Source: Psammoneis japonica (lineage: Eukaryota). Taken from it: a stretch of DNA of 63,059 nt. A program made the translations under genes and the position numbers. This document shows positions 1 to 63,059 of this stretch, piece by piece; positions within the stretch are counted from its first letter, which is position 1, and each line of letters begins with the position of its first letter. The notes under the pieces were generated by a model that worked only from the letters and a program-made list of their open reading frames with translations, was not told where the DNA came from and did no database searches. The stretch lies in assembly GCA_008632985.1 (NCBI GenBank), contig QPGO01000120.1, forward strand, positions 186,001 to 249,059, given 5' to 3'.

Positions 1-100
1 ACCGGTGTTTCTCAACGACTTTCTCGTGTTGTCGCCACTGTTTGTCAAGGTTCACTACACTTGATTACATATTCACTATCGTATCAACGCTGTTGGTTCG

Positions 101-3100
101 ATGACGGTATCATCGTTGTGGACCGCTCTCGATGGAGCTCGATGCGGAAAACCAGTTGGAGCGAACGAAATGACGAATCCCAACAGTCAGATTGAGAACG
201 TCAACCCTTGGAACTATAATGAGAAGGCCGGTAACAACGTTCCCCCGAAATGTCCATCGCTAGCAGTAGATCTATCGATATGGATATGCGAGGCGCTGAC
301 ATCAATGGCCATGTCCAACAACCACGCCAACCCCGCACTCCATCTCGTTTACACTCGTACCATCAAGCTTCTCAGTATCGGTCTCAAGCTTGTTTTCGTC
401 ATTGAAGGGAAACGACGTATTCGTCGGACTGAAGGTGATGGTTTTCGCAAACGACGAAGCGGAACAGCCTTCTGGAGAGCGTGTCAGGATTGCGAGGAGA
501 TGCTGAAACTGCTTGGCGTCCCGGTCGTACGGGCCAAAGCAGAAGGAGAAGCCCTTTGTGCCATCTTGAATCAGAAGGGCATTGTTGATGGGGTCATCTC
601 CAACGATGGCGACTGTTTTCTGTTCGGCGCCAAGGTCCTCTACACGAAATTCTCGATTGAGAACCTTCAACAATCCCAAGTGATGCGATACGACGCGACA
701 GAGTTGTACGCTCGTGTTCACCATGAAACGGAAGCAGAAGAGGAGCAACTCGACGAAACACACCGGGGTGCATGTTTCAATGATAATGATGAGAATTCCG
801 CTATCATCAAGCTGAGTCGAGATGACTTAGTTGCATTCGCGCTTCTTACGGGGAGTGATCTCGCAGGAGATGGGTTGCCAAAGGTGGGATACAAGAAGGC
901 TGTTCGTTTCATTCGGAAATGCCAGCTCGATTATCCTTTGTCCAAAGAGTCGGCAACGTTAGACGAGCTCAAGTCATGGGCAAATACGGCAACAAGGCTG
1001 GATGACTGCCAGCTCGATGATATTGAAGCTCCAAAGACTCGCTGCTGTTCCGTCTGCCACCATCCGGGAGACAAACGCAGCCACGAAAAATACGGGTGCG
1101 AAATATGCGGAACTGGTCCGGGCGAAGCTTGCTTTGATATGTCACAGGAGGACGTGTTCCGAAAGTCTATCAAGTCCAAGGCCTTGAAGATGATGCCGAG
1201 ATTCGACCCCGCACAGGTGCTTGCCGCATACATGAAACCAAATGACAACCAGATCCCCTTTTCATTGTCCGGCGTAACTTCTGATACACTTCAGATGAGT
1301 TCGCCGCGCTTAAGCGACATGCTTAGTTCCTCTCTAATGATAAAAGGCCGATGCCTCGCAGGGAGTCGTGAATTTGTAACGCAATCGCTATCAAGGTTGC
1401 TTGCAAGGACCGATTTATTCCGCCACCAAGGAAGCAATGAGAGAACTTCAGACACAAAGCGTGGTCTCAGCAAGGAAACCCCGGTCCCCCTTCGAATCAC
1501 AAAGCGCCTTGTGCGAAATCGAGTCCCTTGCTACGAAGTGGAGTGGACAGTAAACGCCACGGTTACGGATGCTGAAGGAAATGCCGTTGATGGCTATGAG
1601 TTTTCCACAATCGAGTCCCAAGCCATGGTGGAGAAGTCATATCCGGGAATTGTTGAAGAGTTTGACAACATGCAAGAGGAGCTCGAAAAGCAGGGTGACG
1701 CCGAGGCGTGCCGAAGACGGACTTTCATTGACAAACTGATAAACAACGGCGGTGAGACTGCCACCAATCAAATCGGAAAGCAGCCAAAGAAACGGGAACA
1801 GAAGAAGCGATCTGGATTCTTTGAGAAGCAGCGTTCACAGGAGGCAACATTCAAGAAACAAAAAGCTATTCCATTCGCAAAGTTCCAAGAGGGAGATGAC
1901 GTCCGGAACCTGAGGCAACTCGTTAGGAAGAATCGAGAGGGACAACAAGATGTCGGCAGCTTTGACTTCAGTTCTATCGAGGATGATTGCTCCAACGATG
2001 ACAGCCACAGATTACAAGGAGCCGTTGATGAGATCACCGACGGCGTGAAATTCTTCTTGGGATCGCCCAATTCGCAACACGACACGTCCGTTGTTCACTA
2101 TGATAGAAGACTACCAAACGAAAGGCTGACAGGTATCACAACACCAAGTTCTTACGGTGTGAATACAACCAGTGAAGATACGGTAGTCGAGAAGCGACCT
2201 CACGCAGCGAAGAATAGGCGATCACCAATCGAAGAGATGCTCATCTCGACAAACAGAAAAAAAGCGGGAGTCAACAACAGACCCCAATTCTCAAACTACC
2301 GGCAGTCATCAAACATGTTTGCAACACCACCGAGACTCTTCAAAAAGTGCCCATGTTGCGCTGATTCGATGAAGACCTTCCGGCGATATTCACGAAGTTC
2401 CCCTGGTTTGATTCCTCCGCGAGATGACCGACTCTGCAGAAGCCACAACAGCGATCCGGCTCGACCTGTTGAACGGGATCTCGAACCATCGGAATGCTTC
2501 AGTCAAGCGTCCCGAGTCCCTTGCTACGAAGTGGAGAGAACAGTAAACGCCACGGATACGGATGCTGAAGGAAATGCCGATGATGGCTATGAGTTTTCCA
2601 CGATCGAATCCCAAACTACGGTGGAGAAATCATATCCGGGAATCGTCGAAGAGTTTGACAACATGCAAGAGGAGCTTGAAAGGCAGGGTGACGCCGAGGC
2701 GTGCCGAAGACGGACTTTCATTGACAAACTGATAAACAACGGCGGTGAGACTGCCCCCAATCAGATCGGAAAGCAGCCAAAGAAACGGGAACTGAAGAAG
2801 CGATCTGGATTCTTTGAGAAGCAGCGCTCACGGGAGGCAACATTCAAGAAACAAAGAACGATTCCGTTCACAAGGTTCCAAGAGGGTGATGACGTCCGGA
2901 ACCTGAGGCAACTCGTTAGGAAGAATCGAGAGGGACAACAAGATGTCGGCAGCTTTGACTTCAGTTCTATCGAGGATGATTGCTCCAAAGAGGACAGCGA
3001 TAAGTTTCAAGGAGCAGTTGATGAGATCACCGACGGCGTGGGATTCTTCTTGGGATCGCCCAATTCGCAACACGACACGTCCGTTGTTCACTATGATAGA

Positions 3101-3670
3101 AGACTACCAAACGAAAGGCTGTCAGGTATCACAACACCAAGTTCTTACGGTATGAATACAATCAGCGAAGATACGGTAGTCGAGAAGCGACCTCACGCCG
3201 CAAAGAACAGGCGATCACCAATCAAAAAGATGCTCATCACGACAAACAGAGAAAATACGGGAGTCAACAGGAGACCTCAAATCGCAAACTACTGGAATTC
3301 ATCGAACATGATTGCATCACCACCGAGGCTACTTGTAGAGAGCCCTTGCGCCGATTCGATAAAGACCTTCTGGCAATGTTCACGACATTCCCCTGATCCG
3401 ATTCCCCCACCAGATGACCGACTACGCAGAAGCCACAACAGCGATTCGTCTCGACCTGTTGGACGGGATCTCGACCCATCGGAATGCGTCAGTCAAGCGT
3501 CCCTTGGCTACTCTAGCGAGTATGAGGAGTACGAGCCCCTTCAGCTTTCGCCACTTCATCCTCGTCGACGAATTGTTGTTTGTCATATGGGAATCGATAT
3601 CACGATGAGCCCAATTTCACAGCGGTGGCAAGCGGGTCGAGTTCGCCGATCCCACCGAAATATGTTATAA
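101..3670 (+). CDS. GEN1: XPG/Rad2-family nuclease, GEN1-like Holliday junction resolvase with chromodomain-like region and a duplicated C-terminal segment
   Basis: XPG-N motifs (LAVDLSIWICEA, FVIEG), XPG-I (AEGEALCA..DGVISNDGDCFLFGA) and H3TH (ALLTGSD..G.PKVG). PLRITKRLVRNRVPCYEVEW resembles the GEN1 chromodomain start. Intact 1189-aa ORF. Confidence 0.85.
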   Translation: MTVSSLWTALDGARCGKPVGANEMTNPNSQIENVNPWNYNEKAGNNVPPKCPSLAVDLSIWICEALTSMAMSNNHANPALHLVYTRTIKLLSIGLKLVFVIEGKRRIRRTEGDGFRKRRSGTAFWRACQDCEEMLKLLGVPVVRAKAEGEALCAILNQKGIVDGVISNDGDCFLFGAKVLYTKFSIENLQQSQVMRYDATELYARVHHETEAEEEQLDETHRGACFNDNDENSAIIKLSRDDLVAFALLTGSDLAGDGLPKVGYKKAVRFIRKCQLDYPLSKESATLDELKSWANTATRLDDCQLDDIEAPKTRCCSVCHHPGDKRSHEKYGCEICGTGPGEACFDMSQEDVFRKSIKSKALKMMPRFDPAQVLAAYMKPNDNQIPFSLSGVTSDTLQMSSPRLSDMLSSSLMIKGRCLAGSREFVTQSLSRLLARTDLFRHQGSNERTSDTKRGLSKETPVPLRITKRLVRNRVPCYEVEWTVNATVTDAEGNAVDGYEFSTIESQAMVEKSYPGIVEEFDNMQEELEKQGDAEACRRRTFIDKLINNGGETATNQIGKQPKKREQKKRSGFFEKQRSQEATFKKQKAIPFAKFQEGDDVRNLRQLVRKNREGQQDVGSFDFSSIEDDCSNDDSHRLQGAVDEITDGVKFFLGSPNSQHDTSVVHYDRRLPNERLTGITTPSSYGVNTTSEDTVVEKRPHAAKNRRSPIEEMLISTNRKKAGVNNRPQFSNYRQSSNMFATPPRLFKKCPCCADSMKTFRRYSRSSPGLIPPRDDRLCRSHNSDPARPVERDLEPSECFSQASRVPCYEVERTVNATDTDAEGNADDGYEFSTIESQTTVEKSYPGIVEEFDNMQEELERQGDAEACRRRTFIDKLINNGGETAPNQIGKQPKKRELKKRSGFFEKQRSREATFKKQRTIPFTRFQEGDDVRNLRQLVRKNREGQQDVGSFDFSSIEDDCSKEDSDKFQGAVDEITDGVGFFLGSPNSQHDTSVVHYDRRLPNERLSGITTPSSYGMNTISEDTVVEKRPHAAKNRRSPIKKMLITTNRENTGVNRRPQIANYWNSSNMIASPPRLLVESPCADSIKTFWQCSRHSPDPIPPPDDRLRRSHNSDSSRPVGRDLDPSECVSQASLGYSSEYEEYEPLQLSPLHPRRRIVVCHMGIDITMSPISQRWQAGRVRRSHRNML
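1520..3503 (+). repeat. In-frame tandem duplication of about 993 bp (1520-2512 and 2513-3503) inside GEN1
   Basis: CGAGTCCCTTGCTACGAAGTGGAG occurs at 1520 and 2513. The protein block RVPCYEVE...SQAS is repeated at high identity. Confidence 0.97.
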
Positions 3671-3734
3671 GCGATTGCTTTTGCCACTCCTCTATTCGTT
3701 GATCCCTTTAAGAAATAATCCTCTACTCATTTTA

Positions 3735-4505
3735 TCAATCACAACTGATTTTCGGCTTGCTATTTGCTCCGTCCATTAGAACTTCTCCCGACGAAGAAAC
3801 TACACGGGAGAAGAACGTGGTGGGGATCATTCCGTTGCCGTCCACTCCGGCTGTAAGGATAACACCGTTTTCGCTTCGGAAGAATTCAATGCCTCTTTCT
3901 GCACATTGCTTCACATCCAAAAAGATGAAAACTTCACATGATTTTCTCATACCAGATATGACGTGCTTGTCTTTGGGCATTCCTGTCGCAAAGTGGATAT
4001 GGTTGCGAGTCATACGCGACAGTCCTTCTGTTTGAATGTGTTCACGCCACGCCTTGAAAAAGGTGCCGTGTACTACAGTGTCTAGTCTCTCGAAATCTTC
4101 CGTTGATAATCGTGTCAAGAGTCTTTCGAAATCGATATTTGGGATCGAATGGCCCTGATTTGCCCTGACGCAGAGAACCGTCGCGTCTCCATCATCATTT
4201 GGATCTGCTTCAAGATTGTCGGCACAGCGGACACTCAGTTTGTATCGTTGTTTGTCGTTGGTGGCAACAACGTGACGAACGTCCTCCTCCGTCCAGCCTC
4301 GAAACCGTTTGTTTCCACAGTCTAGCATTTCATTTACAGAAACAAAACCATCCGACGTCATGTTGAGGCTCAGCTGCGGTGCGGCATGACGAAGTGCCCA
4401 ACTCATTGCGCGAGAAAGGGATCGATAGTCTTTTCCGCATTCCGATTTTTTTTTTGAAGCCGCATTATTGCTCTTTGGCTTTTTCTCTTTGCGGGGTTCA
4501 TCCAT
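3735..4505 (-). CDS. TPT1: tRNA 2'-phosphotransferase (Tpt1/KptA)
   Basis: Motifs LSRAMSWALRH, NDKQRY, RANQGHS, VVHGT, LSRMTRNHIHFA, SGMR and SENGVILT. Confidence 0.95.
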   Translation of the reverse strand: MDEPRKEKKPKSNNAASKKKSECGKDYRSLSRAMSWALRHAAPQLSLNMTSDGFVSVNEMLDCGNKRFRGWTEEDVRHVVATNDKQRYKLSVRCADNLEADPNDDGDATVLCVRANQGHSIPNIDFERLLTRLSTEDFERLDTVVHGTFFKAWREHIQTEGLSRMTRNHIHFATGMPKDKHVISGMRKSCEVFIFLDVKQCAERGIEFFRSENGVILTAGVDGNGMIPTTFFSRVVSSSGEVLMDGANSKPKISCD

Positions 4506-4829
4506 CGTCTTGCCTTCTTGTTAGTTTTCCAGGGCTGGTAGGCCTTTTTTATGGCGGTTGGTTGTTGGTTCAACCTATGTGTTCTGTGATAAGGCGGAAT
4601 AATCATTCATTAGGTGCAGGCAAGCGCCATCGTCAGCAGTCAACAGGCGCAGTGCGGAGCGCAGGACGCAGGACGGACGCCGCCGCTGTTTCGAGGGTGT
4701 CCGTCCGTCAGTGGTTCGACCTTGAGACCGTCATATTCACACTGTACCCAGTCCCCCACTGTAGGGCCCCACTCTACTCTCTCTAAGAGGGCCCCAGTAG
4801 AGAGTCATCGTGAAACACCATGTTATTTT

Positions 4830-5900
4830 GTTTGGGCCACAGTTTGTGTGCTGCTTGTACACCCGTCACTGCCTCGCGCAAATCGACACAAAAGCACAGC
4901 GCAGTGACCGAAATGTCACCTCTGCCGATGCAACAACGTGTTGCCTCCACACTGTGAGATGCCCCAACTTGTCAACCAACACACAAGAGATTGTGTGCAG
5001 AGCATTGCCATGACATTGTTTGACCTGTTTTTGCACCAGCATCGTTGATGGAAACTCTCGTGGTCATTTTTCATTTGTGCAGGAGACGAGGGGTTTTTTG
5101 CGCAGTTTTTCTTGTCTCACAACCACGGTGTGGCAGACACCAGCTCGACACCAGCTCCACAGATGACAAAACTGGATTTGAGGTGCTTTGAATTTTTAAT
5201 TAGCACAGAATGTTTAAACTCAATGGTTGATGAAAGACTCGCACACGTGGCCTTGTTGGCATCAAAATGATGAGTGGTTTTTGGCAAAGGGACAGCTGAG
5301 TTTGTGCCGCCATGGTCGCGAAGCATGGCATTCCACCACGACGTGAAAATCCTCCATGGCAAATTTGAACCAGGTTGTGAGCATGCAAAAACACACAGAA
5401 GTGGTGCCATGTCACACGGCCCAAAAAAACACTTGTCTGTCATTGGAGGGGTGGGTGTTTTCTGATCTTTGGCACACCTCTCTCAAGGTTTTTCTCTCAT
5501 GTGCCATGCTGGCTGTGTGCTCTCATCCAATTGCCATGCAGCACTCTTGAAGGCCGCAATGTGGCTTGAAAGCAAAAGCTCATTCAGCATGGGTTTGGCG
5601 GGGATTTCAGCAGCATTCGTTGGTGCACCTCTCATCAGCACTGTGCTCACACACAGTGACCAGCTCTGTGAAATGACCACAAAATGGCCCAAAAAAGATG
5701 GGGTTCATGATGCCCACTTTCATTTGGGCCAGAGGATTATGGAGTTGACTTTTTTCATGATGCACTGGCAGGAACTCGAACCAGGAACTGCATGGATGTC
5801 CACATCTCGAAGAGAACATGTAAAGAAAATGAGCATCAGATCATCCCAAAGGACAATCTTTCGCTGGCCACTGCACTTTCTCAGAAGAATTCCGCCTCCA
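4830..5900. other. TpA-depleted degenerate relic of unidentified origin
   Basis: Very few TA dinucleotides. Overlapping Cys/His-rich, Tyr-poor ORFs with no recognisable domain. Confidence 0.6.
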
Positions 5901-6149
5901 ACAGTTCAGAATAATCTAAGTTTATCCCTTACTAAATATTAGTACGGTAATAGGATCCACATTCCTACGACACATGATGTATGTGCATGGATGATTCAAG
6001 AAACCCAAAGTGGGTGCTAAAAATCTAACTGCTGGTTTGCGATGATGTCAACAGAAGACACAACCCATTAGAGAGTGCTTCCCAGGAAATCTCTATAAAA
6101 TGTCAAACTTCCAGAAAAGAGGCCGAGAAACCGCATAAAGCCTGACCTT

Positions 6150-7180
6150 CTACATTGTTCCCCAGTCATCACTTCCCTTTCCGCTCGTCAAACCATCGTC
6201 TCGATGTTGGGCAACCGGTCGCATAAGCCTTCCGATAGCCATGAGCTGATTCCACACATTTTCTGTCGTACCAGAAACATCCAAGTTTACAATAGGAACG
6301 TGCTGCTCTCTCAACCAATCAATCGCGATTGGATGGTACTTGTGATATACACGCAATCGTTGCAACGCCGTATCAATGTTGTCATCCTTGCGAGAGTCTC
6401 CATTCTCGGCTGCTTGTCGACCGCGATTAATAATTCGTTCAATCAAAATAGTGTCATCACATTCCAAATGAAGCGCCAGTTCGGGAACACCACAAAGCTC
6501 CACCATGTCTCGTGCGTTTTCCAACGACCTCGGAAAGCCATCGAGCAAGACACGTTTGCCGGGATGGGCACGCATCCGTCTTCGAATGAGCGTCACAATC
6601 AGAGCACTCGACACGAGCTCACCACGAGCCATGATTGCCGCACACTCTCTCCAAGAGGCGTATCCCGCTCCACTTCGGCTCGTAGCAGCTCTCCACTGCT
6701 CAAATGCACAGCGCTACACTCGGCCGCCAATCGATCACACAAAATACCCTTGCCGGAACCGGGACCACCAATCACCAGGACGATACCCGCCGGCTTGTCT
6801 CCTAAAATCTGATCGGCGCCCACAAGAAATTCCGTCAATTCAATCGTTCCGGAATTATCCAAATCCACCGTTTCAAACAATTTTTGCAGCGTGTCTTGAC
6901 TGGGACGTTCGCCTATGCTGGCTAACAATTTCCGGACTCCCTCCAAATCGAGATAATCTTCACCACCGTGGTCTGATTTTATAGCAAAACGATGATACAA
7001 ATCTTTGATGACCGACATTTCACTGTCCGCAAACACGGACGAACCCGGCTCTGGAGAATCAGCATGAGTTGTGTCGGGCGTCGCGACGGTTTGGAAGGAT
7101 CGGAAGAAGCAGTAGTGTTGTTTCGCCAATGTTGTGGCTCGAGAGCGTAATAATCTCGTGGCAAGGAAACGGCTTGCCAT
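6150..7180 (-). CDS. Adenylate/UMP-CMP kinase with N-terminal EF-hand and probable mitochondrial presequence; one frameshift near 6650
   Basis: EF-hand DLDNSGTIELTEF, P-loop GGPGSGKG and HLSSGELLR in ORF 6599-7180. LLDGFPR and R.DDN in ORF 6150-6632. The two join if one base is restored in GGAGAGAGTGT. Confidence 0.85.
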
Positions 7181-7583
7181 TGTTTTGATACAGGACGGTG
7201 TTTACATACACCAGTCTAAAGATGAAAGCACCTTATGGTTGGAACGTTGAACTTCTATCTTTTATCCACCATGGCGAGCTGATGGCATGTCCGATGTCTT
7301 GACCTGCTCATGCGTCGCAGAACAGAGAACAGAGAAAGGATCATCATCTCCGTTACTGATGAAACGAAATGAAACAGCCTGTGAACGCACGGACGGACAG
7401 AGTCGGCCGATGTCGATTTTTTTAGCTCACATGCAAGTGATGAAGCCGGCCGAAAGCGACAAGTAAGCTTGCATCATCGTCGAGCTTTGTAACTTACTAG
7501 GTTTGGCAAGACCAATTAAAGTCTTGTTAGTGCACAAGGTGTTTAGTACCTTAGAAAACCCCACCGCAATCCACTTTTTCGCC

Positions 7584-8640
<1,057 letters not shown>

Positions 8641-8714
8641 AAGAAGGATTGAACTTTCACGGAGAAGATTTTACCAACATTGGAGTCACGCCTTTGATAT
8701 CGATGTGTGCTTAT

Positions 8715-9285
8715 TTAAATTTGTCTGAGCTTCTTGAAGCACTGTCGACACGTTCTGTTCAAAAGCGATTCAACGCGATCTACAGTCGAAAAAACAAATG
8801 ATTCAAGGCTGTCGATCCTTGTACTGTACACAACAGCAGTCGAGTCAAAGGATCCTAGATGGAAGGCGTGGCTGCACTCAAGCGTTTTGTCGATCTTTCA
8901 GATGTTTCAAGTTGGCCATTTCCTTTTGCGACGACAGAACGAAGCATCTCTGTCTATGCCGTAGTAGCAAAAAAGTACTCCAGACGGAACACTCCGGATC
9001 ATAACTTGATCTTTCGCCCGATCGCTTAAGGAAGCAGCGTTGTCGTAAATCGCTGCTGCGTCTCGATATACTTGCCAAATGGTGCGCACTGACGCCAAGC
9101 ATCGTCATGCTCCATGTACCTTTGTGAATCGGCCGCAATGTGTAGAGGTAATAACTTGCCCTCTTCCTCCGCTAATGGTGCAAGCCGAGGAGCAACTTGA
9201 AGCTTTTTTTTTTGACAGTGTCGCGTACAAGCGACCGACTCGGATCGAAACCATGCACCACCGGCCACCAGCCAGCTCTTGAACT
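8715..9285 (-). pseudogene. Degenerate ankyrin-like (LPLHIAA) gene fragment, TpA-retaining copy of a locally repeated family
   Basis: EEEGKLLPLHIAA..VRTIWQVYRDAAAIYDN in broken frames. Aligns by eye with 16400-16950, 22130-22480 and 27860-28200. Confidence 0.55.
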
Positions 9286-9339
9286 ATGTGATGATGTAGA
9301 GTATGATGATGTACAACACTCTCTAGCTCTAGTGAGTAG

Positions 9340-11568
9340 CTAGGTGTCACTAGAAAGACTTGGTAGTTTTGTCCACCACTCTTTTGCAAGGATTGTAACT
9401 CGTTCTAGTTCACGAGTCACGTCCTCCAGAGATGCCGCGTCGACCCGTCGTCCACACTTGGCAATAAATTTGTCCGGGTGAAAGCGAAGAAGCGCAGCTT
9501 TGATGGTTTCTTTCTGTCCTTCATAAGTCATGAGAGAATCAAGGTGGAAAGGATTTTCCAAAGGACCGGAAGGCCATGGAATGTCCTCAACCATGTTGTT
9601 GGGCTCCTCTCGGCAGCTGACAAAGACCGTCCATGCATCCTCGTGCACTTGTCTTGCAGTGCTGCAGTCCTCATGCAAGATAGCGAAGGATGCCTTCTCA
9701 TCAACTGCCTCTAAACTGGCGTCGGGCAGCAAGCTTTTCCAAAAATGACGCGGCCTCGGTGCACAATCGCAGATGCTTTTTGCCTCTTGTCATGGCAACA
9801 CAGATGAAGTTCAGGAGTTCCTTCCATGCCTGCGATGACCAGTGTTCACTCCTTCCTGCACCTTGGACATGGGTTCAAAATTAAATCATTGCAAACCAGG
9901 ACTGAATCAAACTCAAGCCCTTTCGAGGCATGAGATGCAACAAAAATGACACCATTGAATTGGTTCATGTCTTCAGTGCCAGTGTCCTTCTGGACGTCTG
10001 TTCTCCAATTTTTGACCCAAGACTCCTCGATTTTATCAAACAATGATGAAATGCTTTCACCACAATTTCTTTGAAGAAAACTTTGACTGAGCACAACGTT
10101 GTTTCTCATTTCACTGTCATGCACTTCCTTGCAGCACTCTTCAATCAGATCACCAGTGGTTCGGAATTTCTCCCCTCAGTGGAGAAGAATCAATGATGAG
10201 CACCTTCCCTCATCCTCATCACACTGGGGTTGTTGTCATGCTCTTGAGAAAGAAGGTGTGGTGACTTTTTTGATGATTGATCATCTTCATCCTTAAAACA
10301 AGTGTGACAGCGGACAAACTCTTCCAGAGAAGACAACTCGTTTGACATTTCGAACAGTTTTTCTTTTGTGTCACAGAACACCTGTCTTGACGGTGTGTGT
10401 TTTTCAAGACATCTGTGCACACTTTTTTGTGTCCTGCAAATCACAACTCCTTGTTCAATGTTGTTGCCTTCAGAGACGCATCTGTCCTTGGCAGCAAGGC
10501 CTTCTAGCCTGCATTTGGAGCTGAAATGGAGGACTTGACTTGCTGTTGCTTTTTTGCATTTCCCAAACCAGAGTGAGCCACATGCATCGGAAACTCCTTT
10601 GTCGCTGTGGTGGTGTCAAAGGAGTCACTGGTGCCTCAGAACTGATGCATCCTTTGGTTGCTGTCACCCACCAAGTGCACCCTTGCATTGTGCCCCACCA
10701 AGAATTTGTTTCTCCACAGGAGGTTTTCCTGACACGGGGTCAGATCTTGGTCTTCGTTGACCAACATGGCATCCTGATGAAATTCAGGAGCATGTTCATC
10801 AATGAAAATGACAAACCAATGAGCTGAACCTTGAAGATTGTAAAAATCCCTTCTCCTCAAACATGAGCTGCAGCTGAAGAACCTTGAGATAGGAATCATG
10901 TTGGATGGCATCATTCGCTTGCTGAAGACAGGCCTTCAAAATGATGGAGAAGAATTCGTCTGCCCACTGGACGTGTTGTGAAGGCAGGACATCTTTTTTG
11001 CACTCAGAACGTTCTGACTCACCATCATCTGCACAACATTTAGCTCGGAAAATCACATGTTTTTCTAGGATGGAGTCTGAATCAGAATGCTGAAAGCAAG
11101 TGACTGTAGAGACTGCAAAACTTCCGATTGTTTTCGCAATCCTGGCCCTTTTTTTCTTTCCTTGCCTGAAATTTGCACTTACAAATTCATCAAGTTCAAG
11201 CTGCTCCACAACATGCTTTTGAGAACACTGTAGGATGAGATGGGCTTCACGGAATTGCCCCTTCCGAATACGAGTCGTTTGGAGAATGCGTGGGAAGTTA
11301 ACATTGCAACATTCTTTGGAAATTTGCCAGACAATCGAGCTTCTTCCTGTGCCTTGTGGCCAAACACCACATACAACAATGAAGCTTTTTGCCCTAGCCG
11401 CTCCACGAGACTGTGGCAGAGAAACTGCAATGTTGTAGTCTTTCCGCATCCCGCAAGAGAGGAGATGCGAACAATGTCTCCGGGAGCTGCTGGGTGTTTG
11501 ATCACATCCTGTTGTTCGTCTGTTAGGTTAGCAAACGTATGGTCGCTGTCAACATTTGAATGCATCAT
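9340..11568 (-). pseudogene. UvrD/FBH1-like SF1 helicase with C-terminal J-like domain (IPWP..ALLRFHPDKF), disrupted
   Basis: LTDEQQDVI, SLAGCGKTTTL, LLYVVFG, LTSHAFS, MLVNEDQDLTPCQ (cf. DEAQD), VHLVGDSNQRMHQF (cf. VGD..Q.IY.F) and HASKGLEFDSV. Multiple frameshifts and stops. Confidence 0.8.
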
Positions 11569-11842
11569 TTTCTTCTATCGCTCGGTACTATACAGTTATA
11601 GAGTCAATAGACGCCTAAGACAAGTTTCGTTGGACGCAGAAGGGTCACAAAGTCACAAATCAAGTAGAGGACAATCAGCTGACTTAATGAGCTCTTGAAC
11701 GGTCACGGGGAGCATCTCGATTTCTAGAGGGCGAAGCTTGAGAGTCCAGCAGCGGCCTGTCGCAAATGAATTCAATGGACTTGATATATCGCACTGAATA
11801 TTCATGGACAATATATAAATGTAGCAGTGAAAATGCCATCTC

Positions 11843-13814
11843 CTAACCTTCCAGCCGATAGATCCGAACGTATCCGGTGGCATTGTCGTTAGCGTTTGCA
11901 CCCACCGCCAGGGTAGAACCATCGAAGGAAAGTGAAACTGTGTATCCAAACTGATCGCCTACGGCACCTTGAATGGTTTGTGCAACCTGAACCCAACGCA
12001 GCCCGTCGAAATGGTGGACCTGTACATAGCCAGAAGAACCGCCGTTATCTTCATTCAGTGGTGCCCCAGCTGCCACGGTGCTTCCGTCGCCAGCCAATGA
12101 TACAGAGAATCCAAATTGATCAAAACTTGACGTACCGCCAATGTCCTCGCCGAGTTGACGCCATGTTGAATCTTCAAGCTGAAAGACTTGGATTCTCCCA
12201 GCTTCTGTGACAGTTCCATTCACATTGTACTGAGGAGACCCCACGGCCAGGATTTTCCCGCTGCTTGACAAACTTACGGCGTACCCAGTACGATCTATTG
12301 GACCGTCGCCAACAATGGTCTGACCAAACTGTGACCAGTCAGTCCCGTTGAATCGATGGACGCGAACGTTTCCGGACTCGTCCCCGGTTCCGTCATGAGC
12401 AGGCGCACCTACTGCGAGCACATTTCCGTCCGCCGACAGGCTCGTCGACCACCCATAGTTGTCACTTGCTGCTTGGCCATCAATGCTAGTGCCAAGCTGT
12501 GCCCAGTCTGCTGTTGCGAATGGCTGCCGAAAAACGCGCGCCTCACCCGAGACCGACGAGCTTTCACCAAAAGCTAGAGTTGCACCAATAGCGACGACAT
12601 CACCAACACCCGACAGCGCGACCGAAATTCCTGTCAAATCCTCTAAATTCTCTCCGAGAATGTCCTGACCAGACTGCTGCCACTCGAACCTTCAAACATA
12701 AAAACCCTAACGCTACCTGAATCCTTGGCCTTGTCATCATTGTATGGTGCACCGGCAGCCAAAATGAGTCCTGTGCTGGACAAGGCAACTGAGAAACCGA
12801 ACAAATCGTTCTGTGCCGCCCCCCGGATTGATTTGCCAAAGTTATTCCAACTTGTGCCGTTGAATCTAAAAGCCCGTACCTGTCCAGTGTCATTGGCAGC
12901 GCCCGTCTCGCCCAAAGCAATAACACTTCCATCATCTGTCATGGCGAGGGCTCCTCCTGTGAAATGTGCTGGTCCTTCTCCTCGGAGCGTTTGTCCAATT
13001 TGGACCCATTCGACCATGGTTTCGTCGTTGTCGCCACGGCGAGAGGGTAGCACTACTCCCAAGGTTATCGCCACAGCGGTGAATACACGACTGTGACTGT
13101 CAAACCATACCGAAACCAGAGCCTTTTATAAATGGGCTTAATCTGTGTTGCCACCACGGCCGGATCCACTAGCTCTGCTTCCACGAGGCGCTCGTCTGGC
13201 GGCGTAACTACCGCTTGTTCTTGGCCAGTGGAAACGGCCATCTCTTCGTCTTCACTGTCAACTGAATCGGAACGGAGGTTTCCTCCAGAGTGAAAGGCTC
13301 CAGGTAAGAGTCGCGGGATAGCTGAGTTGTCTTCTTCCTCGTCGGTCGGCGCTGGTGAGGTAGAGTCGAACACTTCCGTGCCGACGCCAACCGACGTGTC
13401 AGCAGCCATATCTCGGGCTCCAGCCGATTGATGGTCGCTACCTTCCATTTTCCTCCATTTGCGTAGTCTCTTTGATGCGCTTTCATCGCTACTGTTACGG
13501 CTGCTCCTTCGGTGCCTGGAGAATAGGCCCCTTTTCATGCTTCGAGCATCCCTCCGCTTTTTTCGATCCTTTCGCAGGTTAGCAAGGTCTTGCGGTATGT
13601 CATGGTTCTCGCTTATATCCGAGGCGCTTCTTTCGGGACAGTTTCGTTGCCGCCATCCATCCCTTTCCGTTGCTCTTCTTTCTTGGACTGGTCTTCCATT
13701 ATCTGCTCGTGTACATATATCTTTTGTTTTGGTCGCTTTACTTGGGCAAGGTAGAGAAGGACAAACTGGTTGAAGCTTCTGGAGCTTATGTTTAATTGAA
13801 ATATGCGGAAACAC
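11843..13814 (-). CDS. Membrane-anchored FG-GAP-like beta-propeller repeat protein; frameshifts near 13085 and 12685; start uncertain
   Basis: Repeats FGFSVALSSTG.ILAAGAPYND..SGSVRVF. TM segment followed by AITLGVV. N-terminal PGAF and VEAELV motifs typical of this diatom family. Confidence 0.8.
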
Positions 13815-14549
13815 CGTCTCTCTGAACTCCTTTACAACTCTCCACGACTGCCATGACGCGGATGTTGATTGGTTATGTTGTCAATGTTAGAAGCCGTCGG
13901 CCGTCGGAGGGAAGTTTTGTGACAAGAGGACGTCGCGCGTCACCGGCGCTTGCACTTCGTTTCCTTCGTCAGATTCGATTGTGCTCTCGTAAAAGAACTC
14001 AAACCAGAAATGAGAGGAATTCATTTACATTCATTTGTGTTGCAGTCTACGACGGAGGACGGTCCTCCGGGTGAATCGTCCCGGGCAGCGCTTCACAACT
14101 TCTTGTCTACGTTTACGATGCAATCATCATCCATCATGACCTGACAGCAGGATCCCTTGCGATCGCTTGCAGCCAGCAGTCTGTTTCGATTGGCACACAT
14201 TTTGATGCAGTGTCACCGATGGCCCACTGAGCCCCTGAGACAGAGAAAAGAACTCCACCTGTCACCACCACAATGCTCCGTTGCCACACTGCCTGCCATC
14301 ATTTGCGAACTGCCATCACTGGTTCAGTCGCTCTTTGGATGACGTGCCTTGGATCAGACACTCTCCTGGTCTGACCATGGCCCCCAACATCACACTCCAA
14401 CCTTCCCTGCCCAGAAACCACAAAGCCCAAGGTCATTGTGCAACTGTCTGCTTCATCCGATGCATCATTGCTGTCAAATCCTCCATCGTTGCAGAAAAAT
14501 GGCTTTGTTGCCTGTCACTCTGGATCATTTTGTTGCAAGGGAAAAGATC

Positions 14550-15200
14550 TGTCAATGAATGCGTGGCGCATCAATGATCATTTTCACATCAGACATGAAT
14601 CCAGCCATGCCCTTTGCTCTCTGGCATTTGCCTTCTTTGATGTGCTTGCCACAGCTTTGACAAGTCTGGCAAGCCTTGCACACAAAAGCAAGAGCAACAA
14701 CCCACTTCTTTTTCTCATTGGCAACAATCTCGCTGCACAGAGGGGGGGGCAGCAAGCAGGGAACAGGAGCAGGCAGGCCCAGATGTCAAGGTGTCATTGC
14801 CAAAAATCTTGCTTTCCAGCGTTGAAGCTTGCGGGCACGCTTCGTGCATCTTCCTGCTGCACATCCCATGTCGCTCCAGAGTGACACCTCAGAAAGAGGG
14901 CAAGCATCAACTCTCTGCTGTTGAGCAGCAATGCAGCATTTGGTCAAATGTCTTTTGTGAACCACAACTGGCCAAACCAGACTCTTTGCAGCATGAGAAT
15001 CCATGCCACCTGGCACCGCACCAAAGGAGTCACTGTCCTCTCAACAATCAATCCTGCACTCACAAGAGCCAAGCACAGCATTTGCAGCACACAGCTGCTG
15101 TTGAGTCTCAAGCTCCAACAGTTTGGTCCAGCATGGCTGGATGATTCCATGCAAACAGACAGACACACATGACTTGTTGGATTGCTGAACAGACAATCCT
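14550..15200 (-). pseudogene. Possible protein kinase relic, heavily mutated
   Basis: Weak resemblance only: LWFTKDI*PNAALLLN (cf. HRDIKPENLLL) and DIWA. TpA-depleted. Confidence 0.25.
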
Positions 15201-15399
15201 TGGCTCTCCCTCTCATGCATGCAGATTCTGTCCAACCAAGAGTCAATGAAAGGATCAAGCCATTGCTCTCACAGTTTGGGACAAGTTCAAAGCCTGATTG
15301 CAGCACTTTTCCAGTCTTGGGCCTCAGCCACAATGTGCAACAAACAAACAAAGAAGTGAACCTGACACTTCATCAACCCTGCAACAAACAAACTTTGCC

Positions 15400-16395
15400 A
15401 ACCCCACACTTTCTTCCATGGTTGGCAACAAGAAACAGCTCTCTGATTGAAGGCTTGGTGAGGCAGTCTGCCAGCTGATCCACCTTGATCATCACAATGA
15501 ACTCATGACTGTGTGACCAGAACTGGTGCAGCTGCTTCACCAGCAGAAAACATTTGGTTTGTTCAGTCATGCAACGGTCAGTTGTCACAAGCTGGAAGGG
15601 ACCCCAGCCGTCCTTGAATTTTCCACAAAACACAGAGCAGGATTCAATGTTGCAACAAGCATCAAGAGTCAACACAATCTCTTGGAACATCCTCTTCAAA
15701 GGCAAGAAGCAGGTCCTGAAGGCAAAGGAGGCAGCTTGGTGCTCAGTGTCAAGAGTGGAACATGCAAGAGCAGTTTGGAGTTGGGATTTCCAGACAAAAG
15801 AGCAGGTGTTCAGGGCTGCAAGGTGACTGTTGTGAGAACAAACCAAGCTCAGATCAGAGCCTGGCTCCTGACAGAAGAGACCAGCAATGCTGGTGTCAAC
15901 CCACAAGTCAAGATTAAAGTGCCCATTGAAGACAAGTGCATTCCTCACATGGTTGTGCACAGCTTTTCTTGAGATGCTGCCAGACTGAAGTTTTTGCAGC
16001 AGCAGTGCAAGACTTGGGAGGCAAATTGAAGTGTAGAACTTGGCTCACAGCCAAAGAAATGTCAGGGCAAGTGTTGGCAGACAGATTCAGAAGCATGTCA
16101 ATGACAGAGGGGGGGGTGGGGGTGGCTCCAAGCTTCACCCATCAGCTCACCATGAGGGTCACTGCCAAGAGTGGGAGTTGCCACCACTGGCAGAATGTTG
16201 GGCTTCTTGCCGCTCTGCATCATGCTGGTGGAGCACCTAAAATCATTTGTCAGTCAACCCAGATGATTGGGACAATCTGACAGTTGCGCCATCCTGTTTT
16301 TCAAACTTGATCCCAAGGAACTCAGCAAAGCTGCCTTCCTTGGTCAGATTGTTCCCTTCCTTGCTCTGTGGTCCCTCAACAACCATCTGGTCAAC
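15400..16395 (-). mobile_element. Ty1/copia LTR retrotransposon fragment (RT C-terminus and RNase H)
   Basis: EGSFAEFLGIKFEK, MLLNLSANTCPDISLAVSQV (cf. TRPDIAFAV), WKSQLQTALACSTLDTEHQA (cf. IALST.EAEY.A) and DQLADCLTKP. Confidence 0.85.
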
Positions 16396-16399
16396 AGCA

Positions 16400-17178
16400 G
16401 TTAAATTTGTTGTGAGCTTCTTGAAGCACTGCTGACACATTTTGTTCAAAAGTGATTCAACGTGATCTGCAAACAAACTTGATTCAAGCAGTCAAGTCAA
16501 AGGATCCAATCTCACATTCTGGTGGAAGGCGTGACTGCACCAAGCATTTTTTTGGGGGGGGGGGGGGTCTTTCAGCTGTTTCGTGGTGGTCATTTTCTTT
16601 TGCAATGACAAAGCATCTCTGGCCGCTGCCGCAGTGGGGAGAAAGTGCCCAGTCCAGATGGAACACTCTGGATCACAGCTTGATCTTTTGCCCTGATCAC
16701 CTTTTGCTGCTGGTGCAGAAAGAGGAAGCCTGGCATTGTGTGAAACAGCTGCACCTGGGCACAATTTCCATGTGGTGTGCACTGGTGCCAAGCAAATGTT
16801 GTCAGCTGCAACATGCAGAGGCAACCTGGCCTGCCCTCTTCATCCATCAGCTGAGCAAGCTGAGGAGCAAATTGAAGCATTTTTTACAGTGTTGCGTGCA
16901 AGCAACCAACTTGGACAGAAAGCCCTGCACCACCATCATCCAGCTCATGAAACAGACCATTCTTGTCCAAGGAGACAAACTCCTGGAGCATCTCTGCAAA
17001 GCTTTCTTTTGGAAAACATGGAGGGCAAACCAAGAATGCACGAAGCAGCCAAATCCTGTCCTTGCTGATGCTTCGAGCAAATCTGTTTGTGCAAAGATGA
17101 CAGCACATTGGTTTTTTGAGCTCTTTCTGAAAACCCTCATCCTGAGTGACACCCACATTTTCTGAGGCTCCTGTCTCC
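16400..17178 (-). repeat. TpA-depleted copy of the ankyrin-like fragment
   Basis: Homologous to 8715-9285, with TA>TG/CA and CG>TG/CA changes (e.g. TGTAGAGGTA vs TGCAGAGGCA). Confidence 0.8.
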
Positions 17179-17345
17179 GACGTGTTCCAGCCGCACGTGA
17201 CCCAAATTGTGCACAAAAACAAAATTTTTGCGCGGTCTCTGACTTGTGAACGGTTTTTCACCACCAAAAGCACAGATTTGTTCAAATTCAAATGTTTTGC
17301 AACACCAACAAGACTCGTGTGAGTGTTGCAATGTCACTGTCATTG
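17179..17345 (+). mobile_element. Truncated GAC-terminus MITE, same subfamily as 26062-26349
   Basis: Starts GACGTGTTCCAG and shares TTTCACCACCAAAAGCA...CAACACCAACAAGACTCGTGTGAGTGTTGCAATGTC. No closing TIR found. Confidence 0.7.
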
Positions 17346-17949
17346 TGCCATCTGTGTTTTTCATTGCGACAAATGAATCGTAACACAATGGATGATTTTC
17401 GGTGAAATCATTGCCATCATTTGGATGCCTCCACAATGGTGTTTCCTTGTCTGACACACTTTTCAACAACAAGTCTGATCACTTCACCAGAAGTTTGTGG
17501 GACGACTCTGTCTCTCTCTCTGCACTGGACAAGAATGTGCAAAACCACATTTTGTTCTCTGCAGAGGATGAGCCATCCAAGATGCTTCCAAGGAAAAGTT
17601 TTTGCTGTCCATTGAAAGTGAGAACATGACAAGCTCAACTGAACCACCACTTTTGTCTCAATGTGTCATCAGGGGGGCATTTCACAGTCACTGATTTGCA
17701 CCAGGTTGAACAAACATTGAAGAGCATCTTGATTCACCATTGGGGTGCTCAGAGGCAGGATGTCAACAAGAGCTTTGACAACATTGACAGGAGGGTGGAG
17801 AGCTTGCAAAACAAAACACGGCACATGGGACAAAATCCATTCCCCCCTCCAGAGTTAAATGCAAAGCATGCTCCCCAGATTTTTGACAAGGAGGCCAGCC
17901 TTGCAGTTTTGGCATCAATGATTTGGGTCACCAGATTTCAGCTGTGTTC

Positions 17950-18800
17950 ATCCTGCCTTGAAGAGAGCTGCTCTCACAGTCTCCTGGGCTGCCCCCCTTG
18001 AGTCACGACAAAACCCAGCACATGTTGCCATCAATGACTGCAATGCTCTCACATTGCAGACTGTGGCCACAATGGCGCCAGCTGTGTGCTGACCAATGCC
18101 TGGCAATTTCTCCAATTTGGTGACAGTGGAGGGGATTTCACCACTGAGTTTGTTGAAGACATGCTTTGCCACCTCATGGAGGGGAGCCATGCACTCAGCG
18201 ACAAAAGCCCAGTCCACTCCAGTGTGTGCTGGCCTCCTTGGCACTGGCATTGGTGAGATCCTGGACAGTGGGGAATCTGTTCATCCACTTGCACCAGCAC
18301 AGAATCATGGCCTCCACTTGAGTCTGTTGCAGCATGATGATTTCACTTGCCCAAATGCCTCGGGCTGTGTCCACGGGGCTGTGTTGTTTTCTCGGCTCCG
18401 CGATGTCTCCTTTGTTGTTGTCTTCCTGCAATTGTGTTTCCTCTTTCTTTGTTTTTTTTGTGCAAAGCACTTGCTCATTGTTGTTTGCTTTGGTTTCTTC
18501 TTCTGTTGCCTCTCAGCATGGACGACCACAAAGTTGGCCACACACTTCCCTGCCAGGGAGGAGTGTCGCCGCCCCATGCCACGGCAGTTTGCACCAGCTT
18601 GCTTGATGCCATTGCAGTGGTTTCAACCAGATCTGCATTGCTTCTTGGCTGGAGAACCTGTGAAAATTCAAGCTGTTGTGCTTCGCCCATGATTCCAGAA
18701 AAGGCAGAGTTTTTCCTCCTCTGTCTCTCGGCATGGCTGCCAGTGTCTGCTGTCTGCTGCTGCAGAAGAAATTTTCATTGCCGCTCTGGGCATCATTTTC
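17950..18800 (-). pseudogene. MUTYH: MutY A/G-specific adenine glycosylase pseudogene fragment
   Basis: LQWHQASWCKLPWHG (cf. WY..NRRKLPWR), GIWASEIIMLQQTQV, RFPTVQDL, WSGLGFCR (cf. WAGLGYY.R) and HhH LPGIGQHTAGAI (cf. GIGPYTAGAI). Confidence 0.85.
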
Positions 18801-19106
18801 AAAGTGGATGAATGCCGGTAGCCAACAATGAATCCAACAGAGTGGTTGCCTTTGCTGGAGTCCTGCCTCAAGCAAAGGAGGGAAAGCCGTCTGTGAGGAG
18901 CACAACAGGTGTGCGCAGCGCACGCGACAACGGTCGACGCATGGACTCACGATGGAGAGTGGCGCGCGCCTCGCCGCGTGTGAGAGTGAAGTCAACGATG
19001 CGATATCGATCGACCGCGCATCTTTTTCCATTTTGCGACCCAGTCGTGTTGTCAAGAAGCACGGTGATTTGTGATCGAGATCCCCCAAGCCCATCTAAGC
19101 ACCAAC

Positions 19107-21690
19107 ATGGACTCGAAGATGGCGCCTGAAACCCATCCCAACTACCGCCCTCCGGTTGACATGCCCATCATTGCCCTCGGCTCTCCCAAGCCAGCGAGGA
19201 AGAATGAAATCTCCTGTGGTGGGTTTGTAGCGTCGGATCTCCTTTCGGCCTCCGAGTGCGCCCAGCTCATTGCTGCTGCGGAGAAACATAACCCAACCAA
19301 GGTGGACTGGGAATACTCACCGGACTATCGAGACTGCAATCGTGTCGTTTTGCGTTCCTCACTACTCGCGGAAGCTCTCTACAAGCGCCTGCTTCCCTTG
19401 CTGACAACTGACGAATGCGAGAGCGTCCGTCCTTTTGGTTTTGATGGAATTGGAAGTTGGCGTCCACGCAAGCTCAATCAAGTCGTTCGGGTCTCGCGGT
19501 ACGATGTGGGCGGACACTTTCAACCCCATCGAGATGGAGCCTTTGTTGAGAACGACGACTTGCGGTCAGTATACACTGTCCTAGTGTATCTCAATCAAGC
19601 CCCGGCCTTTGGCGGCGGAAATACAGCGATTCATCTTGATTCTGAGACAAAAATTATCGAGCCCGTGACTGGAAGCGCCCTCATCATGACGCACGATACG
19701 TTGCATTCGGGAGAGGCCGTCACGTCTGGACACAAGTACATTGCTCGTTTTGACCTCATGTTTCACCGTCTTGGTGGAGGAATGACAGAGGCAGAACTTG
19801 CTCAACTACCGGACCGGCAGTTAGCCGAGCGACTGTATGCATCAAGCATCACCAAGCAGCGCAATGGTGACCCAAAAGGATCTACAGAGGACTACGTCCA
19901 GGCGCTGAAAATTCAAGCCAAACTACCAAGCTCGAGTCCTGCACCTCTTTATCCCGAGAATACGATACTTGACAATCTTGGTAAAGACAATTTTTTGCTT
20001 TGTCTTCGCTTCCTTTGTTTACAAGATATCGCCAATGCATCAGCCGTGTGTCGGTCGTGGCACGCGGCATGTTCCAGTGGCATATTGTGGCGAGAACTCT
20101 TTGTGTTTCGTTGGGCAGCGCTGAGTTGTGCCGAGTCTTCGGTCGCTGATGAGACACCACTTGCGGTTTCATTGCCACTGAACCGTTCTGATGGACGGGA
20201 TGTCCCGGTTCATCGCGTCTACGCTACTGTACTCGAGCAAAAGCCAGAACTCTGGCCAAGGAATGATAGCCAAGCATTTTTGAAAGAACAGCTGTACGGG
20301 AACCGAGTCCCGAATGGATACATGTTCAGCTCATTGCCCTTGTCAAAATTTACGCTTGTTGATCGATGTCGATATGGTTGGAAAATGTTTCATGTCGCTG
20401 TTCGGGACGGCGCAATCCACTTTATGGAATACAATCCTAATGTCGAGAGAGCTTGGATGAGTCGATATGATGCGTCGAGCGACATTGATCTTGATGTTCC
20501 ACCTCCAATCAGGCTCGATGCCGATGCTGACATTTCGTTTGCTATTAGACACTTGAACGCAAAAAATGTGGATGCGTGTATTGTAAAACTGCCAGGAACT
20601 GAGCAGAATCTTGCATTGTGTAGTGATGACCCACGGATCAAGAATCGTTATTGGCACTATTCTTTTGCGGGTGTTCTCCAAGATATTGGTCGCGTGTTGG
20701 TGGCGCATCAGACCGAAAGAGCCTTGAGGTTTGGTGATCCAGTCATTCGTTGTGACGCTAAGACCAAGCAATGGAAGACGGCTTATATGCGTCGTCACAC
20801 CGCGGAAAGATTCTTTGATACGGTTTCAATTGACATCGGATCGAAATTTACAAAGTTTGCATCTCAAGCAACGACTAACGACTCACTCACTCCAAGAGGA
20901 ACCGACAGTGGTAGCTTTCCGAGCTTAGTCTGTCGACACCGAGGGCACCTATGGTCAGCAGGACACGGTTTGGAAAATCACAAGGTTGGTGAATCATGCC
21001 TGGACCGCACTGATGATGCTACACGCCCATTCAACGACATTGGAATCCCAGACTGCCACACCATGGGCATTATCTGTGCACATGTGGTTGAAAGATCTCC
21101 CGCTGTGCGGCCCAATCGACAAAGATTTTGTATCCGAGAAACATGTGCAGAGCATCCAATCAACATGGTCGAGCCTGCTCTTGGCCTCACGGAGGAGGTA
21201 CGCCAGCAGTTGACACTTAAGCTAGCCTCCTGGAACGTTCCTTTTGTCGGCTTTGTCAATGGTGCAGTGGCGGCACTCTCTTACGGCGACAAACCTAAAA
21301 AGAATGGAATTGTAGCAATGTTGGGCGGTGCTAACAGCGCAGTTGTGCGGGTTACAGATGGAGTGGCGGATGTTGCAAACGGGGTGCAGCTGCATGTTGA
21401 CGGTGATACTGATCCTCGTTTTGTAGCGAAAGAGGTGCTTTCAGCCACAGCTTAAGTTCAGAAATCGTCAATAAGGTCTTTACCTGTTTTGTTGACCGGG
21501 GGTGGCGCCACAGATCCATTGTTGCCTCGATCAAATGTCACATTCCAGGAGCATATGTGGCAAGTCCTGAATGTGAAAGGCACCTTGATGCGGTTCAAGG
21601 TGCACACATCCTGGCAAATTTGTCGGATGGGCGGAAGCACTTCAGGTGCGTGTTGAACTTGATGTGGGGGGCTCAAGTTGGAACCAACTA
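19107..21690 (+). CDS. 2OG-Fe(II) prolyl-hydroxylase-like / F-box / actin-like fusion protein (open to 21455, actin-like tail continues through frameshifts)
   Basis: RYDVGGHFQPHRDG..YTVLVYLN..GGNT..HSGEAVTSGHKYIARFDL. F-box FLCLQDIANASAVCRSWHAACSSGILWRELF. Actin-like SIDIGSKFTKF, MVEP, VLLTGGG and DAVQGAHILANL. Confidence 0.7.
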
Positions 21691-22113
21691 ATAAGTTGCA
21701 CAACACATGCATGCAGTTCATCATTTTCATGCCTAAATTCACCAACGGCAGGGCACGTATGCCGCTTTTTCCGTTTAAGCCTTAATGTAGAATTGTTTCT
21801 CGAAGCACATCAATCATGTGGGTTCTCTCTGTCCTTTTGGGGTGAAAGAACTTTGCAATTCCATGGCATTGAAGCGTGATGAATTACCCTCAAAAATCTC
21901 CGAGATGTGGAGGTTGGCTCAAGCGACTGATGAGATGAGGACTTGCTTGCTTAAGGTTGGGGACATGTGGTCTTCTCTCCAACATTCTCGAACAATGTGT
22001 CACAACACAAGATGTTGTCATTGTGGTGCAACCCAATCCACATGTGCGCCAATGCAAGATTTTACAAAGCTTGCCACCCTTTTAGAACTTCACTGCTACA
22101 TCTTTGCCACCTT

Positions 22114-23083
22114 TGTGGAGGAGTCCTTGCTCCGGTTATCTTGTGGTGCAGAGACCATGAACAGAACAAAGCATCTCTGGCCACTGCTGCAACAGGAAGC
22201 AAGCCGCAGATGTTTTGCCCTGACCACCTTTTGCCAATGGTGCAAAATGCCAAAGCCTGGCAGCATTGTGCAAAAACAGCTGTTGTGTCTGGGTGCAATT
22301 GCCAAATGGTGTGCACCAGTGCCAAGAAAATTGTCACCGGCTGTGATGTGCAGATGCAACTTGTGCCACCCTCTTCATTCTTCATCCATTGGCTGCACAA
22401 GCTGAGGAGCAACTTGAAGCACATTTTTGACAGCATCTTGTGCAAGCAAGCAACTTGGACAGAAAACCATGCACCACAAGCTGCCAGAAAGCTTGTGAAT
22501 TGTGCATGTGCTTTGTTTGGAAATCTCTCAAGCAAAGCCATTTTTGCCCATGGAGACAAAATCCTGAAGCATCTCCACAAGCTTTCTTCAGAAAACCTGC
22601 ACCCAAGGCTCCTGTCTCCATCAGGCTTTTTTTCCAATGCACCCACAATGGCACATTGTTGCATGACTTGATCTTCAACAATGAGTCTGGTTGCTTTGCC
22701 TTGACCAAAAGATGCACAAAATCTTGGAAAAGATGTTGAAGGACAGCTCTCTCTCTCTCTCTCTCTTAATTGAATGAACAGAAAATTGGTGCAGCCAATT
22801 CTCTGTCAAATGTGACAAACAAGAAGATGCAAGCAGCCAATGTGGAGTGCTTGACAGGATTTTTGTCCAACTGTTTCAGTTGACAGCAGGCACAACAACA
22901 TCAGCTGAAGTCAGGAGAATGAAACTTTCATGGTGACTTCATCAGCGGCTGGCTGCTGTTGTTCATGTGGTTGAGGTTGTTGCACCAAAATGATCTGGGG
23001 GGCTGGGGGGGGGGGGGGGTGAGGGGCAGACTGAGGGCACGATTGCAATTTGAGTGGCTTGAATCATGCACTGCTTTCCACAT
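22114..23083 (+). repeat. Left copy of a ~1-kb direct repeat flanking the Penelope-like element (ankyrin-like fragment, (CT)n, hammerhead unit)
   Basis: Near-identical to 27837-28863, starting TGTGGAGGAGTCCT. Confidence 0.9.
22903..22950 (-). ncRNA. Type I hammerhead ribozyme-like motif (variant)
   Basis: Minus strand AGCCG-CUGAUGA-A-GU-CACC-AU-GAAA-GUU..GAC-UU-CAGCU. Confidence 0.55.
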
Positions 23084-23285
23084 GATCTCTCTCTTTCTCT
23101 CTCTCTCTTTCTCTGTGTTTTGGTCTCTCTTTCCATCTCTCTCTCTCTCTCGAATGAACGATCAAAATTGGCGAAGCCAATTTTCCGTCAAATGAGACAA
23201 ACAATGGCAATGCAAGCAGCCAAGGCAGAGCCACTTAATCGGATGTTTGTCCAACTGTTTCAGCAATGGCAGGCACAACAACGTT

Positions 23286-23333
23286 GGCCAAAGTCAGGAG
23301 AATGAGACTTTCGCGGTGGCTTCATCAGTGGCC
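23286..23333 (-). ncRNA. Type I hammerhead ribozyme in the PLE terminal repeat
   Basis: Minus strand GGCCA-CUGAUGA-A-GC-CACC-GC-GAAA-GUC-UCAUUCUCCU-GAC-UU-UGGCC. Stems I, II and III all pair. Confidence 0.7.
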
Positions 23334-26061
23334 GGCTGTTGTTGTTGACGTGCGGTGGGTGTTGTTGCATTAAAAAGATCCAAAGAAGGACAGACGGGTT
23401 GATTAAATTGATTCAATTCAAGTCAAGTTGTCCTCTCTCTCTCTCTCTCTCTCTCAGTGGCCTCCATGTTTGCAGTCCAACAGGATGAAACTGGGGGGCC
23501 ATGGGAGACTCGGAGCACATGGTGGGAAAGGAGATTTCCAAGATTGCAGGAGCGACTGTGACGAACAATCATGCAGTTGAGGCCGATGCATTGTCGGGCG
23601 TGATTTCGAAGGTTTGAGAGAGGTTGAGAGCAGGGAGGGTTGGCCATTGCACCTTTCCACAATTTCTGCAGTTCTCTGGATGGCGGGTTGTTTGGATGGT
23701 GAGGAAGGTGCAGGAAGACTGGGTTTGACTGGGGCTCTTCTGTTGTTCTGTCAGCATTGTCAAAGATGAGGTCATGTGCTTTTCGGAAGAGCAGTTGTAG
23801 TTTGCTGGGTTTGCAACCCCGGGCTTGCAGTCGAAGGCAGAGCAGGCTTGCTTTTGCTTTTGCGTTGGTGGTGTCGGAGCACAGGTTTTTAAAGCAGTGG
23901 AGCACACCCACAATGAGGCTGGTGAGTGCTCCAGGCGGGTGAGCTGAGTGAGGTGGGATGCACATGCACAGATTCATTTCTTTTTCGTAGAGGGTGGTGT
24001 GGATGTGGGGGCCTTGGAGCGAGATTGTCAGGTCCATGAAGTTAACTTGGTGGCTTTGCAGGCTCGTGATCCAAGCAATGTCAAAGTCATTCAGTCTGGA
24101 GGCAAATGCTTCCCAGGTGGCGGCATCAGTGGCAGTGTCAACAATGTGCCAAATGCCAAAGACGTCATCAACAAATCATTTGCAATGAAAAAGCTGGGAG
24201 CTAAACTCCTCCAGGAGCATGTCTTCGTGGAGTGCACAGTGTGAGGTGGCACATGGAGGGGCGGGTGGTGTGCCCATGGTGGCTCCGTTGCGCTGGTGCC
24301 AAGTGGTGTCTCCAAAGGTGAACACATTGTTTTCCATCACAATTTGGAGTGCTTTGATGAGGGCATCCATTGGCACGTCGTCACATTTGTGTTCATGACG
24401 TCAGAGGCAGGAGGCAATCAATCAAAATGCTTTTCTGGTGGGTGTGTTAGAGCAGCAGGCCTCGGCATTGGATGTGAAGAGGAGGCAATGCGATGGCACC
24501 TCCATTTGGACAAGTGCTTGTTTCAGGTCCAGGGAGCTCTTGAAGTGTGATCGTTGGCAGCAAGCAACTTTCTGGAGCTTGTCATCCACCCAGATGCCCA
24601 AGCCGTAGAGCAGGCTGCCGCTGGTGGAGACGATCGGTCGGGATCGGAGCGGAGGGGGCTTGTGCACCTTTAGAGCAAGGCAGAAGATGGGGAGTGGGTC
24701 TTTGTCAGTTTCAAGACAATGTTTCAGATGCTTGCGTTCCATCGGGGCAAGGCCAGTTTTGTGTGTCTTGAGCCAGTCATTGAGGAGGTTTTTGATGCGG
24801 TGTTCTTGGGTTCCAGCTTCAAACTCACTCAAAAATCGACACGTGTTGGCATCATTGAGATGATCGCGAAATGCCATCTTGATGCATTCGGTCTTTTTGA
24901 TGATGGCGGGCCCCAGGTTCTTGTTGCATTGGGCCATTGTGAAGTCGTCTTGTTTGTGAAGAAAGGCCAGGGCGTGTTGTTGGTGAGGCAGTGGGTTGGT
25001 TCTGCCGCGGCGTTTCACAAAGAGGTTGGTGACTTGTGATTTAAAAGTGGTGCATCGACAGGTGACAATGTTGGCAAGTTTCCAGGAAGGGGGGGTTCAG
25101 TTGGAACGGAGGCACATCCTGGGATTGCAATCTCCATCATCGTTGTTGACAGGTGCATTGGTGAAGTGATCTCGTTTGTCAAGGTCTTGTTTGAATCTTC
25201 CAAGTGCATGTTCTTGGATCTTGGAGGACTTCCCGTTGTTGGTGAAGTGTGGAGCAGGAACAAATTTCAAGCTGAGACCAAGCAGTGATTGGAGGTTCTT
25301 TGGTGGTTGTTTGGTGGTGGTGCAATCATGGAAGGCAAGGTGTGAAGGCCTGTCAAAGCAGCGCCAGGCAGGCATGTGTCGCAGGTGGGTGCAGGCATTG
25401 TGTCGGATTGTGTGAGATGGGTCGGCGATGAATCCGCATGTGTGATGGATTTGGCACTCTGTTGCCTCTAGTGCCTGTTCCGATTGTTGTTGGAGTGCTG
25501 CTGCTTCTTTTTCGATTGCTGTTTCGATTTGGAGTGGCGGCGACTGTTTTTGTTTGCGCTTGTGGTGTCGTTGTCGGCATCGTCAGCTTCGCCGTCACGT
25601 TGAGCACGTTGTTTCTTCACATGAGCCGATGAGGCACCTTTGCCCTTTTCTTTTTGTGATGAGGCACAGGCGGTGTAGTTTCGGCCCCTCGGGTTGTTTG
25701 ACTGCTGTGCTTTGATGGACTTGAGGCATTGAGCAAGCGTGCTGACCTGTTGGGAGAGTTTTTTGGCATTTTTCTCGGTCTCCTTGCGGATGAGCTCTTG
25801 GAGGGTGGGAGGGTCGACTGCAGCTTTGCCATCAATTTCCATGTTTGTGCTCTCGGCAGCCTTGGCATCGAAGTGTTCCTTGTTGAGTTTCTTCAATTGG
25901 AGGCTGATGTCGTGTTTTCTGTTTGGATGCCAGGCAGTCAGTCCAGGGAGACACGAAGATGCATTCAAGCGCCCGGAAGATCTTGCTGAGTTCAGTCTCG
26001 ATTTTCTGTTGCGCAGCGGTGATTTGTGGAGCGGCGGGTGCTGGTGCCATTTCTTGTGCAA

Positions 26062-26349
26062 GACGTGTTCCAGCTGCACGCGAACCAAATCGTGCGCAAA
26101 AACGACATTTGCGCGATTTTTGCACGGTCCCCAACTTGCGATCGAACTTTCACCACCAAAAGCATGGATTTGTGCAAACACAAACAATGTTTTGCAACAC
26201 CAACAAGACTCGTGTGAGTGTTGCAATGTCGCTGTTGTTGTCAAATCTTTTGAGCATTTCATGTCAAAATGCTCCATGCACTAAAACACACACAAGCTGC
26301 ACTCAAAATCGATCATCGTTTTGTGCATCACCTGGGACTGGAACACGTC
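26062..26349 (+). mobile_element. MITE (288 bp) nested in PLE ORF1
   Basis: TIRs GACGTGTTCCAG...CTGGAACACGTC. Flanks GCAA / GTAA form a 4-bp TSD with one TA>CA change. Confidence 0.9.
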
Positions 26350-26490
26350 GTAAGGAACAAGGAGTCACTGGCTCAGTCGTCTTGAGTTTGAGACTGTCGA
26401 GCAGTTGGAGCAACCAGCGGTTGCGGCAGGTCAGCAACAGCATTTGCTGTCTTGCACTTGGTGAGAAACACGTTGAGGTTCTCGACCTTG

Positions 26491-26936
26491 TGCAATGTGC
26501 AGCCACTGATGAGAGTCAATGTATCACGGCGACGTGTTACAGCCTTTAAATGTCACAAAGGGCGTGACAAAAATAACCTTTTGTCTGCATGCATGCTGCG
26601 TTGTGAATTCACAGCGGAGTGGCACATCGTAACCACCAGGCAGGAGGCCAGGGGTTCGAAACCCGAGTGGGAGTTGTCTGCAGCAACGTTGATCACTGTC
26701 GAACGCGTAAAACTCTGTGCAGTTCTGTGTGTTCCTTCGTACGTACCCACACTGTTCCGCCAAAACCGTGCAGTGTCAGCACACGTTAGTAAAGAGCCGC
26801 ATGGACGCGTGATGCATGGGGAGGAGTGCAACATGCAGCTGCCAATGAGAGTCAATGCATCACGGCGACGTGTTGCAGCCTTTAAATGTCACAAAGGGCG
26901 TGACAAAAATGACCTTTTGTCTGCATGCATGCTGCA
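26491..26936 (+). mobile_element. TRIM (miniature non-autonomous LTR element) nested in PLE ORF1
   Basis: 110-bp LTRs at 26491-26600 and 26827-26936 (TG...CA). Polypurine tract GGGGAGGAG before the 3' LTR. CTTG TSD on both sides. Confidence 0.9.
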
Positions 26937-27656
26937 CTTGATGTGCTTTGGCAGCATTTCATTTCAGCGGTCAAGCAGGGTGACCACTGCGGTGTTGACA
27001 GGTGTGGTGATGCTGTCGGCCACAGCAAAGCTTTCAGTTGTGAGTCGGATGGCTTTCGTGCAGGACTCCAAAATTTCTTCTTGGATGACGTTGAGTTCAA
27101 TCCTGGTGGCTTGGACAACTTGCTTTTTGAAGGCTTTTTGGTTGGCAGAGATGAGGTCATTGGTTTCCTCCTGCAGAGCCAAAAACTCCTGGCTCTGTTC
27201 AGCGGTTTTCGACATTTGGAATTTGAAATTGATTCGGGCTGAGCGGGGGATGAACTCTTCATCGCTTTCCATTCATTGGACATGAAAGGCCTTGTCATGG
27301 GCCTTGGCTTGCAGTTGGATTTGGTTGATGGCAAGCTTCTCGAGGATGGTGGCCATTTCTGGTTGGAGCGACATGATGTGGTCCCCGATGCATTGGGTGG
27401 CGGTGGCAAGGGGTGTCCTTGTTTGCTGGTTGGCTGGGTTCACCGCAGTCGAATCGAAGCGCGTGTGTTTTGGGTTGGTGGTCTCGGTCGCAGCATCCAC
27501 TGTTGTCTTTGTGCTCTCTCTCTCTCGAACAATCAAAATTGGCAAAGCCAATTTTCCGTCAAATGTGACAAACAATGGCAACGCAAGCAGCCAAGGCAGA
27601 GCCACTCAATCGGACATTTGTCCAACCATTTCAGCAACAGCAGGCACAACAACGTT

Positions 27657-27704
27657 GGCCAAAGTCAGGAGAATGAGACTTTCGCGGTGGCTTCATCAGT
27701 GGCC
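27657..27704 (-). ncRNA. Type I hammerhead ribozyme in the PLE terminal repeat
   Basis: Identical core and stems to 23286-23333. Confidence 0.7.
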
Positions 27705-27800
27705 GGCTGTTGTTGTCAACTTGCAGCGGGCATTGTTGCATTAAAAAGATCCAAAGAAGGACAGATGGGTTGACTAAATTGGTTCAGTTCAAGTCAAGTT

Positions 27801-27836
<36 letters not shown>

Positions 27837-27840
<4 letters not shown>

Positions 27841-28863
27841 GAGGAGTCCTCGCTCCGGTTGTCTTGTGGTGCAGAGACCATGAACAGAACAAAGCATCTC
27901 TGGCCACTGCTGCAACAGGAAGCAAGCCGCAGATGTTTTGCCCTGACCACCTTTTGCCAATGGTGCAAAATGCCAAAGCCTGGCAGCATTGTGCAAAACA
28001 GCTGTTGTGTCTGGGTGCAATTGCCAAATGGTGTGCACCAGCGCCAAGCAATTGTCGCCGGCTGTGATGTGCAGATGCAACTTGTGCCACCCTCTTCATT
28101 CTTCATCCACTGGCTGCGCAAGCTGAGGAGCAACTTGAAGCATGTTTTTGACAGCATCTTGTGCAAGCAAGCAACTTGGACAGAAAACCATGCACCACAA
28201 GCTGCCAGAAAGCTTGTGAATTGTGCGTGTGCTTTGTTTGGAAATCTCTCAAGCAAAGCCATTTTTGCCCATGGAGACAAAATCCTGAAGCATCTCCACA
28301 AGCTTTCTTTAGAAAACATGAGAACAAGAAGCCATTTGCTTGCTGCAATGATGACAGCATGTTCTGAAAGTCCTCATCCTGAGTGACATCTGCACCCAAG
28401 GCTCCTGTCTCCATCAGGCTTTTGTTCCAATGCACCCACAATGGCACATCGTTGCATGACTTGATCTTCAACAATGAGTCTGGTTGCTTTGCCTTGACCA
28501 AAAGTTGCACAAAATCTTGGAAAAGATGTTGAAGGACAGCTCTCTCACTCTCTCTCTCTCTCAATTGAATGAACAGAAAATTGGTGCAGCCAATTCTCTG
28601 TCAAATGTGACAAACAAGAAGATGCAAGCAGCCAATGTGGAGTGCTTGACAGGATTTTTGTCCAACTGTTTCAGTTGACAGCAGGCACAACAACATCAGC
28701 TGAAGTCAGGAGAATGAAACTTTCATGGTGACTTCATCAGCGGCTGGCTGCTGTTGTTCATGTGGTTGAGGTTGTTGCACTAAAATGATCCAGGGGGTGA
28801 GGGGCAGACTGAGGGCACGACATTGCAATTTGAGTGGCTTGAATCATGCACTGCTCTCCACAT
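27837..28863 (+). repeat. Right copy of the ~1-kb direct repeat
   Basis: Matches 22114-23083 and includes a hammerhead variant at 28698-28745. Confidence 0.9.
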
Positions 28864-29211
28864 CTCTCTCTCTCTCTCTCGCTCTCTTGGTTGATTGAAC
28901 AAATGAGTTGGCACAGCTGATTTTCCATCAAATTGACCAACAAAGAACAAAGAGTGGCTGAGGCTGGAGCCACCATTTTGGATGTTCACCCACCTGTTCA
29001 GCAAGTGGCAGGCACAACAGCATTGACTGAAGTCAGGAGTGAGACTTTTGCAGTGGCCAGCTGCTGTTGTCAACGTGTGGTGGTTGAAGCTCTTTTGTGT
29101 TAAAAAGATCCAAGGTGAGTGCAGCTGTCACTGTGGGGAGGACAGATGGGTGGATTTGAGTGACTGGTTTTCAGATCAGCAGCAGGTTGGTTTCTCTCTC
29201 TTTCTGTGTGT

Positions 29212-29244
<33 letters not shown>

Positions 29245-29246
<2 letters not shown>

Positions 29247-30170
29247 GCAGTGGCCTCCCTGTTTTTTGCAATCTGGCAGAACAAATCTGGGGGGGGCATT
29301 GGAGATTCAAAGCTTGTGGCATGACAGCAAGTTCCCAAGAATGTGTGCATGGCTGCAGCATGCAATCTTGCGGTCTGGGCCAATGCATCGTCGTGTGCAG
29401 TTGCGAAGGTGGGAGAGTGGTTGTGAGTGGGGAGGGTGGGACACAGCGCCTTTCCAAATTTTTTTAAGTTCACTTGAAGGTGGGTCATTTGGATGAAAGG
29501 GCATGTGGAGAAAGATTGGGTTGGACTGGGGTGCTGCTGCTGCTCTGGCTGCATTTCCAAAAATCAGGTTGCACGCTTTTTGGAAAACTGGTTGCAAGTG
29601 GTTGGGTTTGCATCAATTCCATGGGCTTGCAGGCAACTGCACAGCAGCTTCATCTTGGTTCAAGCATCATGCAGATCAGAGCAAAGGTTTTGAATTGGAG
29701 CAGCGTGCCCATGATGAGACCAGTGAGTGGCTGCTCCAGGCGGGTGGGGGCTGAGCAAGATGGAAGAATGTGCAGACATGAGCTCATCTCCTTTTTGCAG
29801 AGTGCAGTGTGGAGTTGTGAGTCTTAAAGAGAAATGGTCAGGTCCACAAAGTTGACTCAGCTGGATCTGGGGCTGGTGTGACCCAGGTGATGTCAAAGTC
29901 ATTTGGCCTGGAGGTGAAGGCTTCCTGGTGGGTGGCACTGGCAGCAGCATTGGTGATTTTCCAGATGCCAAGTGCATCATCTGCAAAACATTTTGGTGTC
30001 CCTTTCCATCTCTCTCTCTCTCTCTCTCTTTCAGTGGCCTCTCTGACTGCAGCCTGGCAGGATGAAACTGGGGGGCCATGGGAGATGATGCATCTGGAAA
30101 ATGTTGATGTCTGAGTGGAAAGATTGGCAAAAGCATCAGTTGTTTGCATTGTTGCCCAAGCTCCATGCAC
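29245..30170 (-). mobile_element. Two 5'-truncated Penelope-like 3' fragments (about 29247-30005 and 30031-30170), each abutting (CT)n
   Basis: FADDALGIW, PIFLHMPFHPNDPPSSELKKIWK and LGNLLS. Both start (TC)n..CAGTGGCCTC, as at 23455. Confidence 0.8.
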
Positions 30171-31004
30171 TCACCAACTCAGTTCCTGCCTCTCTCTTGC
30201 CTTGTGTTCCAGTGCGCTGTCCCCCCCCCCCCCCCTGATGCTCTTCTGTTGCCTTCCCTTGCTGCTGATGTCATTGTCATGACATTTTACGAGCCTTGTG
30301 CATTGCATTTTGTGTCTTGTGAGGAAATGTTGTTTGGTGTTTTTGCAGCAATGTTGAGCCTGTCTGCCTGGTGATTTCTTTCAGCATCACTTTTTGGGTG
30401 ACAATTTTGTTTTAAAATTCCATGCTCACATTTGGTTTTGAAGGTTTGAATGATTTGAAATGACTTGATGAATCATCCAGTCATTGAGGTTCTGCACGTG
30501 TGTCTGCAGTCGGTCAATTTCTCATTTCTCATCGTGTCAATGTTTCTTGTTGAGGGGGGTCATCCCCCAGTTTTTAGCTCGCATTTTGCAAAAAAGGCTC
30601 GTGTTCTAAAACTGTCATCTTGAGCATGTGCGTGATGCGGACCAGCACTCGTGCATGCCATGAAAACGCGTCATGTGTTTGATTGTAAAGCTCTGTAGTG
30701 TGGTGGTCTCTGCTGCAGCTAGCGGAGCAGAACAGAGTGCTGCATCGCTGCATCCAGACACTTTCACATCGGTGCTCATTCTAGCCAAGTTTGTGCAAAC
30801 CTTTCTGTCATGACTCAGTCCTCACGAAAACTGGTTCGATCTCACACAAGATGAGTGCTTCAAGTTCCAACAATGCCAAGTCCACACAAGAAGAAATTCT
30901 GGCTGCCATCAGATCTTCGAGATGTTGTCGTTGAATCAGGTGTGGACAGCCGTGTGTCTGCAGACAACTTCAGTCACGTGCTTGGCGACATGTGTTGAGA
31001 TGGG

Positions 31005-33317
31005 TTGGTGGCTTGTGTGCCTTGGAAGAAACGTCTTTACCATTGCTTGGATGCCTCGACCTCGGAGGCTCCAAAAGATCAGAATCTCAAATTGATGCCT
31101 CCTTCGAACACGGAGTTCACATCAGCCAGTGACGACGGTGCAGATGCAGTCAAGAAAATTGCTGCAGAGCTTGATGCCATCAGCAAGGAAGGCAACAAGG
31201 AAAATGATGATCCATCAAAAAACAACTTGCCAATTGATTTTGAAAAGTTGATGCTGGACGGAATGAGAATGGTTGGAAACCATCAATTTGGCCTCTTTGC
31301 ACATTGGAGCTTCAATCGCTGCAAGCATTGCAAAAGCAAGAACATCATGTCTGCCAACATTGAGATCTTCAAATTCAAGAAGGACGGATTTGGCTCAGTT
31401 GATTGTCGTTGCTGCACCGGCTGCAAGGAAAACCATTCTTTTCATGCGTGTGAAGAATTGAAAATGCCGTTGGTGGCAAAAGGGAAGAAATGCTCTTGCA
31501 AACAGCTTGTGGCAAATGTCTTGATGCCAGCCAGTCTAAAGTGTGCTGGCATCAATCCTGCCAAAGCAATTGAGTTTTTTGGCGAGGCTGGTCTGATGGT
31601 GCCAACAGAAAGAAACCTCAGAAAGGAAATGGAAAAGACACACACGGCATTGCCAGCAGAGATGCAGTCAACAGCAATTGAAAATCAAAGACGGGTTGTT
31701 GCCGCTGTGAGATCTTCCCCTGATTTCAAAGAGGAGGTCAACACAATCCAGTGGGTGGGGAAGGATGGTGTCCAAAACAAGACCATTTCTGTTGCTGCAA
31801 TGATGGATGCTGCCGGTGTGACTCGCTCTTACAACAACTGCACCACAGGCACTCAGCTTGGTGCTGCATTGACATCCCATGTTCTAGATTTGCCAATGGC
31901 AGTTGGTGCATCACGAACATCTTGCATGAAATGCTGTCATGCAATGCATGACGCGATGTGAAATGGTGAGAAGAATCCTTCGCTTTTTGTCAGAAAGCAC
32001 AAAGGTGAGTGCATGAGCAATTCCATGGATGGCCCGGCAGTGGCAGAGGAATTTGTGCTTGAGAAGTTTGGATGGGACCCACCACCAGACAAGGATGGTG
32101 CATGTCTGGGGGATGATGTTGCTTTGCATGTTGATTGGACAGGGGCCGATGGAGATTCTAAGGGCCACAACCGTTTGTCACGGAAACAAGTTGAGATCAT
32201 TGGTGACAAAGCCGCAGGTTGGTGTCAAAAGCTCCCGTGTTCTTCTCACACAGGAAAAAATTTAACCAAGGCTTTCTTTCAATTGAGAGACAGCAACCCG
32301 AGCTTTCGTGGAGTGGGTGGTCTTGAAAATGCTCGTGTGGCCGCTGTGTCGAGCGACATCAAAAAATGTCTCAAAGAACTGAACGCTGCAACATGGGAAA
32401 AGGGTGCCGAACCAACAAAGGAGCAAATGCTTGACACTGAAAGGAAAATGTTGAATGTTTTCCCTCATCACATGGGGGGCCATTCGGGCTGCATGGACTC
32501 AGAGCATTGTGGCTTTATAAAAACAAAGTTGGGATGCGGGCACACGCTTGAGGAGCAACTCACGAAAGAACGAGAAGAGGAATTGTGCAAAGAGATGACA
32601 AAAAAGGGACATTCTTGCTTCGACTGCAGCTTGGAGCTTAACGATGAAGGTCCACAGAGAGTGATGAGAGAAATCTCTTTGAGATGCAATGACAAGAGCA
32701 TCCTGGGATTGTCCAAGTGCCTCACTGCCAACCAAGTTGAGTCACTTTGGGCACAGGTGACAAAGCAATCTGAGGGAAAGCGCCTCAATCAAAACTGTTC
32801 CGACATGTGGGAAATTGCCGTCGGCTTGGCAGTGCTTGCGAAATCAAATCTAAGCAAGTGCAAAAAAACATTGTTCAATGATCTTGGCTTGGAAGAGTCT
32901 GGGGAACAGAGGAAGTTTTGACTGCGGCATGAGAACAGGCGTCAGAAGAAACTGGCTGTGAAAGCAACCGAATCTTACAAAAATGGCCACCGCAGGAGCA
33001 AAATCGTAAAGCAGGCCTGTGGCAGGAAGCCGAAAGAATCACACAAGTGCAAGCCAGAAAAGGTCAAACCAGGTGAGGACGCAACATTGAAACGCAAGAG
33101 AAAAAATGGGCCATGCCAGAATTGTTCCGGCGAGGGTCACACTGCAGGAAAATGCAACATGCCGAAGAAGCACAAGCAAGATGACCTTTTGCTTGATTCT
33201 GTTTGGTTCGACGGCTGTGACAAGAGTCAGCTTGTGTTGCAAGCAGGTCCCGAGCAAGTGGTTGTTCCATGTGTGATGAGCAGCAGCGGTGCCCGCACAA
33301 GCAGTTCTTCTGAATGA
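31005..33317 (+). pseudogene. Kolobok-type DDE transposase with C-terminal zinc knuckle, interrupted by stops
   Basis: MDAAGVTRSYNN, GADGDSKG, KLPCSSHTGK, HHMGGHSGC...HC, TANQVESLW and CQNCSGEGHTAGKC. Confidence 0.75.
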
Positions 33318-33349
33318 TGAGCAGCAGTGGCAGTGGCAGTTTTGTTGTC

Positions 33350-34700
33350 TCATCGCAAGCAGGCGCCGAACAAGCAGTCAGCTGTTCCAAACAATGATTG
33401 CCAGTGGCAGTGTTGGTGTCTTTTGAAATCCTGAAATTCTGTGCATGGCTTGTCTGGAGCATTTGGCCATGACATTCGAATCACAGACACAAGGCACTCT
33501 GGCAACTCTTTTCGATTCCCAGCACCCTTGACAAAATGCATGTTTGTCACAAACCAACAATGCAACAGATTCCTTCTCAATTGGTTGTCCATTTTCTCGA
33601 CATCATGGTCAACAAAACAACATTGCTCTGAAATGGACTCCAGAAACTCAAGGGACTGTGCCTTCTGTTGATGCTGTTCTGCAACACAAAAATGAAACCA
33701 CTGCCCATGTTTGGAGCAAAGCCGGCCACCACGATGGCAAAAGAGGTGGCCACCCTCAGGCAGCTTCCTCACATCATCTCGCTCCTGAAACGCTTTGATT
33801 TGATGGTGCAACAGAGTGACTGGGTTTTCAAGAGCACAGAGATGGGCAGGATTGGGATGCAGCACGAGCTCATTCCCCTCTTTTTGTTCTTGTGCGGTCG
33901 CATGCGACAGTCCCTGCGAGTCAACGTCAACAAGCGGGCGACAAAGGAGTTCATGTTGCACAATTGCAGTGCCAATTTTTGAAACATCACTTGCACTGTC
34001 TGAAGGCAATGATCAGTCCTTGTGCCGTGTGGGCGCAAACATTTTCAGCTTTGTGATGGGTTGGCCAGTCGTCAGTTGCATCTTCACTGGATGCAGCAGG
34101 TTCGTCACCGGTGCGCCGAGACAAGTTTTTGATGAACCATCCCACAATTCCAAGTGAGCTCGTCGCATGCTTTGATTTGTTTTTTTGTCATGTCCAGACC
34201 CTTCAAATTCAATGCTTGACAAGAGAACCCTTGCAGCTGGCTCGAAACAGTTTTCTGCAATGTCAGATTCTGACATCAGTGCCTGAAAGAATCCACTCGA
34301 CAGTTCCAGGATAGACTGAATGGTTGGAGACCTGTCTTGAGAGTCTGTCAATGGCGAGTCATTGTCTGCCATTGGAAACTTGTCACTGTGGCTCTTGGTG
34401 CAGGCAACAAACTGACGCAACTCGGAACATGAATCAGAAGTCCAGCAGTCCGCGTCACTTCTGGCTCGCAGCAAAACCGCTGAAAGCATCTTCTTCTCAG
34501 ACGCTTGAACCTTGTCACATCTCCTCTCAGCCTTTTCATCCTGTGTCTTGAGTTTCTTGTGTCGCTTCTTTGTGTTGTTGCCTGAACGTGGTTCGTCAAG
34601 AAAAAGAAAAAGCAGCAGGCTGTGAGAGCATGCTGTGGTTGCATCAATGCGTGTCAACATGCATCGACTGTTCTCAGTGATGCAGTCTTCCGCCATGAGA
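33350..34700 (-). pseudogene. KolX accessory protein (P2X7 C-terminal/nanor-like domain)
   Basis: RRNLLHCWF...GAGNRKELPECLVSVIRMSWPNAPDKPCTEF matches the R..AY..F...LG..NR..LP.CVV..IR..FP....YTGF pattern once Tyr>His/Cys is reverted. Confidence 0.7.
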
Positions 34701-34907
34701 CCATTGCATCATGTCGATCATTTGTCATCTGGAGAAGATGCTTTTGATGCAAGTCGGACGGCAGCAACCCTCCGTTGCACTCACCTGGCTTGTCCGAAGT
34801 CGCCATGGTTGCCATGTTGCAAGTGCGGCGAGTGCTGTTTTTGGCAGAAAATCACGAGCTACATTGTCCAAATTCGAGCTAAAAAAGTAGAGACTGACCA
34901 CCCTTAA

Positions 34908-35307
34908 GACGCGTTCCAGCTCTAGCAGGTGGGACCTCGCACTGCTGAACTGTGACATCAACAGTTTTTTGGATCGCGTCGCATGTCGCGCACGCACATT
35001 TCTGCGTGTGACATTCTACGAAATTGTTTCATGCTCCCTGTTTTGCGAAGCCAAAGGCTTTCTATTTTCAACATTTGTGAGAATGAAAATGCGCTGGGTG
35101 TGTTGTTTAATGTCCACAGAATGTGCCCGGGCAAACTGTCAATGATGCACTGCAAGCATGAAGGAGGAGATGCGTTCGTAAAACAGCCTCTTTTTCTGTT
35201 GGCAATCATTTGTGTTTTCATTGCAGTGTAAATTTACTGCGGAGCTCGCACGTAGAATTCCATGGGCCCAATGTCACACGGAGTCCCACCCAGGACTGGA
35301 ACCCGTC
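34908..35307 (+). mobile_element. MITE (400 bp), GAC...GTC family
   Basis: TIRs GACGCGTTCCAG..GGTGGGAC / GTCCCACC..CTGGAACCCGTC. TTAA TSD shared with the Kolobok right end. Confidence 0.92.
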
Positions 35308-35310
35308 TTA

Positions 35311-36300
35311 AAATGCAAATTTTCACAGTCTTGCTGTGCAGGTGGAGCTGGCAAATCTCAAGCTCAATCTCAGCCACAAGAGCCTGGCAGCAGGAGCCCT
35401 CTCATTTTTCATCATGTTGATGTGTTCTTGTTAAGATGCAAATTTGCACAGTCCTGCTGTGCAGGTGGAGCTGACAAATCTCAAGCTCAATCTCAGCCAC
35501 AAGAGTGCAGCAGCAGGAGCCCTCAGAGAAACCAAGGCTGTGCTGCCGCAGCTGCTGCAGCGCCAGCTGATGGTCCCAACCCAGCAACTGCTGCCACTGC
35601 TGATGCCTCCACAATGACAAAGCCGCTGCCCACCATGCCAATGCGGGCCCGCACCACTCTCCAGCCATTGCAACCAAAAATCTTGAATTTCTCATGTGTT
35701 GGCACAAAATTCCTGCGACTCTTGTTGTTGCATGCCCTGGCACCCAATGGAGTCTCCCACAGCCATCCCAAGACAACTGGTCACTTGCACTGTCACACAG
35801 ATGGCTCCATGGTCTCTGCAGCACAGGTGTGTTGGCTGGGCCAAAGAAGCCCCCAGTCATGTCAGAAAGAAAAGGTGCCACACAATTGACACAAGACAAG
35901 GCCTTCTTTGCTCCCCAACCAAGGTTGTTGTTGGCTCTCCTGGGACACAATGGAATCACCCAAGGCCAGCAAAAGATGTCTGGGCACTTGTGCTGTCACA
36001 CAGAAAGCTCCCTTGCCTCTGCAGGTCAGGGGTGGCTGGGGGGCACCACAGCAAGCCGATCACATCAGAAAGAAAAGGGGATGCATCAGCTCAAGACAAG
36101 GCTTTTCCTTTCCAACCATCATTGTTGTTGCCTCCTCCCAGACCCAACAGAGTCTCTTGTGCCCACCTCCAGACAACTGAGTGCTTGCACCATCACACAG
36201 ATGGCTCCCTTGTCTTTCTTGCAGGTTGAGCCACCAAAAGCCATCCCAAGACAATGGAGTGCTTGCACTGTCACACAGATGGTTCACTTGTCTTTGCAGG
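35311..36300 (+). repeat. Degenerate local direct repeats
   Basis: A ~90-bp unit ATGCAAATTT..GGTGGAGCTG..CAGGAGCCCT at ~35312 and ~35436. A CCCAAGACAA..CTTGCACTGTCACACAGATGG-like unit near 35766, 35980, 36168 and 36245. Confidence 0.75.
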
Positions 36301-38149
36301 TTGGCTGGTGCCTCCACACCTTGTGCAGCTGGGCATCTTCTTGTGTGGAGGATTCATGCAAGGGGCTGCTGCTGCTGCTGCCCAAGACAAGGCTTGCAGC
36401 TTTCAAAATCAAGAGTGCAAAGACACCACAGTTGGGCCAAGAACCCACTCAACAAATGCAGGTGGAGTGCATTCTTTGGGGTCCATGTCATGATGCAGGT
36501 GGCAGCAACTCAAGACAATGTGCATTGGTGGTGATGATGATGATCTGGGCCACCACCACATGCTCCATTTTAGTTTCTCAAGTGGCGCTGGCCTGTGCAT
36601 CATGCACCATCTACCCGGCAAGCTTGTTGCTCCAACTGGAGACACCAGCAAGACATGTCATCAAACTCACCACCAGAGTGAACCCCTTGGAACTGAGGAT
36701 GTGTGGCTGATGAACTCTGGCCATTGTTTTCATTTGTGGCAATGGCAAGAGGGAAGAAGATGAGACATTCTTCCCAGTCTCTGTCGCATGGCAATGGCTT
36801 TCCAAGCAGTGGCGCCATTGCTTGCTTTGTGAGATGCAAAGACCATGCCTTGGCAAGTTTAAATTGGCTGGCTTTGGCAGAGAGCAGCAAGCTGACAGAG
36901 GCGGCATGACACCCAACTGCAGTGCTCAGCAGAAATCCAACAGCAAATGGACAAAAATGATGGACGGCAATTGCAAACCAGGTCCAGCACAGGACAGTTG
37001 AGCATGAAAAAGTGAGAAGATGTGGCATCACACTTCATCACATGGAAGTTGCACAAGTGCTTTTTTCACCATGGTCTTTTCCAAGATGGATCTCAGTCTC
37101 TAAATGCATGCTCTGCTCTTCCTCGTCTTTGTCACCAACAGCTCCATGTCACCACATTCCAGAACAAGATTTGCAAGCCATTTCCTGGGCAACCCTCAAT
37201 TCTGCAGACAAGCTTGCCAGGCCATGGTCTTCCAAAATTTTTGTGCCAGACAGTCTGCATTGGTTTGCTTGACTGTGCAAGCAAGTCCAAAACAGCCACA
37301 AGTTGTTCATCAATGGCCCGACACACAGCTGAGCAATCATTGAGCAACAAACAACAAAGAAAGAGACGGCCACACAAACTTGCTTTGAAAAACAAACAAA
37401 CAAAAGCTTGCCTGCATCCATCACTTTTGCCCCCCCCCCCCATCCACATTTCAAATCCAACAGCATCAAACATGACAACCGTTTCCAAAAATGTTCTTTC
37501 CAAAGGAAGAGCAACTTCTTAAAAAGTGGCCCCTGAATCCAAGCAACAGGCATTGCTGCAACAATGTGCTGCCACACCATCAATGGTGCTGCACTCTCTG
37601 TTGATTCTGATGCAACAAATGAGCACAGCCAGTGACATGAGTTGGTGTGCAACAATGCCAATGCATTGCATGAAATGTGTTGAGCCACAAATGACAAATG
37701 CAACTTGCTTTGGCCCTGAAACAAAAGCTCGCCTGCATCTCTTTTGCCCCCCTCCCACAATTCAAAGCATGGTTCACAGCTGCAATGTCTTGAGCAGTGG
37801 AACAACAGAGCAACACTTTGAATGCAGCCAAGTTGCTGCAGCAGAAGAAGCAGCAACAACAGGAAGCACATCATTGAAATCAAAAATGCAGTTGGACAAG
37901 AACGGAAGACATCACCTGCCACGGCGATTCTGTCACAATGGCAAAGACAATCACCACATCATTGCAGCTGTTGGCATCAATGTGGTGTGTGGTGTGGTGT
38001 GAAAAAATGTGCATCTGCTGACCGCGAGTTGAGCCACGCAGGTGTCAACAACTTGAAAAGGGAAAAAATGATCAAATTGTTTGACTCAATGTTTGCAAAA
38101 ATGATGCACAATTGACAACTGCGCAAATTGAAGATCGGTGAACAGAGTT

Positions 38150-39150
38150 AGTGCGTGTGCAACAATTTTGTTTGTCAACAAGTTTCATTCTTGACAAGCA
38201 CTGAAACATGTTGCAGACAAAAGTTGTGGCATGCAAGCAAATTTCTGAGGTGCCATCTCATGTGCAAGCAACTGCAGCAGACAATCATGCAATTGAGTCC
38301 AACACATTGTTGTGCATGGTTGCTGAGGTTTGAGAGGGGTTTGTGAGGGGGGGTCAGCCATTGTTTGACAAGAGTGTGCAAAACCGCACCTTGTTCTCCA
38401 GAAGATGACCCATGTGTGCACTGCAAGTGAGAACTTGACAAGCTCAGCTGGGCCACTGTGTGTGTCAACCCACCGTCAGGGGGTGTTTCAAAGTCACTGC
38501 TTTGCACCGTGAGGTCAAAACATTGAGGAACACACAAAACACTTTCTTGTCCTCCAGAAGATGAGCCATGAGTTGCCCACAATAAAGTGGTTTTGTTGTC
38601 CATTGAAAGCAAGAATTTGACAAGCTCAGCTGAGCCACCACACCTCAAAAACAGGCCGTTGTGCTCTGGATGATTGTGTTGAGAAACATGTTGAGGCACA
38701 TCTTGTTGCTTGTCCTGCTGGAGTGGCAAGTTTTGATGACATTGACAAGAGGATGAAGCTTGCAAAATGCACGGTTCATGAGTGCAAGTCAAGATCCACC
38801 ATCCCACTCCAGAGTCAAGTGCAAAGTTTTGGAGCACACAAAGCTTTTTGTGGAAGGGGCTCTCCCCAAAACATGGGCTTTGACCAAGTGCTGTGTGGAT
38901 GTCCACCAATCACAAAAAGTGATTGTCCCATGTTTGAGCCAGTTTGTTTCATGTGCAGGTTTTTGCTCTACAATGTGGGAAGTGATGGACCCCCATTGCC
39001 ATTGTCGCTCGTTTTGGGCTGCTGGCAAATTCAATGTCATCATCTCCTGCAGCTCTGTCTTTGCACACACATCTCTTGGAGAGCACAAGAACTGCAAATG
39101 CCAAGTCTTCAGATTTCTTTGGTTTCTCTCATGTCTGGACCAATGGTGGT
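38150..39150 (-). mobile_element. Older Penelope-like RT remnant interrupted by another repeat (38380-38650, similar to 17560-17720)
   Basis: PPHKPLSNLSNHAQQCVGLNCMIVCCS..LRNLLA matches the C-terminus of the element at 23480-23650. Confidence 0.6.
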
Positions 39151-39649
39151 GCAATTGAGATTGGAGGAGTGATGAAGTGATGGTGAGCATGTGGTTGGCA
39201 CCGGCGCCATTTTGCCCTCTTCCTTTGGTGCTGCTGGTGGCTGGCTGCGATGATGTGACAACAATGGAGCACTTGACATGAATGGTTGCCATTGTCTTTA
39301 CATTGCGCTTTTGTCTTTGAAATAGATTGCTTCAGAGACCAGAAGAAGCAGATGATGTGTTGTTTGCGCTTCCTCTTCCTGCAACACCCACACGAACTCA
39401 CTCGAGAGTAGAGAGCAAACACACAGACGTTCGTCGCGCAACTCGCGCGATGCCACGTCACGACTGCTCGTGCAACATAACCCGTTAGAAGAGTTCGGAG
39501 GTTCGAGTTCGAGCCGACGAGCAACGGTGGAGATCGATTGGAAATGAGGAGATGAGTGAGGATCGCGACGGCATATTTTCCATTGACTCTATCCAGTATA
39601 CTCATCTCTTGTCGATACTAAAGCCATAAGTTACACTGGTTATACAAAA

Positions 39650-40774
39650 ATGGGAACGTCAACTTCCAAAGAAGCTTCTTTTTCGTCGGTGAAAAGTTGG
39701 AAGCAATTTTCTGGACTCTCGAAAACAAGCTGCGATGCTCCTGCTGCTCCACCGCCACCACTCCCGCCACCGGGTACTACTACAAGTTCTCCACCACCTC
39801 CTCCTCCCGCTGAAACTAGTAATACAGAACAACAACAACCCAAAGATGCCATTGCGCTTGCGGCCGAGTCTGTCTCTGCTACAATTCCAAATCCTGGCAA
39901 TTACGAAGAAGCCGCGTTGGATTGCAAGCGTCTCGTGCAACTCGACACCCACGATGGCTTTCGCGTGGACATCAACAAGCAGCTCAGTCCCTTCATGGCG
40001 GTCGTTCATTCCTTTTGGCTCGGTACGTCCATGCTTCCCGACGGACGCAACCGGACCTATACCTTTGTCACGCAAGTGGCCGATGAGCAGGGACTTCTCA
40101 TGGCTCGGGTTGATCCCGAACGCGGCTCGGTCGATGGACGGATGCATCGTGCGCTCTTGGGCGGGTTGGCCATGGTCAAGGTACAAGCCGGTCTAAGTGC
40201 GAGTGGTGAACACGATCAACTCTTGGCCGAACTGGACTTTGGTGGAGAAACGTGGAGGGGTAACCTCAAGTACGGCTCCATGGGTGGGGGGCAAGTGTTT
40301 GGATGCAATTACTTTCAGAGTATAACAGAACGGCTCGCCATGGGAGGAGAAGGCATGTACCTTGCTGCCAATCAAAACATTCTTTCCAATTATACCGCCA
40401 AATACACTGCGCCAGTAGTCAGAACGGAGGACGGTGACGGCGGCGGATCTAGTACGATTTGTGCCAACTTCAACACGTCCCAGGGACTCTTGTTGCTCAA
40501 TTACAAACGAGTCGTGACACCCAACCGTGTCACGCTTGGAGCAGAGCTCGAGTGCTCGCCGTTAAGTCTCGAGTCACGGGTGGCGGTTGGAGCCGAATTC
40601 AAGCTGTCACGGTCCAAAATGGCTCTTTGTGTAGACGGAACGGGCAAGGTTCAAAGCACGTTGGAGGCAAAGCTTGGCATGGCACCGGGTTCGCCGTCTT
40701 TGAACTTTTCGGCAGAACTGGATCATGCCAAGGATCAAATGAGGTTTGGATATGGTATTACGATTGATGGATAA
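39650..40774 (+). CDS. TOM40: Mitochondrial outer membrane import channel Tom40
   Basis: PNPGNYEE, DGFRVDINKQLSP.MAVVHSFWLG and YFQSITERLAMGGEG, with a porin-like beta-strand pattern. Confidence 0.93.
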   Translation: MGTSTSKEASFSSVKSWKQFSGLSKTSCDAPAAPPPPLPPPGTTTSSPPPPPPAETSNTEQQQPKDAIALAAESVSATIPNPGNYEEAALDCKRLVQLDTHDGFRVDINKQLSPFMAVVHSFWLGTSMLPDGRNRTYTFVTQVADEQGLLMARVDPERGSVDGRMHRALLGGLAMVKVQAGLSASGEHDQLLAELDFGGETWRGNLKYGSMGGGQVFGCNYFQSITERLAMGGEGMYLAANQNILSNYTAKYTAPVVRTEDGDGGGSSTICANFNTSQGLLLLNYKRVVTPNRVTLGAELECSPLSLESRVAVGAEFKLSRSKMALCVDGTGKVQSTLEAKLGMAPGSPSLNFSAELDHAKDQMRFGYGITIDG

Positions 40775-41532
40775 TGTAAAGGACCGAAAACGATGTTTGT
40801 GTTTTGGTTAAAACACGCATTCATGATGCTGAATTACTAGATAATCATAGTTTTGTGAGGCTGCATCATGTCGATTGACACAAATTGTGTTGGGTAATGT
40901 ATCGCGTGTTTCAATAAACAAAATCAAAATTGTTGAATTTCCTTTTTTCCGTATGAGACTGTTGTTGCTACATCACATGGCAATAATACCTTTTGCTTGT
41001 TCGAAAATGGCTTAATCAATAAATAATTGAACAGCACACATGCTTGGCTGCGCGTTCTTTTCTCATGCGACAAGAACGGGCGTGATGCTGCTGCTATTTA
41101 TTACAGCGCAAGACTTCTTGTTGACTTGTTGGTCATCGTGCTCCTCATCCAGAGCTAAAGCCAATGAGGCCCGTCGTCTTCCGACTGAAGTAAACTAACT
41201 ACAAAAGGGCCCAAAATCCGGGTCTCTCTTTGGACATTTGTACGTAAATTTGTATTCAGTCGAAATAGATACTGTAGCAAAAATTTTTTAGAAAAAGGAA
41301 ATTTGCTTATTCGAAGCCATCTGTGAAATTGCTGAATCCTTCGGGGTTTGCCGGCGTGCATAGTGGCGGGCTTGCGCGCGTGTCACTTCAAAACTCGAAA
41401 GCATGTCGCTTTGACTCTTGCTTTGCGACGGCATGTTTTCTTTCTCCAGTGACGGCAACAACAGAAGCTTTTTCATTCTCTACCATACCATATAACCTCG
41501 TGTTTTGATTCTTTTCCTTGAAAAGCTGCACC

Positions 41533-43902
41533 ATGGGTCGTTATCATCATCCTCGTTACGATCGTCGTTCTTCCTCCAGTACAATTTCTTCTTCTTCTTC
41601 CAGCACATCTTCCTTGTGCCACCGTCTCGATCAAGCGCTCCATCCTCCACGATGGTCCAGCACGAGCAGCAACAGCATTAAAAGTACAAGCAAAATTTCG
41701 TTGCGTTCCTCTCATCATGGCCGCATGCGCCGTCAACAACGTGCGTTATCCAAATACGAGCTGAAACGAGCCATCAAGTACGGTAAGCGTCGAGAACTGC
41801 CGGGAAGAAGAAGGCTCGAATATCGATTCAATGGTTTAGTGGTTATTGTTGATGGATATACAAAAACGGAAATTACAAGTTACAAGGAAGTGATGGATGC
41901 TGATGTACCGTTTCAAACCATTTATCCAGAGCAACGGAAAGAACATGACGTTGCTCGCAAACTGAATCAACAAGAGGCATGTATGATGAATTGTACATAA
42001 TATGAATACATGTCGTAAGTTCACGAAACCGTCAGAAAAAGACAACTCATGTTTTCTTTTTATTTTCCATTCATACAGCCACGACAATGCAAGAGCCATT
42101 CCATTTTGCTCATTGACAAGAGCGGATCGATGCGTACGCCGGACGTGCAGGGCTGCAATTCTCGTCTTGCTTCGGTGTTTTTAGCCATTGCTCAAGACTT
42201 TATCCGTCCTCGCATTGACGCAGCCGGACGAGGCATGCAAGATGCTGTTTCGGTTATAATCATGGGCGAACGACCCTTTTTATGGATGAATGCGTGGCCC
42301 ACCGACTTTGTCACCTACAATGCCTTTGTTGCGGCATTCAAGCATGGTCATGTCCAAGCCGAGGGACATTGTTGTTACCGACCATCGATTGATATGGCTC
42401 AAACAATCTTTGATCGATACGACTCTGCCATGTGTCAATTGGTGTTGGGGATCTTTACCGATGGACGACCCAGTGACTCATCCGTGTTCAAAACCAATTG
42501 GGACCAATCGGTCCAATCCATTTCCACATCCGTTCAAACCATGGCGGCCAAGATTGGCAACCGATTGCAAATTCGAGCCATTGGCATGGGATCGGCCAAT
42601 CAATGGCAAACGTTGGAAACTATGTGCCAAGTGGCTCGCAATTATGGTTGTCAAGCGCAGGTGGAAACACCCAGCATGTCCTCGTCCAGTCTAGGTGCCG
42701 TGGTGAGCAGCATTGCAACGTCGCTTACCGCGTCACAAGTGGACAACCATGGTGCTTCTTCGAATGGCATCAATCGTGTCGTTCGACCGGTGCATCGTGA
42801 AGACCGATCTCGTGTACCGCTCTTGACGGAAGCGGTGGATGCTACGGATTTTGACATTTTCATGCAAGACAAGGTGGTTCGGGAAGAGCACATTGGAGGA
42901 GATGCCTTTGTGCAAGTTGAGTTACAACACCCGGAAGCCTGCGGCGTTGCAGTGCGCAAACAACCCTTTGATGAAGGCAGCGAACGGTTTGCCTATCAAT
43001 TCTTTGAAGTTGCACAAGACGGACGAACCGTCGTTGGAATGCCGCTGGTTGCCAAGGCATGCAAATTTGTTTTAAACAAGGACGACGAAGGCGGTGGTGT
43101 GTCGTTGGAAGAGTACACGCACAAATTTGTGACACGCTTTTGTCGTATTCATACCGTGGCAACCCAAATAGCAAACGTCTTTAATGAACGGTTGGACAAG
43201 ATTGCGCGTCTTGATTCGAGCGTGCCGCGTATCGAGTTTCTACCCTGTTCGGTCTATCGACTCGAGCACGACGACGGAACCACGTCTGCCTATGTGGTGG
43301 AGCCCCGTCTCTTTGGGAAATTTCAAAAGTGGAATAGCAACAATGGGTGGATTCGTGAACGCAGTACAAAGCCATCACCAGTAAAATCGATGGGTATCTC
43401 TGGTGGCGGTTTGGTCCCCATTAAGGAAGAAGTAGACGATGAAGTGTTGGACGAAGAACCCATGGATGAAGAGGAGGAAAAGAAGGAATCATCCAGTATG
43501 GATGTTGCGATGGATTCATCAAGTAATGCTGTGATTGATTTAACCACAAGTGACGACGATGACGACGAGGGCGAGTGCTTGTTTGTGCAGGGAGACGATG
43601 TTGCCCAGGCCTTTTCTCACTTTAGCTATTCGCTAGAGCGCCAGAAATTGCTCGTGTGTGACTTGCAAGGTGTCTATGATCGTCAGGAACGTTTGCTTCG
43701 TTTCACAGATCCCGTCATTCACTACGTTGTCTACAAGGAAACCGAGGGTGTAGCAAACAAGCGTGGCAGCAGCAAGTACGGACGAACCGACCGTGGTAAC
43801 AAGGGTATTGCTGACTTTTTCGATACGCATCCATGCAATTGCCTTTGCAATATAGTAACCAAGGGGTTTCTTCCAGTCAAGACTACGAATTTTGAAAAGT
43901 AA
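41533..43902 (+). CDS. vWA-domain alpha-kinase with N-terminal DUF4258-like domain; one intron at about 41977-42078 (donor uncertain, possibly GC-AG)
   Basis: SHHGRMRRQQR..ELKRAIKYG. vWA LIDKSGSM and FTDGRPSD. Alpha-kinase PFDEGSERFAY, KFQKWNSNNG, QAFSHFSY, LVCDLQG, FTDPVIH and FFDTHPCNCLC. Confidence 0.85.
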
Positions 43903-44247
43903 GTCAGATCAGAGTTGCTCGACAAACACAGCCAACTTACGAGATTGAAGGTTGTCCTGAGACATCAAACCGGAGATGGATAAGGTGCTTACTCTCTGGA
44001 AAGACAGTAGAAGAAAACAACTACGTGCGTAGCTTTCTACTCGCGACTGCAACTACCTAACGATTTGAGAGGCTCCGTAGCTACAAGTATCCGATAATAG
44101 CTCTACCTCTTGTCTACGCTGTAATCTTTGTCAGTTATTCAGATGACGAGACCCCGCCAAAAGAAAAGTGAGAGTAAAAAATCGACAAGGACCATTTTGG
44201 AAGAAACAAAGTAAAGTAACTCATTCGATTGTGAATGTAAAAATCGA

Positions 44248-46473
44248 TTAATTTATGGTAAATGCATATGCAGAACCTGATGAATCACCGTTGATGCCAC
44301 CGAATTGGGCCCCGACTCCAAGAACGGTTCCATTTGTGGACAAGGATATGGACCCTCCAAATTCATCATTTTCAGCCTCACCATTCAATGGATCGCCCAC
44401 TTGACTCCATTCTTGCTTGTCGGGATTGTATTGAAAGACTACAACTTGACCTGCGTCAACGAGTCCATTGGCATCATGCCAAACACTTCCAACAGCCAGC
44501 GCATTTGCGCTTCCACTCAACGACACGGACCAACCAAAGACATCACCCGATTGTTGCGTGCGAAGGATTTGACCACGTGTTGTCCACAACGATGTGGAAT
44601 TATCATACTGGTAAACCACGGCATAGCCATCATTTCTATTTGCACCTCCTGCCACAATATGACCCGTGTTGTCAAGAGAAACAGACCATCCAAACTTATC
44701 AAGAGCGCCAAGGCCATAGATTGGATCCCCCATTGATTCCCAAGAGGATAATGCGGCATTGAATTGGTAAACTTGAACCTGATTGGCGTTGTCTCCGCCC
44801 ATTGCAACAACGGTCCCCGAGCCACTAACGCTAACCGAAAAACCATACTGAGCATCCTCTTCTAGGCCAAGAATTGTTTCTCCAAGTTGGTTCCAGACAG
44901 ATGATCCGGCATTGTACTGAAACACTTGAACTGATCCCGATCCCCTTCCATTGATCGTGTCAGCCCATCTTACCCCAATCGCAACAACGTCACCTCCATT
45001 CGACAACGAGACGGAATAACCAAACAACTCACCCCCTGCTTGGCCGAGAAGGATATTACCGCGCTGGACCCAACGATCCGTGTTGGCATTGTACGCATAC
45101 AAAACAACATAACCAGCTCCATCGTCTACACTCATTTGATGTGCTCCGATTGCTACAACGGTGCCGTCGGCATTTAATGATACGGAGTCACCACCGTGTA
45201 CCGCCAAATCTTGACCCATGGGCGACAAGGAGTTTGTATCGGAGTCGATTCGAAAGACAGACACATAACCGGAATTGCCGTCATTATATGGTGCTCCTAC
45301 AGCCATGACTGTTCCGTCTCTGGAAACGGCAACGGATGTGCCAAAACCATCATTAGGAGCTTTGCCATGCAAGACTTGTGCCACAGGTTGCCATGGACCA
45401 TTCGGAAGCAAACCACTTTCTGTTGGAGACAGCGTCGGGGGTTCCGTTGTCGGGGGCTGCGTTGGGGATTTAGTCGTCGGGGATAGAGTTGGATTGAGAG
45501 TCATTGATGAAGGAGTCGGGCTGCCGGTTGTTGGAGGCAGCGTGGGCGACGAAACTGGAGTTTGTGTGGCGCCTCCAGACGAAGAAGAAGAAGAAGAAAC
45601 CGCAACAGCAATGGCCACAATCGCAGCCACGACCACAACACCTACTCCCCACATGATGTAGCAGTTGCGACGTTTCCTCTGTGCTTCCAGCTCGAGAGCA
45701 CTGGAGTTGTCTTGATTCTCTGGATGATTCGTGTCTTGGGGAGGTGCTGATGTTGTAGTAGTAACCACTTGAGCCACCTGAGCTCCCTCGACAGTTTGCC
45801 TGAGCCGAATGTTCTCTTGTTCAAGCCGATCCATTGAATCGGTGTCTGCCAAATGAGCAACTATGATTGGAATGCTGTCATCACGATGCGCTGGTGATGG
45901 CGGCGGAGGCACGGGATCACTTGTAGTTGGGTCTGACGAATGAATAGATTCGAGATCGAACGGGGCGGTGCTGATATTGTCTGTGTCATGTCTTGTTCGA
46001 GGAACCATCCCACCGCCTTGACCAACCGCGACTGCGCCCACCATTGAGGACATTGGTAGATCCTCTTGTACTCCTCCCCTTTGGGTAGGCCGTACGGGCA
46101 TGGAATCCGTAATATCTGCTGGTGGAGGAAGAATCGCCTGATGATTCTCATGGATCCTTTCCAATTCTGAAACATGATGCGCATCACGATGTCGACTCGC
46201 CATGGTTTTGTTCTCTTTCCATCCTGTCCTAGAGGTGGTCGCATAGTGATTATGAGCAAGGCGATTGCCTGAACTCAAAGCTTGCTCTTGGTGACGACGG
46301 TGAGCGCGTCGCTTCTCGTTTGGGCCTGCAACTGGTTGTGTCTGTTTTTCCATCGTTTCTTCCTTTACAATCACTTCATTGGTGTTGTTGTGGTTCCTTC
46401 TTCTATCACCACGCCTGTTGCACATGTCGTCATCACCCATCGTGGGCGGAGGCTTGTCGGGACGGCGGTTCAT
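44248..46473 (-). CDS. Membrane-anchored FG-GAP-like beta-propeller protein with Pro/Thr stalk
   Basis: TM WGVGVVVVAAIVAIAVAV, SPT repeats, and about seven FG.SVSLS..G..VA.G repeats. Likely ATG at 46473. Confidence 0.85.
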   Translation of the reverse strand: MNRRPDKPPPTMGDDDMCNRRGDRRRNHNNTNEVIVKEETMEKQTQPVAGPNEKRRAHRRHQEQALSSGNRLAHNHYATTSRTGWKENKTMASRHRDAHHVSELERIHENHQAILPPPADITDSMPVRPTQRGGVQEDLPMSSMVGAVAVGQGGGMVPRTRHDTDNISTAPFDLESIHSSDPTTSDPVPPPPSPAHRDDSIPIIVAHLADTDSMDRLEQENIRLRQTVEGAQVAQVVTTTTSAPPQDTNHPENQDNSSALELEAQRKRRNCYIMWGVGVVVVAAIVAIAVAVSSSSSSSGGATQTPVSSPTLPPTTGSPTPSSMTLNPTLSPTTKSPTQPPTTEPPTLSPTESGLLPNGPWQPVAQVLHGKAPNDGFGTSVAVSRDGTVMAVGAPYNDGNSGYVSVFRIDSDTNSLSPMGQDLAVHGGDSVSLNADGTVVAIGAHQMSVDDGAGYVVLYAYNANTDRWVQRGNILLGQAGGELFGYSVSLSNGGDVVAIGVRWADTINGRGSGSVQVFQYNAGSSVWNQLGETILGLEEDAQYGFSVSVSGSGTVVAMGGDNANQVQVYQFNAALSSWESMGDPIYGLGALDKFGWSVSLDNTGHIVAGGANRNDGYAVVYQYDNSTSLWTTRGQILRTQQSGDVFGWSVSLSGSANALAVGSVWHDANGLVDAGQVVVFQYNPDKQEWSQVGDPLNGEAENDEFGGSISLSTNGTVLGVGAQFGGINGDSSGSAYAFTIN

Positions 46474-47035
46474 TGTGATTCTAACGTTTACAGAAACTTG
46501 AAATGGAAAAAGATGATACCGTGTAGAATTGGAATTCAGAATGAGAAGACTCCAAGACAGATACAGTATGGTAGAGAAAGCGAACTCCGACCCTGATTGA
46601 AACCCGGAGACCGAGCGATCCACGATGCATGCATGACGTCAGCATTACCTCATCCTCATTCATTCGCAATGACTCAAACAACCCACCCCTTCGCAAATGG
46701 AGAATGTGGTTTTGATGTCATGGTGATGTGTTGTTCATGTCATGAATTCACAGCCATGCTGCACTTGGTTGTAAGTTGTCTTCCTTGGGGCCTGAAGCTT
46801 CATCGGCATTGCAGCACACTGAAAAATGTCGAGAAGATGATGACTGCATGCACAAAGAGCACTCGAAAGGAGTTGGATGAGGAAGTGAAGGAGCGCCTGA
46901 AGAAAGACTGAAAAAGAATCTGCTCCATTGCAAGAAACGTTGGCATGCTGGTTTGGCACACATGCATTCAGCCCAGAACTCCAAATGCTGCAGTTTGACG
47001 AGCTTTGAGTGTGAAGATAATTTGGGGACCTCGCT

Positions 47036-47432
47036 GATGCGCTCCAGCTCTGGGTGGGACCTCGCAGTGCTGCACTGTGATGTCAAGAGTTTTTTGGATC
47101 ACATCGCATGTTGCGCACATGGATTTCTGCATGTGATGTTCTACGAAATTGGCTCACACTCCCCATTTTGCGAAGCCAAAGGCTTTCCATTTTCAACATT
47201 TGTGAGGATGAAAATGCTCTGGGTGTGTTCTTTGATGTCTGCAGAATGTGCCTGGGCAAACTGTTGATGATGTGCCACAAGTGTGAAGGAGGAGACACGT
47301 TCGTAAAATTGCCTCTTTTTCTGTTGGCGATCATGCACATTTTCATTGCTCAACAAATTTGCTGCGGAGCTCGCACGTAGAATTCTGCAGGCCCAATGTC
47401 ACACGGAGTCCCACCTGGGTCTGGCACCCGTC
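47036..47432 (+). mobile_element. MITE (397 bp), GAC...GTC family, heavily mutated
   Basis: GATGCGCTCCAG..GGTGGGAC / GTCCCACCTGGGTCTGGCACCCGTC. CGCT TSD. Confidence 0.92.
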
Positions 47433-48261
47433 CGCTGGTGAACCGACAAGCATCGCTGACTTCTTCTTTGATTTTGACTGAACACTCAAGCAGTCGTCAC
47501 AAATCTTCCTCTAAACAGAGCATCTTCTTGGACACATCGAAGATCCGCAAATGTGCTCCAATTGCATTGAATCTGGCGGAAGCCAACACCATGTGAAATT
47601 CGTTTGAAGAGCGGCTTGCCTTTGCGCAGCAGGTTGAGGAAAGCCTGAAATTTGAGCGGTTGGCCTTTTTGGACAAATGAGACGGTGCGTTGTTCATTTC
47701 ATGACAGCAGTGCACTTTGCAATGCCAAGTTTGTCAAGCACAGCATGTTGATGAGAAGCGTTGAGTGGAAGGGCTGAAACAATCAAACGAAGTGGAGGGA
47801 ACATCTGGCTGGGAACAATGGCAGCAAAAAGGCCGTCTGTGCCCTGCCAACTTCGATGGTGGGTACGTTCCGCATGGAGAATTGGCCGGATGGGCCCTTT
47901 GCGTTGCAGTGCATTGTCACGCTCCTGTTGTGGAAAGAGGCCTGTCCCGTTCCTGCCACAAATTTGTCAGTTGGGCTTGCCGATGAGCCCATGCGCCACG
48001 CCACGGCGGCATCTACATTAGTTAAAAAAAAAAAAGCCGCCTAAAATTGTAGCATTCATCGAGTCGAAGATTGCCGATGAGACGAGGATTAATTTAAACC
48101 CGTGTGCATTGACAGAAATTGAGAATCCTCATCAACGTTAAGCAAAATGGGTGAAATGATCCGAATTCGTGAATTCCCTCGCCATGCGAGGTCATAAGCT
48201 GCAACTGCTCAACAAACAAACAAAAATGGCTGCGAGCTTAGAGGTCTTCTGTGACCTTCGT

Positions 48262-51243
48262 CTACAAGTGAGGCAAGAACCGTCGTTCACACCAAAGTAA
48301 AAAGCTGTTCAGCCGTGTGCACAAGACCTGGGCGTCCCCCTCTTTCCCCACCGCCTCAATCAACCTCTGTACATTGTCGTGCACCTTTTCTTTGCTGTCC
48401 TCCGGCTTCTTTTTTGCACCACCAGATCTCGTTCTGTCCACCTTCATCCACGTCATGGCCGCCTTCCAGAAGACTGGAGAAAATGCGTTTTGAAACTCCA
48501 ACAGCGCTTGCTGTTGAGTCGCATTGAGACGTTCCAAAATGTTGTAAGTACTGCCACTGCTTCCATGCAAGAGCTTCTTGAATCCGTCCGTCTCTTTCGT
48601 CGACTTGCGGCTGACGATTCTATCCCAAGAGACAACGTCGGGGACAAAGGGACAGGATTGTTTTTCGGCGACCTTGGCGGCACGAGGAATCGGTGTGTGC
48701 GTACAAAGAAGTTTATTGTTTGATGGTACCTTCAAGAGTACATCGGGAACATGATCTTCATACACCTTCCCATAAAGCTCGTAGGGCTCATCTTTTTCTT
48801 CGGGTGCTACCACGCAGAGCAAGACACGGAGTAAATGAGCATCCAGGAATGGAGAAAAGCAATTCCGTAGAAAATAGGATGATGGAATGGCAAACCATGA
48901 CCCACCGCGCAAACCCTTGTATATGTCAGACAGGAACGCTCGCGTAAATAGTTTAAGTTGAAAGGCAAACGCCACGTCAAAGGCCATGGTAGTTTGGTGG
49001 GACATCATGATTTCAGCATTGGCGTGAAGAGTGTCGAAAGCTCTCCTGTCTCCCTCCAAACAGTCGAACACTTCTCGCAACGTGTCGACTGGGTTCCTCA
49101 CTTCAATTGGATTTCCTTTGCTGTTTTTCCTAGCAGCTTCATCTTGGTCAAGTGTCGCGTGTGCACCAAACATGGCATGGAACAATCTCGTCGCACGTGG
49201 TGCCACGTCGATCTCGAGATCCTCTCGAGTCCTGACGGGCAAAGGCGACTTGTCAAAACACAAAAATCCCAATAATTCCGTTCCAAAACGACCGTGTATA
49301 GTGTGCGTCATAATCGATTCACGGAAACGTTCAGTAGATCGTTTTTGTTTTCGTCGGTAGGGCGTTTGGTCATGTAAATCTGAAAGAATAGACTCCTTGG
49401 TAGTTCGGCGTACTGTGGCTGTTGTGTGCGTAGTAACTTTGATTTGACGATGTGGCAATGCAAAGGTTTGAACCAGATATCGGGCAATTTGCCAATCGGT
49501 TTTCTGCTTGGCATGGGTCTGAAACATAAAGTCTCTCGGAAATGCATAGGGGACGACGACCTTATCCTCCATCCCGTTCTCTGGGTTCTGCTGTTGCCAT
49601 TGTAACAACAAGCAAGCCAAAATCAAACGAGTATCGCCCCCACCGGTGAGTGCTGCACCGGTTACTATTCCACACTGAAAAGCTTGTCGAATAGAAGCCT
49701 TTATGGCATCGAATATGGCATCAAGTACCCATTCCTTCTTGTGTTTTCCAACCATGGTGGAAGAACCATGATGACTCGATGAGTCACTGCTGGTGGCTGG
49801 AAGATCGCCGTAAAGAGTATTGTGAGGCTGATACATTTTCTTTTCTTTTTTCAGTGGAACGATCTTTACACCTGGTGGAATCATTGTGGTGCTACCTTCC
49901 TCCTTGTTGCCGCCGGATTTCGGTCGCAGACTATTTGACGCCCTTTGTCGCCAACAACCCGTCCAACTGGAAAACAAATTTGAGTTTCTTGGGAGCTCAA
50001 GTTGTGTTTTGGGTGCTATTTTTGTTCCGGTTGAAGTCTTTTTGAGGACGTGGTCGCTGTTGCCTTGTTGGCTAGTAGAACACAATGTGTCGGCTGGCAA
50101 TTCTTTGAACACTTGTTCGCAAGCACCATAGCACTCAATGTACCGAGAAACTTCCAGCATAATATTCTTGGCATTCGACGAGCAGCCTTTCGATAACATC
50201 GTCGTGCCTTGCAGCATGTTGCGATTATTATTGTTGTTGCTGGGTCCAACAACTGTGAGGCATGTTCCCGGTTCTAAATTGTAAATGTGTCGACAAAAGG
50301 TTCGTATCAGCCCATCCACACCCTGTACCGTCACACGTTTCCCACCCAAAGTGGTCCCAAAGGTTAAATATTCCGCCACAATGTCCCAATCCAGCGTGAG
50401 ATGACTATTGTTGTTGTTGTTGTGCTTGCCGGGAAGTAGTAGCGAAGGCACTAGACAATCCCAGTACGTGGACAAGGCAACGATCGAATGCCTGTCATTG
50501 TCATCATCATTGTCATTGCGCCTTGATGATGTTGATGATGATGATGCAAAAGCCGCATCCTTGTCCGCCACAAACAAGGGCATGAAACCAAAAGGATCAT
50601 TCCAAGCAAAGAGTTGTAAGGTTGGCTTGTGTACGACAAGGACGGCAAAATGGCCCGACACTTGTTTCAAATACCGTCCCAGAGCGTTTCGAATCATCTG
50701 GTCAGTAGTACGGCAATGCTGTTGTTGTTCGGATGACGATGATAATGATGACAAGGAGGGTTTCGATGCATTGTTGGGTAAGCGAGTCATTTCTTCGACC
50801 TTATCGAGAATTGTCCTGGCAAACGTTTGCTTGCTCGACGACGACATTGACGAAGAAGAAGAATGGAAATTGTACGGAAAGCCGGCACACAAGACGACAA
50901 AATTGTTACTTTCTTGAATACAATCCGGAAAGTTGGACGCCAATACTATCCATACATTATCATCATCAGAAGAAGATGAATCGTCACTGCTACGCCACAC
51001 GGAACAGGGCAATTCCGACGTGGCGGCACCAAACGCCTCCAGAATCTTTGTTTCGACCGAGTCGTCGTCGTCGCCACGACAACGACGATAACGCCGTTGA
51101 CGACGAATGGCGAGCACATGTTGCGAGTTGCCGTGATGGTGACGGTGTGGATGTTGATCATCCATGGTCTCTTTCTCGACTTCTCTGCCAGCTACCGGTA
51201 TGGATACGGCAGTTGTCGATAGAAGACAAATAATGATGTTCAT
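48262..51243 (-). CDS. Asparagine synthetase-like protein (divergent Ntn domain plus adenylation domain)
   Basis: SGHFAVLV..LFAWNDPFGFMPLF, LEPGTCL, ALTGGGDTRLILA (cf. LSGGLDS), HGRFGTELLG and SPFLD. Intact 993-aa ORF. Confidence 0.65.
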   Translation of the reverse strand: MNIIICLLSTTAVSIPVAGREVEKETMDDQHPHRHHHGNSQHVLAIRRQRRYRRCRGDDDDSVETKILEAFGAATSELPCSVWRSSDDSSSSDDDNVWIVLASNFPDCIQESNNFVVLCAGFPYNFHSSSSSMSSSSKQTFARTILDKVEEMTRLPNNASKPSLSSLSSSSEQQQHCRTTDQMIRNALGRYLKQVSGHFAVLVVHKPTLQLFAWNDPFGFMPLFVADKDAAFASSSSTSSRRNDNDDDNDRHSIVALSTYWDCLVPSLLLPGKHNNNNNSHLTLDWDIVAEYLTFGTTLGGKRVTVQGVDGLIRTFCRHIYNLEPGTCLTVVGPSNNNNNRNMLQGTTMLSKGCSSNAKNIMLEVSRYIECYGACEQVFKELPADTLCSTSQQGNSDHVLKKTSTGTKIAPKTQLELPRNSNLFSSWTGCWRQRASNSLRPKSGGNKEEGSTTMIPPGVKIVPLKKEKKMYQPHNTLYGDLPATSSDSSSHHGSSTMVGKHKKEWVLDAIFDAIKASIRQAFQCGIVTGAALTGGGDTRLILACLLLQWQQQNPENGMEDKVVVPYAFPRDFMFQTHAKQKTDWQIARYLVQTFALPHRQIKVTTHTTATVRRTTKESILSDLHDQTPYRRKQKRSTERFRESIMTHTIHGRFGTELLGFLCFDKSPLPVRTREDLEIDVAPRATRLFHAMFGAHATLDQDEAARKNSKGNPIEVRNPVDTLREVFDCLEGDRRAFDTLHANAEIMMSHQTTMAFDVAFAFQLKLFTRAFLSDIYKGLRGGSWFAIPSSYFLRNCFSPFLDAHLLRVLLCVVAPEEKDEPYELYGKVYEDHVPDVLLKVPSNNKLLCTHTPIPRAAKVAEKQSCPFVPDVVSWDRIVSRKSTKETDGFKKLLHGSSGSTYNILERLNATQQQALLEFQNAFSPVFWKAAMTWMKVDRTRSGGAKKKPEDSKEKVHDNVQRLIEAVGKEGDAQVLCTRLNSFLLWCERRFLPHL

Positions 51244-52071
51244 GCCGCCTGTGCGCGGTCGGTCGCGCCGCGATGTCGCGCGTTTGTCTTAATTGCGCCA
51301 GGGCGGATGGCTTCAGGCTCGCATTGTTCGACTGCGCTAACTGGATTTCGCGCAGTTGAGAGCACCAGAGCAGTTTTCCGCACGAAAAATTGCACCGGTG
51401 CTTTGGGAAGAGGGACAGTCGTCGTTTTGTGTTGGCCACACACACACAATGGTTGCAAAGTGAAATTTGGTGGCATCACATTGCATCCAGTGTCTGGTTT
51501 GGAAACAAATGGAGTCATTAAAATTGCTCAGATTGTTGCAAAAAAATGTCAAAGTGTTTGCGTGAACGGCGAACAATCATCTGCTGTGGAGCAGCTGGGG
51601 TCAAGCAATGACAAATGGAGTGTGAAGAAAGGAACATCAATGAAATTGATCTGTGGCGTGTGATCACTGCACTGGCATGCAGTGGCAGGGCCCCAGCTTT
51701 TTTGTCATTTTTTGCTGCGGCATTGTTTTCAGAAGGCACAGCATCGATGCAGCACAGCTGTTCATCAAATTTGGTCAAGAACTTAAAACAGGACAACAAA
51801 ACATCATGGGCGACAAAAATGTTGAGACGAAATGGTGGTTCCTGCTGAAGACAGTGCAGGTGATGAGGAAATGAAGGTCAACACAGAGAACAAGGATGGC
51901 ACGAAGGAGGTGGAGGAAAAGGAAGATGTTTGCAGTGCGTCTGTGACCAGCAATCATCCTCAAGGCATGGGAATGTTTGTGGTCATGCATTGTCCACATG
52001 TCAATCGTGCCACAGTCGCAGATGCACACAAAGGACAGAACAATCATGCAGAGTTGATCGGATGTCGAAAA

Positions 52072-52461
52072 GACGCGCTCCAGGTCTGGGTGGGACCTCG
52101 CACTGCTGAACTGTGACATCGACAGTTTTTTGAATCGCGTCGTATGTCGCGCACGTACATTTCTACGTGATTTTGGCAAAATTTTGCACGATTTTATAGT
52201 GCATTTGTCAGGCTATCCATTGAACAACTTTTCACATTTTTTTCTTCTACGCCATTCTCGAGTGTCTTGAGAATGGCGCAGGGCAGGCGCATTGTCCAAA
52301 ACTTCGAGTACGAACAGGGACAGATGCACTGCAAACTTGGCCGTTTTTTTTAATGTCGAAGACAAACACATCCATCAACCAGAGTACGAACTGCAGAGCT
52401 CACACGTGGAATTCTACGGGGCAAATGTCACAAAAAGTCCCACCTGGGACTGGAACCCGTC
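52072..52461 (+). mobile_element. MITE (390 bp), GAC...GTC family, partly mutated
   Basis: GACGCGCTCCAGGTCTGGGTGGGAC / GTCCCACCTGGGACTGGAACCCGTC. AAAA TSD. Confidence 0.92.
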
Positions 52462-53008
52462 AAAATTGCAAATGCGATCGATTGACAATGTTGACATCTT
52501 GCGTGTCAACAGCAATCGCATCTGGACAATCTGTTGTCACGAACACATTCTCCGAAAGGCCTTTTGTCTGCAGAAGCAGTGCAGAAGCTTCAGGCCATTG
52601 AGAACTCGTTCGGAGAAACCAAAAATCACAGAGCAAAATTCAATCTCATAATTTTCACTTTTCGAACTTCGTTCTACTTTCGTTTGCACTCGTTCTTCGA
52701 GCACAGTGCAGCAGCAACCAGCACATTGTGTTTGTAAGATGACTGGTGCAAAATTGTTCAATGGTGACTCAAATGGATGTCGCCAGAAGTTTCCCAAATT
52801 GGAGGAATGACGATGTCCTCTCTTTTGTCTTTTCCCTGGTCTTGTTGTTGGAATGATGGGAGAGAGCTGGTTGCGCCAAGACATGTTCGTGTGCACCCCC
52901 TTGCAAATGGAGAATGTGTCCCCTGCTGCAAATCTTGAGTCACCTGGAACCAACCACAGCAGCTTGTGACACTTTTGGATCTTTCTCGCAACCATGAAAA
53001 AAGCACGC

Positions 53009-53397
53009 GACGCGTTCCAGCCCTAGGTGGGACTCCGTGTGACATTGGGCCCGTAGAATTCTACGTGCGAGCTCCGTAGTACGAGAATTTAATTAATGGA
53101 TATATTTATCTTCAACATCAAATAAACGGCCAAGTTTGTGGTACAATTATGCCTCTTACCACTCGACGTTTTTGCAAATGCACCTGCCCTACGCGATTCT
53201 TAAGACATTATAGAATCGCGCTGTAACAAAAAATGTCAAAAGTTTTTGGACGGATCGCTCAATAAGTGTACCGTAAAATGACACAAAATATAAAAAAATC
53301 ACGTAGAATTCTACGTGCGCGACATACGACGAGATTCAAAAAACTGTCGATGTCACAGTTCAGCAGTACGAGGTCCCACCTAGACCTGGAACGCGTC
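53009..53397 (-). mobile_element. MITE (389 bp), GAC...GTC family, young TpA-rich copy in inverted orientation
   Basis: GACGCGTTCCAGCCCTAGGTGGGAC / GTCCCACCTAGACCTGGAACGCGTC. ACGC TSD. 18-bp palindrome CACGTAGAATTCTACGTG at 53300-53317. Confidence 0.95.
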
Positions 53398-53579
53398 ACG
53401 CATCACATCGGATTGACCATGATGATGCCTCGCGACTCTTCCCCAATGCCTTCCCAGGATGCTGTTCCTGCCGACACTGTCAACAATGACACTGACACAA
53501 CAGGTGACACGCCAAACGAGATGATGCAAACTGACGCTGCTGTTTTGATGCTCCGCTGCCTCTCACAGATGCTGTCGCG

Positions 53580-54960
53580 AATGCCAGTGCCGCACCTGTG
53601 TTTCTTTCGACCAGCATGCCCAATGCTGTTGCTTGCGCCCTTGTCACAACAGGTGCTGTTGATGCTGTTGTTGTCTTGCACCAATGACACCCACTGTCAA
53701 TTGCTGCAAAATGACACTTTCATTTCCATGCTGCACTGCCTCCAACAAACAATGTCATGAATGCCAATGCCGCACCTGGGTTTGGCTCCACCAGCATGCA
53801 TGACACTGTTGCTCATGCCATTGCTGTTGCAGGTGCTGTTGACACTGTCATTTTGTTGTGCCAACAACGTCCACAATTGAATGGTGCCAACTGACACTGC
53901 TTTCCATTCTCGCCCCACCACCTCCCACAGATGCTGTTGCAAACACAACCATGCCAACATCTCCCCCCCTGTCATCCCCAACAGATCACAATGCTGCTGC
54001 ACCCCGCGCAGATGGGGTTGCCCACTTGCTCCGGCAGTCGTCACCCAAATTCAGCAGGCGTTTGACCCTGACGACAATCCCACTCTTTCTTGTCATGGAA
54101 TGATGGGCCACCAGAAGGTCTGGCTGGTCCCAACACAAGCACATTTGCACTCTCTTTTGTGGTTGTCCTCACTTAGAATGGGAAGGACCAATGAGGAAAC
54201 CAACCACTCAGGCGCAAATTGGGATTGTCTTGGAATGTCTGGCGGCGGCAGGCACTCAATTGGCAACAACATCGTTGGCCAATTTGTGGAAACTGCCACT
54301 TTTGCACATTCTTTTTGCAGCTCTGTTTCTTGTCATTGAACATGCTAACTCAGTGTTTTTAACCAACTGACAATCCCAAGACATGCGCGCCTGCACTCTC
54401 TTTTGCGCAGTTGTCTTCAGCTGGGATGGGGAGGAGCCATGAGAAAACCACTTGTTCCCCCACCTGCTGTGTTGCAGGGAGCTCACATGGTCCAGGTGGG
54501 CTCGACTCGCTGGCTCCCCAATCCTCTGACAAACATTGCGGAAGTGGCCACAGTCAGCCACGTTCTTGCCCCACATCCCTTCATTCTTTGGGGTGTCATG
54601 ACTTGTGCCACAGTGATCCTCCATCAGTGCATCTTCTCTGCACGTGCAGCTTTCATGCCGTGATGTCACCTGAAGGAGGCACTGGAGCATGGGAAAAAAG
54701 TGTGAGTTGGTGCCATTGCACCAGTGGGTGTTTTTGGCACAAGACAGCAACAGCGACAACAGCACCCATTGCAGCAAGGGCAGGAGAGCAACAGTGGCGG
54801 GCATGCCAGTCGAATGAAATGCAGGTGCGGCTTTGGCATCTGTGTGTGCCTGTGGGAGGCAGCGGAGTGAGCGTGGATAAAAAAAAGTGTGAGTTGGTGC
54901 CATTAATTGTGGATGTTATTTGCACAAGACAATGACAGTGTCAACATCACCCATGGCAGT
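53580..54960. repeat. ~180-bp degenerate unit in tandem (53581, 53761) and inverted (about 54660-54960)
   Basis: ATGCCA.TGCCGCACCTG..CAGCATGC..GTGCTGTTG recurs. The reverse complement includes CAGGTGCGGC..TGGCAT at ~54822-54840. Confidence 0.65.
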
Positions 54961-55290
54961 AGCGGCATAGGAGGAACCGTGGGATGAGAGTTTTTACTTA
55001 ACGAAATATACATATACGCCAGAATATGAATATATCCGACTCAACGCATGTGATGATGTCATCACACATTACCCACACCCGCATCCCATAGGACCACTGC
55101 GAAGGGGTGCAAACAACCGAGCGATGACCACTGACCACCGACCAACGAATCGAACGACCAACCTTCTTTCCGCCGTGCATTTGCAATCAAACCTCATCGG
55201 CTTGTTTTGCGGTTGTCAGTACATTGTTGTCGACCCAACCTCACAACTCCTCTCTGTGTGTTTCTCGATAAAAGAGACATAGGCGGAGAC

Positions 55291-58200
55291 ATGCCGAGAT
55301 TTTTGTTTTGTTCAGCAATTCTCTTGCTGAGTCTCTGGATCTCACCATGTTTTGCTACTCGCCCGTTTGGTATTTTCTCGGCTCGCGGCGGATCCGTCAC
55401 TCCTCCCACAAAGAGCGGTAGCAAATCCAAGGCACCCAAAAGAGCCATTCCTGTTCCCCATGAAGCCGTGACAATTTCCAAGGACGACAGTGAGGAAGAT
55501 CCCAGTGTCGATGGACCACTCATGGACAGCATCAACACACTCACGAGTATTTTGTCCGAGGTGGTCGAACGCGAGAATCCGCGTATTCACATGCTCTTTA
55601 ACAAATTCTACAAGTATGGCAAAACACGCGCCATTGATACCAACAATCAAGAATCACTTCTAGCCATGGTGGAGTGTGCCAAGAATTTGAGTCCCGAGGA
55701 TGCCTTGGGAGTCATGCGCATGTTGACTCTGGCACTCAATCTCGTCAATGCGGCCGAAAACCATCACAAGCTGCGGATTGTACGACAACGGGATTTAGAG
55801 AGTCATCAAGAGAATTCACCCGTGGGGCCATTGCCAAAGATTAGTGACAGTATGAGAGGGACTATTGATGATTTACTGGCAAACAAACAAGCTACAGCTG
55901 AGGAGATTTACAACCAGCTGCTTCAACAGCGGGTCGAAATTGTCTTGACGGCGCACCCCACGGAAGTCAATCGAAAAACACTTTTGCGCAAATGTAAGTC
56001 TTTTCGAATAAAACTTATGTACTGGTGATGATTTACGAGGTTGCTTATTTTCTTTGTCTTCTTCCCAATCATATAAGTCCGCGTCATTACAGAAACGTTG
56101 GCGTACTTGGATCGGCAAGACTTGCACCCCTACGAACGCAAAGAGGCTGAATCCAAGCTAAAACGCACCATTGCCGCCATTTGGGGTTCCGACGAAATTC
56201 GAAGAAAGAAACCGTCTCCCCAACAAGAGGCAGCCGGTGGCAATGCCGCCATTGAATCCGTCTTGTGGGATGCCGTACCGGCCTATCTCCGCAAATTGTC
56301 GGCACAGTGCGAGGCGTCTCTGGGAAAGCCACTGCCGGTGGATGTGGTGCCTATTAAATTTGGTTCGTGGATTGGTGGAGATCGGGACGGCAATCCCAAT
56401 GTCACGCCCCAAGTCACGACCGAAGTCATTACGCAGCAACGACTCCGTGCGGCAAAGTTGTTTCTGGACGACATGCACAAACTCTACTATGAACTTGCCA
56501 TTTCGTCGCGGTATTCGCCAGAAATGGAGGAATTGGCCAATTCTGTTACGGAATCGGAAGATGAATTGGAAAAGTATAGACGAGTGTTGGGACATTTGCG
56601 TTTGCGATTGGTCAAGACTGTGAAAGAGTGTGAGGCGGAACTTGCCAAACAGATATCGACCGCATCGGCAGCACGTGTAGCGGCCGAAGCGAGCAGCACG
56701 GTTCAACAACAGCACAATTTAAAGGGCTGGGAAGATGTCGAACCCATTTATGAATCCAAGGATTTGATGGAGCCGCTCTTGATTATGCACAGGTCCTTGG
56801 TCGATACTGATTTTGAATTGGTAGCGGACGGACACTTGGCGGATACGATTCGTCGATTGGCCGTCTTTGGAATGACCTTGGTGCCGTTGGATATTCGAGA
56901 GGAGTCTACAAAGCACACGGAGGCATTAGATGCTATTACGAAATGGTTGGGATTGGGATCGTACAAGTTGTGGGACGAAAAAACGAAAATGTCGTGGCTC
57001 GAGACCGAACTCAAGAGCAAACGTCCGCTGTTTAGGCCGGAAGAGATGGAAAGTCTTGGTTTTGATGAGCCCGTTTTGAAAACGTTACGAATCTTTCAAA
57101 TGGCTTCTGGTCAACACGCCGAAGCGCTTGGAGCATATGTGATTAGTCAAGCTCAGACGGCCAGCGATGTCCTTGGTGTCATGTTGTTGCAGCAACAGTT
57201 TGGCATGATGGCCAAAGGGAATATTATGAGGGTTGTTCCTCTCTTTGAGACTTTGGATGATTTGGAGAATGCCTCCAAAGTTATGGAAGAGTTATTCTCC
57301 ATCAAATTTTATGTCAGCGCAATCAACGGAAAGCAAGAAGTCATGGTGGGGTACAGCGACAGCGCCAAGGACGCTGGTCGTCTTGCTGCGTGCTGGGCGC
57401 AATACAAGTCTCAAGAAGGCATGGTCAAGGTTGCTCAAAAGTTTGGCATTGAACTCACCTTTTTCCACGGCAAGGGCGGCACTGTGGGTCGCGGTGGCAA
57501 CCCCGCACTGTACAGAGCAATCATGAGTCACCCACCGAACACAATCCATGGTCGATTCCGTGTCACAGAACAGGGAGAAATGATTACACAAAACTTTGGA
57601 GCACCCGCTATTGCGGAGCGGACTCTGGATATCTACACGGCGGCAGTCTTGTGCGAAAAGTTTACCAAACACGAGGAGCCGACAGAGGAATGGAGACAGC
57701 AAATGGAACGCATTTCAGAAGTCTCCTGTGCAGACTACAGATACCTCGTGCGAGAAGAACCACGCTTTGTGCCATACTTTCGACAGGCTACGCCAGAGTT
57801 GGAACTCGGAAGACTCAACATTGGCAGTCGACCTGCGAAACGTAATCCCAAGGGCGGTATTGAAAGTCTTCGTGCTATACCGTGGACGTTTGCATGGTAC
57901 GTTTTCATGGTTCTGTATTATTTTACATTTCTGAGTCGTATAATTGCTCAATGCCATTCTTTTACTTACTTCAGGACGCAGACACGTACGCATCTCTCTG
58001 CGTGGTTGGGTGTTGGAGCGGGACTCAAGACCAATGTAAGGGTATTGTCGTTGTGTTTGTGTCTCATTCCTACCGTGTGTATCTGGGCATACGGCTAACA
58101 ATCTCCGTACGTCAACGTTGCCTACCGTATCTCTACCTCAATGATACAGAATGACGAAGACTTGAATGAACTCAAGGACATGTACGAGAATTGGCCATGG

Positions 58201-58608
58201 TTCAAGGAAACGATAGGTTTGATCTCCATGATTATCAGCAAGACCGACTTTAGTATAAGTGAGAATTACGACATTCAATTGGTAGACCGCAGTGCAGGAG
58301 ACGAACTCATGAGGCTGGGTCAAGAGGTCCGTTCAAAAATGGTGGAGACTCGAGAAATGGTAATGCAGGTGACCGGCTCGGAAGCCTTGGCGCAAGGTCC
58401 ACACCAAGCTCTTATTCAAGGCTGGACCAAGATTCGGCATCCTTACGTGGATCCCATTAACGTTATGCAAGCCGAGCTCTTGAAGCGATTGCGAGCCATT
58501 GAAGCCAAGGGTAATCCAGAAGAGCAGAGGGAGGAAACGGAGCGCTTAAAGGACGCACTTATTGTATCCATCAATGGCATTGCACAGGGAATGCGCAACA
58601 GTGGATAA
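55291..58608 (+). CDS. PEPC: Phosphoenolpyruvate carboxylase with N-terminal signal peptide; exons 55291-55993, 56078-57896, 57975-58035 and 58150-58608
   Basis: VLTAHPTE, GSWIGGDRDGNPNVT, QEVMVGYSDSAKDAG, FHGKGGTVGRGG, SLRAIPW and C-terminal GMRNSG. Three GT-AG introns restore the frame. Confidence 0.96.
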
Positions 58609-58647
58609 TTTTTCATTGTAATCTAAAAAAAGTCTCATAACATTTTT

Positions 58648-59090
58648 CTACTTGAACGAAAGCACTTCAATCAAAAATACGAGCTCGGAGTTCGGTTGAA
58701 TCCCCCAGGTCGGAAAACCGCCAGCGCCATAGGCATAGTCCGGACTGCAATGTACCTTTGCAACCTCGCCGAGCGACACTACAGGTAAAAAAAATAGAGA
58801 AAATGATGGAGCATGATGATTGAGTGGGTTCAATAAACACGCAAGAGCCAATACAAGCCATCACAATACAGTATCCACTTACTCCCAATGACACTCTCGT
58901 CCCAGCCCTTAATGACTTGTCCCATGCCCACGGCAAAAGTAAAGGGCTCTTGTCCCGGATCCTTGGTGCTCCAAAACTTTTTTGACAAGTCTCGATCCTT
59001 ACCGTAACCAGTGCAGTGCACCGTCACATTTTGACCCTTCTTTGGAAGAACCCCATTGCCTTGTTTCATGACTGTCTTTGTGAAACCCAT
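58648..59090 (-). CDS. FKBP12: FKBP12-type peptidyl-prolyl isomerase; intron 58779-58882
   Basis: PKKGQNVTVHCTG, PFTFAVGMGQVIKGWDE and PDYAYGAGGFPTWGIQPNSELVF.IEVL. Confidence 0.95.
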
Positions 59091-59119
59091 GGTTGACAAC
59101 AAAACAATCCGATGCAAAG

Positions 59120-60170
59120 ATGCTGGGTGAGTTCAAAGTGATGATTGTGTCTGCATCTGTTGTGTGGCAAAAAGATTTTTCGAATTTTCGCCGAAATTGC
59201 ACGAAGTCCGCGCGGTCCGCGATCTTTTTTCTGCGCCGATTTGCCGCCACGTGTCACATCCACCAACAAGGCACCGGCTGTGTGACAAGGTGATGCGCCA
59301 GGCTTTGCTGCCCTTGTGCAGGATCAGTTGCATTTCTTCAACCCACAAGCATTGGTGGAGTGAGTGGCTGCAGTGTCCAAGCATGACACACACCCACATG
59401 GCTTCGTTTTGGTGGCGATGGTGCGCCACCCAGGAGCGCAGCTCTGGCGCCACCAGCAGCAAAAGAAACCAGCTTGACGCAGGGGGTCTGTTGCTGTGTG
59501 CCTTTCCTGCCACCCTGCTGCAATGGCAAGCCCACCTCAGCCATGTGACAGACTCACCTGTGCACTTGTGTGTGTGTCGGGGGGGGGGGGGGGGCAGAGC
59601 GCTGAGCCAACACGCGCGCTGTTTTGCCCCCTTTTTGTTCTTCCAGATGAGCTGGGGCAAGACTCCTTGCCATGCATGTGCCCTTTGCCTTCAAGAGGCT
59701 GTGTGGTGACAGCAGTTGCTCTGTTGGGAAGCAAGCACCGCTCTTTTGTGAGTGAGTTCATGGAGCCTCCTGGCATGTGAGCAGAGGGGTCAAAGGCGGA
59801 GATTCCTGAGACAATCAGTTTTTGATCTGTGGGGGGGCACAATTTGCATGTGACATGCCAGTGTGCATGAAAATGTCATGCATTCATTGCAGCTCTTTGA
59901 TTGGGGAGAGAGGAGAAAGCTTCTTCTTTGTGGTGCAAAGATCACTCTCGCTCTCTCTCTGCCTCTTGCGAGGAGACAGAGGCTGCTGCACATTTCCAGC
60001 AAAAGGGTGGACCGTGCCACTTTCCTTTTTTAACTCACAGGTCTCAAACAGGGAATCAATCGATCACCTGTTGTGTGCTGCAAGCTCAAAAAGAGGGGAT
60101 GGGCGGAATAGACACGCATGCATGTGGGGGTGCTGTGCAGGCGGGCGACGCACGCACCGCTTTGCTGTTC
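59120..60170. other. TpA-depleted island between divergent FKBP12 and MRS2 genes, origin unidentified
   Basis: Near absence of TA, a poly-G tract and Cys/His-rich spurious ORFs. Confidence 0.6.
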
Positions 60171-60298
60171 GTAACTTTCGTCTTTAGGTTGTCGTGCTTT
60201 CTTTATAATTTCTGCCTCGCGCGCGCGCGCGCTCGCCCGCCGCGTCGCGTTCTGCGTTTTATTTTTTGTTCTCATTCATTCTCAATTCGTTCTCAACC

Positions 60299-61882
60299 AT
60301 GGCGCTCCGACAAGGCGCCCGCCTAGGAACTAGGTTTCACAGTCGTCTATTAGCTACTTCCTTAGACTCATTGAGTCTCCCATACATAGATTCAAGAAGA
60401 ACGGGCGGGAATCGGAAGAGCTATCTGTTTTCCAGTAGCGACGGTGCCTTTCGTACTTTTGCCTCGTTCGCCTTTCCTCGAAACGGCGCGAAACGAAACT
60501 CCAAAGAAAAGAAAAATGAGGATCCTTACAAGAACCAAATGTCTTGGTTTAATGTTGCCAAAGTGACAGTCGACGGCGACGTCTCGTTCATGTGTTCTCG
60601 GGCTTCTGAACTTTTGCGTGAGGCTGGGTCGTCGATTTATGCACGTGACTTGTACTCGTTGGCATTGACGACTCGGCGACAGGATGGGTTTTCTTCTTCT
60701 CGTGGCTCGTTTCGTCGCCGCCCTTTGTTTGCAATATTACCTCGAGGAAGTGAAATTCTAATCAGTTTTGGATACATTCGCGCAGTCATTGGAACAGAAT
60801 CCGCCATGCTGTTTGATGCACAACACCACACGGTCAAGCAGTTTGTAACGGACATTGCGCAAACGGTCGTTTCAACGTACAAGGAAGATGATGTCTCGGC
60901 AGTGGGAGTGGATCTTTCAGATGATTTTTCAGAGGAAGAAAAGCCTCCCTTTGAGCTGGTCTTTATTGAAGAAGTTCTACGTGGGACCTGCGATGCGTAC
61001 AACCGTCGGATACATCTCTATCAACCGATTGTCGATAGCATGTTGAATCGAGTTTCGAACGAGGTGTTCTCCGATGCAGGAGTTCATCAACTTGTCCCAG
61101 TCAAAGATTCACTGCAAAAGTTTGAAATGCAAGTCAAGCAGGGGTTGGACTGTTTGAGAGATTTGCTAGAAAGTGACGAAGACATGCTCAAGCTGCTGCT
61201 CCAAGAACAACAGGTGGCAAAGGAGAGGGGAGAGACTGTCAGGCATGAACGCCATCAAGGAGTGGAGCTCATGTTGGAAGATTACCTAAGGCAACTCAGC
61301 AACATTCTGTTTGAAATCCAGTATCTTTTGCAGCGACTACAGAGTAAGCAGGAGTTTGTTTCGCTTGCTCTGGATGGATATCGGAATCGGCTCATTCGCA
61401 TGAATGCCTATCTGGGAATTTTCGGTCTTGGTATTGGCGTCGGCACAACCGTTGCGGGTTTCTTTGGAATGAACGTTATTTCAGGCTACGAACAGTCCAC
61501 TACCGCTTTTAACAGTGTTGTCATGGGCACGAGCGTTGTAGCTGTTGTCATCTTGATGGTTTGCTCTAGTTATATTAGTGGAACAGGAATGAAGCAGCGT
61601 GCTGCGGAGCGGCTTGACAAGCTTGACACGATTAGTTCTGCACTGAGTGACATGAGTGCTCTTGATTACGTCGTGAAAGAGATGATGGAACAACAGTCAC
61701 CTCTCACGAAGGAGGAATTTCGAGAGAAGCTTAAGGCGGTACGGTCTAGACCAGTGACGGACAAGGAGGTTGAACTGTTGTTTCATTCACTCGACGTCAG
61801 CGGGGATGGAGTCTTGTTCTCCGAAGACTTACAACCTTTCAAAAAGTTAATCAAGAGTCAGAAAGATGAGGCGGGATTTTGA
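60299..61882 (+). CDS. MRS2: MRS2/CorA-family Mg2+ transporter with mitochondrial-type presequence and C-terminal EF-hand-like motif
   Basis: PFELVFIEEVL, LLESDEDM, ELMLEDY, LDGYRNRLIRMN, AGFFGMN plus two TMs, and LDVSGDGVL. Confidence 0.92.
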   Translation: MALRQGARLGTRFHSRLLATSLDSLSLPYIDSRRTGGNRKSYLFSSSDGAFRTFASFAFPRNGAKRNSKEKKNEDPYKNQMSWFNVAKVTVDGDVSFMCSRASELLREAGSSIYARDLYSLALTTRRQDGFSSSRGSFRRRPLFAILPRGSEILISFGYIRAVIGTESAMLFDAQHHTVKQFVTDIAQTVVSTYKEDDVSAVGVDLSDDFSEEEKPPFELVFIEEVLRGTCDAYNRRIHLYQPIVDSMLNRVSNEVFSDAGVHQLVPVKDSLQKFEMQVKQGLDCLRDLLESDEDMLKLLLQEQQVAKERGETVRHERHQGVELMLEDYLRQLSNILFEIQYLLQRLQSKQEFVSLALDGYRNRLIRMNAYLGIFGLGIGVGTTVAGFFGMNVISGYEQSTTAFNSVVMGTSVVAVVILMVCSSYISGTGMKQRAAERLDKLDTISSALSDMSALDYVVKEMMEQQSPLTKEEFREKLKAVRSRPVTDKEVELLFHSLDVSGDGVLFSEDLQPFKKLIKSQKDEAGF

Positions 61883-63059
61883 TCTAGCTGCTGACCCTGT
61901 TTCGTCAAGCCAAGAAACTAATCCGTAACAAATTTGGGCGGAAATTGTTCTCATGCTATCTACCAACGAATACCGTACGGGGTGGAAACTTTCGAGTTCT
62001 GAATACATTGTTGATATTTCAAGCTGCTTCCGAACTTGATTCTGGGTGAAAGCTCCACAGACATTCAATGGGCATGATGAATATTTACAGTGCTCGGCGG
62101 AAAATTATAATATTGTTACAATTAGACGGCTTAACAGGTTTTCAACATAGTTTCAAGAATGCAGTGAAATGATCACTAACCCGTGGAAACGAACATTTGA
62201 ACTTTTGGAAAGGAACCTTCTCACAAGCTTCAACAGTTTGGCAAGCAGTGAAGTGGGGGGGGGGGGGGGGGGGGCATTCCTGCTTGCCCGCTGAGCTGCA
62301 CATCAGCCTGGGCTGACCAACGACTTGATCCTTATGATGGAGATGTTGAATTGCTGTTTGCCTCCTGCTTCTTAAGAAGTCATTGAAACATTGTGATAAG
62401 CAGATAACATAAACGAGATGGGGGTTGAGTCTTGGCATTCAGCATCACAACCCAAGCCTGTGCCCTTCCGCCGCCATGCCATGCCAGTCAAAGCTCGCGT
62501 GGATGCACAGCTCCGAGTGTCTTCCCAATGTGCTGGCTGGATGTCCCCAACAAGTAGAGAGCATCTATGAGTAGTTATGAGAGCTCAGTCAAACTCCTTC
62601 ACAAAACCACTAGTGACCAAATTATAAGCTACTTCCACCTAGACTGAATCTGCTGAATGCACCAAAACCAGAGGTTCACCCGCACACTTGCACTGGAGAC
62701 TGGTGCAAGTTTCAGGGTTACCCACTTTCACAACAATCATCCAAGCACTGCTGAACCAATCTATGGTTGTTACAACATCTATGCAACGCCTATGATCCTC
62801 AAAGCAACCGGCTTGAGAATCGAGTCGACGTGTGGCGCGAAAAGAATTTCAATCGGAATTCCGACCGACGGAAGTACAGACACATTGGAGAATTCGGGTC
62901 GGTGGACAGACGATCCACGACTAACACAACCATTCCACAGACGCCTGGTCAGGGGTGAGGCCACGTGAGCATGCTTTTGTGTTTTGCGCTCTTGGACTGT
63001 GGCTGTTGACGCTGTTGTTTCTATCCTGCCTTGTCGCCCTACTTGCAGCCATGATGACA

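Follow-up and report, generated by a model that had tools for sequence, protein, structure and literature searches.

In fungi, repeats are known to undergo targeted hypermutation in the form of C-to-T changes. In RIP, described in Neurospora and other ascomycetes, a cytosine methyltransferase of the RID/DIM-2 type acts at a premeiotic stage, and C is changed to T at CpA, with the result that TpA is made and GC content is lowered. Sequences that have undergone RIP are recognised by a TpA/ApT index above about 0.89 and a (CpA+TpG)/(ApC+GpT) index below about 1.03. Hypermutation at TCG in Microbotryum and other basidiomycetes (PMC3318451, PMC5381629) is reportedly a CpG decay-type system. A full-text search of the literature, along with checks of diatom papers, found no described process that removes TpA via A:T-to-G:C changes, which is the signature considered here in a 63,059-nt stretch of DNA (the window) from the diatom Psammoneis japonica.

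The window, which comes from a gene-dense diatom, is interrupted by 12 tracts, or islands, that total 27,818 bp and hold only 87 TpA and 626 CpG dinucleotides (Table 1), as compared to 1,163 TpA and 2,079 CpG in the remaining 35,241 bp. Expressed as island-to-background density ratios, TpA stands at 0.09, CpG at 0.38, and CpA/TpG, of which the islands hold 5,911, is in excess at 1.39. On a logarithmic scale (-ln of the ratio) the loss of TpA, at 2.36, is the stronger part of the signature relative to that of CpG, at 0.96. Among the dinucleotides that end in A, only TA is depleted, with AA/TT untouched at 1.05, GA at 0.92 and CA at 1.39. The GC content of the islands stays at 0.49, with the same base composition as the background, and TG makes up 0.47-0.58 of TG+CA in each island, indicating that both strands are hit.

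These islands share with RIP the sharp borders of kilobase, repeat-derived tracts, transitions at one preferred dinucleotide, a graded flank preference, changes on both strands, and the capture of adjacent reading frames, in this case UvrD-like and HhH-GPD fragments. Unlike in RIP, it is TpA that is lost, GC content is unchanged, and the host is a diatom. The RIP indices are in fact inverted (TpA/ApT of 87/1,534, or 0.06, and (CpA+TpG)/(ApC+GpT) of 5,911/3,071, or 1.9), and a fungal RIP signature was rejected. The conversion of CpG to TpG/CpA in repeats resembles the decay of methylated transposons by 5mC deamination, but such decay alone cannot remove TpA and was also set aside. Pfam searches of 115 island reading frames of at least 90 aa, 99 of the 171 island frames of 55-89 aa and six frames from the UvrD-like helicase region (9340-11574) identified no transposon protein, and matched only HhH-GPD/HHH and weak UvrD fragments.

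Table 1. Islands, repeat copies and small-transposon copies in the window (positions in nt).
Feature	Position	Strand	Remarks
Small TA-depleted island	5298..5812		1 TA
Unmutated relative, ancestor proxy	8715..9290	+	21 TA; relatives are the mutated repeats 16401-16951, 22100-22515 and 27825-28235
TA/CG-depleted island	9507..11007		Overlaps 3' part of UvrD-like helicase reading frame
TA/CG-depleted island	14149..19128		10 TA, 87 CG in 4,980 bp; includes predicted sites 16402, 17381, 17856
Mutated copy	16401..16951	+	15 of 16 aligned ancestral TA gone; TTAA at 16402 kept
Duplicated segment	22090..23460	+	Second copy 27505-28895; 93-98% identical
TA/CG-depleted island	22184..26438		17 TA, 130 CG in 4,255 bp
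113-bp direct repeat, less mutated copy	26490..26602	+	4 TA
113-bp direct repeat, more mutated copy	26826..26938	+	GTAT, TTAC, ATAA lost; TTTAAA kept
TA/CG-depleted island	26888..30586		10 TA, 59 CG in 3,699 bp
TA/CG-depleted island	30797..34788		13 TA, 120 CG in 3,992 bp
Small transposon copy M1, terminal inverted repeats, partly mutated	34908..35307	+	CGTA sites 35179, 35253; between two islands
TA/CG-depleted island	35354..39309		10 TA, 38 CG in 3,956 bp
Partly depleted island	46668..47919		7 TA, 43 CG in 1,252 bp; contains 4 of 10 CpG-adjacent survivors
Small transposon copy M2, partly mutated	47036..47432	+	CGTA sites 47304, 47378
Small TA-depleted island	51332..52064		3 TA
Small transposon copy U1, TA-normal	52072..52461	+	11 TA
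Small TA-depleted island	52452..52962		3 TA; flanked by two inverted unmutated small-transposon copies
Small transposon copy U2, TA-normal	53009..53397	-	29 TA
TA-depleted island	53426..54817		3 TA
TA-depleted island	59041..60072		1 TA

A process that turns TA and CG into TG and CA in the islands is real. Alignment of unmutated with mutated repeat copies gives TA to TG/CA and CG to TG/CA changes, and pairs of copies with 72-83% base identity reach 87-96% when recoded as purines and pyrimidines. Such recoded alignment finds homology between mutated repeats that is missed at the base level, and would be of help in annotating the transposons of such genomes. In the pair 23425-24190 and 29215-30000, 34 of the 130 shared Y-R sites have TG in one copy and CA in the other, an arrangement in independent copies that requires a TA or CG ancestor. 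Over positions 8700-28699 the reads have 241 A>G, 286 C>T, 266 G>A and 211 T>C variants, and 33-69 of each transversion. Between the two copies of the duplicated segment at 22090, 5 TA sites and 12 CG sites differ, as do 6 sites with TG versus CA, and thus mutation went on after duplication. An artefact of basecalling or assembly at modified bases was rejected, since exact-word contigs from run X1, at a depth of 31-35, agree with the islands over 523-763 bp with 0-1 differences, bearing in mind that run X1 may itself be the source of the assembly. In run X2, most island bins have zero cover.

The TpA dinucleotides that persist in the islands have a strong flank bias. As had been predicted from the DNA alone, they are mostly TTA or TAA (68 of 87, versus 475 of 1,163 outside), and all 16 of the sites originally put forward exist. 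The eight named for TTAA, TTTA or TAAA have their TA at 16402, 17856, 22767, 23371, 25042, 26547, 36860 and 37520, and the eight named for CGTA at 17381, 23988, 24606, 33007, 35179, 35253, 47304 and 47378, with three (26547, 35179 and 35253) lying outside the islands; site 26547 is in the 113-bp direct repeat, next to a high-copy insertion of normal TA content. The base 3' of the island TA is A in 52 of 87 cases (22% outside, p = 5e-16) and the base 5' is T in 42 of 87 (24% outside, p = 2e-6). For instance, TTAA makes up 26/87 of island TpA and 58/1,163 of those outside, and CTAA 14/87 and 42/1,163, respectively. R-TA-Y is found at 2/87 in the islands as opposed to 334/1,163 outside. Among the island tetranucleotides ATAC, CTAT and GTAT are absent, and ATAT and GTAC occur once each.

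Normalised to all Y-R steps with the same flanks, survival is 0.63 for TTAA, 0.49 for CTAA, 0.17 for TTAG and 0-0.02 for R-TA-Y, and the trinucleotide density ratios rise from 0.03 for TAT/ATA to 0.05 for TAC/GTA, 0.11 for TAG/CTA and 0.22 for TAA/TTA. Survival is clearly not flat across flanks, as a flat model is rejected with either a background expectation (LR chi2 103.8, df 3, p = 2e-22) or a uniform one (77.4, p = 1e-16). A three-parameter, strand-symmetric half-site model does fit (goodness of fit p = 0.16), and gives survival relative to A of 0.50, 0.19 and 0.11 for G, C and T as the base 3' of TA. Enrichment of A is 0.54, 0.49 and 0.39 at +1, +2 and +3 and absent by +6. The bias is seen in four of four island groups, and persists if islands are defined by TG+CA density alone. 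CpG survival, at 0.27-0.54, has little flank dependence.

With the remaining TA mostly in TTAA and TAAA, these data show that the mutator reads 1-3 bases next to its target TA, as expected from the prediction of a preference wider than the dinucleotide, with an approximately nine-fold range of rate from TAA to TAT. The hit rate of the half-site 5'-T-A-N-3' is in the order T >= C > G > A, roughly 9 : 7 : 3.5 : 1, and additional A residues at +2 and +3 lower it still further. TTAA and TTTAAA consist of two poor half-sites and so persist, and R-TA-Y, with two good half-sites, is almost gone.

The survival values are for the most part measured against a composition proxy, with NNNTANNN contexts of known ancestor limited to 48 site-observations; among these, TTAA was kept at 2 of 3 sites and other contexts at 3 of 45 (Fisher p = 0.025). 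That the background only approximates the ancestor is evident from the trinucleotide bookkeeping of losses and gains, which is unbalanced at 3' T (1,046 lost versus 574 gained) and was dropped as a means of assigning product direction. Of 20 informative cases, 14 have the product, TG or CA, that the better half-site would give (one-sided p = 0.058, above 0.05). It is conceivable that the ancestral repeats were simply rich in TTAA and TAAA, or that AT-rich micro-patches were skipped by the process. TTAA does account for 8 of the 72 TA in four unmutated repeat copies, versus 58 of 1,163 in the rest of the window. This explanation is nonetheless highly improbable, because the bias holds against those same 72 TA: Y-TA-R is at 50/87 in islands and 13/72 in the copies (p = 4e-7), R-TA-Y at 2/87 and 22/72 (p = 5e-7), and the excess of TTAA has p = 0.006. 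The restriction of the flank effect to +1 to +3 also speaks against patches, as does a CpG frequency of 1.88 per 82 bp around survivors with no adjacent CpG, close to the island average of 1.82. A further suggestion, that TTAA represents target-site duplications of later insertions, was rejected as a general explanation, as the small transposon family makes varied 4-bp duplications.

Alternatively, the island TA could be new, arising from CA/TG by ordinary C-to-T mutation or by a TC-biased one (TCA to TTA). With 5,911 CA/TG, the islands offer an ample supply; between near-identical duplicates there are differences at 5 TA/TG/CA sites, and a cytosine deaminase that prefers TC would yield TTA and TAA. 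However, at the four sites that can be polarised with at least three copies (28310, 23371, 23236 and 22767), TA is ancestral by parsimony in all four, the sister copies having TG or CA. Uniform regeneration from island TG/CA is rejected as well (G 91.5, df 15, p = 5e-13), and both the TTAA at 8716 and the TTTAAA at 26547, found in the less mutated copy, have been retained in its mutated counterpart. Moreover, a context bias held at steady state under turnover still needs context-dependent removal, making new TA a very unlikely origin of the pattern. The island TpA are, in our judgement, probably ancestral sites that have escaped a DNA-level, flank-reading process, for which a DNA adenine deaminase related to TadA/ADAT2 is the most likely agent.

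The process acts on kilobase tracts of repeat-derived diatom DNA, in which TpA and, at a slower pace, CpG are converted to TpG/CpA by transitions, and the remaining TpA would be ancestral sites not yet hit. Each strand of the palindromic TpA offers one half-site 5'-T-A-N-3', and the flank rule would be the mark of an enzyme that recognises a few bases of a single strand at a time. The chemistry would most likely be deamination of A to inosine, read as G, and the same enzyme or a partner activity may deaminate the cytosine of CpG. No deaminase was found among the window genes scanned, and the flank rule is the sole handle on the enzyme that is given by the sequence itself.

Several known activities can be set against this rule. 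DNA polymerase eta causes A-to-G changes at A after T, but its WA motif includes AA, which is untouched in the islands, and Pol eta mutagenesis has no link with CpG loss or with kilobase tracts; its signature was rejected. ADAR hypermutation of viral or retroelement RNA resembles the islands in clustered A-to-G changes with a nearest-neighbour preference. Yet ADAR accepts a 5' A as well as U, RNA editing would mark a single strand, and changes in the islands are found on both strands and continued after genomic duplication, so this candidate was rejected also. For the tRNA A34 deaminases TadA and ADAT2-ADAT3 the target A always follows U/T, with U-A-C as the native context of TadA, although we know of no natural role described for these enzymes in the mutation of genomic repeats. 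It is signatures, and no enzyme, that are compared here, and in the islands the target A is preceded by T. The strict 5' T and the preference for a 3' pyrimidine would appear closer to the U-A-C of the tRNA A34 deaminases than to either Pol eta WA or ADAR.

The original prediction had argued from the CGTA survivors against an enzyme with TadA's native UACG preference. This argument does not hold, since TAC ranks among the best targets, with TAC/GTA cut to 0.05 of the background density. There are differences from TadA: TAT is lost at least as readily as TAC, and there is no preference for G at +2, unlike in the native U-A-C-G context, with TACG no more depleted than TACH (island/background counts of 10/180 and 16/522). 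These data exclude an enzyme that requires G at +2, but are compatible with the TadA-like enzyme family. Of the comparisons that had been proposed, that with Pol eta thus gives no match, and that with adenine deaminases gives a match at the 5' T.

The target may be thymine rather than adenine. For instance, 5-hydroxymethyluracil formed at TpA by an oxygenase could mispair and lead to T-to-C changes, and the flank rule would become a 5'-flank preference of A >= G > C > T before T-A. The two products, TG and CA, occur in about equal numbers and the counts are strand-symmetric, making the two readings mathematically identical; A-to-G on one strand is indistinguishable from T-to-C on the other, and thymine chemistry fits the counts equally. 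There is precedent in base J of trypanosome telomeres and 5hmU of dinoflagellates, both at the T of TpA. To our knowledge no thymine oxygenase or modified base of this type is known in diatoms, and a literature search for one found none. Thymine attack would also need a separate cause for the loss of CpG, unless the oxygenase acts on 5mC as well, and we consider it unlikely. In either case, signatures of the Pol eta and ADAR type are excluded by the flank rule, which agrees with either a TadA/ADAT2-like deaminase or a thymine-directed enzyme and suggests a direct assay with T-A-T versus T-A-A oligonucleotides.

According to excerpts of a review (PMC11802342), C in single-stranded DNA is a substrate for deamination by trypanosome ADAT2/3, and the amphioxus ADAT2/3 deaminates A as well as C in DNA. 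The paired A and C transition signature of the islands resembles the activity on both bases that these excerpts describe. It can be speculated, tentatively, that a DNA adenine deaminase occurs naturally in this diatom lineage, perhaps as a dual A/C enzyme derived from tRNA A34 enzymes, and that it is directed against silenced repeats as a genome defence. If so, T-A-[T>C>G>A] with protection by A-tracts would be its in vivo footprint, and the enzyme would be nature's equivalent of the adenine base editors used in the laboratory and would mirror fungal RIP.

The CpG-adjacent survivors were predicted to reflect protection, with a neighbouring and possibly methylated CpG blocking the mutator. In mechanistic terms, 5mC at +1 of the bottom-strand half-site would block the enzyme. 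An excess of CGTA/TACG is indeed seen, with 10 observed versus 2.4-5.9 expected, but its significance ranges from p = 2e-4 to 0.12 with the null and it is only suggestive. The expectation is 5.2 under per-island independence (p = 0.04), falls to 2.4 if conditioned on context (p = 2e-4), and is 3.5 once the patchiness of local CpG is taken into account (p = 0.003). TACG accounts for 10 of the 26 surviving TAC half-sites relative to an expected fraction of 0.106 (p = 2e-4), and 10 of the 174 island half-sites are CpG-adjacent, compared with 2.5% at offsets of 3-30 (p = 0.012).

Other comparisons weaken this two- to four-fold excess, which vanishes under the strictest null: with island 46668-47919 left out and local CpG density allowed for, 6 are observed and 3.3 expected (p = 0.12). 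The TACG fraction is not significant against the raw background of 180/702 (p = 0.17), and outside the islands CpG adjacency is likewise 1.37 times the rate at offsets 3-30. The CpG-adjacent survivors also lie in CpG-denser spots (2.7 other CpG per 82 bp versus 1.8-1.9), and all seven CGTA survivors have a 3' purine and are thus already favoured by the general flank rule. The eight CGTA examples of the prediction all exist, but four are two sites in two copies of one transposon, 35179/47304 and 35253/47378 being equivalent positions in M1 and M2. In the ends of this one family, four of five ancestral CpG-adjacent TA are lost in both mutated copies, and at three of those four the adjoining CpG is intact in M1. 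Shielding by methylated CpG is quite unlikely, and in the best explanation, which we regard as probable as a whole, an adjoining CpG is neither needed nor enough for protection of TpA.

Metagenome relatives recovered via TOM40 (23 loci, four longer than 4 kb) had no island, on contigs that are gene-dense and so weakly informative, and ARAGORN and Rfam gave no match on the whole window or on the high-copy element. Many island parts are multi-copy, with a read depth of 500-38,000 as compared to 55-100 over positions 8700-28699, and some are at single-copy depth. RIP is triggered by duplication above a few hundred bp. Here a linked 1-kb duplicate, a 994-bp tandem duplication inside a gene that is 91% identical, is not hypermutated. 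Similarly, a very high-copy stretch of about 450 bp at ~26439-26887 is TA-normal.

The twelve islands, defined as runs with no more than two TA per 200 bp and totalling 27,818 bp, hold 87 TA and 626 CG, versus 1,163 TA and 2,079 CG in the other 35,241 bp of the window. Relative to the rest of the window, island frequencies are 0.09 for TA, 0.38 for CG and 1.39 for CA/TG, with all remaining dinucleotides at 0.88-1.21 (AA/TT 1.05) and GC in an unchanged range of 0.46-0.53. In a 500-bp profile, the flagged stretches contain 0-3 TpA versus about 30 expected, CpG down to 1-20, and 95-133 TG plus CA versus about 62 expected. Long open frames outside these tracts encode eukaryotic proteins, and the TOM40-like product shares 60-73% identity with proteins from diatoms (named matches in Attheya, Fistulifera, Seminavis, Skeletonema and Cylindrotheca). 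These frames identify the window as nuclear DNA from a gene-dense diatom whose close relatives are not represented in the protein collection.

Repeated sequences record the depletion as mutation. The TA-normal segment 8715-9290 aligns with island DNA at 16401-16951 and with two more island copies, in which its TA or CG have become TG or CA. Repeat pairs show 72-83% base identity versus 87-96% under purine/pyrimidine coding, and therefore differ almost solely by transitions. Among independently mutated copies, TG in one copy is frequently opposite CA in the other (34 sites in one 748-bp pair, 16 in a 398-bp transposon pair and 10 in a 252-bp pair), an arrangement for which the ancestor must be TA or CG. 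Contigs from a public sequencing run, compared with positions 8700-28699, give 211-286 differences per transition type and 33-69 per transversion type. Over island stretches of 523-763 bp the same contigs show 0-1 differences, and this run may be the source of the assembly; portions of the islands are strongly repetitive, with depths up to about 38,000 versus 55-100.

The TA that remain in islands are strongly biased in context, as the original prediction had proposed for TTA/TAA: 68 of 87 are of this type, versus 475 of 1,163 outside. The 3' base is A in 52/87 (p = 5e-16) and the 5' base T in 42/87 (p = 2e-6). TTAA accounts for 26 and CTAA for 14 island TA, versus 58 and 42 outside, whereas the four R-TA-Y words sum to 2/87 versus 334/1,163. 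Survival was normalised to the count of Y-R steps with the same flanks, a count that the process cannot alter where the 5' flank is a pyrimidine and the 3' flank a purine. Normalised survival is 0.63 for TTAA, 0.49 for CTAA, 0.17 for TTAG and at most 0.11 for the rest, with R-TA-Y at 0-0.02; for CpG it is nearly flat across flanks (0.27-0.54). A survival that is flat across flanks, the outcome that would have undone the prediction, is rejected under both a background expectation (chi2 103.8, df 3, p = 2e-22) and a uniform one (chi2 77.4, p = 1e-16), these model tests omitting two TA that copy others within a recent duplicate. The bias recurs in four island groups (Y-TA-R 5/10, 21/27, 12/23 and 12/27, versus 195/1,163 outside). 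It also persists when islands are set by TG+CA density alone, at three thresholds, and when the 72 TA in four unmutated copies of repeats serve as reference (p = 4e-7 for Y-TA-R, 5e-7 for R-TA-Y).

These survivals are described by a model in which each TA comprises two T-A-N half-sites, one per strand, whose survivals multiply. The model, which has three free parameters, assigns each half-site a relative survival of 1 when N is A, 0.50 for G, 0.19 for C and 0.11 for T (fit p = 0.16). The density ratio is 0.57 for TTAA versus 0.0076 for R-TA-Y, with CpG (0.38) between them; if decay is exponential, this would be a roughly nine-fold difference in rate. Flanking effects reach +2 and +3 (A at 0.49 and 0.39), with TAAA enriched within TAA and TAGA within TAG among island TA, and are absent by +6; the footprint thus spans a few bases and is local. 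The TTA/TAA bias is real, strong and local, it yields the extended motif of the mutator, and the preference is wider than the dinucleotide, as predicted.

New TA could also arise from the 5,911 CA/TG within islands. Uniform regeneration from these, however, predicts 6.3 TTAA and 20 R-TA-Y in all, and is rejected (G 91.5, p = 5e-13). Moreover, TA is ancestral at 4/4 sites that can be polarised with at least three copies, the sister copies carrying TG or CA: site 28310, polarised against 22589 and ~17010, and sites 23371, 23236 and 22767, which sit within a 260-bp internal repeat. Known ancestors are available in the 8715 family (two independent mutated lineages), at seven sites in the small-transposon ends (two mutated copies) and in a 113-bp direct repeat (GTAT, TTAC and ATAA lost, TTTAAA kept). 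Here TTAA was kept in 2/3 cases and other contexts in 3/45 (p = 0.025), small numbers that point the same way as the composition test but fall short of a genome-wide one. Whether TG or CA was formed can be compared with the better half-site in 20 informative cases; the two correspond in 14 (p = 0.058), which is suggestive only.

Protection by a neighbouring CpG, also predicted for CGTA/TACG, fares less well. Ten island survivors are CpG-adjacent, some excess but one that hinges on the null: 5.2 are expected under per-island independence (p = 0.04), 2.4 when conditioned on context (p = 2e-4) and 3.5 when denser nearby CpG is allowed (p = 0.003), the last becoming 3.3 versus six observed with island 46668-47919 excluded (p = 0.12). 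The CpG rate beside island TA is 5.7% at the adjacent offset versus 2.5% at offsets 3-30 (p = 0.012), and CpG adjacency to TA is favoured outside islands too (1.37-fold). Four of the eight CGTA examples first cited trace back to a single small transposon, as one pair of positions seen in each of two copies. In the conserved ends of this element, four of five readable ancestral CpG-adjacent TA have disappeared from both mutated copies, including three that adjoin a CpG still intact in the copy at 34908-35307; the sole one kept is CGTAG, and all 7 CGTA survivors have a 3' purine. A neighbouring CpG is therefore insufficient for protection, and any shield is at best a minor effect.

With regard to the enzyme, the base 5' of the target must be T, because AA, CA and GA are undepleted. 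This strict requirement excludes both Pol eta, with whose signature comparison had been proposed and whose motif is WA, and ADAR, which accepts U or A. An RNA intermediate is disfavoured by the near-equal TG and CA and by change continuing after genomic duplication, which point to action on DNA in place. The original case against a TadA-like enzyme fails and is to be reversed, as TAC and TAT rank as the preferred targets; that TACG is not preferentially destroyed argues solely against a requirement for G at +2. In tRNA A34 deaminases, the target base invariably follows a U. Trypanosome ADAT2/3 is described as deaminating C in single-stranded DNA, and the amphioxus enzyme both A and C in DNA (PMC11802342). 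Thus a relative of these enzymes, acting on DNA, is the preferred candidate, if a tentative one; the symmetric counts match a thymine-directed chemistry giving T-to-C equally well. Full-text literature searches and term look-ups in diatom papers turned up no account of TpA-destroying hypermutation, whether in diatoms or elsewhere.

The duplicates 22090-23460 and 27505-28895 are 93-98% identical and have most TG/CA states in common, and they differ at 5 TA sites, 12 CG sites and 6 TG-vs-CA sites. Such residual differences favour repeated or continuous action, which fits better than a single burst; judged from these copies, mutation continued over time. A unit of ~260 bp, opening with a CT-dinucleotide run, occurs in five copies within two islands, and these record successive TA losses.

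The trigger is not simply duplication. Tandem copies within the XPG-Chromo frame are 91% identical, differ by 57 transitions and 32 transversions, retain 17 shared TA and 54 shared CG, and are not hypermutated. UvrD-like and HhH-GPD reading frames, both single-copy, occur within islands. Among 214 island frames, no transposon protein domain was detected. The glycosylase motifs fall in overlapping frames of a TA-free island, an unusual setting for a DNA repair glycosylase, and so are probably a mutated pseudogene. The TA-normal stretch at ~26439-26887, inside island DNA, has a k-mer depth in the sequencing run of ~36,000 versus 55-100 elsewhere, gave no match with ARAGORN or Rfam, and may represent a short element of very high copy number that escapes the mutator. 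A tRNA-like GGTTCGAAACC box lies within it.

Genes, repeats and spared sequences in the window
Feature	Coordinates	Strand	Remarks
TOM40/porin-family protein			long open frame outside islands
Alpha-kinase with VWA domain			long open frame outside islands
PEP carboxylase			long open frame outside islands
MRS2-type transporter			long open frame outside islands
XPG-Chromo nuclease			1,189-aa reading frame; long open frame outside islands
XPG-Chromo tandem duplication	1519-2513, 2512-3503	+	994 bp
UvrD-like helicase frame	9340-11574	-	5' part 11179-11574 with Walker A motif, TA-normal; 3' two-thirds in island 9507-11007, split into several frames; single-copy depth
HhH-GPD + HHH base-excision glycosylase motifs	17951-18512	-	two overlapping frames, fully TA-free island
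F-box + 2OG-Fe(II) oxygenase gene	19071-21455	+	long open frame outside islands; intact between two islands, sharp borders both sides
~260-bp unit copies	22740-23410, 27505-27780, 28535-29120
TA-normal stretch	~26439-26887		between direct repeats 26490-26602 and 26826-26938
Small element	34908-35307	+
Small element	47036-47432	+
Small element	52072-52461	+	TA-normal
Small element	53009-53397	-	TA-normal

The small element, with four copies of 390-400 bp, has terminal inverted repeats and is flanked by 4-bp duplications of varied sequence (AAAA, GCGT, TTAA, CGCT). It forms two subfamilies with different interiors, and the two TA-normal copies lie beside island 52452-52962, mutually inverted.

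Follow-up and report, generated by a model that had tools for sequence, protein, structure and literature searches.

TpA-depleted transposon islands in the diatom Psammoneis japonica and their likeness to the TpA hypermutation of Bigelowiella natans

Known processes that mutate repeats and mobile DNA

Repeat-induced point mutation (RIP) of fungi turns C into T, mainly at CpA, which creates TpA and lowers the G+C content. The islands described here, from the diatom Psammoneis japonica, resemble its products in that repeats and transposons were irreversibly hypermutated by transitions over whole domains, with their reading frames wrecked, but TpA is lost in favour of CpA and TpG while the G+C content stays at 0.49; moreover, a TA-rich repeat copy survives amid TA-poor DNA. 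The decay of CpG through deamination of 5-methylcytosine (5mC), as in methylated transposons, accounts for a second set of changes here (CG>TG/CA; one copy has lost 26 of 30 sites), but 5mC deamination is unable to remove TpA, the loss of which is faster (see below). In animals, APOBEC and ADAR enzymes act on single-stranded cDNA or RNA, with a bias towards one strand, and leave DNA transposons untouched, while ADAR, like TadA, favours a U or T immediately 5' of the edited A. Their editing of retroelements offers a likeness, as a deaminase-driven crippling of mobile elements, but in P. japonica the changes fall on both strands and extend to DNA elements. Finally, in dinoflagellates, another algal lineage of the SAR supergroup, 5-hydroxymethyluracil (5hmU) marks transposable elements and prefers TpA, with TC as a further target (PMC11572971), which makes it a conceivable chemical source of T>C; the passages of that article considered here report no mutational consequence, and TC, targeted there, is undepleted in P. 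japonica.

A TA-specific process has been reported only once before, as far as we found, in an unrelated alga and on integrated viruses: the preprint of Mettrop et al. (2026; bioRxiv 10.64898/2026.01.13.699255) describes de novo TpA>TpG/CpA hypermutation in Bigelowiella natans. According to its main text, Illumina sequencing of mutation-accumulation lines revealed 231 mutations in two integrated viral regions, of which 230 were A>G or T>C. These all fell at TpA, and their rate was about 6e-7 per site per generation (1000-fold above background); the process switches on and off between lines. The genome further holds 124 TpA-poor, CpA+TpG-rich clusters enriched in reverse-transcriptase (RT) and DDE domains (cut-off: TpA ≤0.43, against 0.45 in the hypermutable giant-virus region). 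As far as this account goes, the P. japonica islands share with it the A:T>G:C change at TpA, on both strands and within discrete domains of foreign DNA, as well as a TpA-poor, CpA+TpG-rich footprint with RT and transposase domains. They differ in the host, a diatom (stramenopile) instead of a chlorarachniophyte (rhizarian); in the identified targets, transposons instead of giant-virus and virophage inserts; in the depth of depletion, which is near saturation (observed/expected ratio, o/e, of 0.05, against 0.45 in the giant-virus region); in a co-located depletion of CpG; and in a dependence on flanking bases, of which we found none in the main text of the preprint. Moreover, the rate in B. 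natans was measured de novo, whereas the diatom process is known from its footprint in an assembly.

Since the signatures match, we view the islands as extending a just-described process to a new lineage, at saturation: they are probably transposon graveyards that underwent a domain-confined, DNA-level TpA>TpG/CpA mutation, accompanied by CpG decay, with the same signature as in B. natans. The novelty implied by an earlier sequence-only reading of this DNA is thereby reduced: our literature search found nothing on TpA hypermutation in diatoms, but the signature itself had already been measured de novo in B. natans.

TA-depleted islands and their contents

The whole evidence base is a single assembly window of 63,059 nt (P. 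japonica, assembly GCA_008632985.1, contig QPGO01000120.1, positions 186,001–249,059 of the forward strand), within which all coordinates below are given. Our segmentation of this window delineates ten sharply bounded islands, amounting to 25,740 bp (25.7 of 63 kb) and holding 76 TA, while the 37,319 bp outside hold 1174, a density 10.7-fold that of the islands. The TA o/e is 0.05 in the islands and 0.48 outside, so that the sequence-only reading was right to call TpA almost absent from transposon islands; its manual count of about 9 TA in 35320–39280 is exactly 9 upon recounting. Across 21800–39300, 85 TA are observed for 1144 predicted from base composition (o/e 0.074), whereas 200 mononucleotide shuffles gave a mean of 1145 and a minimum of 1075. 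The depletion is genuine and its effect very large. TG and CA are correspondingly high (o/e 1.65 and 1.77 in islands vs. 1.25 and 1.24 outside), the G+C content is unaltered at about 0.49, and neither ApA (AA o/e 1.29 vs. 1.17 outside) nor TC and GA (o/e 1.05 and 0.99 in islands) are depleted. The loss of CpG, to which the sequence-only reading gave no emphasis, coincides with that of TA (CG o/e 0.36 in islands vs. 0.98 outside), which suggests that the islands may be silenced DNA. Nevertheless, TA is also lost where CpG is not, at 25501–26500 (TA o/e 0.05, CG 0.87) and 51001–52000 (0.16 and 0.96); with TpA consumed and G+C at 0.49, this agrees with the earlier claim that the process is distinct from both RIP and 5mC decay. 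Part of the TG and CA excess is ordinary CpG decay.

Island borders are resolved within 100–200 bp and adjoin genes, which in this window are long, intact open reading frames (ORFs). From left to right, the islands lie at 4976–5723 (3 TA, o/e 0.06; CG o/e 0.40); at 9607–10907 (8 TA, o/e 0.08), absent from the list of the sequence-only reading; at 14191–19089 (9 TA, o/e 0.03; CG o/e 0.28), with a MutY/Nth-type remnant and a copy of the repeat found at 8715–9283; at 22153–26347 (16 TA, o/e 0.06) and 26941–30496, which carry copies 1 and 2 of a retroelement, the latter frameshifted; at 30808–34723, where a protein match reveals a relative of Mutator-like transposases; at 35430–39286, the most extreme (9 TA, o/e 0.036; CG 0.16; TG 1.98; CA 1.80), with internal repeats at 35722–36215; at 46763–47842, around the most decayed copy of an inverted-repeat (MITE-like) element; at 53505–54768 (3 TA, o/e 0.04); and at 59081–60004, where not a single TA is left in 924 bp. 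We read the islands as graveyards of transposable elements, in which two copies of an RT-like retroelement, a Mutator-like DNA transposon and small inverted-repeat elements lie together with further repeats and the remains of a MutY-like gene.

An RT-like ORF of retroelement copy 1 (23081–25702, minus strand) spans 874 codons in one frame, with no frameshift but 9 in-frame TGA. When compared with its relatives (7310 homologs), it has lost all 14 conserved Tyr, of which 9 are now Cys, 4 His and 1 Phe, in line with the Tyr to Cys or His replacements noticed earlier, and 5 of 12 conserved Arg have become Cys, Gln, His or a TGA stop. Its composition is shifted to the same effect (Tyr 0.32% vs. 4.14% in relatives; Cys 5.1% vs. 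1.4%; His 6.1% vs. 3.3%). Three of the peptides cited by the sequence-only reading were located, each on the minus strand (GQHTAG at 18077–18094, NLCMCIPP at 23951–23974 and PCTEF at 33434–33448), while two of its labels stand in part: the Penelope-like element belongs to an RT-like family, but RVT_1 matches are weak and limited to 3 of 31 members, and the MutY gene, a decayed HhH-GPD remnant in two frames at about 17.9–18.4 kb (minus strand), has weak Pfam support (HhH-GPD E 6.5e-6 and 2.2e-5; HHH 6.7e-4). The Mutator-like transposase relative (30999–32918, plus strand), with one in-frame TGA, shows 32% identity over 348 aa to P0272 (Pfam PF20700).

In all 79 metagenome loci encoding RT-like relatives, the TA o/e ranges from 0.44 to 0.98, and no protein among the 150 best relatives is Tyr-poor (minimum Tyr 2.28%). 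The composition of the islands is therefore not native, and the possibility, raised by the sequence-only reading itself, of transposon consensus sequences naturally free of TA finds no echo in these relatives. Since neither the 79 loci nor the 150 proteins bear the TpA signature, the process is not visibly widespread among them, although the presence of Tyr in one of three patterns used biases the search toward intact copies.

Direction, context and timing of the changes

The repeat at 8715–9283 (plus strand), normal in both TA and CpG, is related to the island repeats at 16401–16951, 22111–22599 and 27834–28320, and was used as a stand-in for their state before mutation. Its 15 TA correspond in 16401–16951 to 1 TA, 6 TG, 7 CA and 1 CG, and its 30 CG to 4 CG, 15 TG and 11 CA, whereas its TG and CA are nearly all kept (at 26 of 28 and 31 of 32 sites). 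Likewise, the 22 TA of the MITE-like copy at 53009 compared with that at 52072 yield 5 TA, 10 TG and 7 CA, with 18 of 22 CG kept. Across both comparisons, a double change to CG affects 1 of 37 TA. The changes TA>TG/CA and CG>TG/CA run in one direction only, which argues for mutation rather than native composition. Among 66 derived states, drawn from few repeat families and thus not mutually independent, 30 are TG and 36 CA; in these copies, the loss of TA is strand-symmetric and separable from CpG decay. When four pairs are pooled, A>G occurs at 59 of 195 TpA, 35 of 273 ApA, 27 of 195 CpA and 20 of 202 GpA, rates that assume the TA-rich copy to be ancestral and whose high background is due to the inclusion of poorly aligned stretches. 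Altogether, the ancestral-state comparisons and the protein relatives support the central claim of the sequence-only reading, i.e., a directional, strand-symmetric and domain-restricted TpA>TpG/CpA change of transposon DNA. Since the damage extends beyond an RT-like element to a Mutator-like transposon, to MITE-like elements and to the remnant of a gene, the action is at the DNA level and not on RNA intermediates.

The bases around TA matter as well. TTAA accounts for 25 of the 76 TA surviving in islands vs. 59 of 1174 outside (Fisher p 8e-13), whereas GTAC, ATAC and GTAT are absent from islands vs. 258 occurrences outside. The surviving fraction of TA is about 0.61 with TAA on both strands, 0.12 with TAA on a single strand and 0.04 with TAA on neither; of 28 sites with TAY on one strand and TAR on the other, 21 were changed on the TAY strand (p 0.013). 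These figures indicate that TAY is lost fastest and that TTAA is spared, a preference that equally fits an enzyme acting on the T of R-T-A in the opposite strand.

Four MITE-like copies document a graded, time-like build-up of the changes: 53009–53397 (plus strand, 389 bp; 29 TA, 28 CG), 52072–52461 (minus strand; 11 TA, 24 CG), 34908–35307 (minus strand, 400 bp, between islands; 8 TA, 21 CG) and 47036–47432 (3 TA, 14 CG). From these two series, TA decays about 3–6 times faster than CpG. The second copy sits in a zone (about 51.0–52.5 kb) of low TA (o/e 0.16–0.19) and near-normal CpG, while the first, flanked by only 4 TA in 1200 bp (2 × 600 bp), is read as a young insertion yet to be mutated; its persistence among TA-poor DNA implies that duplication alone is no trigger. 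The retroelement bodies at 28390–29993 and 22597–24181, about 78% identical, disagree at 40 sites, where one reads TG and the other CA, and several ancestral sites of the MITE-like copies behave likewise, so that copies were mutated independently. In contrast, 27834–28320 and 22111–22599 (97% identity) have nearly all outcomes in common (57 TG, 50 CA, 1 discordant), meaning that most of their conversion predates that duplication, which the simple picture of a hit after each insertion does not account for.

Candidate agents

Under our preferred explanation, elements would be struck after insertion by a DNA-level mutation process restricted to the island domains, in which A:T pairs of TpA would become G:C (TA>TG or TA>CA according to the strand struck), with CpG>TpG/CpA decay of the ordinary kind running in parallel, up to near saturation (95% of TA lost, over 99% in some contexts). 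We tentatively suggest that the agent might be an enzyme deaminating adenine in DNA, on either strand and preferably in 5'-T-A-Y-3', recruited to methylated or silenced chromatin; the candidate chemistry would be the conversion of A to inosine, read as G at the following replication. Against this suggestion, our analysis identified no gene for a deaminase or for another effector. If so, this would be a genome defence that irreversibly ruins Tyr codons and other TA-bearing codons.

Alternatively, though we judge it rather unlikely, a TET/JBP-type dioxygenase acting within transposon chromatin could oxidize thymine at TpA to 5hmU and then 5-formyluracil, with mispairing with G during replication or misrepair leading to T>C, much as 5mC drives CpG decay. 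The flank effect is blind to this distinction, R-T-A on one strand being T-A-Y on the other, and the co-location of TA and CpG losses suggests a modification-rich chromatin state. Yet 5hmU is weakly miscoding, and we know of none in diatoms. The dinoflagellate base, made by a TET/JBP enzyme and lying mostly on transposable elements, prefers TA and TC (PMC11572971), but TC and GA keep their expected frequencies in the islands. A repair bias seems improbable: at methylated DNA, a glycosylase or endonuclease specific for T:G mismatches would turn replication-error T:G at TpA into C:G, a parallel to the very-short-patch repair to which the scarcity of CTAG in E. coli has been attributed. It does predict TA>CA/TG on both strands, in methylated domains only and with flank dependence, but CpG should then be protected, contrary to its depletion in islands, and the 1000-fold elevated, on/off rate reported in the B. 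natans preprint (bioRxiv 10.64898/2026.01.13.699255) better fits an induced activity than a constitutive one.

The confinement to domains, reminiscent of a chromatin mark, could also betray a sequencing or assembly artefact in which true TA and CG carry modifications that a long-read basecaller reports as transitions, a known class of nanopore errors; we consider this slightly less probable still. TA being palindromic, a symmetric modification would cause opposite miscalls on the two strands, hence a consensus should not convert over 99% of sites, as the complete lack of GTAC, ATAC and GTAT would demand, and TA>CG doubles should be frequent instead of nearly missing. Nor would one expect an unmutated element between TA-poor flanks, a four-copy gradient along which TA and CG fall together, genes with long intact ORFs or the same signature in Illumina reads of B. 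natans (bioRxiv 10.64898/2026.01.13.699255). Pol-eta-type patch repair, an error-prone process of WA>WG specificity put forward by the sequence-only reading, includes A>G after T within its motif but is contradicted by the undepleted ApA and its lower A>G rate, which makes it very improbable. Just as improbable are native composition, selection against TA and an editing of retroelement RNA that precedes its reverse transcription. UpA is indeed avoided in many RNAs, but the relatives are TA-normal, and with conserved Tyr destroyed and in-frame TGA, function was not preserved. ADAR-type editing does favour a 5' U (as cited in bioRxiv 10.64898/2026.01.13.699255), but both strands are struck in P. 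japonica, and so are the relative of a DNA transposon, the MITE-like elements and non-coding repeats.

Extent and content of the TA-depleted islands

The observed/expected ratio (o/e) of TA per 1-kb window is 0.35–0.70 in genic DNA and 0.00–0.12 in a series of discrete blocks. Segmentation of the window delimits ten such islands (4976–5723, 9607–10907, 14191–19089, 22153–26347, 26941–30496, 30808–34723, 35430–39286, 46763–47842, 53505–54768 and 59081–60004), which hold 76 TA in a total of 25,740 bp (o/e 0.05), compared to 1174 TA in the 37,319 bp outside (o/e 0.48). Over 21800–39300, 85 TA are counted, compared to 1144 expected from base composition and to a minimum of 1075 among 200 shuffles. 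The sequence-only reading had listed the islands correctly, except that it missed 9607–10907, and the 9 TA that it counted in 35320–39280 are exact. CpG is also depleted in the islands (o/e: 0.36 vs. 0.98 outside), while TG and CA are in excess (o/e: 1.65/1.77 vs. 1.25/1.24), with an identical G+C content (0.49) inside and outside and an about conserved total of pyrimidine–purine steps per context. Island edges are 100–200 bp wide and adjoin gene starts or ends. Genic DNA outside the islands is itself rather low in TA (o/e 0.48), related elements in metagenomes ranging from 0.44 to 0.98; in this one window, such a low value may reflect a weak genome-wide leakage of the process behind the islands.

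The neighbouring host genes are spared. The inter-island genes are of eukaryotic type and encode, among others, a GEN1-like XPG nuclease with chromodomains, Tpt1, a porin, an alpha-kinase, PEP carboxylase and MRS2. No protein in the collection exceeds 71% identity to the PEP carboxylase, whose named top matches are all diatoms (Odontella, Trieres, Ditylum, Thalassiosira and others), and the source is accordingly treated as a diatom. The GEN1-like ORF (65–3667, plus strand, 1201 codons; XPG_N, XPG_I and two Chromo_2 domains) features a 1-kb in-frame tandem duplication (1520–2513 and 2513–3503, 91% identity). Another ORF of 795 codons (19068–21452, plus strand), with a 2OG-Fe(II) oxygenase domain, an F-box and a weak actin-like region, starts at the exact edge of the island 14191–19089 and has no TET/JBP match.

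When stop-to-stop ORFs of at least 120 aa were scanned with Pfam, 11 of the 14 flanking gene ORFs were matched, compared to none of the 39 ORFs in 21.8–39.6 kb and none of the 24 ORFs of the other islands (0/63 in total). Such a lack of matches is to be expected after the rewriting of Tyr, many Arg and other residues. Moreover, since TAA and TAG stops (1.6 and 0.7 per kb in the islands vs. 7.3 and 6.6 outside) and Tyr codons are almost absent, many long false ORFs are open on both strands and Pfam-based transposon annotation is evaded, so that the islands can mislead gene prediction and transposon annotation alike.

The identified content of the islands consists of reverse transcriptase (RT)-like, Mutator-like and MITE-like elements. 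The RT-like ORF (23081–25702, minus strand) is a single frame of 874 codons, devoid of frameshift and interrupted by 9 TGA, while a second, frameshifted copy of the retroelement lies at 27.8–30.1 kb. Its family (~640 aa) is very large and lacks a dedicated Pfam model: RVT_1 weakly matches 3 of 31 members (best E-value 6.6e-5), no Pfam model matches either the island ORF or three of its close relatives, and a profile of the family retrieved no relative among PDB sequences. We call this element RT-like, the Penelope-like label of the sequence-only reading being a putative one based on motifs. Short segments related to each other, with (CT)n/(GA)n runs translated as SLSL or ERER, flank the retroelement copies (~23100–23400, 27500–27800, 28550–28800 and 22750–23000) and may be pseudo-LTRs or tandem junctions. 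At 30999–32918 (plus strand), the island sequence encodes a putative relative of a Mutator-like transposase (32% identity over 348 aa, E-value 2e-43, to the protein P0272); PF20700 (Mutator-like transposase) matches P0272 (6.8e-24), but no Pfam model matches the ORF of the island. The MITE-like family (~400 bp, terminal inverted repeats) is represented by four copies at differing stages of TA loss (34908–35307, 47036–47432, 52072–52461 and 53009–53397), two of which form an inverted pair ~550 bp apart. In the island 14191–19089, the remnant of a decayed HhH-GPD (MutY/Nth-type) DNA glycosylase gene (~17400–19094, minus strand, two frames, several TGA) may be a dead duplicate, a transposon-captured gene or the only copy of the species. 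Finally, no known element was recognised in the most extreme island (35430–39286).

Direction of the change

The repeat at 8715–9283 has a normal TA content and was used as a proxy for the unmutated state. Among its 15 TA aligned with the island relative 16401–16951, 1 is still TA, 6 have become TG, 7 CA and 1 CG, and 26 of its 30 CG are converted as well (15 TG, 11 CA and 4 CG), i.e., a decay of the 5mC type, while TG is unchanged at 26/28 sites and CA at 31/32. Similarly, between the MITE-like copies 53009–53397 and 52072–52461, 22 aligned TA correspond to 5 TA, 10 TG and 7 CA, with CG kept at 18/22 sites. When pooled, the TA of the TA-normal copies are TG or CA in 30/37 cases, kept in 6/37 and CG in 1/37.

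Proteins tell the same story. A 630-residue part of the RT-like ORF has 7310 homologs (E-value ≤ 1e-3) among 1.84 billion representatives, and its alignment with 30 full-length relatives features 14 columns in which at least 60% of the relatives have Tyr; not a single Tyr is left at these positions in the island ORF, which reads Cys at 9 of them, His at 4 and Phe at 1. Its overall composition is shifted accordingly (Tyr: 0.32% vs. 4.14% in relatives; Cys: 5.1% vs. 1.4%; His: 6.1% vs. 3.3%), and 5 of the 12 conserved Arg columns carry a change (Cys, Gln, His or a TGA stop), as predicted from CpG decay. None of the best 150 protein relatives is Tyr-poor (minimum 2.28%), nor is any of the 79 metagenome loci encoding relatives TA-poor (o/e 0.44–0.98), these loci having been retrieved with three search patterns, one of which contained Tyr and thus favours intact copies.

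Altogether, three independent lines of evidence (paralogous copies, proteins and normal relatives elsewhere) indicate that the TA depletion is mutational, so that the core of the sequence-only reading, a TpA>TpG/CpA mutation of transposon DNA, is borne out by both the copy comparisons and the protein relatives. The case that would have undermined it, a transposon consensus natively free of TA, is excluded by the same copies, proteins and Tyr-normal and TA-normal relatives, which likewise dismiss native composition or selection as an explanation.

Sequence context, strands and tempo

The process operates on DNA, is specific to TpA, sensitive to flanking bases, active on both strands and confined to domains. 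With TA-rich copies taken as ancestors, and with a background inflated by poorly aligned stretches, A>G occurred at 59/195 TpA, compared to 35/273 ApA, 27/195 CpA and 20/202 GpA (0.10–0.14 in these other contexts), and C>T at 53/229 CpG (0.09–0.11 elsewhere). Both strands are affected, with 30 TG and 36 CA among 66 derived states. The bodies of the two retroelement copies are discordant (TG vs. CA) at 40 sites, which means that they were altered independently, and the MITE-like copies also resolve the same ancestral TA differently. In contrast, two other island relatives of the TA-normal repeat, 27834–28320 and 22111–22599 (97% identical), have their outcomes in common (57 TG, 50 CA, 1 discordant), which implies a duplication or conversion later than most of the damage.

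TA loss is separable from CpG decay: windows with a TA o/e of at most 0.1 range from 0.05 to 0.87 in CG o/e, and the zone 51–52.5 kb combines a TA o/e of 0.16–0.19 with a CG o/e of 0.77–0.96. Across the four MITE-like copies, TA numbers 29, 11, 8 and 3 and CG 28, 24, 21 and 14, which corresponds, in log survival, to a TA loss ~3–6 times faster than that of CpG. The copy with 29 TA (53009–53397) sits between flanks holding 4 TA in 1200 bp and resembles a recent arrival in an old graveyard.

Surviving TA are not a random sample. Out of 76 in the islands, 25 are TTAA (Fisher p = 8e-13) and 19 CTAA or TTAG, while GTAC, ATAC and GTAT are absent from the islands (0 vs. 258 outside). Relative survival is ~0.61 when TAA is read on both strands, 0.12 on one strand and 0.04 on neither; TAC and TAT are lost fastest, TAG more slowly and TAA most slowly. 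At sites read as TAY on one strand and TAR on the other, it was the TAY strand that changed in 21/28 cases (p = 0.013, the sites being partly dependent), and the outcomes at Tyr codons (TAY), 9 Cys vs. 4 His, point in the same direction.

Known systems and candidate agents

Irreversible editing of invading DNA is well known in fungi (RIP) and animals (APOBEC, ADAR). Fungal RIP, however, is a C>T change at CpA that creates TpA and lowers G+C, while here the reverse is seen (TpA lost, CpA and TpG gained) at a constant G+C of 0.49. RIP is thus rejected and, as the sequence-only reading had argued, 5mC decay does not account for TpA loss either, since CpG decay covers only the CpG component. The Pol-eta candidate (WA>WG) of the sequence-only reading fails in turn: ApA is not depleted (AA o/e of 1.29 in the islands) and its A>G rate equals the background of CpA and GpA. 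GC-biased gene conversion is at odds with the unchanged G+C and the undepleted AT, AA and TT. ADAR-like RNA editing fixed by reverse transcription would confine A>G to the sense strand of retroelements, while both outcomes occur here (30 TG and 36 CA) and the changes extend to MITE-like elements and to a relative of DNA transposons.

The closest counterpart is found in Bigelowiella natans. According to a preprint (Mettrop et al., bioRxiv 10.64898/2026.01.13.699255), 231 of the 302 nuclear point mutations in 15 mutation-accumulation lines fell in two integrated viral regions, where 230/231 were A>G or T>C, all at TpA, with a rate of ~6e-7 per site and generation that exceeds the background ~1000-fold and is seen in some lines only; the genome also contains 124 clusters of TpA-poor and CpA+TpG-rich windows (cut-offs: TpA ≤ 0.43, CpA+TpG ≥ 1.52), enriched in reverse-transcriptase and DDE domains, and the agent put forward by the authors is an ADAT2-like DNA adenine deaminase (10.64898/2026.01.13.699255). 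Both cases share A:T>G:C transitions restricted to TpA (yielding TpG or CpA), a restriction to separate domains of mobile or foreign DNA that spares host genes, and a TpA loss coupled to a gain in CpA+TpG, the values observed here (0.05 and 1.65/1.77) being well past these cut-offs.

In a term search, the main text of the preprint mentions neither diatoms, nor stramenopiles, nor flanking bases, even if its supplementary tables may hold contexts, and no account of TpA loss in the transposons of diatoms was retrieved by our literature search. The novelty implied by the sequence-only reading is reduced, since the kind of process has already been described in B. natans (10.64898/2026.01.13.699255); what is new here is the diatom lineage, the transposon targets, the saturation and the flank rule. 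The TpA-specific A:T>G:C version of DNA editing having first been reported in 2026 from one alga, a saturated diatom footprint would place it in a second, ecologically dominant SAR lineage and would add transposons to viral inserts as targets. Moreover, the window offers natural "before and after" copies, and any candidate enzyme must reproduce the flank rule.

The tRNA adenosine deaminases work in a U-A-C anticodon context. This context and the agent proposed for B. natans lead us to favour, tentatively and at somewhat less than even chances, a deamination of adenine to inosine in a T-A-Y context. Methylated or silenced chromatin would be what targets the process, as the CpG depletion in the same places suggests. 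A bolder and rather doubtful extension is that of an old defence common to diatoms and chlorarachniophytes, which would edit double-stranded DNA. A TadA/ADAT-like enzyme, drawn to the methylated chromatin of transposons or viruses, would convert the A of 5'-T-A-Y-3' to inosine on either strand, and the flank rule would be its own sequence preference, in an echo of the tRNA substrate; in this diatom, the system would have run to completion, leaving TA-free "graveyards".

Adenine is not the only conceivable target, since T-A-Y reads as R-T-A on the opposite strand: the flank rule is equally compatible with T-directed and A-directed chemistry and cannot separate them. A route through thymine modification, which we deem unlikely, is suggested by dinoflagellates, whose transposable elements carry 5hmU preferentially at TA and TC (PNAS, PMC11572971), while a bias in T:G repair appears quite improbable. 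At face value, a modified base misread during sequencing might also mimic the loss of TA, yet indirect arguments make such an artefact quite improbable. If both strands of a palindromic site were modified, the miscalls on them would be opposite, which presumably could not reach >99% conversion, and many TA>CG doubles would be expected, compared to the single one seen among 37 sites. Moreover, an unmutated element is found inside a depleted domain, TA and CG fall together along the copy series, the window's genes are intact, and the same signature was measured with Illumina reads in B. natans.

Follow-up and report, generated by a model that had tools for sequence, protein, structure and literature searches.

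A TRIM-type element with a transition-only LTR pair in TA-erased DNA

We found the DNA at positions 26491 to 26936 of the window (the whole 63-kb stretch of DNA analyzed) to be a 446-bp nonautonomous LTR retrotransposon of the TRIM type, inserted with a 4-bp target-site duplication into an older repeat. Its two LTRs differ by transitions only, all at pyrimidine-purine steps, and the repeat tracts around it retain 6% of the TA dinucleotides expected. CpG decay and a separate, region-limited loss of TpA may together have shaped the LTR pair and the tracts, an explanation that we give an even chance as a whole. The earlier note on this DNA had taken the LTR pair as a record of the mutation spectrum since insertion; this mutational reading is partly supported for the LTR pair and well supported for the surrounding DNA. 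The evidence comes from this one 63-kb window and from reads of one sample, of which the contigs of four runs (X1 to X4) were aligned to 26200-27250.

Structure and class of the element

The element consists of two LTRs and a core (110 + 226 + 110 = 446 bp), dimensions within those of TRIMs (LTRs of about 100 to 250 bp, a short core, and a total below about 1 kb). Its parts and its host tract are as follows.

22001..39000, no strand: TA- and CpG-depleted repeat tract hosting the element; a second tract lies at 14001-19000
26487..26490, plus strand: left target-site duplication, CTTG, seen in the sequence and at the empty-site joint
26491..26600, plus strand: 5' LTR, 110 bp, TGCAA...CTGCG, 4 TA and 5 CG; contigs show loose ends of unrelated sequence just before 26491
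26601..26826, plus strand: internal domain, noncoding, 226 bp, 6 TA and 16 CG
26613..26622 and 26653..26663, plus strand: weak tRNA-gene-like box A and box B in the core, about 30 bases apart, read from the sequence
26818..26826, plus strand: polypurine tract, GGGGAGGAG, adjoining the 3' LTR, seen in the sequence
26827..26936, plus strand: 3' LTR, 110 bp, TGCAA...CTGCA, 1 TA (in TTTAAA) and 4 CG; loose ends before 26826/26827
26937..26940, plus strand: right target-site duplication, CTTG

The assignment to TRIMs, already made in the earlier note, is supported: the LTR ends are TG..CA, a purine tract precedes the 3' LTR, CTTG is duplicated, an empty site exists, and the family is abundant. The predicted termini TGTA...TACA were not seen; the family ends read TGCAA...CTGCA. 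Both LTRs start with TGCAA; the right one ends with CTGCA and the left one with CTGCG, and the last LTR base is A in 61% of the X1 depth. The empty site was found in two X1 contigs, in which the joint 26486->26937 skips 450 bases and four letters fit either side. As the flank is a repeat of which some copies lack the element, the joint represents the empty site, with its 4-bp duplication, in paralogs of the flank. A simple tandem duplication is ruled out by this joint, by the TG..CA ends, and by the very high copy number.

No Pfam family was found in the ORFs overlapping the element, and the 63-kb window holds no second copy of it. ARAGORN and Rfam reported no tRNA or Rfam family at the element, and ARAGORN also rejected a majority variant, so a tRNA origin of the core is unsupported by these programs on the window copy or a majority variant. 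No primer-binding site was recognized next to the 5' LTR; the first TGG is located 20 bases 3' of this LTR, and the window has no tRNA gene for comparison.

TRIMs, the terminal-repeat retrotransposons in miniature, are known from plants and also from animals (e.g., PMC4528315, PMC4558846). Like them, the element is small (446 bp) and present in many copies, with short TG..CA LTRs around a short noncoding core, a polypurine tract, and a duplicated target site. Unlike them, it shows no recognized tRNA-complementary site at its 5' LTR, carries box A/B-like motifs in its core, and made a duplication of 4 bp instead of the usual 5 bp. No report of TRIMs in diatoms was found in the literature as far as its text was accessible, and with this element diatoms would gain a TRIM family of very high abundance.

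Differences between the two LTRs

The two direct repeats, 26491-26600 and 26827-26936, align without gaps at an offset of 336, with 100 of 110 positions identical. All 10 differences are transitions within pyrimidine-purine steps, with 0 transversions and 0 indels, and they are distributed as follows (left LTR/right LTR).

26496 T/C and 26497 G/A, partner 26832/33: TG<->CA swap 1
26504 C/T and 26505 A/G, partner 26840/41: TG<->CA swap 2
26507 T/C and 26508 G/A, partner 26843/44: TG<->CA swap 3
26522 T/C: TA site 1, GTATC/GCATC
26539 A/G: TA site 2, GTTAC/GTTGC
26575 A/G: TA site 3, AATAAC/AATGAC
26600 G and 26936 A: terminal LTR base

The gap-free alignment reproduced what had been noted from the sequence before: three sites with TA in one copy and CA or TG in the other, three swaps, and the last base, with neither transversions nor indels. 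The four CpGs said to survive in both LTRs are at 26527, 26530, 26533, and 26563 and at their partners at +336, and the TTTAAA kept in both is at 26545-50 and 26881-86. When 10 transitions were placed at random on the LTR 200,000 times, three or more TG<->CA swaps arose with P = 0.0004, and all 10 changes fell within pyrimidine-purine steps, which make up 68 of the 110 LTR positions, with P = 0.006. The TA differences split 3:0 between the LTRs (p = 0.25), and TA losses in the internal domain are invisible to this comparison. The claim of a mutation spectrum since insertion stands as far as the transitions at pyrimidine-purine steps and the TA loss of the tracts are concerned; the pair itself offers seven events, from one pair and without polarity, and its swaps are polymorphisms of the family, so that conversion between copies may have contributed and the differences need not all date from after the insertion.

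Family variants and the possibility of gene conversion

The TRIM family is very abundant, dispersed, and multicopy. We found 1592 X1 contigs matching 26200-27250, and the sequences flanking the LTR start were diverse. Their summed word depth, which is not a copy number, was 1.1-1.9e5 in most LTR bins and 3-11e4 in the core, and in the flanks it was 2e2-1.8e3 in most bins, with two left-flank bins reaching up to 2.7e4. An exact 24-base LTR word had no match in metagenome contigs.

Variation among the X1 copies comprised 121 transition places versus 43 transversion places. Linked TG<->CA alternatives, with near-equal depth at both bases, were found at 26800/01 (8%), 26813/14 (78%), 26834/35 (70%), 26840/41 (4-5%), 26843/44 (10-12%), and 26846/47 (25%). 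Since such alternatives occur across the family, the swaps are not private to this LTR pair. The TA sites of the window copy read CA in other X1 copies at 26630 (97%), 26574 (85%), 26740 (76%, plus TG in 22%), 26708 (63%), 26790 (48%), 26744 (45%), and 26787 (43%); at six of these seven sites the T follows a purine (R-T-A), and the family majority in X1 is poorer in TA than the window copy. The small runs X2 to X4 probably hold only the most abundant family variants, judged by run size. Relative to the window, an X3 contig (26544-26909) and an X2 contig (26601-26882) show no changes beyond those listed for them, and as none is listed at 26858 or 26875, the X2-X4 contigs keep C and G there, i.e., the state of the right LTR.

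An ancestral consensus with TG or CA at the TA sites had been named in the earlier note as grounds for giving up its reading. Taken literally, the abundant variants fit this description, with C at 26858 and G at 26875 in X2-X4 and CA at 26574-75 in 85% of X1, but the graded series of frequencies suggests that these abundant variants are a younger, TA-poorer state. The graded shares look like successive TA-to-CA replacements in a source lineage, and the 9% divergence between its LTRs would make the window copy an old member of the family, still rich in TA.

The X2-X4 contigs, taken as abundant variants, share the state of the right LTR at two of its three TA sites, and the left LTR could instead have gained TA. 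At two of the three swap sites, too, the right LTR is like the abundant variants, a likeness that suggests conversion. Ectopic gene conversion from an abundant TA-poor subfamily may have overwritten the right LTR from at least 26832 to 26911, leaving a mosaic element whose differences record subfamily divergence and not mutation since insertion. We regard this as unlikely, though with a real chance of being right. Other copies carry the alternatives at 26840/41 and 26843/44 at 4-12% of the right-LTR depth; left-type sequence from 26488 to 26523 occurs at a depth of 1.1e4, much more than a single copy would give; at 26832/33, 26840/41, 26858, and 26875, the right LTR agrees with the X2/X3 contigs; the T (TA) alleles found in the left LTR and the internal domain are the rarer ones; and a very large family provides abundant donors. 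Unequal crossing-over is excluded by the intact 4-bp duplication and the empty site, but these are compatible with conversion. On the other hand, independent mutation of hypermutable sites in thousands of copies would make every haplotype abundant, the right LTR is 5 to 6 bases off each abundant contig, and a young duplicate elsewhere in the window, described below, has the same spectrum.

TA-erased tracts around the element

Throughout the nongenic tracts 14001-19000, 22001-26490, and 26937-39000 (21,554 bp), TA was observed 83 times versus 1401 expected and CG 465 times versus 1282 expected (0.36), with TG and CA in excess and about equal to each other. The stretches on the two sides of the element hold 21 TA versus 278 expected (22001-26490) and 50 versus 802 expected (26937-39000); the element itself has 11 TA versus 26 expected and 25 CG versus 29 expected. 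The 1-kb bins of the window are bimodal for TA. Further near-TA-free stretches, at about 5001-6000, 10001-11000, 47001-48000, 54001-55000, and 59001-60000, alternate with ordinary genes. A search by PEPC for DNA of relatives yielded one locus, whose 3.3 kb is too short for tracts of this kind.

Gene stretches have about half of the TA expected and about the CG expected. In eight long ORFs, the observed/expected ratio of TA was 0.44, 0.47, and 0.54 at codon positions 1-2, 2-3, and 3-1, respectively, and that of CG was 0.91-1.20; the values for phases 2-3 (synonymous) and 3-1 (codon junction) rule out a genome-wide mutation pressure of this strength against TA. Other dinucleotides were ordinary in a comparison of 51 TA-poor with 62 TA-rich bins of 126, in which bins were picked by their TA count and 13 intermediate ones dropped; the odds ratio of TG/CA was 1.70 in the TA-poor bins. 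The bin 15001-16000 has 1 TA, 3 CG, and 228 TG+CA, and low TA also occurs with much CpG, as in 25001-26000 (TA 3, CG 42) and 59001-60000 (TA 1, CG 33). Bins that are nearly TA-free yet near-normal in CpG make the loss of TA separable from that of CpG, in line with the previous claim that the loss of TA is independent of the decay of CpG.

The surviving TA steps differ in context between the TA-poor tracts and the genes (17,910 bp; chi-square, 97.6).

RTAY: 0 in the tracts, 180 in the genes
RTAR/YTAY: 37 in the tracts, 291 in the genes
YTAR: 46 in the tracts, 71 in the genes
TTAA (within YTAR): 23 in the tracts, 18 in the genes

These counts indicate that T is vulnerable after a purine and A before a pyrimidine, and that TTAA is spared, which fits the survival of TTTAAA in both LTRs. 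Among TA differences in RTAR context, CA was found 19 times versus 8 for TG (p = 0.05, with repeat pairs that are not independent). The change from ATAA to ATGA at the third TA site of the right LTR is contrary to the context rule.

We found no reverse transcriptase, integrase, or other retroelement domain in the TA-poor DNA among 136 of its 162 ORFs (a set without 26 that were shorter or overlapped others), so its transposon nature is argued from its repetition. Between 14000 and 39000, both strands carry many overlapping ORFs of 100 to 370 codons, spread over several frames and lacking any Pfam family. They are likely a by-product of missing TAA and TAG stops, not genes, and the absence of these stops would explain the many spurious long ORFs of such DNA.

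The composition of the tracts bears on the direction of change in the LTR pair. If the tracts are near equilibrium, TA loss would need to be roughly hundredfold over gain. With about 8 TA versus about 50 TG/CA in the two LTRs, we then estimate that losses would outnumber gains by about 16:1, and for this reason we take the right LTR to be the one that changed. The opposite direction, in which CA or TG was present at insertion and the left LTR acquired TA by C-to-T changes at CpA on either strand (a RIP-like process or non-CG methylation), seems to us quite unlikely. C-to-T is the commonest spontaneous change, abundant variants have CA/TG at TA sites 1 and 2, and all three TA are in one LTR. 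Diatoms encode DNMT4, which the accessible text of one study relates to the fungal RIP enzyme RID and describes as uncharacterized in function (PMC9998398). However, a TA content at 6% of the expectation in the surrounding DNA implies loss far above gain, contrary to this reading, as does the 16:1 estimate for the LTRs themselves. RIP, moreover, raises TpA, which is erased here, and the T alleles of the window copy are not private but common to 3-57% of the family depth.

Substitution spectrum among repeats and in resident DNA

A self-BLAST of the window yielded 35 repeat pairs, all dominated by the transition spectrum of the LTR pair. The isolated adjacent double mismatch CA/TG occurred 118 times in these pairs, the runner-up type 13 times, and CG versus TG or CA was the commonest single difference, with 163 of 384 context-classified single transitions. 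By dinucleotides, the 34 noncoding pairs, which overlap and are not independent, had CG/CG 106 times, CG versus TG or CA 180, TG versus CA 160, TG/TG plus CA/CA 1113, TA/TA 21, TA versus TG or CA 81, and CG versus TA 2. The coding tandem duplicate at 1520-3503, used as an internal control, had 1 swap, with CG/CG at 54 and TA/TA at 17. This 994-bp duplication (1520-2513 / 2513-3503, 90.8%) lies within a 1189-codon XPG/chromodomain ORF, and its spectrum is ordinary.

The alignments of three repeat families contain 10 sites at which CG, TG, and CA occur together, with such sites in all three families, and 12 sites with TA, TG, and CA. The existence of both kinds indicates that swaps arise from both kinds of ancestor. 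The TA or CG ancestor proposed for the LTR swaps is borne out to this extent; for the LTR pair itself, the alternatives are family polymorphisms, and conversion is possible. The paralog at 8900-9283, between genes, has 28 CG, 15 TA, and 53 TG+CA, and at the other end of the range, paralogs of the same family have 3-7 CG, 0-1 TA, and 87-94 TG+CA. At swapped sites, a third copy had CG or TA in 4/9, 5/9, and 4/11 cases versus 46%, 27%, and 13% at unswapped ones, a suggestive result from small counts.

The region with the element is bracketed by a young duplicate, 22113-23000 / 27836-28795, with 96.8% identity. Its differences are 6 of CG versus TG/CA, 4 of TA versus TG/CA, 2 swaps, 2 other transitions, and 3 transversions, placing 12 of 17 events at CG or TA steps. 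In the CG differences, CG is in the second copy 6:0, as if one copy were decaying. A relic of a host gene also lies in TA-free DNA.

17951..18512, minus strand, two frames: fragments of a MutY-type adenine glycosylase with HhH-GPD and HhH motifs, in TA-free DNA
18204..18365, minus strand: HhH-GPD part of the MutY-type relic, in TA-free DNA

The fragments are probably a pseudogene. When they were compared with human MUTYH and the homolog P0123, the relic had R, C, W, and F at four columns that are Tyr in both. A search for longer MutY homologs retrieved one. Together, the young duplicate and the relic, small in numbers, favor change in resident DNA.

Change in resident DNA is relevant to a further alternative, in which only CpG decay is special: the swaps would come from methylated CpG, and the low TA would have been acquired by lineages replicating through RNA, e.g., by selection against UpA. 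CG versus TG/CA is indeed the commonest single difference, sites with CG, TG, and CA exist in all three families aligned, and the changes in the master lineage are strand biased, with sense-strand T-to-C at 7 sites versus A-to-G at 1. That RNA can be under selection against CpG and UpA has been described (accessible text of PMC3829696). Nevertheless, we find this alternative improbable. TA is more depleted than CG, also in bins of near-normal CpG; the contrast between RTAY at 0 and unchanged TTAA is sharper than known UpA selection; the MutY-type relic is host DNA, with four conserved Tyr columns replaced; and 4 of 17 differences in the young duplicate, a DNA-level event, are TA versus CA/TG.

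The idea that CG and TA came to read TG or CA through miscalls of modified bases in a long-read assembly is scarcely credible: strand-dependent miscalls would yield exactly TG or CA, and the best run holds 0.54 of the sampled 31-mers from 26000-27400, but X1 contigs (depth 30-70, longest 315 kb, so accurate reads) carry the same linked TG/CA variants, X1 matches the TA-free flank exactly over 124 bases (26966-27089), and neighboring sites are opposite in direction within 20 bases, unlike a strand-coverage effect.

Two proposed region-limited processes and known systems

Under the explanation by CpG decay and separate TpA loss, two region-limited processes would turn the self-complementary CG and TA into TG or CA. 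The first would be deamination of methylated CpG. The second would be a TpA-specific A:T-to-G:C change, seen as T-to-C after a purine, which is the same as A-to-G before a pyrimidine, and sparing TTAA. The element would have arrived relatively TA-rich (TA 11 versus 26 expected). The most likely history of the pair would then consist of three TA losses in the right LTR, three former TA or CG sites at which each LTR was altered on the opposite strand from the other, and one change at the last LTR base. CpG decay fits the known methylation of diatom transposons; the proposed TpA-erasing process matches no known mechanism. As guesses at its chemistry, thymine may be oxidized or otherwise modified at TpA and mispair with G, or adenine may be deaminated at 5'-TAY-3', either being targeted to silenced repeat chromatin. 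In its boldest form, which we put forward tentatively and at somewhat less than an even chance, this would be a dedicated TpA-erasing "inverse RIP" in diatom repeat chromatin, driving A:T-to-G:C changes at R-T-A / T-A-Y to completion (0 RTAY in 21.5 kb) by a thymine- or adenine-directed enzyme, independently of CpG decay and with genes and TTAA spared.

Vertebrate Alu-type CpG decay is the decay of methylated CpG in transposons. The tracts resemble it in that CG versus TG/CA is their commonest difference and in their TG<->CA swaps, their repeat-limited CpG loss, and their TG/CA excess. The CG content, at 0.36 of expectation in the tracts versus 0.91-1.20 in genes, is that expected of methyl-CpG decay. 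Unlike in such decay, TA is at 6%, TA-free bins are near-normal in CpG, and four LTR CpGs are untouched. CpG methylation of diatom transposons by DNMT5a is reported in the accessible text of PMC9998398.

Fungal RIP likewise consists of context-specific transitions confined to repeats, with genes spared, and diatoms have the RID-related DNMT4. However, RIP is a C:G-to-T:A change that creates TpA, and the net change here is A:T-to-G:C at TpA; with TA at 0.06 of expectation and a TG/CA odds ratio of 1.70, TpA is erased, not made, and we rejected RIP. Very-short-patch repair of Escherichia coli converts T:G to C:G beside the methylation motif in the Dcm context only and depletes CTAG. Like the process in the tracts, it removes TA words and enriches CA/TG words; unlike it, it is bacterial, Dcm limited, and weak. 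ADAR hyperediting leaves clusters of A-to-G on one strand, with a 3' G preferred; an activity of this type was rejected because the tracts hold TG and CA in similar numbers, retain some TTAG/CTAA, and have lost TA most readily in the RTAY context. The mutation motif of Pol-eta is WA, and a similar motif was rejected since there is no depletion of AA (odds ratio, 1.26).

The known context-specific mutation of repeats is C-to-T, via RIP or methyl-CpG decay. If true, a region-limited A:T-to-G:C removal of TpA would be a new mutational signature in major marine primary producers; it would point to a base-modifying or repair activity tied to silent chromatin, and the ages of transposable elements obtained from LTR divergence in such genomes would be read differently. 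If the "inverse RIP" is real, young insertions such as this element would have been caught midconversion and could be used as clocks. No description of TA-free repeat DNA in diatoms or of a TpA-erasing process was found in the literature as far as its text was accessible.

Other repeats and genes of the window

An inverted repeat of about 390 bp, 52072-52461 / 53009-53397, has arms 78.5% alike, with 29 TA and 30 CG in the right arm and 11 TA in the left. The whole, 52072-53397, may represent a DNA transposon whose terminal inverted repeats are long, and solo relatives of the repeat are located at 34906-35320 and 47034-47445. CT microsatellites followed by a common motif (CAGTGGCCTCC-like) occur at 23428, 29215, and 29999 as a modular repeat family within 23086-30044. 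Pfam matches of the long ORFs assign the window to an intron-poor diatom, as do the homologs of its TOM40 in Attheya, Fistulifera, Seminavis, Skeletonema, and others, the best with 73% identity.

Follow-up and report, generated by a model that had tools for sequence, protein, structure and literature searches.

How does a transposon rich in TA dinucleotides come to lie inside DNA from which nearly all TA has been erased, and how did its relatives nearby come to be poorer in TA by degrees? The question arises in a 63,059-nucleotide stretch of contig QPGO01000120.1 of the diatom Psammoneis japonica (hereafter the window), where an initial annotation had described four MITE copies as a series from unmutated to fully TpA-stripped, produced by a process acting after insertion. 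All four copies were confirmed in the sequence where they had been placed and with the motifs quoted for them, and they are real, far beyond chance: their 20-nt terminal pattern matches the window four times against 0.01 matches expected. Three features revealed the nature of these elements, which we name here by their first position: firstly, each is bounded by an exact 4-bp target duplication (TSD); secondly, the 53009 copy ends in terminal inverted repeats of 25 bp (23 of 25 positions matching), and the same ends recur in all four copies; thirdly, the 53009 copy has no internal ORF longer than 46 amino acids. Thus, the elements are MITEs, that is, non-autonomous, non-coding DNA (class II) transposons. 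Within the window, blastn returned no copy beyond the four and no autonomous element with the same ends was found; metagenome scans with the MITE terminal patterns yielded 0 loci.

Alignment of the copies revealed two interiors, one common to 53009 and 52072 and another common to 34908 and 47036, which define subfamilies A and B, respectively; homology across all four copies extends over no more than ~103 bp of the 5' terminus and 72 bp of the 3' terminus. The two subfamily-A copies are identical at 307 of 391 positions and differ by 35 transversions, so that much of the difference between them must be ordinary or lineage divergence. The positions of the copies and of the features around them are collected in Table 1.

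Table 1. Four MITE copies, their target duplications and the surrounding features, in window coordinates (o/e, observed over expected).
Feature	Position	Strand	Description
MITE copy, subfamily A, unmutated	53009..53397	-	389 bp; 29 TA (o/e 0.93), 28 CG
TSD of 53009 copy	53005-53008 and 53398-53401		ACGC
MITE copy, subfamily A, partly mutated	52072..52461	+	390 bp; 11 TA, 24 CG
TSD of 52072 copy	52068-52071 and 52462-52465		AAAA
MITE copy, subfamily B	34908..35307	+	400 bp; 8 TA, 21 CG
TSD of 34908 copy	34904-34907 and 35308-35311		TTAA; TA retained on both sides
MITE copy, subfamily B, most mutated	47036..47432	+	397 bp; 3 TA, 14 CG
TSD of 47036 copy	47032-47035 and 47433-47436		CGCT
TA-stripped island	51340..54877	.	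Entire space between two genes; contains both subfamily-A copies
Flanking gene ORF of island 51340-54877	48262-51288	-	
Flanking gene PEPC of island 51340-54877	from 55135	+	
Short TA-stripped intergenic island	46650..48010	.	Surrounds 47036 copy
Long TA- and CG-stripped island	32840..39278	.	Surrounds 34908 copy
Second high-copy repeat, left part	~52000-52071		Ends at 52071
Second high-copy repeat, right part	52462..52710	.	Loose contig ends at 52462 and 52710

Dinucleotide o/e ratios divide the DNA of the window into two alternating kinds: gene-bearing DNA, with a TA o/e of 0.4-0.67 and a CG o/e of ~1, and kilobase-scale islands, with a TA o/e of 0.02-0.1, a CG o/e of 0.05-0.7 and TG+CA raised up to 1.7-1.9, in which GC content remains near 0.48. 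The TA-erasing footprint is bounded, in that islands are stripped and gene DNA is spared, with edges ~50-260 bp from the flanking ORFs. The domains in the long ORFs of the window are ones usual in eukaryotes (XPG/chromo, alpha-kinase, FG-GAP, porin, MRS2 and PEP carboxylase). For the PEP carboxylase ORF, every one of the best named hits comes from a diatom (Odontella, Trieres, Ditylum, Thalassiosira and Cyclotella), at identities of at most 71%, and a dinoflagellate origin was rejected for this reason. The PEP carboxylase frame is split into two ORFs (55135-56028 and 56077-58098), probably by a short intron. The genes on either side of the island that holds the subfamily-A copies are divergently oriented, and TA returns ~50-260 bp from each of their ORFs. 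A 994-bp tandem duplication (1520-2513 versus 2513-3503, 91% identical) lies within the long XPG/chromodomain ORF.

No particular transposon could be assigned to the islands themselves, since Pfam gave 0 hits on 18 island ORFs (17 fully inside an island and one across an island edge); the single hit among the 19 ORFs queried was a dehydrogenase fragment in normal DNA. A gene-fragment paralogue that lies in an island (16401-16951) has lost 10 of 11 TA and 24 of 28 CG relative to the copy in normal DNA, a stretch at 8715-9283 adjacent to a short-chain dehydrogenase ORF; the sole TA retained is a TTAA, and further stripped paralogues lie in islands at 22209-22477 and 27932-28198. Other repeats were also noted in the islands. 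A segmental duplication within an island (22111-24181 versus 27834-29993) falls from 97% to 72% identity along its length. Finally, inverted repeats of ~200-260 bp that are 70-78% identical (53551-53930 versus 54675-54982) flank ~1 kb of the island shared by the subfamily-A copies, and this pair may mark a further foldback or TIR element in decay.

All four MITE copies sit within such stripped DNA: their 600-bp flanks hold 0-10 TA, an o/e of 0.00-0.24. The flanks of the 53009 copy contain four TA on the left and none on the right, and its whole island retains only eight TA once both MITEs are excluded, so the initial description of a TA-rich copy in a TA-depleted island holds. No copy is more stripped than its own flanks, the TA o/e being 0.12-0.93 in the copies versus 0.00-0.24 beside them.

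Because the interiors of the two subfamilies differ, TA counts over whole elements are not strictly comparable, and the TA sites of the shared termini offer the fair comparison. At ten homologous terminal TA sites, loss amounts to 0/10 in 53009, 5/9 in 52072 (in which nine of the ten sites are informative), 7/10 in 34908 and 9/10 in 47036. The motifs first quoted are present: the 53009 copy carries CTAGG, CGTAC, CGTATG and CGTAGAATTCTACG; the 52072 copy carries CTGGG and CGCAC but retains CGTATG; and the 34908 copy carries CGCATG and CTGCG. The 47036 copy was described as having lost many CG along with its TA, and in this respect its counts (Table 1) stand well below those of 53009. The proposed order from unmutated to stripped is thus found at the homologous termini, but the copies represent two subfamilies rather than one lineage, and the supposedly fully stripped 47036 copy keeps three TA. 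The existence of intermediate copies indicates that the process is cumulative, as had been proposed, and not all-or-none.

Loss of CG does not keep pace with loss of TA. If the 53009 state is taken as ancestral, 52072 has lost 16 of 21 TA, yet only 3 of 28 CG have become TG or CA (one further CG has become TA). Moreover, islands with a TA o/e of at most 0.1 span CG o/e values from 0.05 to 0.7. These comparisons between sequences suggest that CG loss is separable from TA loss and is probably a distinct, slower process.

The direction and INDEPENDENCE of TA change were examined in the pairs 53009/52072 and 34908/47036. The 29 TA of 53009 are seen in 52072 as 16 TG/CA (seven TG and nine CA), five TA and eight other changes. 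In reverse, just two TA of 52072 face TG in 53009 (16 versus 2, binomial p = 0.0013). Transitions in this pair are concentrated at TA, where they affect 16 of 58 bases as compared to 18 of 274 other bases (p = 2e-5). The subfamily-B pair has the same polarity on a smaller scale: four TA of 34908 face TG/CA in 47036, and there are 0 reverse cases. At 16 dinucleotide steps, one member of this pair reads TG and the other CA, a discordance for which the same ancestral TA (or CG) must have been hit once in either copy. Among the sites of the shared termini that are mutated in both B copies, four are concordant and three discordant, as expected of independent hits. Independence is visible even inside one copy, where a CTAGG site differs between the two terminal repeats of a single element.

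From the 16 discordances and the terminal-repeat differences, we infer that the copies acquired most of their changes independently of one another. The presence, in stripped DNA, of one untouched copy, two intermediate copies and one nearly finished copy likewise points to a process that is post-insertional, gradual and independent from copy to copy. In-place, cumulative and largely per-copy-independent mutation is thus supported by the alignments, and the claim that the process acts after insertion stands on both the directional excess and the mostly independent changes of each copy.

We think it likely that the four copies are passive recorders of an in-place host TpA mutation within silent non-genic islands. 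A host process would rewrite TpA to TpG or CpA on DNA in place within these islands, and alongside it a slower, separable change would convert CpG to TpG or CpA. Every copy would have inserted into an already stripped island and then lost its TA singly, independent of the other copies. Given such one-by-one loss after insertion, the amount of TA lost would mostly reflect residence time, plus some chance and context. The 53009 copy would be a recent insertion of a currently abundant unmutated form, still untouched by the process. Targeting appears to be set by the chromatin domain and not by the repeat family.

The abundance of the family was gauged from one public sample, which may be the same sample from which the assembly was made, available as the k-mer contigs of three runs and compared with positions 51800-53700 at a likeness of at least 80%. 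At this threshold, 5655 contigs of run X1 match the 1.9-kb stretch. Their summed depth is 1e5-4e5 on the MITE bins versus 37-47 on single-copy bins, which corresponds to a family of roughly thousands of copies, summed depth being a rough guide and not a copy number. A 0.16-Mb run has contigs on the 53009 copy only, three of which show 0 differences from it (over 53060-53172, 53143-53240 and 53225-53275), which indicates that the unmutated form is the abundant form.

The same contigs revealed that the 52072 MITE is nested in a second high-copy repeat (summed depth 5e4-9e4; Table 1). An exact empty-site joint from 52067 to 52462, which skips 394 letters and shares four, occurs in at least two contigs; other copies of the host repeat around 52072 are without the MITE insert. 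At four of five variant sites among those listed, the host repeat reads CA here and TA in most of its other copies. Among the joints listed, those near the 53009 copy (53007 to 53403 and others) contain extra or changed letters and have flanks of raised depth, and we read them as probable paralogous empty sites rather than as an empty allele.

These depths bear on whether repetition itself could be the trigger. In a RIP-like scheme, duplicates would be recognised at rare episodes such as sex, and the 53009 copy would be one that has not yet passed through such an event. The islands are indeed rich in repeats, as judged from contig depths and self-matches, and the TG and CA outcomes of 52072 fall into strand blocks (5 runs, p = 0.035), as bursts would give, although the subfamily-B pair has no such runs. 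In the chlorarachniophyte Bigelowiella natans, according to the accessible part of a preprint, mutation affected two silent viral inserts in some lines only, 11 of 15 (Mettrop et al., bioRxiv 10.64898/2026.01.13.699255), which would also suit episodes. By contrast, the abundant form of the family is unmutated despite being the most repeated sequence seen. Moreover, the bins of single-copy depth (37-47), at 51800-51927 and 52760-52887, also lack TA and are stripped as completely as repeats, which indicates that stripping reaches beyond still-recognisable repeats, with the reservation that old repeats may have diverged below 80%. On balance, repeat-triggered episodes appear an improbable source of the series.

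If such a process exists, the TA that it has spared should carry information about it. The old islands, 22.9 kb in all, have 58 TA left, of which 40 are Y-TA-R, the corresponding figure for normal DNA being 178 of 1096 (p = 1e-17). These 40 comprise 20 TTAA, 17 CTAA/TTAG and three CTAG, and ATAT, GTAC and ATAC/GTAT are not represented among the 58 TA surviving in the 22.9 kb. The survivors are scattered through the islands, without clustering. That surviving TA is mostly Y-TA-R is new here, and suggests that the base after the A sets the rate of editing. A per-strand editing model in which the rate depends on this base (highest for T and C, with T no slower than C, lower for G and lowest for A) fits the ten context classes, and polarised events agree weakly with it (pyrimidine 18/34 versus purine 8/30, p = 0.04). 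Two TTAT sites of the 53009 copy, 53108 and 53149, read TG in 65-68% of family depth among the variants listed. The asymmetry of products (NTGN versus NCAN) has the predicted direction in four of six asymmetric contexts, a comparison that CpG products confound. Against the context rule, all five Y-TA-R sites of 53009 are altered in 52072.

In 52072, retained TA instead goes with adjacency to CG (5/9 versus 0/12, p = 0.006), and most of the retained TA are concentrated in a single patch (runs p = 0.03). Inside the MITE copies, TA adjacent to CG (CGTA or TACG) is the last to disappear, making up 7 of 11 survivors at 52143-52415, 3 of 8 at 35017-35253 and 3 of 3 at 47142-47378. It may be that methylated CpG protects the adjoining TA, or that a patch was spared.

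Most probably, the chemistry underlying these changes would be one in which the adenine of 5'-TA-3' is deaminated on a single DNA strand at a time, which would give TG where the strand itself is deaminated and CA where the opposite strand is; deamination appears to be faster where a pyrimidine comes after the A. That the diatom has a DNA adenine editor of this kind, directed by chromatin domain, working on one strand at a time, preferring 5'-T-A-pyrimidine, slowed beside CpG and so slow or intermittent that new insertions remain intact, is a tentative proposal that we hold with much less confidence than the existence of the in-place process.

The same outcomes could be produced from the other base of the dinucleotide. 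If the thymine of TpA were modified, for example hydroxylated, and then mispaired or misrepaired to C, no adenine deamination would be needed: a TA-to-CA change cannot be told apart from a TA-to-TG change of the opposite strand, and the context effect is equally readable as a preference for R-T-A. Weighing against such a T-centred chemistry, enzymes that deaminate adenine with a preference for a 5' T or U are known, according to the available text of the same preprint (Mettrop et al., bioRxiv 10.64898/2026.01.13.699255), and we regard the thymine route as rather unlikely. Should the adenine-editor reading be true, a MITE family thousands of copies strong would provide a built-in clock for the rate and rules of the editor. 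The Y-TA-R and CpG-adjacent survivors would then be first hints of the enzyme's preference, and the abundance of the family means that a whole-genome survey could yield rules of rate, strand and context.

Some of the losses probably have a different history. Transversions private to one copy in the shared termini number two in 53009, three in 52072, none in 34908 and four in 47036, an order that disagrees with the order of TA loss (n = 4); a single ordered series that ends in the newest insertion, as first proposed, is plausible but only partly borne out. The 53009 copy has private states of its own, so it is not pristine. At 53346 and 53364, all four copies have TG or CA where TA is found in 15-26% of family depth (variants listed), and CGCAC and CTGCGG are common to three copies at sites where 53009 has TA. 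These two observations suggest that some losses came through masters that were already mutated, and were probably inherited by transposition.

Carried to its limit, such inheritance would mean that mutation took place at donor sites before transposition and that the series consists of still mobile TA-poor lineages, not of elements decaying after insertion. The shared states just described would be expected if this were so, as would the fact that the three surviving TA of 47036 are all retained in 34908 too. However, the 16 TG/CA discordances of the B pair need independent hits in both copies, the terminal repeats of one element differ at a TA site, and inserts never exceed their flanks in stripping. 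For these reasons, we consider donor-site mutation unlikely as the general explanation, somewhat more so than either repeat-triggered episodes or thymine chemistry. The initial annotation had itself raised a TA-poor transposing clade with shared changes as an objection to its series; the discordances mean that such a clade cannot account for the bulk of the change, while the few shared losses may well be inherited.

Contigs at depth 32-47 match the assembly with 0 differences over 51800-52098, 52682-52960 and 53371-53674 (299, 279 and 304 bp, 882 bp in total), spanning the stripped flanks and both outer MITE junctions, and this exact match indicates that the stripped sequence is present in accurate reads, in agreement with the earlier argument against a regional artefact. 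The idea that modified bases in silent chromatin misled sequencing or assembly, which might explain why CG and TA both read as TG/CA and only in certain domains, can be set aside with near certainty, given these accurate k-mer contigs without differences, an intact TA-rich insert within an island and paralogues that disagree between TG and CA.

In-place TpA mutation of silent islands, the reading we prefer, has a close parallel. The mutator had one earlier description, in the 2026 preprint on B. natans, and the process at this locus adds a second case from another lineage. The portions of the literature available to us contain no report of TpA-erasing mutation in diatoms, and the available portion of a 2025 preprint on diatom transposons makes no mention of it. 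As set out in the accessible part of the B. natans preprint, hypermutation restricted to TpA was watched live, in mutation-accumulation lines, in the DNA of giant viruses and virophages that had become integrated, at ~1000-fold the background rate (Mettrop et al., bioRxiv 10.64898/2026.01.13.699255). The changes were almost only TpA to TpG or CpA, at ~6e-7 per site per generation, and 210 of 211 were AT-to-GC; the authors proposed an ADAT2-like adenine deaminase, and the available main text is without an analysis of neighbouring bases (Mettrop et al., bioRxiv 10.64898/2026.01.13.699255). 

As far as that text goes, the two systems are alike in three respects: firstly, both involve A:T-to-G:C transitions at TpA that give TpG or CpA by strand; secondly, both affect bounded, silent, foreign-derived regions and leave the remaining genome normal; thirdly, the long-term footprint in both is TpA depletion with a gain of CpA and TpG. 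The present locus thus shows a B. natans-like footprint in a diatom at single-site resolution. The differences are equally clear within the same limits. The host there is a chlorarachniophyte and here a diatom; the targets there are viral inserts and here MITEs, nests of repeats, pseudogene copies and entire intergenic spaces. Here TA is depleted almost to saturation (TA o/e 0.02-0.1), as compared to 0.45 in the B. natans viral region, and CpG too has been lost (to a CG o/e as low as 0.05; 24 of 28 in the gene-fragment paralogue), whereas the B. natans lines have no CpG component. In our case the process is deduced from the comparison of copies, whereas in B. natans it was observed as it happened.

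RIP, in Neurospora and other ascomycetes, converts CpA to TpA and so enriches TA. It resembles the process described here in that dinucleotide-specific transitions ruin transposons in place after insertion and leave sharply bounded blocks beside intact genes. It differs in its direction, since TA is destroyed here at a GC content of ~0.48, and in its hosts, since a diatom is not a fungus; moreover, nothing in the window points to a need for duplication or for a sexual phase. Silenced transposons also undergo decay of their methylated CpG. The change of CG to TG or CA, seen both in the islands and among the older MITE copies (28, 24, 21 and 14 CG from 53009 to 47036), is of this kind, and such decay covers only the CG part, which is slower than and separable from the loss of TA.

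ADAR enzymes act on double-stranded RNA and prefer a G after the edited A. In hyperediting of this A-to-I type, as summarised in the accessible part of the B. natans preprint, A is changed to G, with T or U favoured on the 5' side of the edited base (Mettrop et al., bioRxiv 10.64898/2026.01.13.699255), and the change seen here is alike in both respects. By contrast, what is altered at this locus is DNA in place, namely DNA transposons with intact target duplications and unique or single-copy flanks, and a preference for G after the A is opposite to the pattern here, where TAG and TAA survive. If the adenine-editor reading is true, and as far as the B. natans account extends, a signature common to a stramenopile and a rhizarian would speak for an ancient genome defence, SAR-wide and different from RIP, ADAR and APOBEC.
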